The notes beneath the pieces were generated by a model, which was given only the letters and a program-made list of their open reading frames with translations, ran no database searches and was not told where the DNA came from. Source: an uncultured Candidatus Saccharibacteria bacterium (GTDB lineage Bacteria; Patescibacteriota; Minisyncoccia; Phycocordibacterales; VMEP01). From it: a stretch of DNA of 56,613 nt. Every line of letters starts with the position of its first letter. Position 1 is the stretch's first letter. Location of the stretch: the NCBI GenBank assembly GCA_964579635.1, contig CAZOFV010000001.1:71622-128234 (forward strand), in the 5' to 3' direction. This document shows, piece by piece, positions 1 to 56,613 of the stretch. Position numbers and translations under genes: made by a program.

Positions 1-1
1 A

Positions 2-1732
2 TTAAAAAAGTTTATTCTAGATTCAGGCCTTGTTTCGCGTGGAGACATGGAGGCTATTGAGAAAAAAAATAAGAAGAAAAACCAGACACTTAGTGAAATA
101 CTTTTATCTGAGGGAAAAATTTCAGAGAATGATTTAAAAAGAACAGAAGCTTATCTTCTTGGAATACCATATATAAGTTTAAAAGGAGAAAAAATAGAAT
201 TTTCTGTCCTTTCTTTAATTCCGGAGCCGATTGCAAGACATCACAATATTGTTTCTTATCGAAAAACAGCGACTGAGCTTGAGGTCGCAATGCTTGATGC
301 TAACGATTTGGAAGCCATTGAATTTATTAAGAAAAAAACTGGTCTTAAAATACTTCCACGCCTAACAGATACAGACTCTATTAAAGGAGTACTTTTGCAA
401 TATCAAAAAAGTCTTAAGGCGGAGTTTGACGACATAATCCAAAAAGAAGCGAGTTCTCTTAAACTTGTTGCGGAAGATGGTGGTGAAGAAATTTCAGAGA
501 AGGAGTTAAAAAAACTTGCCGAGGATTTACCGGTCGTGCGTATCGTTGATACTCTTTTGAACCACGCGATTATTCAAGATGCTTCAGATATACACATAGA
601 ACCACAAGACGGACAACTATTGGTTAGGTATCGCGTTGATGGAATTTTGCGAGACGCTATGGTTTTACCAAAAACAGCTGGCCCTGGAATTGTTGCTCGT
701 ATTAAAGTACTTTCAAATTTAAAGCTTGACGAGAAACGTCTTCCTCAAGATGGAAGATTTAAAATAAATTTAAGCGATCAAAATGTTTCTTTCCGTGTTT
801 CAACTCTCCCGACATATTTTGGAGAAAAAACAGTTATGCGTCTTTTGAAAGAATCTGTTTCTGGGTTTACTCTTGAGGGTTTGGGTTTTCACGGGGAAGG
901 GCTTGAGAGAGTTCATTCAGCAACAAGACAAACAGTTGGAATGATTTTGGCTACCGGCCCAACTGGTTCTGGTAAAACCACAACTCTTTATACGATTTTG
1001 GATATTGTTAATACTCCAGACGTTAATATTTCAACAATTGAAGATCCTATTGAATACCAAATGAAGCGTATTAATCAAACTCAGGTTAAGCCAGAGATTG
1101 GTCTTACTTTCGCAAATGGTTTGCGTTCTCTCGTTCGTCAGGACCCAGACATTATTATGGTTGGTGAAATCCGCGATAACGAAACAGCTTCGCTTGCAAT
1201 TAACGCCGCCTTAACTGGACACTTAGTACTCTCGACCCTCCACACAAACTCTGCTGCTGGTGCCATCCCGCGTTTACTTGAGATGGGGGCAGAGCCATTT
1301 CTTCTAACATCAACCCTTGATATTGTTTTAGCGCAACGACTAGTTCGAAGGCTTTGTACTCAAAAAGAAAAATATGTTCTTTCTGATTTGGAATTACGCA
1401 ATTTAGGAAAACTTGTTGACCTTGAACGTATGCTTAAGTTTTTGCGTGAGGAAAAAATTGTTGGACCAAAAGATGGTTGGGATAAGATTCATTTTTATAA
1501 ACCAATGAAGTCGGCAGAATGTGAGGAGGGCTACAAAGGTCGAGTTGGAATACACGAAGTTCTTAAAGTAACACCGACAATAAAAGATCTTATTTTGAAA
1601 GGTGCCACTTCGGATGAAGTTGAAGTTCAAGCAAAGAAAGAAGGGATGATGACGATGCTTGAAGACGGAATCTTTTTTGCAGCTCAAGGTGTTACCACAA
1701 TAGAGGAAGTTTTGCGCGTAGTTTCAGAATAA
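2..1732 (+). CDS. pilB: Type IV pilus assembly ATPase PilB/GspE (5' end probably outside the window)
   Basis: Walker A GPTGSGKT, TIEDPIE, RQDPDIIMVGEIRD, GHLVLSTLHTN; frame is open back to the window edge. Confidence 0.93.
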   Translation, partial: LKKFILDSGLVSRGDMEAIEKKNKKKNQTLSEILLSEGKISENDLKRTEAYLLGIPYISLKGEKIEFSVLSLIPEPIARHHNIVSYRKTATELEVAMLDANDLEAIEFIKKKTGLKILPRLTDTDSIKGVLLQYQKSLKAEFDDIIQKEASSLKLVAEDGGEEISEKELKKLAEDLPVVRIVDTLLNHAIIQDASDIHIEPQDGQLLVRYRVDGILRDAMVLPKTAGPGIVARIKVLSNLKLDEKRLPQDGRFKINLSDQNVSFRVSTLPTYFGEKTVMRLLKESVSGFTLEGLGFHGEGLERVHSATRQTVGMILATGPTGSGKTTTLYTILDIVNTPDVNISTIEDPIEYQMKRINQTQVKPEIGLTFANGLRSLVRQDPDIIMVGEIRDNETASLAINAALTGHLVLSTLHTNSAAGAIPRLLEMGAEPFLLTSTLDIVLAQRLVRRLCTQKEKYVLSDLELRNLGKLVDLERMLKFLREEKIVGPKDGWDKIHFYKPMKSAECEEGYKGRVGIHEVLKVTPTIKDLILKGATSDEVEVQAKKEGMMTMLEDGIFFAAQGVTTIEEVLRVVSE

Positions 1733-1736
1733 TAAA

Positions 1737-2951
1737 ATGAGATTTTTTTATAAAGCAAAAAAAGAAAACGGAGTTATTGAAAGTGGCTATTTGGAGGCAC
1801 CAGACAAGATTGATGTTGAAAATACTCTTCGCGAAAAAAAACAAACACTTGTTTTTTTGAAAGAAGAAAAAAAATTAGCTTTTTTTGACGTTACCGCAAT
1901 TAATAATATGTTCGTGTGGGTAAAACTTCACGATAAAATTATTTTTACAAGAAATCTCTCAGTAATGCTTTCCGCCGGATTACCGCTTTCAAGATCGCTT
2001 AGTATTCTAGAAAAACAAACAAAAAATTTTAAATTCAAAGTTGCACTTAATAGTTTAATTGAAGACATAAATGCCGGAATGGGCTTAAGTGATGGTATGA
2101 AAAAATTTCCAGCTATTTTTTCTAATCTCTTCGTTTCAATGGTTAAGGCAGGTGAAGAATCTGGTAGTTTGCCTCAATCTTTGCGTGCAGTGGGGGAACA
2201 ACTTGAACGAACATACACCATAAATAGAAAAGTCAGAGGGGCACTTACTTACCCAGCGATAATCTTGTCGGCAGTTTTTGGAATAGGTATTTTGATGCTT
2301 ATTTATGTTGTGCCAACACTAACGAAAACTTTTGCCGATTTGCATGTTCAATTGCCGGCAAGTACGCAATTCATAATTAGCACAAGTTCTTTTCTTGTTA
2401 ACCACACTGTTTCTTTTGTTGTCATGTTGATAGTTTTTATTTTTCTATCTTATCTTGGAATAAAATCGCAAAGAGGTCAGTTGGTTGTTAGCTTTGTTTC
2501 CATGCACTTTCCGGTAATTAGTAAAATTATTCAGGAGTTTAATTCGGCTCGCGCCACAAGAACCCTCTCCTCTCTTTTTTCTGCGGGTGTTCCTGTTCAG
2601 CACGCAATCGCGATTTCAGCTGATGTTATGCAAAATGTTTATTTTAAAAAAGTACTTATTGAGGCGGGAGAAAAAATAGAAAAAGGGTCAACCCTTTCTT
2701 CTGTTTTTAAAGAACATTCTGATTTATATCCAGTTATTGTTGGTGAAATGATTGAGGTTGGAGAAGAGACCGGAAAGCTTTCAGAGATGCTTATGAATAT
2801 TGCTGTTTTTTACGAAGAAGAAGTTGAGGCTGCTACAAAAGATCTCTCTACTATAATAGAACCACTACTTATGATTGTAATAGGCGCTGCTGTTGGGTTC
2901 TTTGCTGTTTCGATGATTACTCCAATGTATTCTGTTATGTCTGGAATTTAA
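1737..2951 (+). CDS. pilC: Type IV pilus inner-membrane platform protein PilC/GspF
   Basis: Two GspF repeats (AGEESGSL, VGEETGKL), YP motif, C-terminal IEPLL plus TM helix; follows pilB. Confidence 0.93.
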   Translation: MRFFYKAKKENGVIESGYLEAPDKIDVENTLREKKQTLVFLKEEKKLAFFDVTAINNMFVWVKLHDKIIFTRNLSVMLSAGLPLSRSLSILEKQTKNFKFKVALNSLIEDINAGMGLSDGMKKFPAIFSNLFVSMVKAGEESGSLPQSLRAVGEQLERTYTINRKVRGALTYPAIILSAVFGIGILMLIYVVPTLTKTFADLHVQLPASTQFIISTSSFLVNHTVSFVVMLIVFIFLSYLGIKSQRGQLVVSFVSMHFPVISKIIQEFNSARATRTLSSLFSAGVPVQHAIAISADVMQNVYFKKVLIEAGEKIEKGSTLSSVFKEHSDLYPVIVGEMIEVGEETGKLSEMLMNIAVFYEEEVEAATKDLSTIIEPLLMIVIGAAVGFFAVSMITPMYSVMSGI

Positions 2952-2991
2952 AATTAATTAAAGTAGTTTGGTTTTTTTGTTAAACTTGCTA

Positions 2992-3474
2992 ATGAAAATA
3001 TTTATAAAAAAAATAAATAAAAAAAGAGGATTTACCTTAACGGAGCTCCTTGTGGTAATTGCGATTATGGCTTTAGTTGGAAGTATTTTGTGGGGAGCAT
3101 TGTCTAGTTATAGAGATGTTCAAACTATCGAAAGTGCGACAGATGTTGTTGTTGCAACCCTAAACGAGGCTCGCTCAAAAGCTATTTCGTCTGTTTCAGA
3201 CATGCAACACGGAGTTCATTTTACACAAAGTAGCGTGACTCAGTTTGAAGGAAATCAGTACCTAAGTTCAAGTTCAAGCAATAATGTGACCATTTTAAAT
3301 GGGGCCGTTTCAATTTCTTTTGATGGTCTTACTGCTTCATCTAGCGATATTGTTTTTGAAAAGTTTTCTGGAAGAGGAAGTGCTTCCGGTGATATAACGG
3401 TATTTCTTTCTAGTAACCCAGAAAAAAGATTTACTGTGGTTGTAGAACCAACCGGTATTGTTTACCGTAAATAA
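2992..3474 (+). CDS. Type IV pilin-like protein (FimT/GspH-like)
   Basis: Class III signal KKRG|FTLTELLVVIAI; ATG 2992 chosen over upstream TTG. Confidence 0.85.
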   Translation: MKIFIKKINKKRGFTLTELLVVIAIMALVGSILWGALSSYRDVQTIESATDVVVATLNEARSKAISSVSDMQHGVHFTQSSVTQFEGNQYLSSSSSNNVTILNGAVSISFDGLTASSSDIVFEKFSGRGSASGDITVFLSSNPEKRFTVVVEPTGIVYRK

Positions 3475-3478
3475 TCAA

Positions 3479-3973
3479 ATGCTTAATACTTTTAATAAAA
3501 AAAAATACAGCAATAGAGGTTTCGGCCTGATCGAAGTAGTGATTGGGATTGCTATTATCTCAGTGTCGCTATTTGCAATCATGTCTTCAGCCCGCGGAGC
3601 TGTTGATTTAAATCGTAAAGCTATTTCCGAAATAAAAGGAAAATTAATTTTAGAGGAGGGTAGTGAAGTTATGCGTTTTATGAGAGATAGTGCTTGGAGT
3701 AACATAAGCTCTCTTTCAACGACAACTACTTATTATTTAGCAACGACAACAACTGGTTTTGTTGCCACAACAACACAAAATAAAATTGACGGGACTTTCT
3801 TGAGACAAATTAAAATAAATGACGTATTTCGCGGACCTGATGATAAAATTTCTGAAAGTGGTGTTTATGATAGCGGAACAAAGAAAATCATTATTACTGT
3901 TTTGTATGATGGGCGATTTGGCACGACTACCAAACAAGCTGTATTTTACCTAAGTGATATTTTTGAAAACTAA
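3479..3973 (+). CDS. Type IV minor pilin (PilV-like)
   Basis: NRG|FGLIEVVIGIAI prepilin motif. Confidence 0.85.
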   Translation: MLNTFNKKKYSNRGFGLIEVVIGIAIISVSLFAIMSSARGAVDLNRKAISEIKGKLILEEGSEVMRFMRDSAWSNISSLSTTTTYYLATTTTGFVATTTQNKIDGTFLRQIKINDVFRGPDDKISESGVYDSGTKKIIITVLYDGRFGTTTKQAVFYLSDIFEN

Positions 3974-3978
3974 ATTTC

Positions 3979-4488
3979 ATGCAAAAATATAATAAAAATA
4001 ATGGTTATACGTTAGTGGAAATGCTTGGTTATCTTTTTGCGCTTAGTCTTATTTCCGTTTTAGTTGTTAACGCTCTCCTTATTTTATCGAAAGCTTTTAT
4101 TTCAATGAAGACATCGCGTGCTGTTGGAATAAGTGCTGTGGTTTCTTTTGATCAGATGGTGAAAGAGATAAGAAACGCAGAAAGTGTTTCTTTATCTAGT
4201 GATTTAAAAACAAGCCCCGGAAAACTTATTTTAATAATGCCGGTTGGATCACCGACAACAACAGTAGAGTTTTCTTTAGGAAATTCAAACTCACTTCATA
4301 AATTTGAGGACGGTGTAGATCAAGGTGTCTTAACTGCGACGGGAACAGAAGTTTCGAGTATTGTTTTTAATGTCTCGACTACATCAAAAAGTACTGCGGT
4401 TTCTATAGATATGGTTATAAAAGATAGTACAGAAAGGACTCAAATAAATGAAAGATTTTATTCAACTGCAACAATGAGAACGTATTGA
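3979..4488 (+). CDS. Type IV minor pilin (PilW/GspJ-like)
   Basis: NNG|YTLVEML prepilin motif plus hydrophobic helix. Confidence 0.83.
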   Translation: MQKYNKNNGYTLVEMLGYLFALSLISVLVVNALLILSKAFISMKTSRAVGISAVVSFDQMVKEIRNAESVSLSSDLKTSPGKLILIMPVGSPTTTVEFSLGNSNSLHKFEDGVDQGVLTATGTEVSSIVFNVSTTSKSTAVSIDMVIKDSTERTQINERFYSTATMRTY

Positions 4489-4507
4489 TTAATGGTAAAA
4501 TTAAAAA

Positions 4508-5809
4508 ATGAATAAAAGAATTAATCTTGATGATCAAAGTGGGCAAGCGGTGCTTACGGTAGTTGTTTTCTTACTTTCAATTGGGATGTCTATTGTTTAC
4601 GGTGTTGTTTCTCCAACTTTGAAACAATCTGCTGTTGCAGAAAACTTTATACAATCAAGCCAGGGCTATATAACCTCTGAGTCTGGAATTGAGGATGTTA
4701 TCTATCGGTTAAAAAAGGGGATGCAGGTTGGAGACACAGAAGTTCTTCTTGTTGCAAGCTCTACAGCAACGACAACAATCACATCAATAGGTAATAATGA
4801 AAAATCGATAACTTCTTTGGGGGATAGTTTGAATAGAATTCGTAATATTATGGCAAGCCTTGTTGTTGAAAACGGAGTTACTTTTAATTACGGAGTACAA
4901 GTCGGTAATGGTGGCTTTGAGCTTGATAACAGCGCGCAGGTAATTGGCAATGTTTATTCTGGAGGAAAGATTGAAGGTCAGAACAGTAATTTAATTAAAG
5001 GTGACGTTATTTCTTCTGGTCAGAGTGGTTTAATTAACGGAATAACAGCAACCGGGACTGCTTACGCTCATACCATAAAAGACTCAAACGTCGGTGGCGA
5101 TGCATATTATCAAGTTCTTACTAACACAACTGTTTCAGGAACACAGCACCCAGGAAGTCCGGATCAGCCAAATTTCCCCTTACCTATTTCAGATACGGTA
5201 ATTTCTACATGGGAAGAAGAAGCTGTGGCTGGTGGTGTTATTAGTTCGCCATGTCCATATAGAATCACAGCCAACAAAACACTTGGGCCAGTTAAAATAA
5301 CCTGTGACGTTGAAATCTCTGGTAGTCCAACAATAACTTTAAATGGCCCAGTTTGGGTTACAGGGAACATTTCTATCGCGAATACCCCAATTATTAAAGT
5401 TGCTTCTTCCGCGGGGGCTAAAAGTATAGTGATAATAGCCGATAATCCAGCTAACCGAATAACTTCCAGCCAAATAAACCTTATGAACTCATCAAAATTC
5501 CAAGGGTCAGGGCAAGCTGGTTCTTATGTGTTGCTACTTTCGCAGAATAACGCGGCTGAATTAGGCTCATTAAAAGGAGAAAATACCGCTATTGATGTAA
5601 ATAACTCCGTTGGTGGCGCCCTTCTTGTTTATGCTGGACATGGAGAAGTTATGATTCAGAACAGCGTTAGTTTAAAAGAAGTAACAGCTTTCAGGGTTTA
5701 TGCTAAAAATACAGCCAAGGTGATTTATGAAACTGGATTAGCCTCCCTCCTTTTTTCTAGCGGCCCGTCTGGTTCTTGGACAGTTAAGGGGTGGAGGGAG
5801 AATAGATAA
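4508..5809 (+). CDS. PilX/GspK-like minor pilin with large Gly/Asn/Ser-rich beta C-terminal domain
   Basis: SG|QAVLTVV cleavage site lacking Glu5, ESGIED motif, last gene of the pilin run. Confidence 0.7.
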   Translation: MNKRINLDDQSGQAVLTVVVFLLSIGMSIVYGVVSPTLKQSAVAENFIQSSQGYITSESGIEDVIYRLKKGMQVGDTEVLLVASSTATTTITSIGNNEKSITSLGDSLNRIRNIMASLVVENGVTFNYGVQVGNGGFELDNSAQVIGNVYSGGKIEGQNSNLIKGDVISSGQSGLINGITATGTAYAHTIKDSNVGGDAYYQVLTNTTVSGTQHPGSPDQPNFPLPISDTVISTWEEEAVAGGVISSPCPYRITANKTLGPVKITCDVEISGSPTITLNGPVWVTGNISIANTPIIKVASSAGAKSIVIIADNPANRITSSQINLMNSSKFQGSGQAGSYVLLLSQNNAAELGSLKGENTAIDVNNSVGGALLVYAGHGEVMIQNSVSLKEVTAFRVYAKNTAKVIYETGLASLLFSSGPSGSWTVKGWRENR

Positions 5810-5848
5810 TATTTTTTGGTAGTAGTCCTGTGTGTTACAATCAAGAAA

Positions 5849-6622
5849 ATGAAAAAATTGATTGTAGGAAATTGGAAGATGAATCCAGGGACATTAGATG
5901 AAGCAAAAAAAATTGCTAATGGTGTAATTAAAGTTTCTAAGAGTATTAAAAAAACAGAAGTGGTTGTTTGTCCTCCGGTTCTTTTTACTTCCGCTATTGC
6001 AGACAGCTTAAGAAAAACAAAAATTTCTATTGGGGCACAGGATGCTTTTTTTGAGCCAAAAGGTGCCTATACGGGGTCTATTTCAGTTGATATGTTGAAA
6101 AAAAGTGGAGTTAAATACGTTATCTTGGGTCATTCTGAAAGAAGAGAGCTTGGAGAGACAGATGAGCTTGTTAATAAAAAGATAAAGGTTTGTTTGAAAA
6201 ATAAAGTAACTCCGATTGTTTGTGTTGGGGAGAAGGTTCGCGATGCCCATGGTTATTATTTGGCGTTTATAAAAAAAGAAATTGAGCATTCCTTGATTGG
6301 AATTAAGCGAAAAGAATTAAGCGATATCATTATTGCCTACGAACCAGTGTGGGCAGTTGGAAGCAAGGCGCTTAAAGCAATTGAAGCGGGCGATCTTTCA
6401 GAAATGGTGATTTATATAAAACGGACACTCACCGATTTGTTTGGGTCTGCTGCCGCACAATCAGTTAGAATTTTGTATGGAGGTTCTGTTAATAAGGATA
6501 ATGCTGGAGAATTTTTCAATGGAAGTGGTTTGAGTGGTTTGCTTGTTGGTCGCGACAGTCTTGATGTAAAAAAATTTGGAGATATTATTTCCCTCACCGA
6601 AGAAGTTGCTTCTATAAAATAA
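5849..6622 (+). CDS. tpiA: Triosephosphate isomerase
   Basis: GNWKMN, GHSERR, AYEPVWA, LYGGSV motifs. Confidence 0.96.
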   Translation: MKKLIVGNWKMNPGTLDEAKKIANGVIKVSKSIKKTEVVVCPPVLFTSAIADSLRKTKISIGAQDAFFEPKGAYTGSISVDMLKKSGVKYVILGHSERRELGETDELVNKKIKVCLKNKVTPIVCVGEKVRDAHGYYLAFIKKEIEHSLIGIKRKELSDIIIAYEPVWAVGSKALKAIEAGDLSEMVIYIKRTLTDLFGSAAAQSVRILYGGSVNKDNAGEFFNGSGLSGLLVGRDSLDVKKFGDIISLTEEVASIK

Positions 6623-6626
6623 GGGT

Positions 6627-7739
6627 ATGAAATTATCGACAATTCCTAAAAATTTAAAATTAAAAGGGCGACGAGTTTTAATTCGCCTAGATTTGAATGA
6701 ACCAATCGAAAACGGGAAAGTTGTTAATGATTTTAGAATAAGAAGAATTATTCCAACACTACAATTTTTAGTTGAAGGTGGTGCTAAGGTTGTTGTCGTC
6801 AGTCATCGTGAAGGAAAAGAAGATTCATTAAAACCAATCGCACTTTATTTAAATAAATTTATTAAAGTCGGTTTTGTTCCAGATGTTTGTGGCAGTGTTG
6901 CGAGTGATTCTATAAAAATGATGGCTGATGGAAGTATTATTATTTTAGAAAACCTAAGAAAAGAAAAAGGGGAAGAAAAAAACGATCTTAATTTTGCGAA
7001 AAAACTAGCTAAATTTGCCGATGTTTATATAAATGAGGCTTTCTCTGTTTCCCATAGAAAGCATGCTTCTATTATTTCTCTACCAAAACTTCTGCCATCT
7101 TACGCGGGGTTTCTTTTTGCCGAAGAGGTTATGTCTCTTTCGCGTATGTTTAAGCCCAAACAGCCACTTTTGATGATTATGGGCGGTGCAAAATCAGAAA
7201 CCAAATTACCTCTTATAAAAAAATATCTACCAAAAGCATCAAGTATTTTTATTGGTGGAGCGCTCGCAAATAGTTTTTTGAAAGAAGATGGTTATGAAAT
7301 AGGAAAATCTCTCGCTGATAAAAATACAAAAGCGTTGAGCCCTCTTTTGAAAAATAAAAAAATATTTTTACCTGTTGATGTTGTTGTAAGGAATGGGGAA
7401 GTTAAATGGATAGACGAAGTTTTAAAGAGTGAGTGTATTGTTGATAACGGACCAGAATCAATTTTTATTTTGGAAAATATGATCGGGAAAACAAAAACAG
7501 TTATTGTGAATGGTCCACTTGGTGTTTATCAAGATGGTTTTGGTGACGGAACAGAAAAACTTTTAAAGATATTAGCAAAATCAAATTGTGATGTTGTTGT
7601 TGGTGGAGGAGATACCGTTGCTTTGGTTTCTAAATTAAAGCTTGAGAAAAAGTTTTCTTTTGTTTCAACCGGGGGTGGGGCGATGCTTGATTTTTTGGTT
7701 AATGAAACTTTGCCGGGAATAAAAGTTTTGTCTCGTTAG
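6627..7739 (+). CDS. pgk: Phosphoglycerate kinase
   Basis: RLDLNEP, LENLR, GGAK, NGPLG, GGGDT, STGGGA motifs. Confidence 0.95.
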   Translation: MKLSTIPKNLKLKGRRVLIRLDLNEPIENGKVVNDFRIRRIIPTLQFLVEGGAKVVVVSHREGKEDSLKPIALYLNKFIKVGFVPDVCGSVASDSIKMMADGSIIILENLRKEKGEEKNDLNFAKKLAKFADVYINEAFSVSHRKHASIISLPKLLPSYAGFLFAEEVMSLSRMFKPKQPLLMIMGGAKSETKLPLIKKYLPKASSIFIGGALANSFLKEDGYEIGKSLADKNTKALSPLLKNKKIFLPVDVVVRNGEVKWIDEVLKSECIVDNGPESIFILENMIGKTKTVIVNGPLGVYQDGFGDGTEKLLKILAKSNCDVVVGGGDTVALVSKLKLEKKFSFVSTGGGAMLDFLVNETLPGIKVLSR

Positions 7740-8170
7740 TTTTTAATATTCAATTTAATTTTTTCTGTTGTTTCAGACATCTCTTCTTTTGAGTAATTTT
7801 TACCGTGCCAATGTTTAAGGCCGTCATCAGAGAAACGGGGGATTATGTGTAAATGTAGATGAAAAACAAGTTGTCCAGCGGCACCTCCATTGTTGCTTAT
7901 GATGTTTATACCGTCGGCACCAACGGCTTCTTTAATGGAAAGCGAAAGTTTTTTAAGTATTGGTGTTATTTTCTGGAGAGTTTCTGTTTCGATATCGAAA
8001 ATATTTTGTGAATGTTTTTTTGGAACTAGGAGTGTGTGTCCAATGTTCACGGGGTTAATGTCTAAAAAAGCAAAAGTGTTTTCGTCCTCATATACTTTAT
8101 TTGAAGGTATTTCACCGTTGATTATTTTACAGAAAATACAATTTTCTTTTTCTGATATTTCTTTATTCAT
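7736..8170 (-). CDS. HIT family nucleotide hydrolase (HinT-like)
   Basis: CIFCKI N-terminus and HLHLH histidine triad. Confidence 0.93.
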   Translation of the reverse strand: MNKEISEKENCIFCKIINGEIPSNKVYEDENTFAFLDINPVNIGHTLLVPKKHSQNIFDIETETLQKITPILKKLSLSIKEAVGADGINIISNNGGAAGQLVFHLHLHIIPRFSDDGLKHWHGKNYSKEEMSETTEKIKLNIKN

Positions 8171-8258
8171 GTGTCCAATTGTACGTAATTTATTAAGGTT
8201 TTCAAATTATTCTCAAAATGAGGCTTAAAACCATCTGTGCTAAAATGTCACAACCTAA

Positions 8259-9983
8259 ATGAAAGAGAACTATAAAATAAAGGATGAAATTCCAAATAAA
8301 GAAAGAGAGAAGTTGGCTCAATATGGAGAATTACTCGCAAAGCTATTATATTATCGTGGAATAAAAGATTCGGACGAAGCAGAGAAATTTTTAAATCCAG
8401 ACTACGAAAGAGACACATATGATCCATTTTTGATTTTAAATATGGAGCGTGCGGTTGATCGCATTATAAAAGGGATTGATGAAGAAGAAAAAATTGTTAT
8501 CTATGGTGACTACGATTGTGATGGGATTCCTGGGTCCGTTATCCTCCATGACTTTTTTAAAAAAATTGGTTATAAAAATTTTTTGAATTATATTCCACAT
8601 CGCAACCGCGAGGGATATGGGTTGAATCGTGGAGCAGTAGAGCAGTTTGCTCGTGATGGTTTTACTTTAATCATTACTGTTGATTGTGGAATAACAGATG
8701 TTGAGGAGGTTGCTTTGGCAAACGAACTTGGTGTTGATGTGATTATTACCGATCATCATTTGCCACAGGCGATACTCCCAGACGCTTATGCGGTTATAAA
8801 CTCAAAGCAAGAAGGAGATACTTATCCCGACAACATGCTTTGCGGGGCAGGGGTTGCTTTTAAGTTGGTGCAGGCGCTTTTGTTTAAAGGGCGTGAAAAA
8901 TGGAAAGTTCCAACTGGGTGGGAGAAATGGCTTCTTGATATGGCTGGACTTTCTACGATTGCAGACATGGTTCCGCTTGTAAAAGAAAATCGCGCGCTCG
9001 CACATTTCGGCATTTCTGTTTTAAGAAAATCACGACGTCCAGGATTTCAAAAACTTTTACGAAAAATGTTTATGGATCAGCGTCACATTACCGAAGATGA
9101 CATTGCTTTTATGATTGCTCCGCGAATAAACGCAGCAAGCAGACTCGATGTTCCGTTTGAAGCCTTTCGTTTGCTTTCAACAAACGACGAAACGATTGCA
9201 GACGAACTTTCTAGTCATCTGCAAAATATAAACGAAGGGAGAAAGGGGATGGTGCTCTCCATTATGAAGGAGGTAAAACAGACAATGGAAAAAAGGGAAC
9301 TTCGAGAAATTATTGTTATTGGAAATCCTTCTTGGAAGCCGGGGGTTGCTGGTCTTGTTGCGACACGGCTGGTTGAAGAATATGACAGACCTGTTTTTGT
9401 TTGGGGTTCTGATGAAAATAATACGCACCTAAAAGGATCTTGTCGCTCTGATGGAACGGTTAATTTAGTAGAGCTTATGGTAAGTGTTCCCTCTGGAACA
9501 TTTTTAGATGTTGGTGGTCATGAGTTTTCTGGTGGATTTTCTGTTTCACACGAGGCGATTCATTTTTTAGAAGACACACTTGTTTCGGCGTATCTTAATT
9601 TACCAAAGAAAGAAAAAGAGTCGGGGGTAATTGAGGTTGATGCAGAATTAACGCTCGATGACGTGACCAAAGATAACTACAAAAATATTGAAAAACTTGC
9701 GCCGTTTGGTGTCGGTAATCATAAGCCAACGTTTATTTTTAGAAATGTTATTCCAGAAGAAGTTCGGGCGTTTGGTAAGGGTCGTAATCATTTGGAAATT
9801 ATTTTTAAGAATACAAAAGGGGTGTCAGTTTCAGCTATCGGATTTTTTTCAACATCCGATGATTTTGGTACTCCGGTTGAAGTGGGGACCTCGATTGATA
9901 TGGTGGCAACTTTCGAAAAATCGATGTATCGAGGAATTGAAAAACTTCGTTTGAGGATTGTTGATATTTTTCCAAAAAGCTAG
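8259..9983 (+). CDS. recJ: ssDNA exonuclease RecJ
   Basis: YGDYDCDG, TVDCG, TDHH, IADMVPL, APRINA, GGH, PFGVGN. Confidence 0.95.
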   Translation: MKENYKIKDEIPNKEREKLAQYGELLAKLLYYRGIKDSDEAEKFLNPDYERDTYDPFLILNMERAVDRIIKGIDEEEKIVIYGDYDCDGIPGSVILHDFFKKIGYKNFLNYIPHRNREGYGLNRGAVEQFARDGFTLIITVDCGITDVEEVALANELGVDVIITDHHLPQAILPDAYAVINSKQEGDTYPDNMLCGAGVAFKLVQALLFKGREKWKVPTGWEKWLLDMAGLSTIADMVPLVKENRALAHFGISVLRKSRRPGFQKLLRKMFMDQRHITEDDIAFMIAPRINAASRLDVPFEAFRLLSTNDETIADELSSHLQNINEGRKGMVLSIMKEVKQTMEKRELREIIVIGNPSWKPGVAGLVATRLVEEYDRPVFVWGSDENNTHLKGSCRSDGTVNLVELMVSVPSGTFLDVGGHEFSGGFSVSHEAIHFLEDTLVSAYLNLPKKEKESGVIEVDAELTLDDVTKDNYKNIEKLAPFGVGNHKPTFIFRNVIPEEVRAFGKGRNHLEIIFKNTKGVSVSAIGFFSTSDDFGTPVEVGTSIDMVATFEKSMYRGIEKLRLRIVDIFPKS

Positions 9984-10080
9984 AATAACTAAATGAAAAA
10001 AGACCCCATAAGAAATTTATCTACGGGATTAATTATCAAAGTTTTAATTTAATAAATGTTTATTATTTATCTAAAAGTGT

Positions 10081-10836
10081 ATGTCTAAACAAATTTCTAA
10101 CAGGGCAAGCGTAATAATTTTTACAGATGGAAGTTCCCTTGGAAATCCAGGGCTCGGTGGTTGGGGGGTAGTTTTAGTTCATGATTCAAAAGTTGTTGAG
10201 TTTGGCGGTGGAGAGAAACATACTACTAATAATAGAATGGAAATGACCGCTGTTATTGAGGTTCTTAATTTAGTTAAAAAACTGAAAGCTAGTGGCGACA
10301 AATTGATTATTCACACCGATTCAAGTTATGTGATTAACGGAATTACAAAGTGGATTCATGGGTGGGAAAAGAAAAATTGGATAGGAGTAAATAAAAAAGA
10401 AATTTTAAATAAAGATTTATGGGTGAAACTTCAAGTAGAAACTAAAGGAAAAGAAATTGAATGGAGACATGTGCGTGGTCATGTTGGAATCGTTGGAAAC
10501 GAGAGGGCTGATTTTTTGGCGACAATGTGCGCAAGCGAACAAAAATGGAAAAAAGAAAAATTTTTTGAAGGGCCAGTTTCAAAATACCCGTATGATATTT
10601 TGAACACAAAACCAAACGCAATAAAATCTGACTTGCGCGCAAAAACAAAATCAAAAAAGAAAAGTTCCAGCGCGAAAGCGTATTCATACTTATCACTTGT
10701 TGACGGAAAACTTATGCGCCATAAAACATGGGCAGAGTGTGAAAAAAGAGTGAATGGTGTTCCAAAAACAAAATTTAAAAAAGCGTTTTCTAAGGAGGAT
10801 GAAATTTCTATTGCGAAAGAGTGGGGAATAAAATGA
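10081..10836 (+). CDS. rnhA: Ribonuclease HI with C-terminal hybrid-binding (viroplasmin-like) domain
   Basis: FTDGSS, TNNRME, TDS, VRGH..GNERAD; C-terminal TWAECEKRVNG..KFKK. Confidence 0.92.
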   Translation: MSKQISNRASVIIFTDGSSLGNPGLGGWGVVLVHDSKVVEFGGGEKHTTNNRMEMTAVIEVLNLVKKLKASGDKLIIHTDSSYVINGITKWIHGWEKKNWIGVNKKEILNKDLWVKLQVETKGKEIEWRHVRGHVGIVGNERADFLATMCASEQKWKKEKFFEGPVSKYPYDILNTKPNAIKSDLRAKTKSKKKSSSAKAYSYLSLVDGKLMRHKTWAECEKRVNGVPKTKFKKAFSKEDEISIAKEWGIK

Positions 10837-10867
10837 ATAAACGGCTTGCAATTGATACAAGCCGTTT

Positions 10868-11401
10868 TTAAGTTTTCCCCCTCTCTATTTTCACTAGTGG
10901 AATTTCCCCGAGTCCAAGTTTTGTCGTTGGAGTCCAAGGTTTAATTTCCACTAATACCTTTGGTTCAAATATCGGTATTTTCCCGACCGAACACTTAAGG
11001 ATATACCGATGAAAAAATTCATCATGGTAGAAAGTGCCGAGCACAAGAAATGTATTTTTGTGCCAAGAAGTTTTCTCGCAGTACGTAAGGACTTCACAAA
11101 GGTTCGCATACCGATAGAGAACCTTATCTTCAAGCGCTTGCTCCCTTAACTCCTTTTCAAATTGTTCGACGGTAAAATTACTACCTACCGAAGTAAAAAC
11201 GATTTGAATCTGGTAGGAATTTCCTCCAGAAACAGAATAACCAGATGTTTTTGCGCGAGAGACAAGACGTGCATTTCCCTTTAATTCCGTGACCGCACTT
11301 TCATTGTCTTTCCTTTCGGATATTGCCGGATAGAGGAACCCGGCATAGCGTTCGTATTCTGTTGGGATGACCAGAATATTTTTACCTGATCTTATCTTCA
11401 T
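10868..11401 (-). CDS. Hypothetical protein (orphan cassette-like gene)
   Basis: 177-aa ORF converging on the rnhA terminator hairpin (10839-10867). Confidence 0.6.
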   Translation of the reverse strand: MKIRSGKNILVIPTEYERYAGFLYPAISERKDNESAVTELKGNARLVSRAKTSGYSVSGGNSYQIQIVFTSVGSNFTVEQFEKELREQALEDKVLYRYANLCEVLTYCEKTSWHKNTFLVLGTFYHDEFFHRYILKCSVGKIPIFEPKVLVEIKPWTPTTKLGLGEIPLVKIERGKT

Positions 11402-11484
11402 AAGGCGCCCTTTAAAAGAATTGACTAGCTTTATTCTTCCACAAGCTTTTGTTTTTGTATATATCTATGCGGTATTATAAATAA

Positions 11485-12972
11485 GTGAAAAATAATTCAC
11501 TTATCGTTTTATTTTCAGGTTTTGCCTTAGGGGTTATTGGTGAATCATATTTACGATTTAGTTTTTCGTTTTTCATTTTATTTTTTCTTCTTTCGATAGT
11601 ATTTTCTTTTTTAAAATATTTTACAGAAAGACAATTTTCGTCTTTTATTTTATCTTTATTTTTTCTTGGAGTGGCGCTTGGTGCCATGCGGGCAGATTAT
11701 TCTGATTATAGATTTAGTCAGACTAAAAACAACTTAAATAGTTTTATTGGGGTACCCTATAGTTTTGAAGGTGTCGTTTTTGGTGGTGTTTCACACAAGG
11801 AACAGACAGTAAAATTTTTTGTTTCACTCAATAATGTTCTTGTCGGCGAAGAAAAAGAAAATGTTGAAGGAAATATTTTAGTGACAGCCTCTCGAGAGAT
11901 GGATGTTTCTTATGGTGATAACATTCAATTTTTGGGAACAATCACAGAGCCGAAAAGTTTTGTGACAGATAAAGGAAGTTTTTTTAACTATCAAGAATAT
12001 TTAACAACTCGTGGAGTTCATGCGATTGCCTTGTATCCCAAAATAAACAAGATTGATAGAAGTGACATCAATATTATTGGAAGACTTGTAAACTTAAAGA
12101 ATTCTTTTGAAGAAAAAACTAAAACTATTTTCCCTGAACCAGAAGCTTCTTTATTGAATGGAATTTTATTTGGAACCAATGATTCATTAGGCGAACCATT
12201 AACAACAAATCTTAAAAATACTTCAACAATTCATATTGCGGTGTTGTCTGGTTACAACATCGCTTTAGTTGTTATTGCTTTGTTGTTTTTGACATCATTT
12301 TTACCGAAAAGAATCAGCATTCTTTTTTCAGTCTGTGGAATTATTTTATTTGTTGCCATGGTTGGAGCAGAACCACCAGCAGTGCGTTCTGCGATTATGG
12401 CAGTGATTGCTCTTCTCGGGATTATTTTAGGAAGACCATACGATGCGGGGCGAGCTTTATTTATTGCCATGGTTTTAATGCTTTTAGAAAATCCAGCGAT
12501 TTACAATAATCCATCCTTCATTCTTTCTGGTCTTGCAACATTTGGAATAATATTTTTTACACCACTAGTTTCATTGTTTTTTTATTTTTTAACAAACAAA
12601 TATAATTTTCGAGAGCTTTTTTCAACCACAATTTCTGCACAGTTTTCTGTAACCCCATATTTAATTTATCTTACAGGGATGTTTTCAATTACCGCATTAC
12701 CTGCAAATATTCTGATTCTTCCCGTTGTTCCATTTATTATGATTTTTGGTTTTATTTCCGTTTTAGCCAGCTTTGTTATTGGAGTATTCGCGCTTCCTTT
12801 TGTCGGCATAACACAAATGATGCTTTCATACCTTCTATCAATTGTTTCTTTTTTTGGCGGTTTATCTTTTGCATCAATTGAGCTTAGTGGTTTTTCTAAG
12901 ACTGTAACATTTTTGATATATGGTTTAATTGTTGTAGCTTTTTTGTTTACGAAAAAATTAATTAGAAAATGA
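11485..12972 (+). CDS. comEC: ComEC/Rec2 competence membrane protein (DUF4131 plus Competence domain)
   Basis: HIAVLSGYNI, RSAIM, NPSFILS; many TM helices. Confidence 0.9.
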   Translation: MKNNSLIVLFSGFALGVIGESYLRFSFSFFILFFLLSIVFSFLKYFTERQFSSFILSLFFLGVALGAMRADYSDYRFSQTKNNLNSFIGVPYSFEGVVFGGVSHKEQTVKFFVSLNNVLVGEEKENVEGNILVTASREMDVSYGDNIQFLGTITEPKSFVTDKGSFFNYQEYLTTRGVHAIALYPKINKIDRSDINIIGRLVNLKNSFEEKTKTIFPEPEASLLNGILFGTNDSLGEPLTTNLKNTSTIHIAVLSGYNIALVVIALLFLTSFLPKRISILFSVCGIILFVAMVGAEPPAVRSAIMAVIALLGIILGRPYDAGRALFIAMVLMLLENPAIYNNPSFILSGLATFGIIFFTPLVSLFFYFLTNKYNFRELFSTTISAQFSVTPYLIYLTGMFSITALPANILILPVVPFIMIFGFISVLASFVIGVFALPFVGITQMMLSYLLSIVSFFGGLSFASIELSGFSKTVTFLIYGLIVVAFLFTKKLIRK

Positions 12973-13838
12973 AAACAAATTTTCAAAAATATTATCCAAT
13001 ATTTTTCATTGCAATTTTATTTGTGATAAATATTTTTATTTGGAGCGTAGTTTTGCGCGATGAGAAAACAAAAGAACTCACCGTTGCTTTTTTAGATGTT
13101 GGTGCCGGAGATTCAATTTATATTGAGGCACCAAATGGAAATAAAATGTTGATTGATGGAGGTCTCGATAGAAGTGTTGTTCGTGAGCTTTCAGAAATTA
13201 TTCCATTTTACGAAAGAACTATTGATGTGGTATTGGCGACACATCCTGACAAAGATCACATTGGAGGGTTGGTTGATGTTTTAAAAAATTACGAAACAAA
13301 AATGATTTTAACAACCGGCGCGACTTCAACGACCGAGATAGACAAAGCTTTTGGAAAAGCAATTATTGATGAAGAAAAATTTGGTGCGAAAAATATTTTA
13401 GTAAAACGCGGGAGTGTTGTGAATTTGTCTGAAGATGTTTCGTTCACTGTTCTTTATCCTGTTAGTGTTAACCCGAAAGGATCAACAAACGATACTTCAA
13501 TTGTTGGGATGTTAACTTATGGCAATCAATCTTTTTTACTAACAGGGGATGCTCCACAGAAAGTAGAAAGATATTTGGTTTCAGTTGATAGCAAAAAATT
13601 AAAAGCTCAAGTTTTGAAAGTTGGACATCATGGTTCTAAAACATCTTCGAGTGAACTTTTTATTGGAAACGTTTCGCCGGATTATGCGATTATTTCAACT
13701 GCTAAGAAAAATAGATATGGTCATCCAAACAAGGAAGTAATTGATTTGTTAAAAAAATATAATATTCCAATGCTCGCAACATACGACTTTGGAAAAATAA
13801 TTTTTAAAACAGACGGAGAAACTCTTACTCATAATTAA
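12969..13838 (+). CDS. ComEC-associated metallo-beta-lactamase-fold nuclease, encoded separately
   Basis: LDVGAGDS, THPDKDHIGG, LTGDA, KVGHHGS, NRYGHP; N-terminal TM helix; overlaps the comEC stop. Confidence 0.9.
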   Translation: MKTNFQKYYPIFFIAILFVINIFIWSVVLRDEKTKELTVAFLDVGAGDSIYIEAPNGNKMLIDGGLDRSVVRELSEIIPFYERTIDVVLATHPDKDHIGGLVDVLKNYETKMILTTGATSTTEIDKAFGKAIIDEEKFGAKNILVKRGSVVNLSEDVSFTVLYPVSVNPKGSTNDTSIVGMLTYGNQSFLLTGDAPQKVERYLVSVDSKKLKAQVLKVGHHGSKTSSSELFIGNVSPDYAIISTAKKNRYGHPNKEVIDLLKKYNIPMLATYDFGKIIFKTDGETLTHN

Positions 13839-13887
13839 AAAACCCCTTGATGTTATCTCGGGGTTTTTGGTTGCGTGACCAGAACGG

Positions 13888-14442
13888 TCACTTAATGTTG
13901 GCTTTCGCAAGTGCTGCGGAGACGGTTTCGCGGATGCTTTTGTAGATCGGGAAGTCTGGATGTATCGCTGCCTTGAAATTGCGCCCGATTACATCAAGCC
14001 CGGGGAAGCCCTTTTCACCGCCGACCACGATTCGCAGAAAGTGGTCGTTCCTCAGCCGTCCGCGCCATTCGCCGAGTTCTCCGCGGGTGTCCATTGCATA
14101 CGGCAGACCATCACTGCGTGGGTTTGTTTTGCTTTCTTCGGGGAGCCAGAAAATAATGCAACCATGCCCTGAAGCAAGGTAGAGGTAATATCTTTCCCAG
14201 TCGAGCTGGTGTTCGTAGACGCCAGTTTTTCCCGATACCTTGAAGTTTCGCAGGAAATGGTTTTGATTGTAGCGTTGAGGAATAGCGACAAGAAAGTCGC
14301 GTTCACCAAGTTGGCTCCTGATTTCACCGCACATCGAGTATTGCCAGTCTCCACCGCCTAAAACTGGGCCGGCGAGGAAAAAGAGAGGTAGATCACCGTA
14401 GTCGAAAAGACCTACATGTTCTTTTGGGAGGATAATTTTCAC
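13888..14442 (-). CDS. Nucleoside 2-deoxyribosyltransferase-like protein
   Basis: FLAGP..DWQ, QLDWE, IIFW, T.GELG pattern; SD AAGGAG; GC-richer codons. Confidence 0.65.
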   Translation of the reverse strand: MKIILPKEHVGLFDYGDLPLFFLAGPVLGGGDWQYSMCGEIRSQLGERDFLVAIPQRYNQNHFLRNFKVSGKTGVYEHQLDWERYYLYLASGHGCIIFWLPEESKTNPRSDGLPYAMDTRGELGEWRGRLRNDHFLRIVVGGEKGFPGLDVIGRNFKAAIHPDFPIYKSIRETVSAALAKANIK

Positions 14443-14532
14443 GAGGTACTCCTTTTTAAGGTTAGTCTTATTTTAAGCTACATTAAATTAATTTATCGTG
14501 CAACAAAAAATCCGCCGAGTGGCGGATTTTAC

Positions 14533-14742
14533 CTATTTCACAGAAGGGTGGAGGAGGTGTTTACCTGCTTTCATACAGCGGGTGCATATTTTTTGGCGTT
14601 TTCCGTCAGTCATTTTTGCCCATTGCAAATTAACCTGTAGTCTAACTTTTCCGGTTGGGTTGAATTTAGTAGCACGAATTCGATTAGAATATCCGCCACC
14701 TACTAGACTTCCTCTCTCACAAATTGGACAAATTTTCGCCAT
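14533..14742 (-). CDS. rpmB: 50S ribosomal protein L28
   Basis: CPIC..., VNLQ, ICTRCMK. Confidence 0.9.
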   Translation of the reverse strand: MAKICPICERGSLVGGGYSNRIRATKFNPTGKVRLQVNLQWAKMTDGKRQKICTRCMKAGKHLLHPSVK

Positions 14743-14780
14743 ATATTTAGTCGCCGTATGCTATCATGTGCACCATATAT

Positions 14781-15401
14781 ATGCAAGAAATAGATTTTAT
14801 TTTTACTATCGCGGCGCTCATTATGTCTGTTGTTGTTCATGAGGTTTCTCATGGATATATTGCAGATATTTTAGGAGATCCGACAGCGCGTTTTTCTGGG
14901 CGACTAACCCTTAACCCACTAAAACACCTTGATCCAATAGGATCGTTCCTTATTCCGACGCTCTCTTATTTTTCAGCAGGATTTCTTTTTGGTTGGGCAA
15001 AACCAGTTCCATATAATCCATATAATCTAAAAAACCAAAGATGGGGTGAGCTTATGGTTGCTGCCGCTGGTCCTCTCTCAAATTTTTTAATTGCCATTGT
15101 CTTTGGGTTAATTATTCGTTTTTCTTCCAATTTTGGAATAGAGAGCACGGCTTTCCTTTCACTTTCCACTTCGATTGTATTTCTTAATATTATTTTAGGT
15201 GTTTTTAATTTGGTGCCAATTCCACCTCTCGACGGATCGAAAGTTCTTTTTTCTCTTTTGCCTGCTAAGTTTGGCTACATACAAGAGAATTTAGAGCGAT
15301 ACTGGCCAATCGCCCTTATAATTTTCATCTTCTTTCTCTGGCAGTTTATTGAGCCCATTGCTCGCTTTTTATTTTTATTTATAACTGGCGGATTGTTTTA
15401 A
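14781..15401 (+). CDS. Site-2 protease (peptidase M50)
   Basis: HEVSH, AGPLSN, NLVPIPPLDG. Confidence 0.93.
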   Translation: MQEIDFIFTIAALIMSVVVHEVSHGYIADILGDPTARFSGRLTLNPLKHLDPIGSFLIPTLSYFSAGFLFGWAKPVPYNPYNLKNQRWGELMVAAAGPLSNFLIAIVFGLIIRFSSNFGIESTAFLSLSTSIVFLNIILGVFNLVPIPPLDGSKVLFSLLPAKFGYIQENLERYWPIALIIFIFFLWQFIEPIARFLFLFITGGLF

Positions 15402-15482
15402 TAAACTAAAAACACAAAGCTTGCTAGATAATTTTTGTGTTGTATAAATAAATAAGACTCGTTCATATAAGGAGAAAAAACC

Positions 15483-15956
15483 ATGAGTTCTGTTTCTATT
15501 CCGAAACCACAGACGGTTTTGTCGACTGAAGCTTTTTTAGATTCTCTTGATAAAACAAACTCAATGTTTCAAATGGTAGAAAGAGCGCTATTATTTCCCA
15601 ACAATCAAATAAGGTGTATTTATAAAAAAGATTCGCAGTTATGCGAAATGATTATGGGGAGAAAAAGTGTTTATCGTCTGCCGATTATCGACAAACCATT
15701 ACAGGTCGTGATTGAGGCCGGCGATTTCCACGAAATAATAACAGGGGCGCTCTATTCGTATCATCTCGTTTCAAAGGGTGGTGATATAAACGTGCGCAAT
15801 AATTTGATTTGGGGGGAACTTTATTGTCGTGCCGGTTACGGATACTACTTTACGGGGGCTTATGGCAACGACCGCTCGGTAATTATTTCGGAGCAAGACT
15901 ATAAGCCAGATGTTTTTGACAAGGATTTGTTAATTAGGCTTGGGTTCAGTTTTTGA
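15483..15956 (+). CDS. Hypothetical protein (orphan cassette gene)
   Basis: 157-aa ORF, SD AAGGAG, own terminator 15961-15993. Confidence 0.7.
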   Translation: MSSVSIPKPQTVLSTEAFLDSLDKTNSMFQMVERALLFPNNQIRCIYKKDSQLCEMIMGRKSVYRLPIIDKPLQVVIEAGDFHEIITGALYSYHLVSKGGDINVRNNLIWGELYCRAGYGYYFTGAYGNDRSVIISEQDYKPDVFDKDLLIRLGFSF

Positions 15957-16095
15957 ACCTCCCGCTGTATCGTAAGATGAGCGGGATTTTTTTATATTTA
16001 CCTAAGTTATCTCTAATGTAGAAAAGGGCTTGCATAAAAACTCGTAGAATAGTAGTATTTCCCCACAAGCCTCATTGAGGCAGTTTAATTTTTTC

Positions 16096-16521
16096 ATGCC
16101 CACAATTAATCAACTTTCCAAAAAAGGAAGAAAGAAAATAATCCGCAAACCAAAAGCGGTGGCTTTGCTCAAGGGTTTTAATGCTATTCAAAATAGACCT
16201 ATTTTCTATAACTCTCCTTTTAAGCGTGGTGTTTGTACAAAAGTTACAACTACAACTCCTAAGAAACCAAACTCAGCTCTCCGTAAAATTGCCCGTGTTC
16301 GTCTTACAAACGGAATGGAAGTGACCGCCTATATCCCAGGAATTAAGCACAACCTACAAGAACACGCAGTTGTCGTTCTTCGTGGTGGCCGTGTCAAAGA
16401 CCTAACTGGAGTTCGTTATCACATTGTTCGTGGTGTTCTTGATACGACAGGTGTTGAAAACCGTAAACAAGGAAGAAGTCTTTATGGTGCTAAAAGACCA
16501 AAAGAGGGTGCAAAAAAATAA
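16096..16521 (+). CDS. rpsL: 30S ribosomal protein S12
   Basis: [25 protein letters not shown]. Confidence 0.98.
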
Positions 16522-16527
16522 TTTAAT

Positions 16528-16998
16528 ATGCGAAAAAAAGTAAAAAACCGAAATATTCCAGGACCAGACCTACAATACAACTCTCCTAAAGTAGAGAAGT
16601 TTATAAACTATGTTATGGGGAGTGGAAAGAAAAACACCGCCCGAAAAATAGTTTACGGAGCTTTTGACATTATTAAGGAAAAAACAAAGAATCCTAACCC
16701 TCTTGAGATTTTTGATCTAGCTCTCAAGAACGCAAGCCCAGTTATGGAGGTTCGTTCTCGTCGAATTGGAGGTGCAAACTACCAAGTTCCTCGTGAAGTT
16801 CGCCCAGAAAGACGTATGATGCTTGCGTACCGTTGGATGATTGATGCAGCAAAATCAGGAAAAGGACGCCCAATGCACGAAAAACTAGCTGATGAATTGA
16901 TTGGTGCAAGTAAAAACGAAGGTGTTGCCATTAAGAAAAGAGACGATACTCACAAAATGGCCGAAGCCAACAAGGCATTTGCTCACTTCACTTGGTAG
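16528..16998 (+). CDS. rpsG: 30S ribosomal protein S7
   Basis: [23 protein letters not shown]. Confidence 0.98.
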
Positions 16999-17111
16999 AG
17001 AGAGAAAAACAAAAGACCCGCGAAAGCGGGTTTTTTGTTTGACATACTCTATTAATTAACGTATTGTGCGAAAAGTTATTGTAGTCTAATCATACACAGA
17101 GGAGACAGAAT

Positions 17112-17306
17112 ATGGGAAACAGAGCCATATTAAGGAAAATACCGCAAGAAATTCAAAGGCGGTATAACATTGGGCCAGAGGTCGAGGTGGTCGTGAGCGG
17201 CGAAAGCATGGGAGGTAACTTTTCATTCGAAAACCTCAATGGCCAAACCGTTGGTGTCGACGCCGTGGAATTGTCTGGCACCGAAATCACGATTCAGTTC
17301 TTGTAG
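17112..17306 (+). CDS. Small hypothetical protein (weak AbrB/MazE-like pattern)
   Basis: SD GAGGAG, TTGACA at 17039, terminator 17331-17352; IPQEIQRRYNI. Confidence 0.6.
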   Translation: MGNRAILRKIPQEIQRRYNIGPEVEVVVSGESMGGNFSFENLNGQTVGVDAVELSGTEITIQFL

Positions 17307-17458
17307 CCATTCCGCACTATCGTGCTTCAACACCCCGCAATGCGCGGGGTGATTTATTTCCAGGTTGTTAATTTAATCAAAATATGTAAATATGTCGCTT
17401 ATTGCCGTTGAGGCCTTTATTTTTTTTGTATTTAATTTTAATAAAATAATTAATTTTT

Positions 17459-19618
17459 ATGAATCGCGATTACCCATTAGAAAAAACAAGAAACTTCGGA
17501 ATTATTGCCCACATTGATGCTGGTAAAACAACCACGACTGAACGCGTGCTTTACTACACTGGAAAATCTCACAAAATCGGTGAAGTTCACGAAGGTGATA
17601 CTGTCATGGATTGGATGGAGCAAGAACGTGAACGTGGAATCACTATCACGTCTGCGGCTACAACTTGTTTTTGGGTACCTACTTATGAAGGTGGCGATAA
17701 GTCAAAAGGATTTCGTTTTAATATTATCGACACGCCTGGACACATCGACTTTACTGTTGAGGTAAAGCGTAGTTTGCGTGTTTTGGACGGTGCTGTCGTT
17801 GTTTTCGATGGAGTTGCTGGTGTTGAGCCACAATCAGAAACAAACTGGCGTTATGCCGATGAAGGGCAAGTGCCAAGAGTTTGTTTTATAAACAAACTCG
17901 ATCGTACTGGTGCATCTTTTGAAAAATCTTACCAATCTATTTTAGACAGGTTAAGCAAGAGCGCTATTCGTGTGCAGATTCCTATTGGAGAGGAAGATAA
18001 ACATGAAGGAGTTATTGATCTTTTGAAGATGAAGGCCTATAGATTTGAGGGAAACATGGGAGACGACGTTATTGAGAGTGAAATTCCAGAAGATCTTAAA
18101 GCTGATGCTCAAAAATATAGAAATGAACTCGTAGAAAAAATAGTTGAGAATGATGAGAAGTTTTTAAGTGAGTATCTTGAAGGAAAAGAAATTTCAATCG
18201 AGGATTTGAAAAAAATAATGCGTAAGGCAGTTATTGGAAATAAAATTTTCCCAGTATATTGCGGTTCTGCATTGAAAAATAAAGGAGTTCAGCTTGTTTT
18301 GGATGGCGTTGTTGAATATCTACCAGCACCAACAGACATTCTTCCTGCAAAGGGGACTGACCCAAGAACAGGAGCAGAGATTACACGTTCTGCTTCAGAT
18401 GAAGAGCCATTTGCTGCACTTGCCTTCAAGCTTCAAACAGACCCGTTTGTTGGTCAGCTTACATTCTTCCGTGTTTATTCTGGAACAGTTGAGGCTGGTT
18501 CTTATCTATACAACTCAACCACTGGTGAAAAAGAAAGATTAGGTCGTATTTTAAGAATGCACGCTAATCAAAGAGAGGAAGTTAAAAAAGTTTTTGCTGG
18601 AGAAATTGCGGCAGCTGTTGGTCTAAAGAGCACAAGAACATCAGATACTCTTTGTGATGAAGCAAACCCCATTCTTTTGGAACGTATTGTTTTTGCTGAA
18701 CCAGTTATCTCTCTCCGTATTGAACCAAAAACAAAAGCAGATCAAGAAAAAATGGGTATGGCATTACGTAAACTAGCCGACGAAGATCCAACATTTAAGG
18801 TTTCAACTGATACTGAAACTGGCGAAACAATTATTTCCGGTATGGGTGAATTACACCTTGAAATTATTGTTGATCGTATGAAGCGTGAATTCTCCGTTGA
18901 AGCGAATGTTGGTAAACCACAAGTTGCCTACAAAGAGACAATTACTAAAGAAGCAGAAGTTGATAATAAATATATTCGTCAGACCGGTGGTCGTGGACAA
19001 TATGGTCACGTTAAAATTAAAATCAAACCACTTTCAAAAGAAGTTCCTGAAAACATACCAAGAAATACAAAGCGTGAAAAAGGATTTGAATTTATCAACA
19101 ATATTAAGGGAGGTGTTATTCCGCTTGAATATATCCCAGCTGTTGAAAAAGGTTTACGTGAAGGTATGGATAGAGGAGTTCTTGCTGGTTTTAAGCTTGT
19201 TGATATCTCTGTTGATCTCTACGACGGATCCTTCCACGAAGTTGACTCATCTGAAATTGCTTTCAAGATAGCAGCATCACAAGCTCTTCAAGAAGCAGCT
19301 CGTCGTGCATCACCTGTTATTCTTGAACCTATCATGAAGGTTGAAGTTGTTACTCCAGAAAAGTTCATGGGTGATATTACTGGAAACCTTTCTTCAAAGC
19401 GTGCCCAAATTGAAGGTATGACCGACCGTGGAATGCTTAAGGTTATTGCGGCGAAAGTCCCATTGTCTGAAATGTTTGGTTATATGACATCTTTAAGATC
19501 TCTTACAGAAGGACGTGCTGGATTTACAATGGAATTTGACCATTACGATATTGTGCCTGCAAATATCGCGAAAAGTATTATCGAAACTCGCACAGCTGGC
19601 AGTGCTTCAACTGAATAA
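17459..19618 (+). CDS. fusA: Elongation factor G
   Basis: [31 protein letters not shown]. Confidence 0.98.
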
Positions 19619-19645
19619 TTACAAGGTCGAACCTTGTAAGATTAC

Positions 19646-19683
19646 ATGAGAAAAGCGGGCCCGAAGGTCCGCTTTTTGTTTGG
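19646..19683. repeat. 38-bp bidirectional terminator repeat, copy 1
   Basis: ATGAGAAAAGCGGGCCCGAAGGTCCGCTTTTTGTTTGG; 1 mismatch to 19969-20006. Confidence 0.9.
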
Positions 19684-19698
19684 CGACAGAACGAAAGA

Positions 19699-19896
19699 TC
19701 AGTATGGTTCTTGGGTAAGAGCTTCAACTTCATCCACCGAAGCCTCCACCAAGATGACGTCATCCCTTGGGATATCAATCATGCAGTGCCCAAAGCAATG
19801 AAAGTAATTCTCCCCCATACCGGAAGTTCCAATGTTGGAACCGCCACAGCATGGACAAACACACTTCATTTTCTTTTTGCCAACTATTTTTATCAC
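19699..19896 (-). CDS. Small Cys-rich (Zn-ribbon-like) hypothetical protein
   Basis: CVCPCCG...CFGHC; SD AGGAGG before GTG; ends at the repeated terminator. Confidence 0.7.
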   Translation of the reverse strand: MIKIVGKKKMKCVCPCCGGSNIGTSGMGENYFHCFGHCMIDIPRDDVILVEASVDEVEALTQEPY

Positions 19897-19968
19897 GTTA
19901 ACCTCCTGAGGACTGTTTAACTGCTTTTACTACTTTACCTTGTTGTTTATTTTTTGCAAAAGTGGAAA

Positions 19969-20006
19969 ATGAGAAAAGCGGACCCGAAGGTCCGCTTTTT
20001 GTTTGG
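19969..20006. repeat. 38-bp bidirectional terminator repeat, copy 2
   Basis: ATGAGAAAAGCGGACCCGAAGGTCCGCTTTTTGTTTGG. Confidence 0.9.
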
Positions 20007-20013
20007 TTTCTGC

Positions 20014-20280
20014 CTAGCTTTCATTCCGGAAAAGCTTGCCAGTCAAGACGAGGTTGTCGCCCTTTTTTGCAACAACCCGTTCGAAAATGACCATCTCGTC
20101 TTCCTGGCTTCTGCAAATCCTTCGGATTTCCCGAAGAACCAGTGCAACCAGCTCCTCGTTTGGGATGTGAGGTGGATATTCAACCTCAATTTTTCCGACA
20201 AAAACCCAGACAGGGGCAGGAAACTCATGTGACGGCACGTATAAATCATTGCCGACATCGCAAAATACAAAATTCGCCAT
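20014..20280 (-). CDS. Small acidic hypothetical protein
   Basis: Perfect SD AGGAGGTGA before ATG; minus-strand TTGACA near 20359; ends at the repeated terminator. Confidence 0.7.
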   Translation of the reverse strand: MANFVFCDVGNDLYVPSHEFPAPVWVFVGKIEVEYPPHIPNEELVALVLREIRRICRSQEDEMVIFERVVAKKGDNLVLTGKLFRNES

Positions 20281-20561
20281 CATCACCTCCTCTTTAGTTG
20301 ATCGGTTGGGTTTAAGGATTCCTGCCAAGAATTATCCATCTTTTAATTTAAATTGTCAAATTAAAGATAATTGTCATTAATTTACAAAGTTTTTAGTTTT
20401 GTCGTAATTTGACACACCTTCTTAATTTGTTATTATTGCTCCATACGCAAGTGTGCGTTGTTTTTCTTTGCTTCCAAAAGGAGATTATTAAAATAATTTA
20501 CTGGGAACAAGTATTTGGCTAAGCTCTCGCGCGTCGAATTTTTGTTCTCACAAAATAACAT

Positions 20562-21752
20562 ATGGCAGAAGAATTTAAGCGTGATAAGCCTCACGTAAAC
20601 GTCGGTACCATTGGTCACGTTGATCACGGCAAAACGACCCTCACAGCGGCTATCTTGCACGTCCTCAACCTTGCCGGTAAAAAGGTTAAAATGAAGTCAG
20701 TTGATCAGATTGACTCGGCGCCTGAAGAAAAGGCCCGTGGTATTACTATTGCCCTCTCGCACAACGAGTATGAGTCTGACACACGTCACTATGCTCACAT
20801 TGATGCTCCAGGACACGCTGACTATATTAAAAACATGATCACAGGTGCTGCTCAGATGGATGGTGCAATTCTTGTAGTTGCAGCGACAGACGGTGCAATG
20901 CCTCAAACACGTGAACACGTTCTTTTGGCTCACCAAGTTGGTGTTCCTAAGATGGTTGTTTTCTTGAACAAGTGTGACATGGTTGAAGATAAAGACCTTA
21001 TCGACCTAGTTGAAGAAGAACTTCGCGAATTGCTCGAGAAGAACGGATACGACAAGAATGCTCCTATTATCCGTGGTTCAGGACTTAAGGGTCTTGAAGC
21101 AACATCAGCTGATGATGAATGGGCAAAGAAAATTCTTGAACTTATAACAGCTCTTGATGAGTATGTTCCAGTTCCAGAGCGTGATGTTACAAAGCCTTTC
21201 CTTATGCCAGTTGAAGACATCTTCTCAATCGAAGGACGCGGTACTGTTGTTACAGGCCGTATCGAAAGAGGTGTTGTTAAGGTTGGTGAGGAAATCGAAA
21301 TTGTTGGATTGAAAGATACAGCAAAGACGACTGTTACCGGAATCGAAATGTTCAATAAAACATTGAACGAAGGTATGGCTGGAGACAACGCAGGTATTCT
21401 TATTCGTGGAATCAAGAAAGAGGATATTACTCGTGGTCAAGTTTTGGCTAAGCCGGGTTCTGTTACACCTCATACAGACTTCGAAGCAGAAGTTTACATC
21501 TTGAAGAAGGAAGAAGGAGGTCGTCACACACCATTCTTCTCAGGTTACAAGCCTCAGTTTTATGTTCGTACAACGGACGTGACTGGAGACGTGACTCTTC
21601 CAGAAGGTGTTGAAATGGTTATGCCTGGAGACACAATGAAGTTTAAGGTTAAACTAGTTGCTCCAGTCGCTCTTGAGGAAAAACAGCGTTTTGCTATCCG
21701 TGAAGGAGGTAAGACAGTTGGTGCAGGAGCAGTAACAAAAATTATTGCCTAA
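20562..21752 (+). CDS. tuf: Elongation factor Tu
   Basis: [33 protein letters not shown]. Confidence 0.99.
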
Positions 21753-21760
21753 ATTAATTC

Positions 21761-22162
21761 ATGTCCTCAACAGAAGTAAAAACTAAAAAAGTGGCAGAGA
21801 AAAAGGTTGCTTCAAAAACAACTCGTGTCTCCAAAGCTTCAGCAAAAGAAGAGGTTATTGCCAAACTTCGCATAAGAGTGCGAGCATATGAGAGTAAAAT
21901 TCTTGATGCTTCAGTGAAACAAATCATTGATACAGCACTTCGTTATGATGCGAAACTAGTTGGTCCAATTCCGCTTCCTACTGAAATAAAGAAGTACACA
22001 GTCAACCGCTCGTCATTCGTCTATAAGAATGCGCGAGAGCAATTCGAGATGAGGATTCACAAGCGAGTAATTGATATTCTTAACCCTTCGGCAAAGATTA
22101 TCGAAGCACTCACAAACATGAATCTTCCGTCGGGCGTTGATATTGATGTGAAGATGCTCTAA
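21761..22162 (+). CDS. rpsJ: 30S ribosomal protein S10 (N-terminal extension)
   Basis: GPIPLPT, REQFEMRIHKR. Confidence 0.96.
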   Translation: MSSTEVKTKKVAEKKVASKTTRVSKASAKEEVIAKLRIRVRAYESKILDASVKQIIDTALRYDAKLVGPIPLPTEIKKYTVNRSSFVYKNAREQFEMRIHKRVIDILNPSAKIIEALTNMNLPSGVDIDVKML

Positions 22163-22180
22163 AAACTGGAAAGCCAGTTT

Positions 22181-22214
22181 AAACAAAAAATCCCCTATTA
22201 GGGGATTTTTTGTT
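22181..22214. terminator. Intrinsic terminator after rpsJ
   Basis: AACAAAAAATCCCC-TATTA-GGGGATTTTTTGTT. Confidence 0.85.
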
Positions 22215-22417
22215 GTGTGTGTTTTTGTTTTTCTAAAACCTACCGCTTTTGTCTTTAAAAACATTATGTGATTTTTTTGGATTTTCTTAAAATCCGGACT
22301 TTTTCTTTTGAATTTTAATATCTCGAAATACCTCCAAAAAACATTGCGCAGTGCGACGGCACGAGCATAGTAAATTTTTAGGGTCAAAAGTGAAAAAACA
22401 TAAAATTTTATATTTTG

Positions 22418-22569
22418 TTGCATTTTTTATTGGCTTCTGTATAATCCCCGTTACTCTTCATTGAGTAGATCTAAGTTCCCGCCAGTTCACGAATTGGCCG
22501 TTTCTGGGAACCAATGGACAATCACCCCGCTTTGGTGAAGTCCATTGCGGTTTTTTTATTGTAAAAAAC
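22418..22569 (+). promoter_or_regulatory. sigma70 promoter and structured leader of rplC
   Basis: TTGCAT-16-TATAAT, then three hairpins ending in a T-run before the GTG start. Confidence 0.65.
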
Positions 22570-23199
22570 GTGAAATTCCTCTTAGGTATAAAAAAGAATA
22601 TGGAACAGTTTTTCTCCGAAGACGGGAGAGCTTTTGCGGTGACTATCGTTTCCGCAACACCTCTTACTGTTATGAGAACAAAAACAGCAAAGTCTGACGG
22701 TTATTCCGCTGTACAGGTTGGTCACGGAGAAAAACGAGAAAAACTTCTTTCAAAGGCTGAATTAGGCCAGAGAAAAGGTTTTGCTAATTTTCGTAAATTG
22801 AAAGAATTCAGAATGCCAGAGGACAAACTTGGTGAATATAAGCCTGGCGACATGCTTGATGTTTCTCAGTTTGAAGTCGGTGACAAGATTGCCGTCTCAG
22901 GTGTTTCAAAAGGAAAAGGATTCCAAGGTGTTGTTAAAAGACACGGGTTTGGTGGTGGACGTCGTTCGCACGGACAAAAGCACTCAGAGCGTGAACCAGG
23001 TGCTATCGGCGGTTCTGGTGGTCGCGCCGGAGGTCGTGTTGCAAAGGGTATCCGCATGGCTGGTAGAATGGGGTCTGACCGTGTTACGGTTAAAAACCTT
23101 ATGGTTGCCGGGGTTGATAAAGAAAACAACACAATTTTAATCAAAGGAGCTCTTCCAGGGAAACCAGGAACACTTCTTGAGATTAGAAAAATTTCATAA
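22570..23199 (+). CDS. rplC: 50S ribosomal protein L3
   Basis: DGYSAVQ, SKGKGFQGVVKR, MAGRMG. Confidence 0.97.
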   Translation: MKFLLGIKKNMEQFFSEDGRAFAVTIVSATPLTVMRTKTAKSDGYSAVQVGHGEKREKLLSKAELGQRKGFANFRKLKEFRMPEDKLGEYKPGDMLDVSQFEVGDKIAVSGVSKGKGFQGVVKRHGFGGGRRSHGQKHSEREPGAIGGSGGRAGGRVAKGIRMAGRMGSDRVTVKNLMVAGVDKENNTILIKGALPGKPGTLLEIRKIS

Positions 23200-23204
23200 A
23201 AATC

Positions 23205-23945
23205 ATGGAAAAGGCTAAAACACAAAAGAATAAAGTAGCTACGGCTAAAGAAAGCGTTAAGAAAGTACGCCCTGTGGTTGATATGAACGCAAAGATTTAT
23301 AACCAAGACGGAAAAGATGCTGGCACAGTTGAACTTCCAAAGACTGTTTTTGACGTTAAGTGGAATGATGACTTGGTTCATCAGGTCATGCTTTCGATGC
23401 AGTCTAACGCTCGTGCTGGTACAGCTCACACTAAAAATAGAGGAGATGTACGCGGAGGTGGTAAGAAACCTTGGGCACAGAAAGGAACCGGTCGCGCACG
23501 ACACGGCTCTTCAAGAAGCCCTATTTGGCGTGGTGGTGGTGTGACGTTTGGTCCACGTGCTGAGAAAAACTATGATCGCAAGATAAACAAGAAGATGAAA
23601 GTTAAGGCGCTTTACACCGTTTTGTCGAGGAAATTTAGAGATGGCGAAATTCTTTTTGTTGATACATTTAAACTAGCTTCTCCAAAAACAAAAGAAGCAA
23701 AAGCTATTTTTGAAAAAATAGTAGCGGGAGCAAAGCTCACAAAGACAACAATGAAGAAAAGAAATACTGCATACTTAGCTCTTGGGGCAAAAGATGTTCA
23801 AGTAGAAAAGAGTTTCCGTAATCTTCCAAATCTTGAGACAGGTAATGTTCGCGACTTGAACCTACTTTCTTTACTTAACCACCGTTACATTATAATTTCC
23901 GAACCAAAAGAAAGTATTTCGTTCTTGTCGGCAAAGATTAAATAA
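23205..23945 (+). CDS. rplD: 50S ribosomal protein L4
   Basis: KKPWAQKGTGRARHGS..SP.WRGGG. Confidence 0.97.
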   Translation: MEKAKTQKNKVATAKESVKKVRPVVDMNAKIYNQDGKDAGTVELPKTVFDVKWNDDLVHQVMLSMQSNARAGTAHTKNRGDVRGGGKKPWAQKGTGRARHGSSRSPIWRGGGVTFGPRAEKNYDRKINKKMKVKALYTVLSRKFRDGEILFVDTFKLASPKTKEAKAIFEKIVAGAKLTKTTMKKRNTAYLALGAKDVQVEKSFRNLPNLETGNVRDLNLLSLLNHRYIIISEPKESISFLSAKIK

Positions 23946-23950
23946 AATAT

Positions 23951-24307
23951 ATGGCACGAACAGCAAAAAAAGAAGAAGTTAAAGGAGTCGCAGCTAAGGC
24001 GAAGATTCAGCCTGTTGCTAAGCAAGCGAAAAATACTGGTGCATACACCCTTGTTCGCCCACACATCACAGAGAAAGCATCTTTCCTTACTTCTTCAAAC
24101 GTATATACACTTGTGGTTCCAGTTGAAATGAACAAAAAAGAAATCTCAAAGGTTGTTGAGAAATTATATAAAGTTAAAGCTCTTAGGATTACCACAGCCC
24201 CTATTAAGAAAAAGAATATTTTTAATCGCGGAAAGTGGGGCACCAAGGGAGGCGGTAAAAAAGCTTACGTGTTTTTGAAAAAGGGCGATTCAATTGATTT
24301 TGCATAA
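23951..24307 (+). CDS. rplW: 50S ribosomal protein L23
   Basis: RPHITEK, KKAYVFL; position in operon. Confidence 0.93.
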   Translation: MARTAKKEEVKGVAAKAKIQPVAKQAKNTGAYTLVRPHITEKASFLTSSNVYTLVVPVEMNKKEISKVVEKLYKVKALRITTAPIKKKNIFNRGKWGTKGGGKKAYVFLKKGDSIDFA

Positions 24308-24317
24308 TTAAACTATT

Positions 24318-25160
24318 ATGAAAACCTACAAACCAACATCACCATCAAGAAGAAATATGACAGGCGTAGTATATCGCAATGTTATTACCCATACAGAGCC
24401 ATTAAAAGCTCTTACCAAGGGTCGTAAGCGAGATAGTGGCCGTAACTCTGCTGGACGCATTACCACTCGCCATAAAGGAGGTGGGCACAAAAGACTCTAT
24501 CGTGATATAGATTTTAAATATAATAAATTTGATATTCCAGCAAAGATTGCGAGCGTTGAATACGATCCAAACCGCACTGGTTTTATAGGTCTCGCCGTCT
24601 ATAAAGATGGAGAGAAGCGCTACGTGCTTTTGCCTAAATCGGTTGGAGTGGGAGATTCTTTCATTGTTAGTGAAACCGCAACAATAACTCCTGGAAACCG
24701 TATGCCATTGAAGCAGGTTCCTGTTGGTACTTTTGTTTACAACGTTGAACTAAAACCAAAAGGTGGTTCAAAAATTGCACGTGGAGCCGGTGTTTATGTT
24801 GAAGTTGTTGCAAACAACGACGGTTACACTCACTTAAAAATGCCATCTACTGAAGTTCGAAAAGTTTCTGATAAATGTTACGCATGTATCGGTCAGGTTT
24901 CAAACGAAGAACACGGACTTGTAAAAATAGGTAAAGCAGGACGTTCTCGTTGGATGGGTATTCGCCCAACAGTTCGTGGAACAGCTATGAACCCTGTTGA
25001 TCACCCACACGGTGGAGGTGAAGGACGCCAAGGACGCGGTCTTCGACGCGCAAAGAGCAAGTGGGGTAAGCCAACAGGTAAGGGTCAAAAGACACGCGCA
25101 CCTAAAAAATATTCAAACGTCTTTATTGTTTCAAGACGTAAGGTTGGAAAGAAGCGATAA
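24318..25160 (+). CDS. rplB: 50S ribosomal protein L2
   Basis: EYDPNR, AMNPVDHPHGGGEG. Confidence 0.98.
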   Translation: MKTYKPTSPSRRNMTGVVYRNVITHTEPLKALTKGRKRDSGRNSAGRITTRHKGGGHKRLYRDIDFKYNKFDIPAKIASVEYDPNRTGFIGLAVYKDGEKRYVLLPKSVGVGDSFIVSETATITPGNRMPLKQVPVGTFVYNVELKPKGGSKIARGAGVYVEVVANNDGYTHLKMPSTEVRKVSDKCYACIGQVSNEEHGLVKIGKAGRSRWMGIRPTVRGTAMNPVDHPHGGGEGRQGRGLRRAKSKWGKPTGKGQKTRAPKKYSNVFIVSRRKVGKKR

Positions 25161-25204
25161 TAATATAGTTATAAACAAAAAATCTCGTCACATGGCGAGA
25201 TTTT

Positions 25205-25288
25205 TTATGGGTTTACTTTTATTCCTGCGGGTATAGTATTTTTCTTAGTTTACTTCTTTAATTTTTTGGTGGAGGAACCATGTCAAGA
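25205..25288 (+). repeat. 84-bp promoter-RBS-start module, copy 1
   Basis: 81/84 identical to 26223-26306; TTTACT-16-TAGTAT, GGAGG, ATGTCAAGA. Confidence 0.92.
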
Positions 25289-25696
25289 GAATCAGACGGC
25301 ATTCTTTTTTCGGCAGTGTGTGGACATTGCGGTGAGTGTTGGGATGATCATGAAAACCCATATCAGTATGGCTGGACAGAAGACAGGATGAAGGAGTGTC
25401 AGCCTGGCTTCAAAAAATCGCTTTATGACTGCCCAGGGTTTCAGGTTAGAAAGATTGATTTACCCGACATTGTACTTGTTTCTGCAAGACGATTGTTTTT
25501 GGGAGAACCCCAACTACCTGTTTTTTGGGAATATCCCGGGGTCAAGTCTGCCTCCGAGCATTGTCTAAAACAAAATCAAGCGGGGTGGAATTCGGCTGAA
25601 AGGAAACATCAATGGTCAATGCATAGTGATTGCGTACTCCTTATTGGTGTTAATCCCAAAACAGGAACATCTGTTGTCATTGACTACGGTAGCTGA
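25280..25696 (+). CDS. Cys-rich hypothetical protein (cassette gene)
   Basis: 138 aa, CGHCGEC; strong SD; terminator near 25756-25795. Confidence 0.75.
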   Translation: MSRESDGILFSAVCGHCGECWDDHENPYQYGWTEDRMKECQPGFKKSLYDCPGFQVRKIDLPDIVLVSARRLFLGEPQLPVFWEYPGVKSASEHCLKQNQAGWNSAERKHQWSMHSDCVLLIGVNPKTGTSVVIDYGS

Positions 25697-25895
25697 TACG
25701 CCAACCATGGTGCATAAGGTCGGACTTTTGGATGAGTAGTTCTTCGGAACAAGATAATCGGCACGGGATTCTCACCCCGCGCCGATTTTTGTTTTACTAA
25801 ATGAAATTTATTCGGTCGTTTACAATTTTTTCAAGATTGCGTAGTATCACTCATAGAGAGAAAGTTCAAAGTTTTCTTACTGGGGGATTTCACCA

Positions 25896-26162
25896 ATGGA
25901 CGATAAATTTAAACTGTTTCATGAGATTTCTCGATTTTTACGCACTGCCCCACAGCCTGCGGTAATCGCTTGGAGGGAAGGGTGGAGTAAAATTACCCTA
26001 CATCCCGATGGGTTTGATTCATGGGATTCGTGTGGATGCTGTACGACAGGGTACTCTCCGGGTTGGTATGGCGAAAACCCTGAAGGGGCACGGCGTTGGA
26101 TTTGTGGCCCCAAAGGAGAGAGCGTCAAAGGGAAAGCTCCAGAGGGAATCTGTTGTTTGTGA
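25896..26162 (+). CDS. Small hypothetical protein (cassette gene)
   Basis: TTTACA-17-TAGTAT promoter, G-rich RBS, terminator near 26182-26219. Confidence 0.65.
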   Translation: MDDKFKLFHEISRFLRTAPQPAVIAWREGWSKITLHPDGFDSWDSCGCCTTGYSPGWYGENPEGARRWICGPKGESVKGKAPEGICCL

Positions 26163-26222
26163 AAATCTGGGTAACTAAAACAAAAACTCGCAAGGACCAT
26201 CTCGGTCCTGCGGGTTTTTCTG

Positions 26223-26306
26223 TTATGAGTTTACTTTTATTCCTGTGGGTATAGTATTTCTCTTAGTTTACTTCTTTAATTTTTTGGTGGAGGAACCATG
26301 TCAAGA
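26223..26306 (+). repeat. 84-bp promoter-RBS-start module, copy 2
   Basis: See copy 1. Confidence 0.92.
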
Positions 26307-26546
26307 CTGAGAATTACAAGCGCCCAGGTGCTTGCGAAGATTGCTGGTCCAGAATGTGGAATTTATGGCCAGGTCAGAATCACAGCACCGCTTAACAGTG
26401 TTTTTCAGGGAATTACCGCCCCAAGTCTCTGGTTGGCGGGAGTGAGCAGACTTTTCCCCGAAATTCCAGATAGCCATCTTTCCATGGCGCCTGATGATAG
26501 TTTCGCTGTGCTCGCGGACCGTATCGCCGATTACTTGAATAGCTGA
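26298..26546 (+). CDS. Small hypothetical protein (cassette gene)
   Basis: 82 aa; starts inside the repeated module; terminator 26569-26600. Confidence 0.7.
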   Translation: MSRLRITSAQVLAKIAGPECGIYGQVRITAPLNSVFQGITAPSLWLAGVSRLFPEIPDSHLSMAPDDSFAVLADRIADYLNS

Positions 26547-26568
26547 CGAATAACTCGCCAGAAGAATG

Positions 26569-26860
26569 AAAAAAGCCCTGCGCATGCGCAGGGCTTTGTT
26601 GTAGGTGGCCCCCGCCGATTGGGGGCAGACCTCCTGGTATCTCATCGAATGTAGTGCATGTCGTCGCGTACGCCGGCATGACACGAACACAATTTCAATG
26701 GCGGACAACGCCATCCGAGGGCGCATTCCAGGGTGAGGGACTTGATTACAACGACCTGCCTCCTTTACTCATAGCCTAAGTCCGATTAGGGAGCGGCATT
26801 AATCGAGGGGAATATGTGGACAGGACGCCCGACGACCCCAAGATTAGTCACCAAATCCAT
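26569..26860 (-). ncRNA. Candidate structured non-coding RNA (unassigned)
   Basis: GC-rich and hairpin-rich with no convincing ORF; TTGTCA-17-TAACAT promoter and U-tailed terminator on the minus strand. Confidence 0.35.
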
Positions 26861-26977
26861 TTTTAATGTTATCTAGTTTAGTTTGGTTTGACAATGGTTT
26901 TTCTTCTGATAATATGCACGACAAGCTCACTTGGGCTGTTTTTGTTTGTTTTTCATTAATTATACTAATTACTACAA

Positions 26978-27322
26978 ATGACCAGGTCACTAAAAAAAGG
27001 ACCATACGTTGACCCACGCCTTCTAAAAAAGATAGAAGGTAAAAAACCACTTGAAGCTGGGGTTATTAAGACTTGGTCACGACCATGCCAGATTTCTCCG
27101 GAAATGGTTGGTTTTACTTTTGGTGTACATAATGGAAAAACACATATCGAAGTTTTGGTTACAGAAGATATGGTTGGACATCGCCTAGGTGAATTTTCTC
27201 CTACAAAGAAATTCTTAAGACACGGAGGTAAGATGCAGAAGGAGCTTGAGCAGAAGAAGAAACAGGCAGAAATTTCTGCTGCACAGTCTGCTAAGGCCGC
27301 TGCTGGTGACAAAAAGAAATAA
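26978..27322 (+). CDS. rpsS: 30S ribosomal protein S19
   Basis: [23 protein letters not shown]. Confidence 0.97.
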
Positions 27323-27327
27323 AAAAT

Positions 27328-27750
27328 ATGAAAGCTGTACTAACAAATTATCGTCAGTCACCAAGAAAAGTTAGATTAGTAACTGATTTGGTAAAAGGAA
27401 AAAGTGTTGATCACGCACTTGCTTTACTTGCTTTCTCTGGAAAGAGAGCTGGAGACCCAATTCAGAAATTAATTCGTTCAGCTGCAGCAAATGCTAAGGC
27501 CAACAATAAAACTGAAGGTGAGCTTTTCATAAAAGAATTTCGTGTTGATGAAGGAATAACTCTTAAGCGTTCAATGCCTCGTGCTCGTGGATCAGCTTTC
27601 CCAATTAAGAAGCGTCAGAGCCATGTTTTGTTGGTTCTTGGGGAGCGAGGAGTTGTAGAGGCAAAAGAGACAAAGAAGGTTACTGCTTCGGTTAAAAAAG
27701 CAGAGAAATCTGAAAAAAGTATTACTAAAAAGCCAAAGACTAAAAGCTAA
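27328..27750 (+). CDS. rplV: 50S ribosomal protein L22
   Basis: SPRKVRLV, PRARG. Confidence 0.97.
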   Translation: MKAVLTNYRQSPRKVRLVTDLVKGKSVDHALALLAFSGKRAGDPIQKLIRSAAANAKANNKTEGELFIKEFRVDEGITLKRSMPRARGSAFPIKKRQSHVLLVLGERGVVEAKETKKVTASVKKAEKSEKSITKKPKTKS

Positions 27751-27764
27751 AAGCTGTTATTATC

Positions 27765-28439
27765 ATGACCCACGTTGTCCATCCATACGCACACAGAATA
27801 GGAATTTTAAGAGATTGGAAATCTCGCTGGTTTGCAACGCTTGGTGGAAAATACAGCAAACTATTACGTGGCGATGTTTTGTTACGTGAATACCTTGAAA
27901 AGAAGCTCCGCGGTTTTTATATTGACTCAATCGATATTGAAAGAAGTCCAAAAACACTACGTTTAAATATTAGAACATCACGCCCAGGAATGGTTATTGG
28001 TAGAAGTGGTGAGGGTTCAACTCGTCTACGCAACGACATTGTTTCTTTCATGAGAAAGAATAAATTAGAAACTCCTGGTGAACTAAAGATTGATATTGAA
28101 GAAGTTTCTTCACCAGAAACAAGCGCAGCTATTGTTTCTTATATGGTCGCTGAGGCTCTTGAAAAACGTTTACCATTTCGTCGCGTTTTGAAGCAAACTG
28201 TTGAAAAGGTTATGGCCAACCGTGACGTAAAAGGTGTTAAGGTTTCTTTGTCTGGACGTTTAGGTGGAGCTGATATGGCAAGACGAGAGCATTTGAAGCG
28301 TGGAGGAATTCCACTTCAAACAATGCGTGCTGATATTGATTTTTACCGAGAAAAAGCTCACCTTCCATACGGCGATATTGGTATTAAGGTTTGGATTTAC
28401 AAGGGTGAGATTTTTGCTAAGGATCAGGAAAAAAAATAA
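27765..28439 (+). CDS. rpsC: 30S ribosomal protein S3
   Basis: RPGMVIG, SGRLGGA, GIKVWIYKG. Confidence 0.97.
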   Translation: MTHVVHPYAHRIGILRDWKSRWFATLGGKYSKLLRGDVLLREYLEKKLRGFYIDSIDIERSPKTLRLNIRTSRPGMVIGRSGEGSTRLRNDIVSFMRKNKLETPGELKIDIEEVSSPETSAAIVSYMVAEALEKRLPFRRVLKQTVEKVMANRDVKGVKVSLSGRLGGADMARREHLKRGGIPLQTMRADIDFYREKAHLPYGDIGIKVWIYKGEIFAKDQEKK

Positions 28440-28451
28440 CCCAATAAATTT

Positions 28452-28880
28452 ATGTTATTCCCTAAAAAAGTTAAATACCGAAAGTGGCAGACAACAAGGA
28501 AGAATCCTGCTAAGTTGAAAGTGGAGACACGTGGTCTTTCTCTTTCCTACGGTGCTTTCGGGTTAAAAGCCCAAACCGAAGCTCGTGTTGAAAGCAAACA
28601 AATTGAAGCTGCAAGACGCGCTATGTCACGTGCTCTAGGCAAGACAGGTCGTATTTGGATAAGAATCTTCCCTGATAGGCCAATAACAGCTAAAGCAGCG
28701 GAAGTTCCTATGGGTAAGGGAAAAGGAGATCCAAAGGGATATTGTTTCCAGGTTAAACCAGGAAGGATTTTGTTTGAAGTTGATGGTGTAGTAGAATCAG
28801 TCGCGCGTGAAGCGTTACGAAAGGGTGGTACAAAACTTCCTCTTAAAACAAAGTTTATGAGTCGCGCCGGAATGGTTTAA
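28452..28880 (+). CDS. rplP: 50S ribosomal protein L16
   Basis: QIEAAR, IFPD.P, MGKGKG. Confidence 0.97.
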   Translation: MLFPKKVKYRKWQTTRKNPAKLKVETRGLSLSYGAFGLKAQTEARVESKQIEAARRAMSRALGKTGRIWIRIFPDRPITAKAAEVPMGKGKGDPKGYCFQVKPGRILFEVDGVVESVAREALRKGGTKLPLKTKFMSRAGMV

Positions 28881-28890
28881 TTATATTTTT

Positions 28891-29088
28891 ATGAAAGATC
28901 TAAAAACAAAAAAAGACGAAGACGTAAAGAAACTTCTTGTTGAGAAACAAGATGCTTTAAGAGCTTTTCGCCTAGGTCTTTCTGGAAGTAAGATAAAGAA
29001 CGTTAAAGAGGGTGCAGAGATAAAGAAAGATATCGCGCGAATCATGACTGAAATTTCAAGTCGCCGAATTGCAGTATCTGCGAAATAA
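28891..29088 (+). CDS. rpmC: 50S ribosomal protein L29
   Basis: KKDIARIMT; position in operon. Confidence 0.92.
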
Positions 29089-29096
29089 ACATTTAT

Positions 29097-29348
29097 ATGA
29101 CAAAAGCAATAGAACAAAAAAAGAAGAAAGTATTAAAAGGAAAGGTTGTTTCCGATAAAATGGACAAAACCGTTGTTGTTCTTATTGAGCGATATGTAAA
29201 GCATCCTAAATATGGTAAGTTTATGAACCTAACAAAGCGTTATAAGGCACATGACGAGACAAACGCTTTTAAGGTTGGAGATGTGGTCGAAATAGAAGAA
29301 ACAAGACCTATGTCTAAAGACAAGTGTTTTATAGTACGAACAAAATAA
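29097..29348 (+). CDS. rpsQ: 30S ribosomal protein S17
   Basis: [22 protein letters not shown]. Confidence 0.97.
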
Positions 29349-29352
29349 TTTT

Positions 29353-29721
29353 ATGATACAAGATGGCACAGTAGTAAAAGTTACAGATAACTCCGGAGCA
29401 AAAATCGGAAAGGTTTTCAAAGTGCTCGGCGGTTCAAAGAGACGATATGCACAAATCGGCGATCTTGTTGTGCTTTCTATTAAGATTGCTGAACCACGCA
29501 AGGCAACAAAGAAAAAAGATGTTGTTAAGGGGGTTGTCGTTCGCCAAAGAAAGCCTTTCAAGCGTAAGGATGGTTCATATATCTCTTTTGATGATACAGC
29601 TGTTGTTCTTGTTGATGATAAAGGAGAACCAAAGGCAGGTCGTGTTTTCGGACCAATTCCTCGTGAAATCGGCGAGCGTGGTTATCAGAAGATTGTTTCA
29701 CTTGCACCTGAGGTTATATAG
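29353..29721 (+). CDS. rplN: 50S ribosomal protein L14
   Basis: DNSGAK, RVFGP, SLAPEV. Confidence 0.97.
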   Translation: MIQDGTVVKVTDNSGAKIGKVFKVLGGSKRRYAQIGDLVVLSIKIAEPRKATKKKDVVKGVVVRQRKPFKRKDGSYISFDDTAVVLVDDKGEPKAGRVFGPIPREIGERGYQKIVSLAPEVI

Positions 29722-29727
29722 AAAAAT

Positions 29728-30033
29728 ATGAAAATCAAAAAAGGAGACAATATAATAATAATTGCTGGAAAAGACCGCGGAAAGAAGGGTAAGGTTGTTA
29801 AGGCTATGCCTAAAGACAATAAAGTTGTTGTTGAAGGTTTGAATATGGTGAAGCGCCACAAGAAAGCCCGCAAGGCAGGAACAAAAGGACAGACTGTTTC
29901 GGTTGCTATGCCACTTAATGTTTCAAACGTTATGGTTGTTGATCCAAAGGATGGCACACAAACACGCACAGGTAAGAAACTTTCTGGTGGTAGATTTGTT
30001 CGTGTGACAAAAAAGAGCGGAAGCGAAATATAA
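29728..30033 (+). CDS. rplX: 50S ribosomal protein L24
   Basis: KKGD...AGKDRGK KOW motif, SNV. Confidence 0.97.
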   Translation: MKIKKGDNIIIIAGKDRGKKGKVVKAMPKDNKVVVEGLNMVKRHKKARKAGTKGQTVSVAMPLNVSNVMVVDPKDGTQTRTGKKLSGGRFVRVTKKSGSEI

Positions 30034-30037
30034 AAAC

Positions 30038-30586
30038 ATGAAAATAAAAACGACAAAAGAAAAAGAAATAGAAGCTTACGATAAGCTAAAGGCAGAGTTT
30101 GGTTATAAAAACAAAATGGCTGCGCCAAAACTTTCTAAGGTTGTTATTTCTGTTGGCGTAGGAAATCTTTTAAAGAAAGACAGAACCAAGGGTGATTTCG
30201 TGAATGGCAGACTAGGTAAAATAACCGGACAGAAATCTGTTGCTCGTGGTGCAAAGAAAGCTATTGCAACCTTTAAATCAAGACAGGGCGATATTATTGG
30301 TTATATGGTCACCTTACGCGGGGCTCGTATGTACTCTTTCCTTGAAAAACTTTTCAATGTTGCATTACCTCGCACCAAAGACTTTCGTGGTATAAACCGT
30401 ACCGCTGTTGATGAAATGGGTAATCTTACGATTGGTATCAAGGAGCATACAATTTTCCCTGAAACAGCAGATGAGGAACTAAAAGATGTTTTTGGTATGG
30501 CTATAACATTAGTCAGTACTGCAAAAAGTAAAAAAGAAGGAATGGCTTTTTACGAACTTCTAGGAATTCCATTCAAAAAGAAATAG
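30038..30586 (+). CDS. rplE: 50S ribosomal protein L5
   Basis: ITGQK, VTLRG, PRTKDFRG, IFPE. Confidence 0.97.
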   Translation: MKIKTTKEKEIEAYDKLKAEFGYKNKMAAPKLSKVVISVGVGNLLKKDRTKGDFVNGRLGKITGQKSVARGAKKAIATFKSRQGDIIGYMVTLRGARMYSFLEKLFNVALPRTKDFRGINRTAVDEMGNLTIGIKEHTIFPETADEELKDVFGMAITLVSTAKSKKEGMAFYELLGIPFKKK

Positions 30587-30733
30587 GATATTTTTATCTA
30601 AAAACAAAAAACCTCTCTGTAAAAAGAGAGGTTTTTTGTTTGACATACAGCAGTTAAAGAGTAATCTTCTAAATGGGTGTGTGAAGTACGGCATTTTGCC
30701 AAAAATCGTTTTTTCAAAAAATGAGGTGCAATC

Positions 30734-31195
30734 ATGACGAGGAAGAGAAGGGGATTGTCGGAAGCAGAACTGGTGGCAAAGGCAGACGAGTCCGCCAGAA
30801 AAGCCTGCGTGAGAAGTTTGATCAAGTGGAGTACTCGCCCGATTTCAAGGGAGTCATTCCCCGACGATTTCGCGGATGGTTTTGATTTCATCGACCGCGC
30901 TGGTTCGGGGGCCCTCGAAGCTTTCGCTGGACGGCTTGAGACGGGTCTTGCTTCAGCGCCTTGCGCTCAGTGCCCCAAAGAAGGATGTCCCGGTTCACTC
31001 GAAGGCTGTTTGTTCGAGATGGACCCCGAAGTCCTTCAGGAACAAGACTACCTTATGGGCGAGGAAGCCGAAATAAGTCCCTTCGTAAAGGCCGCAATGC
31101 GCTCTGGCCTTAGCTACGAATGTGCTTTACGGGCAGAAGTTGAAATCGAGATCGAGATGAGTCGTCTTGACAAAGAAATGGACAGCATCCATTAG
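30734..31195 (+). CDS. Acidic Cys-containing hypothetical protein (cassette gene)
   Basis: 153 aa, GC-rich, SD GAGGTG, TTGACA at 30640, terminator near 31240-31272. Confidence 0.75.
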   Translation: MTRKRRGLSEAELVAKADESARKACVRSLIKWSTRPISRESFPDDFADGFDFIDRAGSGALEAFAGRLETGLASAPCAQCPKEGCPGSLEGCLFEMDPEVLQEQDYLMGEEAEISPFVKAAMRSGLSYECALRAEVEIEIEMSRLDKEMDSIH

Positions 31196-31448
31196 GACGA
31201 CCTATCTTTTAGTTAACTATCATCTCCCTGGAGATGCTTACGCCCCAACACGGTTGTGTTTGGGCGTTTTTCATTGTTGTATTATGACCGTTTGACATTA
31301 AGGGGCGTTTTGGTAGTATATGCGGGAGCTCATTTGAGCCCGTTTTTTGGGAAACTATCCGTTCTGATCCGTTTTTCTCCTTTAGGGCTTCGGCATTAAA
31401 GAATAAAAACGAGATATCGAAAGGGAAAGCCCCGAACTTAAATTATTT

Positions 31449-31634
31449 ATGGCAAAAACATCAACTAGAGTTCGCGCGTTAAAGACGCCTAAATTTAGTA
31501 CACGAAAAGTAAATCGTTGTTTTCGTTGTGGACGTAAGCGTGCTTTTATGCGCGATTTCGGCCTTTGCCGTATTTGTTTCCGTGAATTAGCCAACGATGG
31601 AAAATTGCCTGGCATTAAGAAATCATCCTGGTAA
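31449..31634 (+). CDS. rpsN: 30S ribosomal protein S14 (Zn-binding type)
   Basis: CFRCGR...LCRICFRE. Confidence 0.97.
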
Positions 31635-31642
31635 AAAATATT

Positions 31643-32038
31643 ATGACCACTGACCCTATTGCAGACATGTTAATTCGTATAAAGAACGGTAGTAAAGCCA
31701 AAAAGGAAACGGTGCTTATTCCTTATTCACAGCTACGTTTTTCTATTGCTCAAATTTTACTTCGTGAAGGATATCTTTCATCTGTTACAAAAAGATTGCG
31801 TAAGGCGTCACGTTTGTTAGAGGTTGGTTTGGTATACGAAGGAAATAACACACCAAAGGTCACAGGCGTAGAACGTGTTTCAAAATCATCAAAACGTATT
31901 TATGTTGGGGTTCGTGAAGTTCGCCCTGTTAAATATGGTTACGGTATTATGGTTCTTTCAACTCCTAAGGGTCTTATGACAGGAGATGAGGCACGAAAAG
32001 AACACGTTGGAGGAGAAGTAATGTTTAAGATTTGGTAA
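31643..32038 (+). CDS. rpsH: 30S ribosomal protein S8
   Basis: DPIADML.RIKN, STPKG, GGEV. Confidence 0.97.
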   Translation: MTTDPIADMLIRIKNGSKAKKETVLIPYSQLRFSIAQILLREGYLSSVTKRLRKASRLLEVGLVYEGNNTPKVTGVERVSKSSKRIYVGVREVRPVKYGYGIMVLSTPKGLMTGDEARKEHVGGEVMFKIW

Positions 32039-32046
32039 TTAATTAT

Positions 32047-32580
32047 ATGAGCAGATTAGGAAAACAAATTATCGCAATCCCTGAAAAAACCACAATTACA
32101 ATGGAGGGTAATATTGTTACGGTTAAGGGTCCACTTGGAGAAATCTCTCGCGTTTTTCGTGATAGTGAAATTACAATAAACATTGCCGATACCGTTACTT
32201 TGGTTCCAAAAAGAAATGATGTTTTCTCTCGCGCTCTTTGGGGAACATATGCATCACACATAAAAAATATGCTCGCAGGTGTTAATAAGGCCTACGAAAA
32301 AAAGCTTATTCTTGAAGGTGTTGGTTTTAAATCAGAAGTTGCTGGAACAAGCCTTAATCTTGCCTTAGGTTTTTCTCATCCAGTAAAGATGCCAATTCCA
32401 GAAGGGCTTACAGTTAAGGCGGAGAAAAATGTTATTACGATTTCTGGTATAGACAAGGAAAAGGTCGGACAGTTTGCTTCACAGGTTCGTACGATGAAGA
32501 AACCAGAACCATATAAGGGTAAAGGTTTTCGTTATGAAGGCGAAGTTATTCGCAGAAAACAAGGAAAGAAGTCCGCATAA
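32047..32580 (+). CDS. rplF: 50S ribosomal protein L6
   Basis: MSRLGK, LGFSHP, PEPYKGKG. Confidence 0.97.
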   Translation: MSRLGKQIIAIPEKTTITMEGNIVTVKGPLGEISRVFRDSEITINIADTVTLVPKRNDVFSRALWGTYASHIKNMLAGVNKAYEKKLILEGVGFKSEVAGTSLNLALGFSHPVKMPIPEGLTVKAEKNVITISGIDKEKVGQFASQVRTMKKPEPYKGKGFRYEGEVIRRKQGKKSA

Positions 32581-32589
32581 TATAATTAT

Positions 32590-32940
32590 ATGAAAATAGG
32601 AAATTCAAAAACTGAACTTCGAGAGAGACGACATAAAAAGATTCGTTCTCAAGTTTCTGGAACTGCAGAGCGACCTCGCCTCTCGGTTTATAAATCGAAT
32701 CGTTATCTTTATGCACAGGTAATTGACGATCTATCTGGCAAGACTCTTGCTCAGGCTTCAGACATGGCACTCAAAGGTAAAACAAAGACCGATAAAGCAA
32801 AACAGGTTGGTGTTGAAATAGCAAAAATCGCACTTTCAAAAAAAATTAGCAAGGTCGTTTTTGATAGGGGAGGTTTTAATTACACAGGAAGAATTAAGAC
32901 ATTAGCCGACGCTGCGCGTGAAGGCGGTCTTCAATTTTAA
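32590..32940 (+). CDS. rplR: 50S ribosomal protein L18
   Basis: [20 protein letters not shown]. Confidence 0.97.
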
Positions 32941-32952
32941 TTTTTTAAATAT

Positions 32953-33615
32953 ATGACGAAAGAAGAAACAATAAAAGAAGAAATTGTAAACACTGATGTT
33001 CCAGTTGTTTCTTCTCCAATTCCTGAAGCAACTGTTTCAGTAGATGCTGAAAAACCAAAGAACGATTTTTCTTCTCGCCGTGATAGTGGAAAGAAGAAGG
33101 GTGGTTCTCGTCCATTTAGAAAAGGCTTTGAAAGAGTTAAGCCAGAATTTGATCACAAAATAATAAATATTCGTCGCGTTGCTCGCGTTGTTGCCGGTGG
33201 ACGTCGTTTTAGTTTTAGCGTTGTTTTGGTTGCAGGAGATAGAAAAGGAACTGTTGGTGTCGGTATGGGAAAGGCTGGAGATACAGCACTCGCAATTGAA
33301 AAGGCAATGCGTTCCGCTAAAAAGAATATGTTTAAGATTTCCTTGAATAAAAAAATGTCTATCCCACATGACGTAAAAGCAAAATACTCAAGTGGAACAG
33401 TAATGCTTATGCCAAATAAGTCTCGAGGCCTTATTGCAGGTAGTGCGGTTCGTATCGTTGCCGATTTGGCCGGAGTAAAAGATGTTACAGGAAAAGTTTT
33501 TTCCGGAAGTAAAAATTCACTCAACATTGCAATGGCAACAGTTAAAGCATTGAAAATGTTGAAACCAGTTAAAGCTCACGCTGTTTCAGTGGCGGAGGAT
33601 AAAGTTGGTAAATAA
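32953..33615 (+). CDS. rpsE: 30S ribosomal protein S5
   Basis: RVARVVAGGRRFSF; N-terminal extension. Confidence 0.96.
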   Translation: MTKEETIKEEIVNTDVPVVSSPIPEATVSVDAEKPKNDFSSRRDSGKKKGGSRPFRKGFERVKPEFDHKIINIRRVARVVAGGRRFSFSVVLVAGDRKGTVGVGMGKAGDTALAIEKAMRSAKKNMFKISLNKKMSIPHDVKAKYSSGTVMLMPNKSRGLIAGSAVRIVADLAGVKDVTGKVFSGSKNSLNIAMATVKALKMLKPVKAHAVSVAEDKVGK

Positions 33616-33620
33616 ATATC

Positions 33621-34070
33621 ATGCAAATTCATAACGTAAAAAGGAATACTAAAAATAAGAAAAACCCTGCGGTTGGTCGTGGTGGAAAGCGCGGAAAGAC
33701 TTCTGGTCGTGGTACAAAAGGACAGAAAGCTCGTGCTGGTAATAAAAGACGTCCACAGATGCGCGACACAATTAAAAAGATACCAAAACGTCGTGGTTAT
33801 GGTATGAACCGTGCTCGCACAGTTAATTCCTCTATAGTTCGAGCAGCTGTTGTTAATATAGATCTTCTTGAAAAAGTATTTCAAGCTGGTTCTGTTATAA
33901 CCCCAGAGGTTCTCGCAGAAAATAAACTAATTAGAAAAGTTTCAGGAAAGTTTCCTCCAGTTAAAATCTTAGCAAGAGGAACAATAACCAAGAACTTTTC
34001 TTTCAAGGGTTGCTTAATGTCCGCAAAAGCTAAAGAAGCGATTGAAGCAGTGGGAGGAAAAGCTGAATAA
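33621..34070 (+). CDS. rplO: 50S ribosomal protein L15
   Basis: GRGGKRGKTSGRGTKGQKAR. Confidence 0.96.
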   Translation: MQIHNVKRNTKNKKNPAVGRGGKRGKTSGRGTKGQKARAGNKRRPQMRDTIKKIPKRRGYGMNRARTVNSSIVRAAVVNIDLLEKVFQAGSVITPEVLAENKLIRKVSGKFPPVKILARGTITKNFSFKGCLMSAKAKEAIEAVGGKAE

Positions 34071-34080
34071 TAAAAATTTT

Positions 34081-35352
34081 ATGGATGCATTTATAAACAA
34101 GCTCAAAATCATAATCGGCGACAGGGCTCTTTTAAAGCGTATCCTTTTTGTTATTTTTATGCTTTTTGTTTTCCGTGCTTTAGCCGCTATTCCAATTCCT
34201 GGCGTTGACCCACTTCGTTTGGCACAGTTTTTGAGTGGAAATCAATTCTTGGGTTTACTTAATATTTTTTCTGGAGGTGGTTTGGCAACACTATCCATAG
34301 TGATGCTTGGAGTTGGACCTTACATTACAGCTTCTATCATCATGCAACTTTTGACGATAATGGTGCCTAGTTTAAAGCAGATGTATCACGAAGAGGGTGA
34401 TTTAGGTCGTCGTAAGTTTACTCAATATTCACGTTTAATCACATTACCACTTGCGTTGATTCAAGGTTTTAGTTTGTTGGTCTTACTTGAACGACAGGGG
34501 AGTATTGAACACCTCACTCTTTTCAGTAAAGTGACAAACCTCATTGTCATCACGGGCGGAACTGTTTTGTTGATGTGGCTTGGTGAGTTGATTTCACAGT
34601 ACGGAATTGGCAACGGAGTTTCTTTGATTATTTTCGCCGGTATTGTTTCAAGAGTTCCCTCAAGTGCTGGGCAGATATTATTCACATTTGATGTTTCTCA
34701 GATTCCACTATACCTAGCCTTTTTGGTTGCAGGATTATTAATTGTCGCTGGTGTTGTTTTTGTTACAGAGGCCGAACGACCATTGCCGGTGACATACGCT
34801 AAGCGTGTTCGTGGAAGCAAAATGTTTGGTGGGGTTTCAACTTATTTACCACTACGTATTAATCAGGCTGGCGTTATTCCAATAATTTTCGCTCTTTCGA
34901 TTCTTCTTTTCCCTCAAATGATTGGTGCTTTTTTGGCAACATTTAGCAACAGCATAATGCAGACTATTTCTTCCGCTCTTATTTCTTTCTCTCAAAATAC
35001 CTGGGTTTATGGAATTTCTTATTTTATTCTCGTTTTCCTATTCACTTATTTTTATACCGCAGTTACTTTCGATCCAGATTCAATTGCAACAAATCTACAG
35101 AAAAATGGAGCGTTTATTCCAGGGGTTCGTCCAGGACAACCAACATCAGAACATATTGCTAAAATATTAAACAGAATTACCCTTTTCGGAGCACTATTCC
35201 TTGGAGCTATCGCTGTTTTGCCTCTTATAATGCAAGGGTTAACAGGTATTGCGACACTCGCAATCGGAGGAACAGCGCTACTAATCGTTGTTTCAGTTGT
35301 TCTTGATCTAGTTAAAAAGGTTGATGCTCAGGTTTCAATGAGAGAATACTAG
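34081..35352 (+). CDS. secY: Preprotein translocase SecY
   Basis: LGVGPYITASII, GIGNGVS, AGVIPIIFA, IPGVRPG. Confidence 0.98.
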   Translation: MDAFINKLKIIIGDRALLKRILFVIFMLFVFRALAAIPIPGVDPLRLAQFLSGNQFLGLLNIFSGGGLATLSIVMLGVGPYITASIIMQLLTIMVPSLKQMYHEEGDLGRRKFTQYSRLITLPLALIQGFSLLVLLERQGSIEHLTLFSKVTNLIVITGGTVLLMWLGELISQYGIGNGVSLIIFAGIVSRVPSSAGQILFTFDVSQIPLYLAFLVAGLLIVAGVVFVTEAERPLPVTYAKRVRGSKMFGGVSTYLPLRINQAGVIPIIFALSILLFPQMIGAFLATFSNSIMQTISSALISFSQNTWVYGISYFILVFLFTYFYTAVTFDPDSIATNLQKNGAFIPGVRPGQPTSEHIAKILNRITLFGALFLGAIAVLPLIMQGLTGIATLAIGGTALLIVVSVVLDLVKKVDAQVSMREY

Positions 35353-35497
35353 AGTAGAGTTATTGGGTAAGAGAATCTAAAAAATTTATTTCTCTCACTA
35401 ATTAAACTAATCTTACTAATTACGCTATCTTGCCATCCAATTGTTTGATAGGATTTTAAGAAGCTAATAATAACCAACAGCTAATAAGTTAATTAAC

Positions 35498-36100
35498 ATG
35501 GATTTACAAACTTTTATTTTTATTGGACGTTCTGGATGTGGCAAGGGAACCCAGGTTGATCTTCTTAGAAAATACATAGAAGAGCGTGATCCTGAAAAAA
35601 AGCCTATTTATCACCTTGAAACAGGTGCCCGTTTCAGAGATTTTCTTTCTAAGGAGGGTTATTCTAATAAGCTAGCCCGCGGGATTGCAGAAAAATCAGA
35701 ACTTCAACCATCATTTTTGGCTGTTTGGATGTGGTCAAATAATTTTTTGGAAAACTTAAAAGGAGATGAGCATATTTTTATTGATGGGACACCAAGAACA
35801 CTACCGGAAACATATATTCTAGAGACGGCTTTAAATTTTTATAAAAGAGGGCGAGCAAAAGTTATTTATATAAATGTTTCTCGCAAGGAAGCAGAAGAGA
35901 GGTTAATCGCTCGCGGTAGAAATGATGATAAAAAGATTGGAGATATAGAAAAAAGATTAAATTGGTTTGACAGTGATGTTGTTCCGGCTGTTATGTATTT
36001 AAGCAAAAGTAAGAATCATGATTTTTACGATATAGACGGAGAGCAATCTATTGAGGGTGTTCATAAAGAACTTATCTCCAAGGTATTTGAGGGAAAATAA
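35498..36100 (+). CDS. adk: Adenylate kinase-family NMP kinase (short LID)
   Basis: GRSGCGKGT, DGTPR, RGRNDD; between secY and map. Confidence 0.82.
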   Translation: MDLQTFIFIGRSGCGKGTQVDLLRKYIEERDPEKKPIYHLETGARFRDFLSKEGYSNKLARGIAEKSELQPSFLAVWMWSNNFLENLKGDEHIFIDGTPRTLPETYILETALNFYKRGRAKVIYINVSRKEAEERLIARGRNDDKKIGDIEKRLNWFDSDVVPAVMYLSKSKNHDFYDIDGEQSIEGVHKELISKVFEGK

Positions 36101-36102
36101 TA

Positions 36103-36873
36103 ATGACAACAATTCTAACAACAGAAGAAGAGTACGATATTGTCCGCGAAGGAGGGAAGCGCCTTGGTTTGATACTTCAGGTTTTGGCATCATCTGCAAA
36201 ACCCGGTGTCACAACAAAAGAGCTCGATGAAATTGCACACAAGTTGATTACTAAAGAGGGAGACAAACCAGCATTTCTTCACTACACCCCTGATGGTTCT
36301 GATAGACCATATCCAGCAACACTTTGTATTTCCGTGAATAGTGAAGTTGTTCATGGTGTTCCGGGTAGTCGAATTTTAAAAGAAGGAGATATTGTTGGTC
36401 TTGATTTAGGATTAGCACATAAAGGTCTTTATGTTGATAGTGCTATCACAGTTCCGGTTGGGGAGATAGACGATGTTGCAAAAAGACTTATTGAAACTAC
36501 AAAAGAGGCACTTGCGAGGGGAATGAACGTTGTTAAAGTTGGAGGAAGAATAGGTGATATCGGAGAGGCTATTGAAAGATACGTTAAGACAGAGGGTTTT
36601 GCTATTGTTAAAATTTTAGGAGGGCATGCTCTTGGTGTACATCCACACGAAGAGCCATATATACCAAATTACGGTAAACGTGGTACTGGACCAATTCTTA
36701 AAGAGGGAATGCTTATTGCCCTTGAGCCGATTGTAAACGAAGGGTCACCGATGGTTTTTTTAGATGAGAACGATGGTTACACTTTTCATACAGAAGACGG
36801 CAAACGCTCAGCGCACTTTGAACACACAATGCTCATAACAAAAGATGGTGCAGAAATAGTCACCCTTGTTTAA
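36103..36873 (+). CDS. map: Methionine aminopeptidase type I
   Basis: CISVN..VVHG.P, HEEP, EP, SAHFEHT. Confidence 0.96.
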   Translation: MTTILTTEEEYDIVREGGKRLGLILQVLASSAKPGVTTKELDEIAHKLITKEGDKPAFLHYTPDGSDRPYPATLCISVNSEVVHGVPGSRILKEGDIVGLDLGLAHKGLYVDSAITVPVGEIDDVAKRLIETTKEALARGMNVVKVGGRIGDIGEAIERYVKTEGFAIVKILGGHALGVHPHEEPYIPNYGKRGTGPILKEGMLIALEPIVNEGSPMVFLDENDGYTFHTEDGKRSAHFEHTMLITKDGAEIVTLV

Positions 36874-36978
36874 GTAGATTTACACTTTTTCTCTATAATT
36901 TGAATGCTATACTGATTGGTATAGTTTTTGTTTATGGTATCTTTCAACTTTCTCGCATTCACGGTATCATAAAACTTA

Positions 36979-39726
36979 ATGGTTTTAAATTTTAATGGAG
37001 GAGGGCACGAAAAATTTGTAAATCCCGAAGAGGAGATTAATTTTTTGCGTGAACGTCTTGCAGAAAAAGAAAAAGAAACTTCTTTTGGTAAAGAATCGAC
37101 ACCTATTACTCGAGAAAAAGAGGTTATTAAAGAGTATTCACAAAGACCCGCTAGGGAAATTTTACATCATGAAAAAGTTCTTCCCGAACAAGAGGTGGAG
37201 CGTATTGTTCTTGATTTAAAGCCAGAACAGCACGACAAACAAATGGAAGAACTTCTAGGTCTTCTTGTGGAAAAGGGCGCTCGTAACACTATTTCGGTTG
37301 TGGAGAAGATGGATAATCCCCATATAACTGATGATTTTCATAGAATACTTGTTCAGTACGTTAAAAGTGTTGGTGAAATTCCAGATTTGGAAAAAGACAA
37401 ACAAGTTTGGAAGGCGGTACATATGCGTCTTTATGAGATTCTCCTTCCAGAAGGGGACGCGGAAAAACAGGCAAAAAGTTTTAAAGAAATTGTCACAATA
37501 ATGGAACAGTTTTATGCTGGAATGCTTTCTGTTTCAGACGGTCGTGATAATTTTCCTGGTAAAAATTATTTTACACTTGAAATAGCTTTATCAAACAGAA
37601 GCAGTGAAATAGTTTTTTATGCTTCTGTTCCCGAAGATAAAGGGGGTTTACTTGAAAAACAATTACTTGGTTTATATAAAGATGCTCGAATTAGAGAAGT
37701 GAAAGATGATTATAATATTTTTAACGAAGAAGGCGCTTCTTTGGGTGCCTATGGTGCGTTTACAAAAAGTCAGGTTTATCCGATAAAAACATACACAGAG
37801 TTTGAGCACGATCCTCTCCCTGTAATTCTTAATGTTTTCTCTAAACTTAAAAATAATGGTGAGGGAGCGGCAATCCAATTTTCTATTTCTCCTATTGGTG
37901 ATTATTTTTTGAAAAGATACGGAAGGGTACTCGATGATTTGAAGCGCGGTGTTCCAAAAGACGAAGCGACAAACATTTCCTCTACCGTAGGGCAGGAGGT
38001 TGGAAGGTTTGCTAAAGAGCTTATTATGGGCGTTCCTATCCCTAAGAAAATTGATGGAAAAGAGGTAGTTGATGAGGACGCGATAAAACATGTGTCGGAC
38101 AAAATTAGTAGCACTATCGTTAATACAAATATTCGAATAATCGCTTCAGCTGAAACAACTCTGCGGGCCGAAGAGATTTTAAGTGAACTTCAGTCCGCTT
38201 TTAATCAGTTCACAGACGCTAAAGGCAATGGCGTTGAGTTTAAGCCACTAAAACGCCGTGATGCGCTTAGGCTTTTTCAGGAATTTTCTTATAGATTATT
38301 TTCTCAGGATTATTCTTTACCACTTAACCTTAAAGAGCTCACCACAATGTTTCATTTCCCAGAGCAGATTTCCTCAGCCCCACAATTGAAACAAGCCCGT
38401 TCAACGACCGCGCCAGCGCCACTTGATGCTCCAACCTATGGCACTCTTTTGGGAATAAACAAACATCGTGGTGAAAATAAGGAAATTTTTATTACCGACG
38501 AAGACAGAATGAGACATTTCTATGTAATAGGCCAAACTGGTACCGGTAAAACTGCAATCATGAAAAATATGATTATTCAGAACATTAAAGCTGGTCATGG
38601 TGTATGTATGATAGATCCGCACGGAACAGACATTGAAGATGTTTTGGGTAATATTCCACCGGAAAGAGAAAAAGATGTTATCTATTTTGACCCTGCTTAC
38701 ACAGAAAGAGTTATGGGGCTCAATATGTTGGAATATGACTTAACCCGACCAGAACAAAAAACTTTTGTAGTTAATGAGTTGATTTCAATTTTTAACAAAT
38801 TATTTGATATGAAGGTCGCCGGTGGGCCAGCGTTTGAGCAATATTTTAGAAACTCTGCTCTTTTGGTGATGGAACACCCAGAATCAGGGAATACTCTTCT
38901 TGAGATTGTGCGTGTTTTGGCTGATAAATCTTTCCGCGATATGAAGTTGTCTTATTGCAAGAATCCGGTAATTGCTCAATTTTGGGCTAACGCAATTAAA
39001 ACAAGCGGGGATCAATCACTTGCTAACTTCGTTCCATACATTTCAAGTAAGTTTGATCCATTTTTATCAAACGATATTATGCGTCCAGTTATTGCTCAAG
39101 AAAAATCATCTTTCAATTTTAGACAAATAATGGATGAGAAAAAAATACTCTTAGTCAATTTGTCCAAAGGAAGACTTGGTGATTTAAACGCGCACTTAAT
39201 TGGGCTTATTTTAGTTGGGAAAATCCTTATTGCGGCACTTTCTCGAGTGGATGCTGTTGACAGAAAACCAGCCGATTTTTATTTGTATATTGATGAATTC
39301 CAAAATATAACCACGGACTCAATTTCTACGATTCTTTCAGAGGCGAGAAAATACAGATTGTCGCTTAATGTTGCTCATCAATTCATAAAACAATTAGACG
39401 ATAAAACAAAGAACGCTATTTTTGGTAACGTTGGTTCTATGGCGGTATTTCGTGTCGGCAGTGAAGATGCAGAATTTTTAGAAAAACAATTAGCGCCAGT
39501 TTTCTCAGCAAGAGACATTATGAATCTAGATAATTACAATGCATATGTGAAAATGCTTATGAATGGCCAACCAGCTAGAGCTTTTAACATTGAAACGATT
39601 TCGCCAATGAAAGGGGATAAAAATACTGCCACAAGGATTAAGGAGGCGTCTTATCAGAATTTTGGCACACCTCGTGCAGAAATAGAGGAACATATTGCTC
39701 AAAAATATCGCCAAACCGGAATTTAA
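36979..39726 (+). CDS. TraD/VirD4/HerA-like P-loop ATPase with long N-terminal region
   Basis: HFYVIGQTGTGKT, IDPHG, YIDEFQ, SEARKY, AHQ, GNVG. Confidence 0.85.
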   Translation: MVLNFNGGGHEKFVNPEEEINFLRERLAEKEKETSFGKESTPITREKEVIKEYSQRPAREILHHEKVLPEQEVERIVLDLKPEQHDKQMEELLGLLVEKGARNTISVVEKMDNPHITDDFHRILVQYVKSVGEIPDLEKDKQVWKAVHMRLYEILLPEGDAEKQAKSFKEIVTIMEQFYAGMLSVSDGRDNFPGKNYFTLEIALSNRSSEIVFYASVPEDKGGLLEKQLLGLYKDARIREVKDDYNIFNEEGASLGAYGAFTKSQVYPIKTYTEFEHDPLPVILNVFSKLKNNGEGAAIQFSISPIGDYFLKRYGRVLDDLKRGVPKDEATNISSTVGQEVGRFAKELIMGVPIPKKIDGKEVVDEDAIKHVSDKISSTIVNTNIRIIASAETTLRAEEILSELQSAFNQFTDAKGNGVEFKPLKRRDALRLFQEFSYRLFSQDYSLPLNLKELTTMFHFPEQISSAPQLKQARSTTAPAPLDAPTYGTLLGINKHRGENKEIFITDEDRMRHFYVIGQTGTGKTAIMKNMIIQNIKAGHGVCMIDPHGTDIEDVLGNIPPEREKDVIYFDPAYTERVMGLNMLEYDLTRPEQKTFVVNELISIFNKLFDMKVAGGPAFEQYFRNSALLVMEHPESGNTLLEIVRVLADKSFRDMKLSYCKNPVIAQFWANAIKTSGDQSLANFVPYISSKFDPFLSNDIMRPVIAQEKSSFNFRQIMDEKKILLVNLSKGRLGDLNAHLIGLILVGKILIAALSRVDAVDRKPADFYLYIDEFQNITTDSISTILSEARKYRLSLNVAHQFIKQLDDKTKNAIFGNVGSMAVFRVGSEDAEFLEKQLAPVFSARDIMNLDNYNAYVKMLMNGQPARAFNIETISPMKGDKNTATRIKEASYQNFGTPRAEIEEHIAQKYRQTGI

Positions 39727-39806
39727 CAAGCCTCTTTAAAGGTTGCGAAATGGGGGTATTTTTTGTTAGGATAAGCCATTAAACAGTTAATTAGATTTCT
39801 AAATTT

Positions 39807-40283
39807 ATGGCTCACGAGAAAAAAGAAACATCGCTTATTATTTTTAAACCAGACACTCTTCAAAGAGGTTTGCTTGGAGAGATGATTCATCGTTTTGAAA
39901 GAAAGGGTTTGAAAATTCGCGGACTCAAAATGATGCAATTAGAAGACGTGATTCTTGAAGAGCACTATGCTCACATAAAAGATAAACCATTTTTTGGTGG
40001 AATAAAGGAGTATATGAAAGCGACACCAGTAGTTGTTTTTGCTGTAACAGGAATTAATGCGATCTCAGCAATCCGCACTATTATAGGACCAACGAAAGGA
40101 CACGAAGCTCCAGCAGGGACAATCCGCGGAGATTTTTCTATGAGTGGTCAATCAAACATCGTTCACGCCTCAGATTCAAAAGAATCAGCAGAAGCAGAAT
40201 TAAAGCGTTTCTTTAGAGAAGATGAGTTGTTTGATTACGAACGACCTAATTTTCCTTTTATCTACGCCGACGAAGCATTCTAG
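39807..40283 (+). CDS. ndk: Nucleoside diphosphate kinase
   Basis: KPD, GTIRGDF, NIVHASDS. Confidence 0.96.
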   Translation: MAHEKKETSLIIFKPDTLQRGLLGEMIHRFERKGLKIRGLKMMQLEDVILEEHYAHIKDKPFFGGIKEYMKATPVVVFAVTGINAISAIRTIIGPTKGHEAPAGTIRGDFSMSGQSNIVHASDSKESAEAELKRFFREDELFDYERPNFPFIYADEAF

Positions 40284-40462
40284 TTGATTAAAATAATCAT
40301 AATTTCTGGTAAATATCAGAAATAGTTTGTTAAATATAATTATTTTAACTATGACGGTAAAATAATTATATAAATCAAGTAGTTTTTGGAACTAAGCTTA
40401 CTCGAGAATAAATTTCTATCGGGGTCAATATTGCAAACGTGTTCTTCAGTGATACGATTTAA

Positions 40463-40594
40463 GTAGGGTTATTTGGGAGGTTATCTAGATCAAGTCATTA
40501 GTTCCGGGAGCTTAGCTTACATTACGTCTTGGCGCAGTGTAGAGGGCACCCACGTATTACTACGCTAGTGGCTAACTTCACTAAGTAACCCTAA
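40463..40594 (+). ncRNA. ssrS: Probable 6S RNA (compact)
   Basis: Ends pair into a long rod; internal GGGAGCTTA and GAGGGCACCCAC motifs; TTGCAA-16-TACGAT promoter; terminator 40595-40627. Confidence 0.65.
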
Positions 40595-40679
40595 AGAAAG
40601 ATTCCTGCAGAGCAGGATTTTTTCTTTTCTGGAATGAATGTTAGAATACAGAGACGATAGGTAGTCTTTCTTCGAACGA

Positions 40680-42053
40680 ATGGCAATTTCAAAAAAATTA
40701 AAACTTTCATTTTTCGGTGGAGCTGGTGAAGTAACTGGCTCCAATTTTCTTATTGAAGTAGAAGGCAAGAAAATATTAGTTGATTGCGGTTTATATCAAG
40801 GATGCAAAATTGGTGATGCGAGAAATCTCGACCCTCTTTCATATAATGCGGCTGAAATTGACGTTGTTTTCGTTACCCACGCTCATATCGACCACATTGG
40901 GCGTATTCCAAAGCTTGTTAAAGACGGTTTTCGTGGGGAAATATACTCTACAGTACCAACAAAAGAAATAGGAGAGCTATCATTAATGGATAGTCTTGGT
41001 GTTTTAGGTAAGGAAGCTAAAAGGGATAATCATCCAGTTATTTATCACGAAGACGATGTTATTCGCGCTGTTAAATTATGGAAAACTGTTAAATATCATG
41101 AGCCTGTAAAGGTTGGAGAAAATATTTCAGTTGTATTAAGAGATGCTGGACATATCTTAGGTTCAGCGATGGTTGAGATTACATACAACGGAAAGAAAAT
41201 TTTATTTACTGGAGATCTTGGAAATTCACCAGCCCCATTGCTTCGTGATACAGAAGAGGTAACAGATGCTGATTATATGGTTATTGAAAGTGTTTATGGT
41301 GATCGTAATCATGAAAGCGTTGATGAGCGAAAGAAAAAAACAGAACAAGTAATAGAAGACACAATTAGTAAGGGTGGAGTCCTTATGATTCCAGCTTTTT
41401 CAGTAGAACGAACACAAGATCTTTTGCTTGAAATAAACAATCTTGTTGAAAACAAAAGAATTCCATCGGTTCCAATCTTTTTAGATTCTCCGCTTGCTAT
41501 AAACGTCACAAAAATTTATAAAAATAACCAAGATTTTTTTAATAAAGAAACCCTGGGAATTATTCATGGTGGTGATGATATTTTTAATTTTCCTGGCTTA
41601 AAACTTACCCCAACAACAGAAGAATCTAAAAAAATTATTGATTATCCAAATCCAAAAATAATTATTGCGGGATCTGGTATGTCAAACGGAGGAAGAATAG
41701 TGCATCACGAGCAGAACTATCTTCCTGACCCAAAAAGCACTCTAGTGCTAATTGGATACCAAGCAGTAGGTACTCCAGGAAGAATGCTTCAAGAAGGTGC
41801 TAAAAAAATAAGAATAAACGGTACAGAAGTTGAGGTTAAAGCAAGCGTTGTTAATATCTCTGGATATTCTGCCCACAAAGACGGCGATCATTTATTTAAA
41901 TTTGTTAAAAAAACAGCAGACTCATTAAAAAAAGTTTTTGTCGTGCACGGAGAACCAAAAACATCGATGTTTTTTGTTCAAAGACTACGAGACTACTTGG
42001 GTCTTGATGCAGTCGCCCCTCAAGCCGGAGAATCAATTGAGATTGATTTCTGA
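40680..42053 (+). CDS. MBL-fold beta-CASP RNA-processing nuclease
   Basis: THAHIDHIG, AGHILGS, ESVYG, GSGM, SAH.D, HGE. Confidence 0.92.
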   Translation: MAISKKLKLSFFGGAGEVTGSNFLIEVEGKKILVDCGLYQGCKIGDARNLDPLSYNAAEIDVVFVTHAHIDHIGRIPKLVKDGFRGEIYSTVPTKEIGELSLMDSLGVLGKEAKRDNHPVIYHEDDVIRAVKLWKTVKYHEPVKVGENISVVLRDAGHILGSAMVEITYNGKKILFTGDLGNSPAPLLRDTEEVTDADYMVIESVYGDRNHESVDERKKKTEQVIEDTISKGGVLMIPAFSVERTQDLLLEINNLVENKRIPSVPIFLDSPLAINVTKIYKNNQDFFNKETLGIIHGGDDIFNFPGLKLTPTTEESKKIIDYPNPKIIIAGSGMSNGGRIVHHEQNYLPDPKSTLVLIGYQAVGTPGRMLQEGAKKIRINGTEVEVKASVVNISGYSAHKDGDHLFKFVKKTADSLKKVFVVHGEPKTSMFFVQRLRDYLGLDAVAPQAGESIEIDF

Positions 42054-42070
42054 TATAATAAAAATAACAT

Positions 42071-42706
42071 ATGGAAGAAAACGATAAGCATTTTCACAAT
42101 AGAATAAGATTATGTGTTTCTGGTGCCGCCGAAACTGCCCACTGTGGTATTGGCGCTCTTGAAAAAGCAAAAGAGCTAGGAAGACAAATTGCTCTACAAG
42201 GAGCAATTTTAGAAAACGGAGCAACAACTGGATTTCCTTTGTGGGCAGCCATTGGCTCGAAAGAGGTAAGTGGCATAGTTGTCGGCTTTTCTCCTGCAGC
42301 AAACGAAAAAGAACACCGAGAGGTTTATCGTCTACCTGTTGATTATCACGACATAATTGTTTACACAGGATTTGGTTATTCTGGTCGCGATTTGCTTCTA
42401 ACTCGTTCAGCAGAAGCGATTATTATAGGTTGTGGTCGTATTGGTACTGTTCATGAATTCACTATTGCTTACGAGGATGATAAACCAATCGGTATTTTAC
42501 AGGGCGATTGGGATATGGATGAAGTTTTAAAAAATATTATGGATAAAAGTAATCGTGTGAATAGTAAGATTATTTTTGAATCCGACCCAAAGAAGCTTGT
42601 TGAGAAAATTATAGAGAGTGTAAAAAAGGACAGAGCTATACGAGGGGAGACAACACGATTACCCAATACTCCAAGCAACGAAGAACTTTTAAAAGCTGTT
42701 CAGTAA
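42071..42706 (+). CDS. LOG/SLOG-family nucleotide-binding protein
   Basis: GATTGFP, TGFGYSGRD, GRIGT.HE. Confidence 0.8.
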   Translation: MEENDKHFHNRIRLCVSGAAETAHCGIGALEKAKELGRQIALQGAILENGATTGFPLWAAIGSKEVSGIVVGFSPAANEKEHREVYRLPVDYHDIIVYTGFGYSGRDLLLTRSAEAIIIGCGRIGTVHEFTIAYEDDKPIGILQGDWDMDEVLKNIMDKSNRVNSKIIFESDPKKLVEKIIESVKKDRAIRGETTRLPNTPSNEELLKAVQ

Positions 42707-42750
42707 AAACAAAAAAACCACCAATTGGTGGTTTTTTTTGTTTGTTTAGT

Positions 42751-43101
42751 TTATTTAGATATTGCGAACTCTACAATCCTTTTGAAACTTTCTGGTTTCT
42801 TGTCTGCGATATCAGACATAACCTTTCTGTCTATCTCGATATTTTTTAGTTTCAAGATATTGATGAATTTGCTGTATGAAAGACCGTGTGGACGAATCGC
42901 TGCGTTGATGCGAACTGTCCAAAGGCGACGAAAATCATTTTTCTTGTCTTTTCTGTGAGCAAAAGAATATTTTCCAGCATGAACCAAAGCGTCATGGGCC
43001 ATGATTTCTTTTGTTGAACGACCAAAACGAAAACCCTTTACCTTCTTAAGGACGTTACGTCGTGTCTTGCTTGCAATTGTTCCTCTTTTTACTCTTGTCA
43101 T
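42751..43101 (-). CDS. rplT: 50S ribosomal protein L20
   Basis: RVKRG, FRRLW..RINAA. Confidence 0.97.
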   Translation of the reverse strand: MTRVKRGTIASKTRRNVLKKVKGFRFGRSTKEIMAHDALVHAGKYSFAHRKDKKNDFRRLWTVRINAAIRPHGLSYSKFINILKLKNIEIDRKVMSDIADKKPESFKRIVEFAISK

Positions 43102-43111
43102 GTTATTTAAA

Positions 43112-43309
43112 TTATTTCTGTTTTAATCCTGGGAAAAAACGACTCTTTTCTTTGTTTGTCATAGTAAAAGGAACTCCACGCTTTCCTGCGAGTTGTTTCT
43201 CTCGACTTTGCTTAGCATTGAAATGGTTAAAACCTGGCTTTCGACCAATAATTTTACCGTTCTTTGTTACACGGAGTCTTTTTGAAAATGATTTGTTTGT
43301 TTTTGTCAT
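43112..43309 (-). CDS. rpmI: 50S ribosomal protein L35
   Basis: KTNKSFSKRLRVTKNGK; between infC and rplT. Confidence 0.93.
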   Translation of the reverse strand: MTKTNKSFSKRLRVTKNGKIIGRKPGFNHFNAKQSREKQLAGKRGVPFTMTNKEKSRFFPGLKQK

Positions 43310-43327
43310 TTATTTGCTTGTTCGGAG

Positions 43328-43849
43328 CTAGTTTTTCTTAGTGTCTCTTTCGAGGACAATACTATATCCTTTTGGCCCCTTTTTAAAAGGGTCTGCAACT
43401 TTGTAGTTTTCGCTAATCAAAACAAGAATACGTTCGAGGCGACTTTTGAGGAATTTTTCCTCCATATACTTCGCGCGCCCCGCTAAATATAGGTCTGCTC
43501 TAACGCGATGGCCATCTTTAAGCCATTCTGACGCTTTTTTGGCTTTTATGCCGAGATCGTGCTCAGAAGTGCCGATTTTAACCTGAACCGTCTTGGTTTC
43601 GGTCACATGAGCGTGAGCCTTGATTTTCTTGTTTTTCTTGCTCTGCTCGTACTGAAATTTACCATAATCCATTATTTTTGCAACCGGTGGGACTATGTCT
43701 GGCGATATTTCAATCAAATCCATCCCTTTTTCCTTGGCTTTGGCTAAGGCGTCAGCAAACGACATAACGCCTAAATTCCCATCTTCGTTATCAATGATAC
43801 GTAATTCAGTGGCTCTTATTTGATTGTTTATGCGAAGTTTAACGGACAC
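43328..43849 (-). CDS. infC: Translation initiation factor IF-3
   Basis: INNQI, DLIEI, PPVAKIMDYGKF; non-ATG start (GTG, or ATA 12 nt upstream). Confidence 0.95.
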   Translation of the reverse strand: MSVKLRINNQIRATELRIIDNEDGNLGVMSFADALAKAKEKGMDLIEISPDIVPPVAKIMDYGKFQYEQSKKNKKIKAHAHVTETKTVQVKIGTSEHDLGIKAKKASEWLKDGHRVRADLYLAGRAKYMEEKFLKSRLERILVLISENYKVADPFKKGPKGYSIVLERDTKKN

Positions 43850-43915
43850 GTGTTTATTTATTCAGTGAATTGTAGCCGAGAAGGTGTGAATAATCAATGG
43901 TTTAATGGAATGCTT

Positions 43916-43991
43916 TGGTGGACCATACCGGATTCGAACCGGTCGCCTCATCCATGCCATGGATGCGCTCTACCAAATGAGCTAATGGCCC
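43916..43991 (-). tRNA. tRNA-Ala(GGC)
   Basis: Cloverleaf; anticodon stem CATCC/GGATG with loop ATGGCAT; G3-U70; encoded CCA. Confidence 0.95.
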
Positions 43992-44074
43992 TTTAAATTT
44001 TTGAAACACTATATCAAACCAAACAAAAACAGCCCAACTTTCATCGGGCTGTTTTTGTTTCTATTAATTAAAAA

Positions 44075-44233
44075 CTATTTCTTTGAAGGAAGGATTTTGT
44101 ACATTCCAGTTCCACACACTGTACATGTACCCTTTGCTGCAGGGCGTCCAGGCTTTATTTCAGTCTGCTGAACATCCTTCATCTCACGCTTTTCCTTACA
44201 CTTCACACAATACCCAATTATTTTTTCATCCAT
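44075..44233 (-). CDS. Small Zn-ribbon protein, DUF5679-like (52 aa; below the ORF-track cutoff)
   Basis: MDEKIIGYCVKCKEKREMKD...GRPAAKGTCTVCGTGMYKILPSKK. Confidence 0.8.
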   Translation of the reverse strand: MDEKIIGYCVKCKEKREMKDVQQTEIKPGRPAAKGTCTVCGTGMYKILPSKK

Positions 44234-44387
44234 AGTTATATAGTCTAGCCTATTTTAGGGTAAATACACAAGGGAGGTTAAGGCAGAGCAATTTTTTTGG
44301 TTTGACCTTTGCTTGATTATCATGTAGTAGTTAGTGCTAGTAGTTGTTGGATTTTCAATCAATGGGATAGAAAAGGAAAAAACAATC

Positions 44388-45800
44388 ATGTACATTTCAA
44401 CTCGTGGTTTTAATTCATCGCTTAGTTTTGCTGACACGGTGCTCAAGGGGATTGCACCAGACGGCGGTTTATACGTTCCCGAGAAGATTTTCCAGTTTGC
44501 CGAGTACGATATTCGTCGGCTTGCCGGACTTTCCTACACGGAGGTTGCAAAGATTGTCATGGACCGGTTTGCTCCGGACATGGACAAGGCTGCGCTTCAT
44601 GGCGCGATAGACAAGGCTTATACCCCCGACGTTTTTGCAAACGTCACTGACAAGGGGGATAATCCTGCCGACATCGTTCCGGTGCGACGTCTCTTTGGGC
44701 ATAGCATATATCTTGCTCGGCTGAGCAATGGGCCAACTCTCGCGTTCAAGGATCTGGCGTTGCAGTTGCTTGGCCACCTCTTTGAAATCGTTCTCGACGG
44801 GAAACCGCTCAACGTGCTTGGGGCAACGTCAGGCGACACGGGGTCGGCGGCTATCCACGCCATGCTCGGAAGAAAGGGTATACGTGTTTTCATGCTCTCT
44901 CCGCACGGCAGGATGAGTCAGTTTCAATCGGCTCAGATTTTGGGCGTCAACGACCCGATGATTCACAACATTTCGGTCAACGGTTCGTTCGACGATTGCC
45001 AAGACGTAGTGAAGGCTGTTAGCGGAGACGCTAGCTTCAAGGAGGAGTACAACATCGGCGCCGTAAACTCAATCAATTGGGCAAGAGTTGCTGCGCAAGT
45101 GGTTTACTATCTTTGGCTTTACTCGCGTATTCGTGGTGGCGACGGTGGCCCAATTGATGTTTCTGTCCCGACAGGGAATTACGGCAATATCTATGCAGCC
45201 TGGGTTGCGAAAATGATGGGGTTGCCGATTCGTCGGCTGATTCTCGCAACAAATGAAAACGACGTTTTGCATGAATTCTTCACAACGGGCATTTACAGAC
45301 CACGAGTGAAGACCCTTGAAACATCGAGCCCATCGATGGATATCACTAAGGCGTCGAATTTCGAGCGTTACGTTTTCGATATTTTCGGTGGCGATGCAAC
45401 CAAGGTTGCATCGCTGTGGTCGGCGCTCGAAAAGAAGGGGCAGTTTGATTTGTCGCACAGGATGGCGAAGATTCGCGAGACCGGTATTACTTCATGCGCA
45501 GTTCGGCAGAAGCAGGTCGACGAGACCATCTACTACATCTTCAAGAAGTGTGGCACCATCATCGATCCTCATACGGCAGTGGCAATGTATGCGGCAATCA
45601 ACACGGAGCAATCCGGCGTGCCGATGGTCGTGACGGAGACGGCTCAGCCTTGCAAGTTTGACCTCGCTATCAAGCGAGCGCTTGGTTTCACCGTATCGCC
45701 TCCTTCAAGTATGAAGGACCTTATGTCCGCAAAGCAGTTCTTTACGCAGATGGATCCAAATGTCGAAGCGACCAAGGATTTCATTCGCGCGCGAGCGTAA
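44388..45800 (+). CDS. thrC: Threonine synthase
   Basis: MYISTRG, DGGLYVP, GPTLAFKD (PLP Lys), ATSGDTG, NSINWAR, VPTGNYG, DPHTA. Confidence 0.93.
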   Translation: MYISTRGFNSSLSFADTVLKGIAPDGGLYVPEKIFQFAEYDIRRLAGLSYTEVAKIVMDRFAPDMDKAALHGAIDKAYTPDVFANVTDKGDNPADIVPVRRLFGHSIYLARLSNGPTLAFKDLALQLLGHLFEIVLDGKPLNVLGATSGDTGSAAIHAMLGRKGIRVFMLSPHGRMSQFQSAQILGVNDPMIHNISVNGSFDDCQDVVKAVSGDASFKEEYNIGAVNSINWARVAAQVVYYLWLYSRIRGGDGGPIDVSVPTGNYGNIYAAWVAKMMGLPIRRLILATNENDVLHEFFTTGIYRPRVKTLETSSPSMDITKASNFERYVFDIFGGDATKVASLWSALEKKGQFDLSHRMAKIRETGITSCAVRQKQVDETIYYIFKKCGTIIDPHTAVAMYAAINTEQSGVPMVVTETAQPCKFDLAIKRALGFTVSPPSSMKDLMSAKQFFTQMDPNVEATKDFIRARA

Positions 45801-45919
45801 GTTTCGCAGGTTTCAAACCTGGCCTTCGGGCCAGGTTTTTTTATTGTGGCGTGAAATTTAAATGGTAAAAAATAAACCCATGTTTCCATGGGTTTTGAGA
45901 TGAGCCGATGTCAGCTTAG

Positions 45920-46327
45920 CTATCGCTCGACATAGCCCTTGCCGTTTTTGCCTAGCATCCAGAATCCGGCTTGACCAGCGCCAACGTCGGCACAGTTCCA
46001 GCTGAAACATCCGACGAATTGTGGTGGGTTTTTCTTGTAGGCAACCGCGTATTTCGGAACCTTGAAATCGTTAACCGGCAAGCCAATTGTTACCGCAGTG
46101 CCGATGAAAATCGGATTGCCACACCACGCACACTTGATTGCCATTTTGCCAATGCAGTCGAGGCAGTAGTCCACTGAGCCATTTTTGTTTATCGGCATTT
46201 TGGTTGTTATGGTGCGTCCGAAGGCCGAAACTATCCCGGTCCGTTTTGTGCGGTGTCCGCACTTTGTGGCTGTGTAGCGACGTAGGCTCAGGCGCCCGAG
46301 GTTAATCAACAAGTCACGTAGGTTCAT
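45920..46327 (-). CDS. Cys-rich hypothetical protein (cassette gene)
   Basis: CGH, CLDC, CAWC, C..WNC; SD AAGGAGG. Confidence 0.7.
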   Translation of the reverse strand: MNLRDLLINLGRLSLRRYTATKCGHRTKRTGIVSAFGRTITTKMPINKNGSVDYCLDCIGKMAIKCAWCGNPIFIGTAVTIGLPVNDFKVPKYAVAYKKNPPQFVGCFSWNCADVGAGQAGFWMLGKNGKGYVER

Positions 46328-46416
46328 TTGTTCCTCCTTGTTTGTTTGATGAGCGAATCTAAACTATTTCTAACACCTTATAGAAATATTTACAATTAAA
46401 GAAATAAGAGACGGGG

Positions 46417-46431
46417 TTGTGTTTTTGTGGG
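46417..46431 (+). repeat. 15-bp direct repeat, copy 1
   Basis: TTGTGTTTTTGTGGG, identical at 47396-47410. Confidence 0.7.
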
Positions 46432-46492
46432 GTGGGGGAATTCACGCGTTGAAGGTGTTGCACGTTGCGATTAATTTGATAGTATTGAATTA

Positions 46493-46993
46493 ATGAGTAA
46501 GCTACAGATCCAAAGAGGTCTGACTCCACAAGAGAGGTTGGGCGAGTTAATAAAGGCCTGTATATTGCACGGGGCAGATAGGGATGGGAAAATCACTAAA
46601 ACTAAACTAGCAAAGCTGGTTTATTTGTCTGATTTTGTATATTTTTATCACAACTTGGCTCCTATTACTGGTGTAACCTATAAGAAACTTGAAAGAGGTC
46701 CTGTTTCAATTGATTTTTTTGATCAATTGATTGATCTTGTTGGTACTAATCAAGTTCAACTTGAAAAAAGCAATAAAGCAGAATTGTTTTATTTAACAGA
46801 GAATATTAAGGATCCTGTTCTAAAAAAAGACGAGCTTGAATTGATTCAAGATATCTGTACTAAATGGAAGAATAAGAAGACTGAAGATATAGTTAAATTT
46901 ACACATGAACAGTTCCCATGGAAGGTTTCATTTGAAAACGACGTAATTCCTTATAGTTTGATTGTTCAGCAAGATGAAGCAACACTTTATTAA
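46493..46993 (+). CDS. Panacea/SocA (DUF4065) antitoxin
   Basis: TKLAKLVYLSD, GPV, TH..PW motifs. Confidence 0.85.
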   Translation: MSKLQIQRGLTPQERLGELIKACILHGADRDGKITKTKLAKLVYLSDFVYFYHNLAPITGVTYKKLERGPVSIDFFDQLIDLVGTNQVQLEKSNKAELFYLTENIKDPVLKKDELELIQDICTKWKNKKTEDIVKFTHEQFPWKVSFENDVIPYSLIVQQDEATLY

Positions 46994-47384
46994 CCAGAAA
47001 TACGTAGTTGTTTTTGAGGAGTATGCAGAGAAACACTACATAAAAGATTTTGAGAAGAAACACAAAGTTAACTGGGATGTAACTAGACAATCCATACAAG
47101 ATTATTTGGAGCGCATAGCAAACTTAAGTGGCACGAGTGTTCTTGATTTTATATGTAATTCGAACAGAGATATGTTGCTTGTAAAATATGATTTTAAGGT
47201 TGCGAAAACTAATGTGTCACCAAAAACTAGCGGGAATAGATGTATTCTTGGAGTTTGTAACAAAAAATTGGAAGTTAGGGTTTTATTAGTTTATTGCAAA
47301 GATCATGTTGATAGGTCTGCTAAACAAGAAACTTTGTGGTGGAAAGAGCATGTCTTTACTGAATTCGGCATTAGTTGTTTGTAA
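46974..47384 (+). CDS. Putative toxin, RelE/HigB-like
   Basis: Overlaps the Panacea gene; SGNRCI...LLVYCKD pattern. Confidence 0.55.
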   Translation: MKQHFINQKYVVVFEEYAEKHYIKDFEKKHKVNWDVTRQSIQDYLERIANLSGTSVLDFICNSNRDMLLVKYDFKVAKTNVSPKTSGNRCILGVCNKKLEVRVLLVYCKDHVDRSAKQETLWWKEHVFTEFGISCL

Positions 47385-47395
47385 TGTTCGGGTGC

Positions 47396-47410
47396 TTGTG
47401 TTTTTGTGGG
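47396..47410 (+). repeat. 15-bp direct repeat, copy 2
   Basis: TTGTGTTTTTGTGGG. Confidence 0.7.
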
Positions 47411-47432
47411 AGAGGAATAAACTTTTAAGTAT

Positions 47433-47666
47433 ATGAAAAAAATACTATTGGCGATGTTTTTGTTTGTCGGTTTATTATCGTTTTCTAATTCAGCAGAAGC
47501 TAAAACAGTTAAAGTAAAGGGTTATTACAAATCAAGCACAGGCGCATATGTGGCACCGTCATACCGCACGTCACCAAATAAAACAAAAATTGACAATTAC
47601 TCATCGAAAGGGAATTACAATCCATATACAGGAAAAACTGGAAAGGTTAATCCGTATAAGTGGTAG
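47433..47666 (+). CDS. Small secreted protein with VKGY...YRT.P...NY...GN.NPYTG motif
   Basis: Signal peptide ending AEA; recognisable motif of unknown function. Confidence 0.75.
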   Translation: MKKILLAMFLFVGLLSFSNSAEAKTVKVKGYYKSSTGAYVAPSYRTSPNKTKIDNYSSKGNYNPYTGKTGKVNPYKW

Positions 47667-47668
47667 AA

Positions 47669-48334
47669 ATGAAAAAATATTTCTTAACTATAATTTTAGT
47701 CACGTTAATAATTCCACAAATTGCTTTTGCGGCGTGGTGGAACCCTTTTAGTTGGAAGGTGTTTAACAGAGAAGAAAGTAAGACACAGGTATTAGAGAAT
47801 AGAGTTAAGGAGTTGGAGAAGAAATTGGAGGCTAATGTTTCTACGAGTACTAAGGTAGAGAAAACAATTAAACAGCCTGAGGTTAAAGAAAAAAAGAAGA
47901 TTACTCCTGTTGATAATTCAGCTTTATTAGAAGCCAAAAAACAAGCTCAATTAGAACAGGAAGCTTTGTTGGCTAAACAAAAAGCAGAAGAACAAGCGAG
48001 GGCTGAAGACCTATTGATTAAACAAAGAGTAGAGGAACAAGCAAAAATAAGAGTTGAATTGGAAAAACAAGATATACAAAATGCTAAAATTATCGCAGAA
48101 CAAAAAGCCGCACAAGAATATCTTACCCAACAACTAAAACAAGAAAAATTAGATGCAATAAATAGACAAATAATTGACCTGAACGCTAAATATCTTATAG
48201 ATCTTGAAATTGCAAGAAATTCTGGCGCAACAGTTAGTTTTGCCGAAGGGTCTCAGCAGAGAGTAACTAATCAATATAATTTAGATTATGCTAAGTTAAT
48301 TGTTGAGTTTCAGAAAGTTCAGTATGGTAATTAA
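47669..48334 (+). CDS. Secreted coiled-coil hypothetical protein
   Basis: Signal peptide, AWWNPFSW motif, E/K/Q-rich helix. Confidence 0.75.
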   Translation: MKKYFLTIILVTLIIPQIAFAAWWNPFSWKVFNREESKTQVLENRVKELEKKLEANVSTSTKVEKTIKQPEVKEKKKITPVDNSALLEAKKQAQLEQEALLAKQKAEEQARAEDLLIKQRVEEQAKIRVELEKQDIQNAKIIAEQKAAQEYLTQQLKQEKLDAINRQIIDLNAKYLIDLEIARNSGATVSFAEGSQQRVTNQYNLDYAKLIVEFQKVQYGN

Positions 48335-48340
48335 TTTAAT

Positions 48341-48610
48341 ATGAAATATTTTAGAAGAGAAAATTTGTCTAAAGTTTTAATAATTTCATCTTTACTATTG
48401 ATGTTGCCGGTAATAGTTTATGCAGATTACGGGGATGTTGGATTTTTTACGGGTATTTGGCAGGGGGTTACTTTTCCTTTCAGGGTTTTCTTAAAGTTGA
48501 TTTGGACCGATATGACTATATATGAACAGTTTAATAGTACTTATGGCTATCATGTTGGTTTTCTTTTGGGTATCATTATATTTTCTGGCGGTGGTTCTAG
48601 GGTAGTTTAG
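48341..48610 (+). CDS. Small membrane protein
   Basis: GFF.GIWQG...P...IYE..N...Y..GF.LG pattern. Confidence 0.7.
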   Translation: MKYFRRENLSKVLIISSLLLMLPVIVYADYGDVGFFTGIWQGVTFPFRVFLKLIWTDMTIYEQFNSTYGYHVGFLLGIIIFSGGGSRVV

Positions 48611-48673
48611 AAAAATAAAATCCAAGGGTATCCCTTGGATGGGGGTTCAATAGTTGTGTTAGAATCAATAAAT

Positions 48674-48865
48674 ATGGTTGAGCTTAACAAAAAATTAGGT
48701 AAAAAAACAAAGAAGTTGATTGGTGTGAATTCTAGCGGAGACTGGGTGGGTAAAATTAACTCAGAAGATTTTTTTAAGACACTGGAAGAATTAAATAGTT
48801 CCAGTGTTTCTGCCACGATAACTAGAGATGAGCAGAAACGAAATATTAATGAAAAGGATAAATGA
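48674..48865 (+). CDS. Small protein, possible antitoxin of the PIN toxin
   Basis: Short ORF overlapping the PIN gene start. Confidence 0.45.
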   Translation: MVELNKKLGKKTKKLIGVNSSGDWVGKINSEDFFKTLEELNSSSVSATITRDEQKRNINEKDK

Positions 48866-49409
48866 CATTAAAAAGAGGAAAATTCTCTTAGATACGAACA
48901 TTTTAATTTGTTGCGGGAGAGAAGAATACGGAGATCAATTTAGAAAAGTGTTACGAATTTTAACAGACAACGATAATAGTTTAGGTGTTTCTTTGATTTC
49001 TGGTTTTGAGATAATTAAAAAATTTAACGATAAAGACGTTATTGGGTATTATATTAAGTTGCTTAACTTTATTATTAACGTGGTTATTGACCATGAGATA
49101 CTTACGAATGCAGCCCGCCTGGCAAATACAATTTATGGCCCAAATAAAGACAATTACAAAAAGGATAATGATATGATTATTAGCTCTACTGTATTGACTG
49201 AACAGGCGTGGTTATTAACTTGCGACAGGGATGATTTTAATAAGCCTTATTGGTTAACAGAAGCTAGGGAGACCGTTCAATGGGAAGACCCTAAAGATGA
49301 TTCAGTAAAAGTATTAAATATCTTTTTATTAAGTCCCGACATTAAAGAATTGGAGAAAAATGGCTTTCGTTTTGTGTCACACAAAAAAGAGAAACAGTCC
49401 TCTGTATAA
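48849..49409 (+). CDS. PIN-domain (VapC-like) ribonuclease
   Basis: ILLDTNIL, conserved E, ND.II, LLTCD..DF. Confidence 0.82.
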   Translation: MKRINDIKKRKILLDTNILICCGREEYGDQFRKVLRILTDNDNSLGVSLISGFEIIKKFNDKDVIGYYIKLLNFIINVVIDHEILTNAARLANTIYGPNKDNYKKDNDMIISSTVLTEQAWLLTCDRDDFNKPYWLTEARETVQWEDPKDDSVKVLNIFLLSPDIKELEKNGFRFVSHKKEKQSSV

Positions 49410-49593
49410 TTTTTATAAATGTATTTTATGTGGGGGTGTTGGTCACGTATAAAATTTTACTAAATTTTTACGCGACCCCGCCTCGCGCCGTCGCGCTCCG
49501 GCTTTCAATTCCCCACGTAAGACATTCTTATGTCTTACTCCATCTCCACAAACAAAAATGGCTCACCGAAAGGTGAGCTCATTTTTGTACTTG

Positions 49594-49989
49594 TGGAGAT
49601 GGGGGGAATTGAACCCCCGTGCAGATGATTTTCAGGCGCGGGTCTACGAAGCTTAGTTTGTTTTTTTGTTTTCAGCACGAAAGGTTTAAAGCAAACAAAA
49701 TCCTTTCACACTTATCCTCTATGTTTTTTAGTTAGTATCCCCGAGAAGTGAAATACGCTTAGTCCGGAAATATAACGCCCGTTCACATCTACCAGACTGC
49801 AATGTGACGAACGACCTTAGCTTATTTTATTAAGCGAAAGCGACGGCGAAGCTGTTTGCCTTAAAATAAGGAGAAACAGATAAGCCCTGTGCAGTTTTGT
49901 TTGCACTTATGTTTTGTGACGGTTTAACAAGTCATCACAGCTTGGCTTGCGCGCGCGAGAATGGTCAGCTGTCTAAGCAAATCATCCCC
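49594..49989 (-). ncRNA. ssrA: tmRNA
   Basis: GGGGATG/CATCTCCA acceptor with G3-U; T-arm GGTTCAATTCC; tag ANKTAQGLSVSPYFKANSFAVAFA* (49830-49904); downstream of smpB. Confidence 0.95.
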
Positions 49990-50051
49990 ATATTTAAATT
50001 TAGTTTAATTAGGCGGTTAGAGAAATTATTTAATTAAAATCCCAACAACGA

Positions 50052-50501
50052 CTAAAAACTGTTTTTCAATGATCTCCTTACTTCACGCATGTCGTCTCGT
50101 TTTTTTATTGTCTCGCGTTTATCAAATTTCTTCTTACCGCGAGCAACTCCGAGTGACACCTTGACCTTACCTTTTTTATTATACATCGAAAGTGGCACTA
50201 TTGTCAACTTCTTCTCTTGCTCCATTTGAGCAAGTTCAATGATTTCTTTCTTGGTTAGAAGGAGTTTTCTTGTACGGAGGGGATCATAACCTTTTGGCAT
50301 ATTTCCGGCTTGATATGGTGGGATATTTGAACCAAGTAAAAAAACTTCGCCACCACGGACGACAGCATAAGCCCCCTCAAGGGAACCCATACCTCCTTTA
50401 ATAGACTTAACCTCGGGTCCTAAAAGCTCAATACCAGCTTCTAGTGTTTCCGTAATTTCGTAATTAAATCTGGCTTTTTTGTTTTCGATAAAGGAAGACA
50501 T
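50052..50501 (-). CDS. smpB: SsrA-binding protein
   Basis: NKKARFNY, EAGI.L.G.EVKS, GKKKFDKR. Confidence 0.97.
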   Translation of the reverse strand: MSSFIENKKARFNYEITETLEAGIELLGPEVKSIKGGMGSLEGAYAVVRGGEVFLLGSNIPPYQAGNMPKGYDPLRTRKLLLTKKEIIELAQMEQEKKLTIVPLSMYNKKGKVKVSLGVARGKKKFDKRETIKKRDDMREVRRSLKNSF

Positions 50502-50569
50502 ATTGCGATTCTAACACGCCTTAAGATATTTTTTCATATACTTTTAAACTGGTGTATAATGTCGAAACT

Positions 50570-52504
50570 ATGGAAATAAAAATGCCAAAAATGAAGGGGG
50601 GAAAAGACGAAAAGGGGAATAAAAAAGAATTGAAAAAAATGACCACTATTCAGTTGGTTAGTAATATTGCTACAGCTCTTTTAATTTTTCTTCTTTTAAC
50701 ATCCCTTTATTCATATGTTTCTGACCGCGCTAAAAAACCAGCAAATATTCCAATATCAGAAGCTGCTCAATTAGTTCAAGATGGAAAAGTAAAAAAGATT
50801 TCAGTTGTTGGCGAGGAGTTGAAAATCACACTTACAGATAATACAGAGCGCATTTCAAAGAAAGAAAAAGAATCAGCCGTTTCTGAAACACTTTCACGTT
50901 ATGGAGTTACTTCTGAAAAATTAGCTAAGGTTGAAATCTCCATTTCAGATGACCGCGGTGTCTCATTTTGGCTACTCAATATTTTGCCATTTTTGATTCC
51001 GATTCTTTTTATAATCTTTTTCTTTTGGTTTTTATCACGACAAGTTAAGGGTGCTGGTATGCAAGCATTTACTTTCGGGCAATCTAAAGCTCGTGTTATC
51101 GATCCGCTAGATTTAAATCAAAAAGTAACATTTAAAGATGTTGCTGGTGTGAAAGAAGCAAAAGAAGAATTGCGTGAGATTGTCGACTTCTTGAAGAATC
51201 CTAAAAAATTCTTAGACATTGGCGCACGTATTCCCAAAGGTGTTCTCTTGATGGGTGCTCCTGGAACAGGAAAAACATTACTCGCAAGAGCAGTGGCGGG
51301 GGAAGCAGCCGTGCCATTTTTCTATCTATCTGGTTCTGAGTTCGTGGAAATGTTTGTTGGCGTTGGCGCTTCTCGTGTACGCGACTTGTTTATGATGGCA
51401 AAGAAAGCAGCTCCAGCAATTGTTTTCGTTGATGAAATTGACGCCGTTGGTCGCGTGCGCGGAACAGGTGTTGGTGGTGGCAACGATGAACGCGAGCAAA
51501 CACTGAATCAAATTCTAGTCGAGATGGATGGTTTTGAACCAACCGAGAAAGTTATTGTTATGGCAGCAACCAACAGGCCTGATGTTTTGGACCCAGCTTT
51601 GCTTCGTCCAGGTCGTTTTGACCGCAGAGTAATTCTTGATTTACCAGACCGCGACGAACGTGAGGAGATTTTGAAAATTCACAGCTTGAAAAAGCCATTA
51701 ACAGAAGATGTTAATCTCCGTGTAATTGCTGAACGCACCCCTGGTTTTTCTGGCGCTGATTTATTCTCACTTATGAACGAAGGCGCAATTTTGGCCGCAC
51801 GAGAAATAAGAAAGAAAGTTTCCCAATACGACCTTATTCGTTCTATTGAAAAAGTTATGATGGGGCCAGAAAGAAAGAGCCACCTTCTCTCTATTAAAGA
51901 AAAAGAAATTACCGCCTACCACGAAGCAGGGCACGCATTACTTGCTTCCGTCTTGCCATATGCTGACCCAGTGCATAAAGTTTCAATCGTTGCTCGTGGT
52001 CGCGCTGGTGGATACACACTAAAACTTCCAATCGAAGAAAGAAAACTACAATCGAAGAAAGAGTTTTTGGATGACATCGTTGTCTCTCTTGGTGGATACG
52101 TTGCTGAAGAAACAGTTTTTGGTGACTTAACAACAGGACCCTCGAACGATCTTCAGGTAGCAACTGCCTTAGCGCGCGATATGGTCACTAAATATGGAAT
52201 GTCAGACAAGATGGGACCAGTCGCGCTTGAAGGTTCTGGCGGGCGAGTTTTATTTGGAACAGGTGTTTCAGATCATGGTTATTCTGAAGTTGTTTCTGCA
52301 AAAATTGACGAAGAGGTTTCAAAGATAATGAACGATTCAATGAAAAAAGCGCAGGCGGAAATAAAAACACACAGAAAAATACTTGATGCCATCGCTAAAG
52401 AACTTGTTTCCGTTGAAACGATTGAGCGAGAAGAGTTTGAAAAAATCCTTGTTGCCAACGGCATAATGTCAAAGAAAGGGGAAGGGATAGATATCGTTTC
52501 GTAA
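50570..52504 (+). CDS. ftsH: ATP-dependent zinc metalloprotease FtsH
   Basis: Two TM helices, [20 protein letters not shown]. Confidence 0.97.
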
Positions 52505-52545
52505 AAATGAATATAAATAAAAAACCGCCATTTGGCGGTTTTTTA

Positions 52546-53538
52546 TTATTTAAGATTTAATTTTTCAGAAATCAAATCTACTTTTCCACGCACGTTTTCA
52601 TAGCTAGATTTCTTTGAAGCGTAAAGCTCATAGTCTTTCTTTGTGTGTGGGTCACCACCACCGCTTTCAAGTGCTTTGTATTTTTTTATCAATCCTTTTA
52701 GTATTTCTTGTTCTTCTTTTATTTTCTTTTTAAATTTACCCTTAAAGCCAAATCCATAAGTTGTCTCAAGACCATCAATACGTTTTTGTTTCAAAAGCTT
52801 CTCTACCAGTTTTAATGGAATTTCTTTTGCCGTGGTGAAATAGTGGGCGATAAAGGCAAGACCTCCGGCGTTTCTAATAAGCTTAACGGCTTCGTCTAAA
52901 TCAGGTCGGTCATCTATTTCAACAGAACATGGTTTAAATGCGTGATGCCCAAGAAAAAGACTATAAGGCTGTTGATATTCACCAACATTCATCATTAAGT
53001 CGTATTCTTTTTTAATTTCCTCGTTTGTTTTTGAAGCCTCTCTCATTTCTTCTATAGATTTCTTGAAAATAAGAAGATTTTTCTTTTTTGAGAGAAGGAC
53101 GGAAACGATATGAGGCTTAGCGACTATTCCTTCACCAGCCTTTCGAAGACATTCCTTTACTGTTATAGAAAGACCATATTTTTGAAGATTAAGAACGGTC
53201 TTTTCCATGCGAGTAATTCTCAATCGCGCTATTTTTTCCGTGAACGCGCGAAGTTTTTTGTTTTGAGGATCAACAAATAAACCTATTATATGTAGCGTGC
53301 CATTTCCACGAGGAGATTCTTTTGGATGTTCGGCAGAAATTTCAATTCCCATAACTACATTTACAGGACCTTTGTACTTTTTTAGAAAGGTAAGTGTTTT
53401 GTCGTTCGGTAAGACATCGTGGTCGGTAAAAGCTAATGTCTTGTAACCTAGTTTTTCAGCGAGAGTTAGAACTTCTTTATGACTTAAATCGCCGTCTGAA
53501 ATTTTTGTATGATTATGTAGGGATTCAATGTTTTTCAT
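52546..53538 (-). CDS. PHP-domain phosphoesterase
   Basis: LHNHT..SDG, TDHD, GIEIS, AH, GGDPH. Confidence 0.88.
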   Translation of the reverse strand: MKNIESLHNHTKISDGDLSHKEVLTLAEKLGYKTLAFTDHDVLPNDKTLTFLKKYKGPVNVVMGIEISAEHPKESPRGNGTLHIIGLFVDPQNKKLRAFTEKIARLRITRMEKTVLNLQKYGLSITVKECLRKAGEGIVAKPHIVSVLLSKKKNLLIFKKSIEEMREASKTNEEIKKEYDLMMNVGEYQQPYSLFLGHHAFKPCSVEIDDRPDLDEAVKLIRNAGGLAFIAHYFTTAKEIPLKLVEKLLKQKRIDGLETTYGFGFKGKFKKKIKEEQEILKGLIKKYKALESGGGDPHTKKDYELYASKKSSYENVRGKVDLISEKLNLK

Positions 53539-53689
53539 TTCGTGTTGTGTTTTGAGCCGTCAGTATAACATTTTGTCCGATAGGTTGTTTTTATAGTTAG
53601 AATGGAAACTTGTGCAGTTTCTCTTGAAAATGTAAACTTCGATTTACGTTCTATATTACGTAGTCAAGAACTTGATTGAAAATATGCGT

Positions 53690-53763
53690 CCGCCCTTAGC
53701 TCAGTTGGTTAGAGCACAGAGCTTATACCTCTGCGGTCCCTGGTTCGAATCCAGGAGGGCGGA
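53690..53763 (+). tRNA. tRNA-Ile(TAT)
   Basis: Acceptor CCGCCCT/AGGGCGG-A; anticodon stem CAGAG/CTCTG with loop CTTATAC; GGTTCGAATCC; CCA not encoded. Confidence 0.9.
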
Positions 53764-53779
53764 CATATATTTCCAGTCT

Positions 53780-55939
53780 CTATTCAAAGTGTATCGTTGC
53801 TTCTTTTTCTGCAAGTTTTTCTTTAAGTCTAGGATATTTAGTGAGCTTGTTTTCAAGAATTATTTTCTTTGCTTCCTCCCGCGCTGCCTCCACCATCTTT
53901 AGATTTTTTAGCGCCTCCATTCCAATATCGGAAAGTCCCCATTGTTTTCCGCCGGAGAGTTCTCCTGGGCCACGTAGTTTTAAATCAAGTTCGGCGAGCT
54001 CAAATCCATTTTTCGCCTCAGTGATTGCTTTTAGGCGCGCTTTTGATTTTTCATTGTCTGACTCGGGGAATAAATAACAATACGATTGATGGCTACTTCT
54101 TTGGACTCGTCCGCGAAGTTGATGAAGTTGAGCCAACCCAAATCTTTCCGCACCCTCAATAATAATTGAAGTTGCGTTGGGGACATTTAATCCAACCTCT
54201 ACCACAGAAGTTGCAACCAGAATATTCATTTTCCCAAAAAGAAAATCTTCCATCACTCGGTCACGTTCTTCACGTTTCATTTTGCTGTGTAAAATTCCAA
54301 TAGTAGATTTTGGGAAAACACTTTTCTTTAAACGTTTAGCTTCAGCCGTTACCGACTTCGCATTTAGAGCCATTGATTTATCAGGGTCTGGCTCGTCAAT
54401 TCGCGGACAAATTATATAAGCCTGTCTACCAGCAGTAATTTCTTCTTGTATTTTTTCATAAACTTTTTCACGCTTTCCTTTGGTGACAATTTCTGTAATA
54501 ACCTGTTTTCGCCCGGCGGGCATTTCGTCTATTAGTGTTAAATCTAGGTCTCCATAGACTGTTAGCGCGAGTGTGCGGGGGATTGGGGTTGCGGTCATTG
54601 AAAGAAGATGTGGGGCAGAAGTATCTTTGCGAGCAAGCCTCATTCTCTGGTTTGTACCGAATCGGTGTTGTTCGTCAATAACAACTAACCCTAGGTTTTT
54701 AAAAGAAACACTTTTTTGTATTAAGGCATGTGTCCCAATCACGATTGGAATTTCCCCGTTTGCTACCCATTTTAAAAATTGAGTTCTTGAGATATTTGTC
54801 CAAGAGTTCGGATTTACTTTTGAGGGAAATTTTCTACACCCCGAACCAGTAATTAACCCAACCGAAATATTCATGTGGGTAAAATATTTTATAAAGGACT
54901 CAAAATGTTGAGAGGCTAATATTTCCGTGGGTGCCATGTAGGCGACCTGCATTCTTGCGGCGCGGTTTTCTTTGGGGCTTGTGGAAATAACCGCATAGGA
55001 AGCAGTCGCTGCAACGGCAGTTTTCCCCGAGCCAACATCTCCTTCAAGAAGACGCGACATTGGTTTTCCGCTTTTGAAATCTTCCAAAATGTCTTTTATT
55101 GCATTGTTCTGCGCCTCGGTTGCTTCAAAAGGAAAGCGCTCAATAAATTCTCGGACATCTTTTTTGTCGGGTTCTATAACAAACGAGTTATTTTTTTCAA
55201 ACTCAAACTTTGCTTGCTGTCGTTGTAGTTGGACAAAAAAGACTTCTTCGAAAGCGAACCGTTTGCGTGCTGCAGAAGCATGCGATTCATTTTTGGGATT
55301 GTGTATAAAAATTAGCGCATCTTTTAATTGTGGAAGCTTGTATTTTATAAGAATTTCATTTGGGATTGGGTCGTCCAAACTGTTTAAAAAATTTGTCTGA
55401 AGTAACTTTCTTATTGAGTGTTGAAACCATAAAGAAGAAATTCCCTTACTCTCCTCATACACAGGAATCATGCTTTCTGTTGTGACAGCTTCACCCAACA
55501 GGCCGTTTTGAAGAGGAAGGCTCGCAACACGTTCAATATCTGGGTTTGCTAAGTATCGTGAACCATTTCTTTCTGCAATAACACCACTTACTCTCACGGA
55601 AGATTCGGCGGGAATCATTTTTGCGAGATATGGTTGATTAAACCAAACTATTTTTATTGAGCCGGTGTGGTCGGTGAGAGTGCCTTCAGCCATCGGAATT
55701 TTTTTTCGGAAAGCCTTGCTTGTTTTAAGGTTGGTTAGTTTGCCAAAAAAAATAACACGGTCGCCAGGACGAGAAGATAAAATCGCCTGAGATGAACCAA
55801 AGTCTATATAGCGTGAGGGGAGATGATAAAGAAGGTCTCTTGCAGTTATTACTTTTAGTTTAGCGAGGGCCTCTTTTTGAGATTGGGTTAACCTAAAAAG
55901 AGAAGATATTGGGGTTTTTTCCTCAAAGGTTGTTTGCAT
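53780..55939 (-). CDS. recG: ATP-dependent DNA helicase RecG
   Basis: GDVGSGKT, DEQHRFG, MTATPIPRT, QLHQLRGRV. Confidence 0.96.
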   Translation of the reverse strand: MQTTFEEKTPISSLFRLTQSQKEALAKLKVITARDLLYHLPSRYIDFGSSQAILSSRPGDRVIFFGKLTNLKTSKAFRKKIPMAEGTLTDHTGSIKIVWFNQPYLAKMIPAESSVRVSGVIAERNGSRYLANPDIERVASLPLQNGLLGEAVTTESMIPVYEESKGISSLWFQHSIRKLLQTNFLNSLDDPIPNEILIKYKLPQLKDALIFIHNPKNESHASAARKRFAFEEVFFVQLQRQQAKFEFEKNNSFVIEPDKKDVREFIERFPFEATEAQNNAIKDILEDFKSGKPMSRLLEGDVGSGKTAVAATASYAVISTSPKENRAARMQVAYMAPTEILASQHFESFIKYFTHMNISVGLITGSGCRKFPSKVNPNSWTNISRTQFLKWVANGEIPIVIGTHALIQKSVSFKNLGLVVIDEQHRFGTNQRMRLARKDTSAPHLLSMTATPIPRTLALTVYGDLDLTLIDEMPAGRKQVITEIVTKGKREKVYEKIQEEITAGRQAYIICPRIDEPDPDKSMALNAKSVTAEAKRLKKSVFPKSTIGILHSKMKREERDRVMEDFLFGKMNILVATSVVEVGLNVPNATSIIIEGAERFGLAQLHQLRGRVQRSSHQSYCYLFPESDNEKSKARLKAITEAKNGFELAELDLKLRGPGELSGGKQWGLSDIGMEALKNLKMVEAAREEAKKIILENKLTKYPRLKEKLAEKEATIHFE

Positions 55940-55970
55940 GCGTGGCTTTTAGTATAGCAAACTCATTGTT

Positions 55971-56567
55971 TTAATTTTTCTTACTAGAACCAAGAATATT
56001 TTCCTCAAAAATTGTAGTGATAAGACGCTCGACTACAAGGAAAATAAGAAGTCCTAAAGCGAGTCCAATTTCGGCGTAACGGAAATAATGTTTAAGGTGA
56101 GGTATCCAAACGCTTGTGGCATAAGCAATCCCTCCGACTATAAAAATCCAGATGATTACTGCTTTTAAGTTTGCTTTAAAAAATTTTCTGATGGGGACAT
56201 TAAGCATTCCTGAGCGAATTAATGTTATGCGATTGGTGCCATATATAAATTTCGTGGCCACAAGGAGGGTGTCTGTACGATTTAAAATACCATCATCAAA
56301 ACGTTTGGTTATTTTACTGATTATTCTAGATGGTATCCCGTTTGGATACCGCCCGATAAATTTTCCTAATGAGTACCATAAAAAATCCCCAGTGAGTGCA
56401 CCAATAAGAAGAAGTGGTGCAATATATGGAAGATAGAAAAATCCATGTTTTGTAAGAAAGGCAGAAACGAAGATAACAGCATCTCCTTCAACCATCATTA
56501 AAGCAAAAGCCCCTAAATAGGCGGAGAGCTTCCAAGAGACTAAGTAACTTAAAAGGATGGTTTTCAT
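55971..56567 (-). CDS. DedA family membrane protein
   Basis: EG, GD..WY.LG, KFIYG.R pattern; hydrophobic. Confidence 0.8.
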   Translation of the reverse strand: MKTILLSYLVSWKLSAYLGAFALMMVEGDAVIFVSAFLTKHGFFYLPYIAPLLLIGALTGDFLWYSLGKFIGRYPNGIPSRIISKITKRFDDGILNRTDTLLVATKFIYGTNRITLIRSGMLNVPIRKFFKANLKAVIIWIFIVGGIAYATSVWIPHLKHYFRYAEIGLALGLLIFLVVERLITTIFEENILGSSKKN

Positions 56568-56613
56568 GAATCTATATTATACGGGTGTAATTAGATTCGG
56601 TCACGAATATTTT

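Follow-up and report, generated by a model that had tools for sequence, protein, structure and literature searches.

Moron-like gene units at putative permissive transcription-unit boundaries in the str-S10-spc ribosomal gene cluster of a Parcubacteria-type genome

Integron gene cassettes form arrays of single-gene units with hairpin-forming boundary sites and vary by presence or absence between relatives, while chromosomal gene-gain hotspots show identical flanking core genes around accessory content that differs in related genomes. Insertions described in a published study of ribosomal operon clusters fall for the most part between operons (rpoBC-str, str-S10); one is inside rpoBC, and the genes involved are known ones. 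Duplication and transposable elements are discussed there as routes. The phage moron, as described in PMC3594210, consists of one ORF equipped with a promoter and a terminator of its own, located between genes that are adjacent in relatives and deviating in GC content. PeSLs of T4-type phages, in the accounts of PMC2839356 and PMC4122927, number about 50 similar motifs per genome, over roughly 100 bp.

The window (the whole analysed stretch of DNA, 56,613 nt) covers the str-S10-spc ribosomal gene cluster together with adjoining genes and belongs to a Parcubacteria-type genome of 652 kb (~0.65 Mb; G000). A first-pass annotation had described about 12 accessory genes here as orphan cassettes inserted at terminators. 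ORFs are present at all 12 coordinates and are arranged promoter-RBS-ORF-terminator: ten lack a Pfam family, one (44334-45800) is threonine synthase rather than an orphan, and there is one more. All promoters, terminators and transcription units given here are predicted. The within-genus comparison comprises four genomes (G000-G003), metagenome contig L075 and some run contigs, with the tree (G003,(G000,(G001,G002))) supported at 100/100 at all forks. Since every genome is a metagenome bin, misassembly could account for some of the local duplications; the recovery of the A-B-C array in G001, and of the 19699 unit in a run X7 contig spanning 19412-21630, argues against this. The features are as follows.

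10868..11401, minus strand: orphan ORF, 177 aa, genus-restricted (4/13 family genomes, each of genus g1), without Pfam, PHROG or NCBIfam match; dN/dS 0.14-0.26; followed by a hairpin terminator at 10839-10867(-)
13888..14442, minus strand: GC-rich gene (0.51) of a widespread unnamed family; dN/dS 0.08-0.15
15483..15956, plus strand: orphan ORF, 157 aa, genus-restricted, upstream of rpsL; not in the G002 syntenic region
17040..17353, plus strand: rpsG|fusA slot unit with -35 TTGACA at 17039, RBS, ORF 17112-17306 (64 aa; dN/dS 0.06-0.08) and terminator 17331-17351 with T-tail
19646..19683, unstranded: bidirectional terminator 3' of fusA, 38-nt module copy 1
19699..19896, minus strand: Cys-rich orphan ORF, 65 aa, with a copy of the 38-nt terminator on either side
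19969..20006, unstranded: 38-nt terminator module copy 2, 97% identical to copy 1
20014..20328, minus strand: small fast-evolving ORF, 104 aa, promoter 20359-20331(-)
25205..25288, plus strand: 84-nt promoter/5'UTR/RBS/start module (P) copy 1, including the first 3 codons (MSR)
25280..25696, plus strand: orphan ORF A, 138 aa, terminator 25756-25787; dN/dS 0.08 vs G001; not in G002 or G003
25896..26162, plus strand: orphan ORF B, 88 aa, promoter 25819-25847, terminator 26193-26209; dN/dS 0.05-0.07; not in G002
26223..26306, plus strand: 84-nt module copy 2, 96% identical to copy 1
26298..26546, plus strand: orphan ORF C, 82 aa, then bidirectional terminator 26572-26597; not in G003
26888..26950, plus strand: restart promoter TTGACA-16-TAATAT with TG, before rpsS, then a short hairpin and U-tract leader
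30600..31275, plus strand: rplE|rpsN slot unit with rplE terminator, -35 at 30640, ORF 30734-31195 (153 aa, GC 0.53) and terminator 31241-31275
44334..45800, plus strand: threonine synthase (thrC), GC 0.51, beside tRNA-Ala, terminator 45815-45838; missing in the G002 syntenic region
45920..46327, minus strand: Cys-rich orphan ORF, 135 aa, with a sub-threshold DUF2321 match only

Nine orphans, together with thrC, yield dN/dS values of 0.05-0.26 against three same-genus genomes (19699-19896, which lacks an orthologue, and 20014-20328, which was not scored, are left out of this set), and the orphan ORFs are therefore real genes under purifying selection; their dS falls within the range of neighbouring core genes. 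None of the ten orphans tested matches a Pfam family at E<=0.01, a PHROG, or an NCBIfam model near its cut-off, none of four searched has relatives in viral contigs, and the window orphans show no similarity among themselves or to their neighbours. Relatives are nearly absent everywhere: of 5.8e9 proteins, only 3 are matched for ORF A and 2 for 19699-19896, the latter with one homologue (85%). Orphan status fails for 13888-14442, whose family comprises 646 representative clusters at E<=1e-3 and is weakly nucleoside 2-deoxyribosyltransferase-like (PF15891 matched by 9/35 aligned members, best E 6.1e-5), with occurrence among family genomes in genus g1 only. The ORF at 30734-31195 is found in G001-G003 at 57-66% identity (dN/dS 0.09-0.18) and, at the corresponding slot, in G008, with no homologue in 248 other genomes of the order sampled. 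As first proposed, the genes are GC-rich: 10 of the 12 lie at or above the 85th percentile of 718 crude genome ORFs, and orphan GC, at 0.44-0.53, is well above that of the genome (0.38) and of the AT-rich spacers, and is kept across all genus members.

Several units do lie between rpsG/fusA, fusA/tuf, rplB/rpsS and rplE/rpsN, and these junctions recur across the order. In a scan of 23 genomes and 26 gene junctions, with gap ORFs in other genera called crudely as longest ORFs, gaps >250 bp occur at only six junctions, namely rpsG>fusA (5/19), fusA>tuf (21/21), rpsJ>rplC (9/22), rplB>rpsS (10/17), rplE>rpsN (11/15) and secY>adk (3/9), and at none of the other 20. The 113 crude gap ORFs form 100 clusters, 90 of them singletons, and 12 of the 20 largest carry ordinary Pfam domains (TruD, amidase, HtrA-like, GGDEF, acyltransferase, one Y1 transposase and others); order-wide, the long-gap junctions contain unrelated, often ordinary genes.

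We consider it probable that permissive transcription-unit boundaries hold moron-like units here, which turn over through general homologous and microhomology recombination. The order would have few fixed boundaries of this kind (rpsG|fusA, fusA|tuf, rpsJ|rplC, rplB|rpsS, rplE|rpsN and sometimes secY|adk), each predicted to combine an intrinsic terminator 3' of the upstream gene with a conserved restart promoter and leader 5' of the downstream gene. DNA from terminator to restart promoter would be free to vary, so that the junctions would become permissive slots able to retain genes specific to a lineage. What occupies them in this genus is small, GC-rich, genus-restricted protein genes, whose apparent self-sufficiency (promoter-RBS-ORF-terminator) makes them moron-like in architecture. 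The four genomes share one sequence for the rpsS promoter and leader, and at 20393-20404, directly 5' of the tuf promoter, G000 again becomes homologous to all three relatives.

Between 10000 and 29999, shuffles contain fewer terminator-like sites than the actual sequence (34 vs 18.5 +/- 5.0); no such enrichment is seen in 30000-47000 (16 vs 14.0 +/- 3.8), and promoter-like consensus matches are no commoner than in shuffles (41 vs 43.3 +/- 7.8; 45 vs 40.1 +/- 7.7). The -35 box, said often to start right at the preceding T-tract, abuts it at 17039, 30640 and 14504(-) but lies 6-7 nt past it at 25213 and 26231. The T-tract/-35 junction is identical over 19 nt at 17028 and 30629. Of the 141 promoter-like sites in the genome, 7 are composite terminator+promoter matches, at 6 distinct sites.

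The near-identical modules attributed to unrelated units are real as pairs, but they are not dispersed: the 84-nt and 38-nt modules each have exactly two copies, 0.3-1 kb apart, with none elsewhere in the 652-kb genome, and a metagenome search adds one match, at the same locus. A dispersed module family is thus lacking. Other repeat-flanked sites in G000 are C1:52936/53412 (32 bp), C5:28904/29213 (35 bp) and C13:9222/9752 (27 bp). In addition, the unit at C2:7454-7906 and the 80-aa gene upstream of it are tandem paralogues (56% aa identity), with homogenisation to 100% over the last 83 bp of the unit, and the tandem pair is also present in G003. Repeats can reach into coding sequence: P takes in the first 3 codons, and the repeat at C2:7454 the last 11. 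Such duplications would fit an origin in place, in which units are not imported but arise when promoter or terminator segments are duplicated locally and then diverge fast, or when ORFs are born de novo. The homogenised paralogue pair, the inclusion of a start codon and 3 codons in the P duplication, the scarcity of orphan relatives and the very fast-evolving ORF family of the fusA|tuf slot (divergent homologues of 20014-20328 occupy that slot in G002, at 25% identity, and in G003, whose slot ORF clusters with it) all agree with it. However, the window orphans resemble neither one another nor their neighbours, their genus-wide high GC is a poor fit with birth from local non-coding DNA, and 13888-14442 clearly belongs to a wide foreign family; we regard origin in place as quite unlikely.

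Same-genus genomes differ by entire units, the ends of which lie at terminator T-tails or within the 84-nt module. Specifically, the 17040..17353 unit is precisely absent in G001, where the rpsG terminator tail directly adjoins the DNA lying 3' of the terminator tail of that unit (TTTGTTT| vs ATTTATTT|); since G002 and G003 have the unit, its absence is a loss on the tree, and the topology likewise makes the absences of 15483 and of A+B in G002 single losses. The rplB terminator of G003 bears the tail of unit A's terminator. In G002 and L075, the arrangement rplB-terminator-P-ORF C is the product expected of recombination between the two P copies, with ORF C, which shows no likeness to ORF A past MSR (SW z=1.7), as sole unit of the rplB|rpsS slot. 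The P copies within G000 are 96% identical, vs 90% and 94% to their G001 orthologues, and at two positions the copies match each other in each genome while the genomes disagree, a pattern of concerted evolution. Losses within lineages account for most differences, and the units concerned are roughly the age of the genus; the dS of units lost in relatives equals backbone dS. The ORF at 19699-19896, which has no homologue at the syntenic loci of G001-G003 and is flanked by the duplicated 38-nt terminator, is likely a gain in the G000 lineage, and the repeat-flanked C1:52936-53443, not in G001 and G003, also looks like a gain. Only G003 among the relatives has a homologue of 45920-46327, which begins a region, up to tmRNA, that is replaced in relatives; G001 lacks a match to window 45841-49471.

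At permissive boundaries, turnover would need general recombination only, by three routes: deletion between the T-tails of successive terminators would take out exactly one unit, homologous recombination or gene conversion between local duplicates (the 84-nt promoter, 27-38-nt terminators) would delete or homogenise units, and occasional gains would leave a duplicated terminator. The direction of some events and the route of gains are what we infer from these patterns. Deletion alone is insufficient for the 84-nt module common to the unrelated A and C and for the 38-nt terminator duplication, which count against this explanation and are the traces that PeSL-like integration would leave. In PeSL-like shuffling, a mechanistic version of the cassette idea first proposed, the modules would act as portable homology: circles would excise between copies and re-integrate at a matching module by homologous recombination, in the same or a related genome, as the main source of slot genes. 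This model predicts exactly the observed topology, with near-identical modules flanking units (P-A..B-P-C, T-19699-T and the C1, C5 and C13 sites), 'empty' states with a single module in relatives, P copies that do recombine, as gene conversion shows, and duplicated terminators at two apparent gains. Yet no repeat pair occurs at more than one locus, which prevents units from moving elsewhere; a conserved motif family comparable to the ~50 per phage genome is missing, the repeats extend into coding sequence, one repeat-flanked unit is a mere tandem paralogue, the polymorphisms are mostly losses and genome-wide terminator enrichment is lacking. PeSL-like shuffling is therefore judged unlikely.

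Comparison of G000 with G001 yields 165 collinear breakpoints, of which 59 are clean indels. Their junctions are not enriched in terminator zones, whether defined strictly (3/57, null 0.04 per position, p=0.63) or leniently (10/59, null 0.148, p=0.38); among indels >=250 bp, 7/28 junctions at terminator-like hairpins (null 0.148, p=0.11) may reflect a weak trend. A direct repeat of at least 10 bp flanks 16/59 clean indels. Terminator/promoter modules as recombination points, as first suggested, thus fit the ribosomal slots, whose boundaries coincide with such modules, but not the genome-wide indels, which occur at the null rate.

Searches with four recombinase/RT families give no match within the window, in line with the earlier remark that it holds no integrase or transposase, and none genome-wide that is associated with the units. 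G000 encodes one Xer-like tyrosine recombinase, outside the window and with synteny kept across the four genomes. It also has two Y1 transposases at other loci, each accompanied by unrelated palindromes of its own; no resolvase occurs in G000, no RT in the four genomes and no integron-type integrase beside any array. There is no sign of dedicated cassette machinery. A site-specific or hairpin-targeting element (integron-like, IS200/IS605-like via Y1, or Xer-dependent) inserting units by terminator hairpins would explain why junctions adjoin hairpins and why the duplicated 27-38-bp hairpin segments look like attL/attR, and Y1 transposases are at hand, one of them in the fusA|tuf slot of G014. 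It is very improbable nonetheless, as hairpin sequences differ between units and from the Y1-flanking palindromes, no common end motif is seen, and the only tyrosine recombinase is the syntenic Xer-like one. Integron cassettes share the single-gene arrays, hairpin boundaries and presence/absence variation, but the units here, compared by description, lack an integron integrase or attI, bear their own promoters, and have hairpins with the GC-rich stems and T-tails of intrinsic terminators and no common sequence. Chromosomal hotspots likewise have core genes enclosing varied content, whereas the slots here are very small (0.3-3 kb), inside ribosomal operons and without mobile-element genes.

The first-pass observations are thus confirmed in part and the cassette-system reading is supported in part: alignment of relatives shows unit presence/absence at module ends and a P-P product, but several units are syntenic and conserved in the genus, and the differences are mostly losses. 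The phage analogy holds for architecture and GC deviation and not for a PeSL-like family or phage relatives. Compared with the morons of PMC3594210, the units agree in single-ORF promoter/terminator architecture, insertion between neighbours and GC deviation, but they occupy a cellular chromosome, inside ribosomal operons with no phage genes nearby, have 0/10 PHROG matches and 0/4 viral-contig relatives, and are mostly as old as the genus. The PeSLs of PMC2839356 and PMC4122927 are alike in composite terminator+promoter junctions beside ORFans, in one chimeric module left by deletion and in flanking copies that could give circles, although mini-circles are not observed for the units here, which have two adjacent copies per module and 7 composite matches (6 sites) in 652 kb. 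The published ribosomal cluster insertions are also small gene sets, lost later in some descendants; relative to the events described there, the breaks here fall within canonical operons (str, S10, spc), contain mostly orphans and recur at identical junctions across an order.

A conserved candidate sRNA of ~290 nt (26565-26870, minus strand) shares a slot with the units. An Rfam search gave no match for it; conserved blocks lie either side of a hypervariable hairpin in 5 sequences, and a minus-strand promoter-like site (26894-26866) and a terminator (26597-26572) accompany it.

The source genome (G000) comprises 652,414 bp in 16 contigs at about 38% GC, and the closest homologue of one of its orphan genes belongs to an organism recorded, in one source, as a Parcubacteria group bacterium. 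According to ORF calls and Pfam matches, the str, S10 and spc ribosomal genes occupy 16075-35352; after them come adk, map, a gene for a 915-aa type-IV coupling-protein-like product, ndk, infC, tRNA-Ala, thrC and tmRNA. An Rfam scan of the window at gathering thresholds returned tmRNA and two tRNAs, and nothing else. Few gene arrangements in bacteria are as well conserved as the ribosomal-protein operons, and here, within one order of ultra-small bacteria, the operons are interrupted at the same five or six junctions. A tblastn search for 27 genes of the cluster, covering 20 more genomes of this order as well as G000 and its same-genus relatives G001 and G003, reveals gaps longer than 250 bp (termed slots here) only at rpsG–fusA (5/19), fusA–tuf (21/21), rpsJ–rplC (9/22), rplB–rpsS (10/17), rplE–rpsN (11/15) and secY–adk (3/9); the other 20 of the 26 junctions contain none in these 23 genomes. 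The 113 crude gap ORFs fall into 100 clusters, 90 of them singletons. Among the 20 largest gap ORFs or clusters, 12 carry Pfam domains, mostly of ordinary cellular proteins, and 8 carry none; the domains include TruD, amidase_3, a trypsin/PDZ protease, PDH_C, cold-shock, SDH protease, acyltransferase, pilin-like and GGDEF, and one of the 20 is a Y1 transposase. Outside the order, the rplB–rpsS gap exceeds 250 bp in 0/29 genomes of the phylum (median 20 bp), and the fusA–tuf gap does so in 11/18 loci with the fusA end inside the fetched flank, fusA not being found within about 1.5 kb in 7 more loci. The fusA–tuf junction is therefore loose phylum-wide, and rplB–rpsS is an order-level break.

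Within the window, the slots and neighbouring spacers hold the following features.

17039-17351, rpsG–fusA unit: the T-tract of the rpsG hairpin runs straight into TTGACA at 17039, followed by an RBS, ORF 17112-17306 and a hairpin at 17331-17351
19699-19896 (-), ORF with a 38-nt copy of the fusA terminator on either side (the two copies 97% identical)
25280, 25896 and 26298, starts of units A, B and C, the three units of the rplB–rpsS slot
30629-31266, rplE–rpsN unit: a 19-nt T-tract/-35 junction at 30629-30647, the same as that after rpsG, then ORF 30734-31195 and a hairpin at 31241-31266
44334-45800, threonine synthase gene (thrC), assigned by Pfam
45920-46327, ORF with a sub-threshold DUF2321 match as its only Pfam signal

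Promoter-like hexamers, an RBS and a hairpin with T-tract, all recognized at the sequence level, flank the ORFs at 17112, 25280, 25896, 26298, 30734 and 20014 (-), and read directly these units look autonomous. The anatomy is real and unusual in its location. Terminator-like sites are enriched over 10000-29999 (34 versus 18.5 +/- 5.0 in shuffles) and show no enrichment over 30000-47000 (16 versus 14.0 +/- 3.8); promoter-like consensus matches occur at chance frequency in both halves. The ribosomal genes downstream of the units are each preceded by a strong promoter-like site and then a short hairpin with U-tract, at 20409, 26888 and 31292, which are possibly leader attenuators. These restart promoters span 20409-20470 (tuf), 26888-26950 (rpsS) and 31292-31350 (rpsN), the rpsS one being identical in four genomes.

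The first-pass annotation had described unrelated units as sharing near-identical regulatory modules, and this holds for local pairs. Specifically, an 84-nt module carrying the -35, -10, 5'UTR, RBS, ATG and two further codons precedes both A and C with 96% identity, and the terminator pair around ORF 19699 reaches 97%. The modules are not members of any dispersed family. When eight module sequences were compared by BLAST with all of G000, each recovered its local partner and nothing else; of 141 promoter-like sites, the composite of terminator and abutting promoter accounted for seven hits (six distinct sites), every one of them on contig C1; and a metagenome scan with the core of the 84-nt module found one contig, at the same locus, and no other site. 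As a reading of the DNA, the observation of units at ribosomal junctions stands, the dispersal of shared modules excepted.

The twelve or so accessory genes first proposed are all present as ORFs at 12/12 coordinates, and their high GC is likewise confirmed for most: 10/12 reach the 85th GC percentile or higher among 718 crude ORFs. Their description as orphans holds in part: 0/10 tested ORFs match a Pfam family at E<=0.01 or a PHROG, and the sole NCBIfam match scores 15.8 bits against a cut-off of 450, but 44334-45800 is thrC and 13888-14442 belongs to a wide family with 646 representative clusters at E<=1e-3. In that family, 9/35 aligned members weakly match PF15891 (nucleoside 2-deoxyribosyltransferase-like), a PDB profile search gave nothing below E 0.28, and a cluster look-up returned no names. 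The orphans of the window are mutually dissimilar, no pair exceeding z 2.0 in pairwise Smith-Waterman comparison, and scans of viral contigs with four of them found relatives for 0/4. Counting the query itself, 5.8 billion proteins contain 3 relatives of ORF A and 2 of ORF 19699; an 85% homologue of ORF 19699 is encoded on a 44.8-kb contig.

The same-genus genomes G001, G002 and G003 are collinear with G000 at 73-96% DNA identity. In their fetched syntenic regions, orthologues from one or more relatives were recovered for nine of ten orphans and for thrC, with dN/dS of 0.05-0.26 and dS within the range of the flanking core genes; these are therefore protein-coding genes maintained by purifying selection, and most date back as far as the genus. 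The ORF at 19699-19896 has no orthologue in these regions, and the sole homologue of 20014-20328, at 25% identity, is too diverged for dN/dS scoring. Among 13 family genomes, 10868, 13888 and 15483 are restricted to the genus. A search of 251 sampled genomes of the order with 30734 returned G000, G001 and one spurious match, and the gene also occupies the same slot in G002, G003 and a further genome, G008.

Alignment of related genomes, the check proposed for the first-pass annotation, yielded whole-unit differences with junctions at terminators or modules, as had been expected, in units that proved mostly genus-old, which had not. A tree from 13 genes resolves (G003,(G000,(G001,G002))) with full support. 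The unit at 17040-17353 (ORF 17112) is missing only in G001 and so was lost there; in G001 the sequence that lies beyond the unit's terminator tail elsewhere comes immediately after the tail of the rpsG terminator, with T-rich microhomology of 6-7 nt at the joint. The rplB–rpsS slot holds A-B-C in G000 and G001, C alone in G002 and in L075 (a metagenome contig of the same genus), and B alone in G003. The G002/L075 state is the exact product of recombination between the two 84-nt copies, and in G003 the rplB terminator bears the tail of A's terminator, as a tail-to-tail deletion would give. Moreover, the 84-nt copies are 96% alike within G000 versus 90% and 94% to their G001 orthologues, and at two positions they are the same within a genome and different between genomes, which indicates gene conversion. 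ORF 15483 is missing in G002, as are thrC and 45920.

Gains appear to be fewer. The fusA–tuf slots of G001-G003 contain other small ORFs and no counterpart of ORF 19699; homology with all three relatives stops at 19680-19681, the end of the fusA terminator, and restarts at 20393-20404, immediately ahead of the tuf promoter. This region is also covered, from 19412 to 21630, by a contig from an independent run. On the tree, ORF 19699 with its duplicated terminator is most simply read as a gain in the G000 lineage. The terminator-flanked units at C1:52936 and C5:28904 correspond to a single terminator copy in G001, and C1:52936-53443, absent in G001 and G003, is therefore probably a gain. The unit at C2:7454-7906 is a tandem paralogue of its upstream gene (56% amino-acid identity, last 83 bp homogenised), the pair occurring also in G003. 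Collectively, this pattern fits slots that are permissive transcription-unit boundaries, holding autonomous moron-like orphans and remodelled by general recombination. Remodelling would proceed by tail-to-tail microhomology deletion between terminators, homologous recombination and conversion between local module duplicates, tandem duplication of units and rare gains of units.

Two further arrangements were seen at slot genes. In the metagenome strain represented by L075, a 122-nt element whose inverted ends measure 13 nt has inserted at the rpsS start codon (about 850-972 of the reverse complement), and a short duplication regenerates the start. In L014 (G002:C11), at about 8960-9420, the first 40 nt or so of fusA occur twice around a 120-nt insert beside a run of N, and this arrangement reflects either a genuine insertion that produced a long target duplication or an error of assembly.

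The few repeat-flanked gains could alternatively be products of a dedicated shuffling system, or of one like the promoter/stem-loop cassettes (PeSLs) of T4-type phages, but this explanation fails the tests run: the modules form no family, the units are mostly old, indel junctions show no genome-wide terminator bias and no enzyme was found. For the terminator test, G000 was aligned to the 680-kb contig C7 of G001, which revealed 165 collinear breakpoints; 99 are replacements, and clean insertions number 15 on the G000 side and 44 on the G001 side. Single-gene indels in spacers make up many of these breakpoints. Junctions fall in predicted terminator tail zones in 3/57 cases against a null of 0.04 per intergenic position, in 10/59 under lenient criteria (null 0.148, p=0.38) and in 7/28 for indels of at least 250 bp under the same lenient criteria (null 0.148, p=0.11). 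Terminators are therefore not preferred break points genome-wide, and the earlier proposal that terminator/promoter modules serve as the recombination points of a system is borne out only in part. Flanking direct repeats (overlap of at least 10 bp) accompany 16/59 clean indels, and of 41 local direct-repeat pairs in G000 about seven enclose one small ORF each and contain a terminator or promoter.

A MITE-like repeat is common to 57/257 G000/G001 indel segments; in the strict terminator-zone count the MITE filter flagged only 2/59 indels although the repeat occurs in many more segments, so the label "non-MITE" is loose there. The family measures about 70-110 nt, with inverted ends and a GC-rich core (for example 49421-49530 and about 22330-22400), and one BLAST query gave 14 matches in G000 and 25 in G001:C7. 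Its copy in the rpsJ–rplC slot explains the spurious ORF 22013-22423 (-).

As to enzymes, the window was initially thought to lack any integrase or transposase, and all G000 recombinases searched do lie outside it. PF00589 is represented by one syntenic Xer-like gene in each of the four genomes (G000:C1:54141-54650) and by two short extra copies in G001, with no member adjoining any slot in G000. PF00239 has no member in G000, and PF00078 none in any of the four genus genomes. PF01797 identifies two Y1 transposases in G000, at C9:8030-8813 and C2:64110-65000. Both Y1 genes (IS200-like/RAYT-like) lie within G000-specific insertions, each with several copies of a perfect palindrome of its own on its flanks and further copies inside; these palindromes are unrelated to the unit terminators. 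The contigs of four runs, which cannot show rare forms, yielded no dependable joint between modules or closing a circle; the candidate joints are short-sided and come from conserved genes of other organisms.

The units were compared with several known systems. Morons are described as genes added among conserved ones of a phage, differing from them in GC and bringing a promoter and a terminator of their own (PMC3594210). The units share an ORF with its own promoter-like site and terminator (here predicted from sequence), a position between genes adjacent in relatives (17112 absent in G001, A and C in G003, A and B in G002) and a composition unlike the neighbours (10/12 genes GC-rich); they differ in that their neighbours are ribosomal and housekeeping genes rather than a phage genome, with 0/10 PHROG and 0/4 viral-contig matches. 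PeSLs are about 50 similar promoter/stem-loop motifs per T4-type genome that flank differential ORFans and recombine to delete or insert them, mini-circles having been observed (PMC2839356, PMC4122927). ORFans between motifs are a shared trait, as in P-A..B-P-C (P being the 84-nt module; G000, G001) versus the single-motif P-C (G002, L075), whereas the dispersed family of about 50 per genome contrasts with two copies per module and seven composite hits here. Integrons have an integrase with attI and Pc beside the array, and promoterless cassettes with attC; here none of the former stands next to the slots, and the units carry their own promoter-like sites and hairpins with T-tracts resembling intrinsic terminators. 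In IS200/IS605 or REP-RAYT systems Y1 acts on cognate subterminal hairpins, unlike here, where the palindromes of the two Y1 genes are unrelated to the unit terminators. With accessory-gene hotspots the slots share constant core flanks, differing content and recurrent positions (6/26 junctions, 90/113 ORFs singletons). Insertions into the conserved ribosomal operon cluster are documented for Gammaproteobacteria and Bacilli, mainly between operons (PMC8046335). A full-text literature search, within the passages it returned, found no description of such ribosomal-operon breaks in CPR bacteria, and a CPR ribosome paper notes only uL30 missing between uS5 and uL15.

A more specific proposal, that in the order's Parcubacteria intraoperonic ribosomal terminators act as landing pads beside which units integrate, duplicating 27-38 bp, and from which they exit via the duplicated modules, is judged improbable. 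Were it true, it would represent a chromosomal, recombinase-independent counterpart of phage PeSL/moron exchange, one that supplies orphan genes to the region of strongest expression in the genome. The gaps in the ribosomal operons act as nurseries for lineage-specific, mostly orphan genes carrying their own signals. They provide a compact, easily aligned system for orphan-gene gain and loss in uncultured CPR bacteria, in which one may ask whether terminators and promoters bias the sites where new genes survive. They also warn that moron-like anatomy and shared regulatory modules can arise without mobile-element machinery.

The most intriguing side finding is a candidate structured sRNA of about 290 nt at 26565-26870 (-), flanked by the terminator of ORF C and the promoter of rpsS and seen in this genus alone; a DNA search recovered it in 2/301 sampled genomes of the order, G000 and G001. 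A near-invariant 135-nt 5' domain is followed by a hypervariable hairpin, a conserved 3' hairpin and a terminator, and a minus-strand promoter-like -35/-10 is conserved. Compensatory changes occur at 5/68 predicted pairs across five sequences. Folded as a single sequence, 26590-26890 does not outperform its shuffles on either strand (z 0.01 and 0.48), and an Rfam E-value scan of 26500-27000 gave sub-threshold sRNA/leader matches on the terminator hairpin only. Identification as RNase P RNA was dropped, RF00010 matching G000:C6:8641-8989 instead.

Several minor features lie beyond the slots. The TraG/VirD4-like coupling-protein homologue after map (915 aa, 36979-39726) is strongly conserved (dN/dS 0.03-0.05), and the spacer before it (36874-36978) is extended by 2.7 kb in G003 and by 1.2 kb in G002. 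The tRNA-Ala-to-tmRNA stretch (43898-49471) is a replacement hotspot among relatives: 45841-49471 is unmatched in G001, which carries 1.6 kb extra at tRNA-Ala. Between tRNA-Ala and thrC, a 52-aa ORF at 44075-44233 (-) with two CxxC pairs probably encodes a small zinc-ribbon protein. Contig C16 of G000 (2393 bp) has 60% GC versus 36-40% in all other contigs and is therefore probably foreign to this genome bin. Finally, a tRNA-Ile with the anticodon TAT, which is uncommon in bacteria, is located at 53690-53764.
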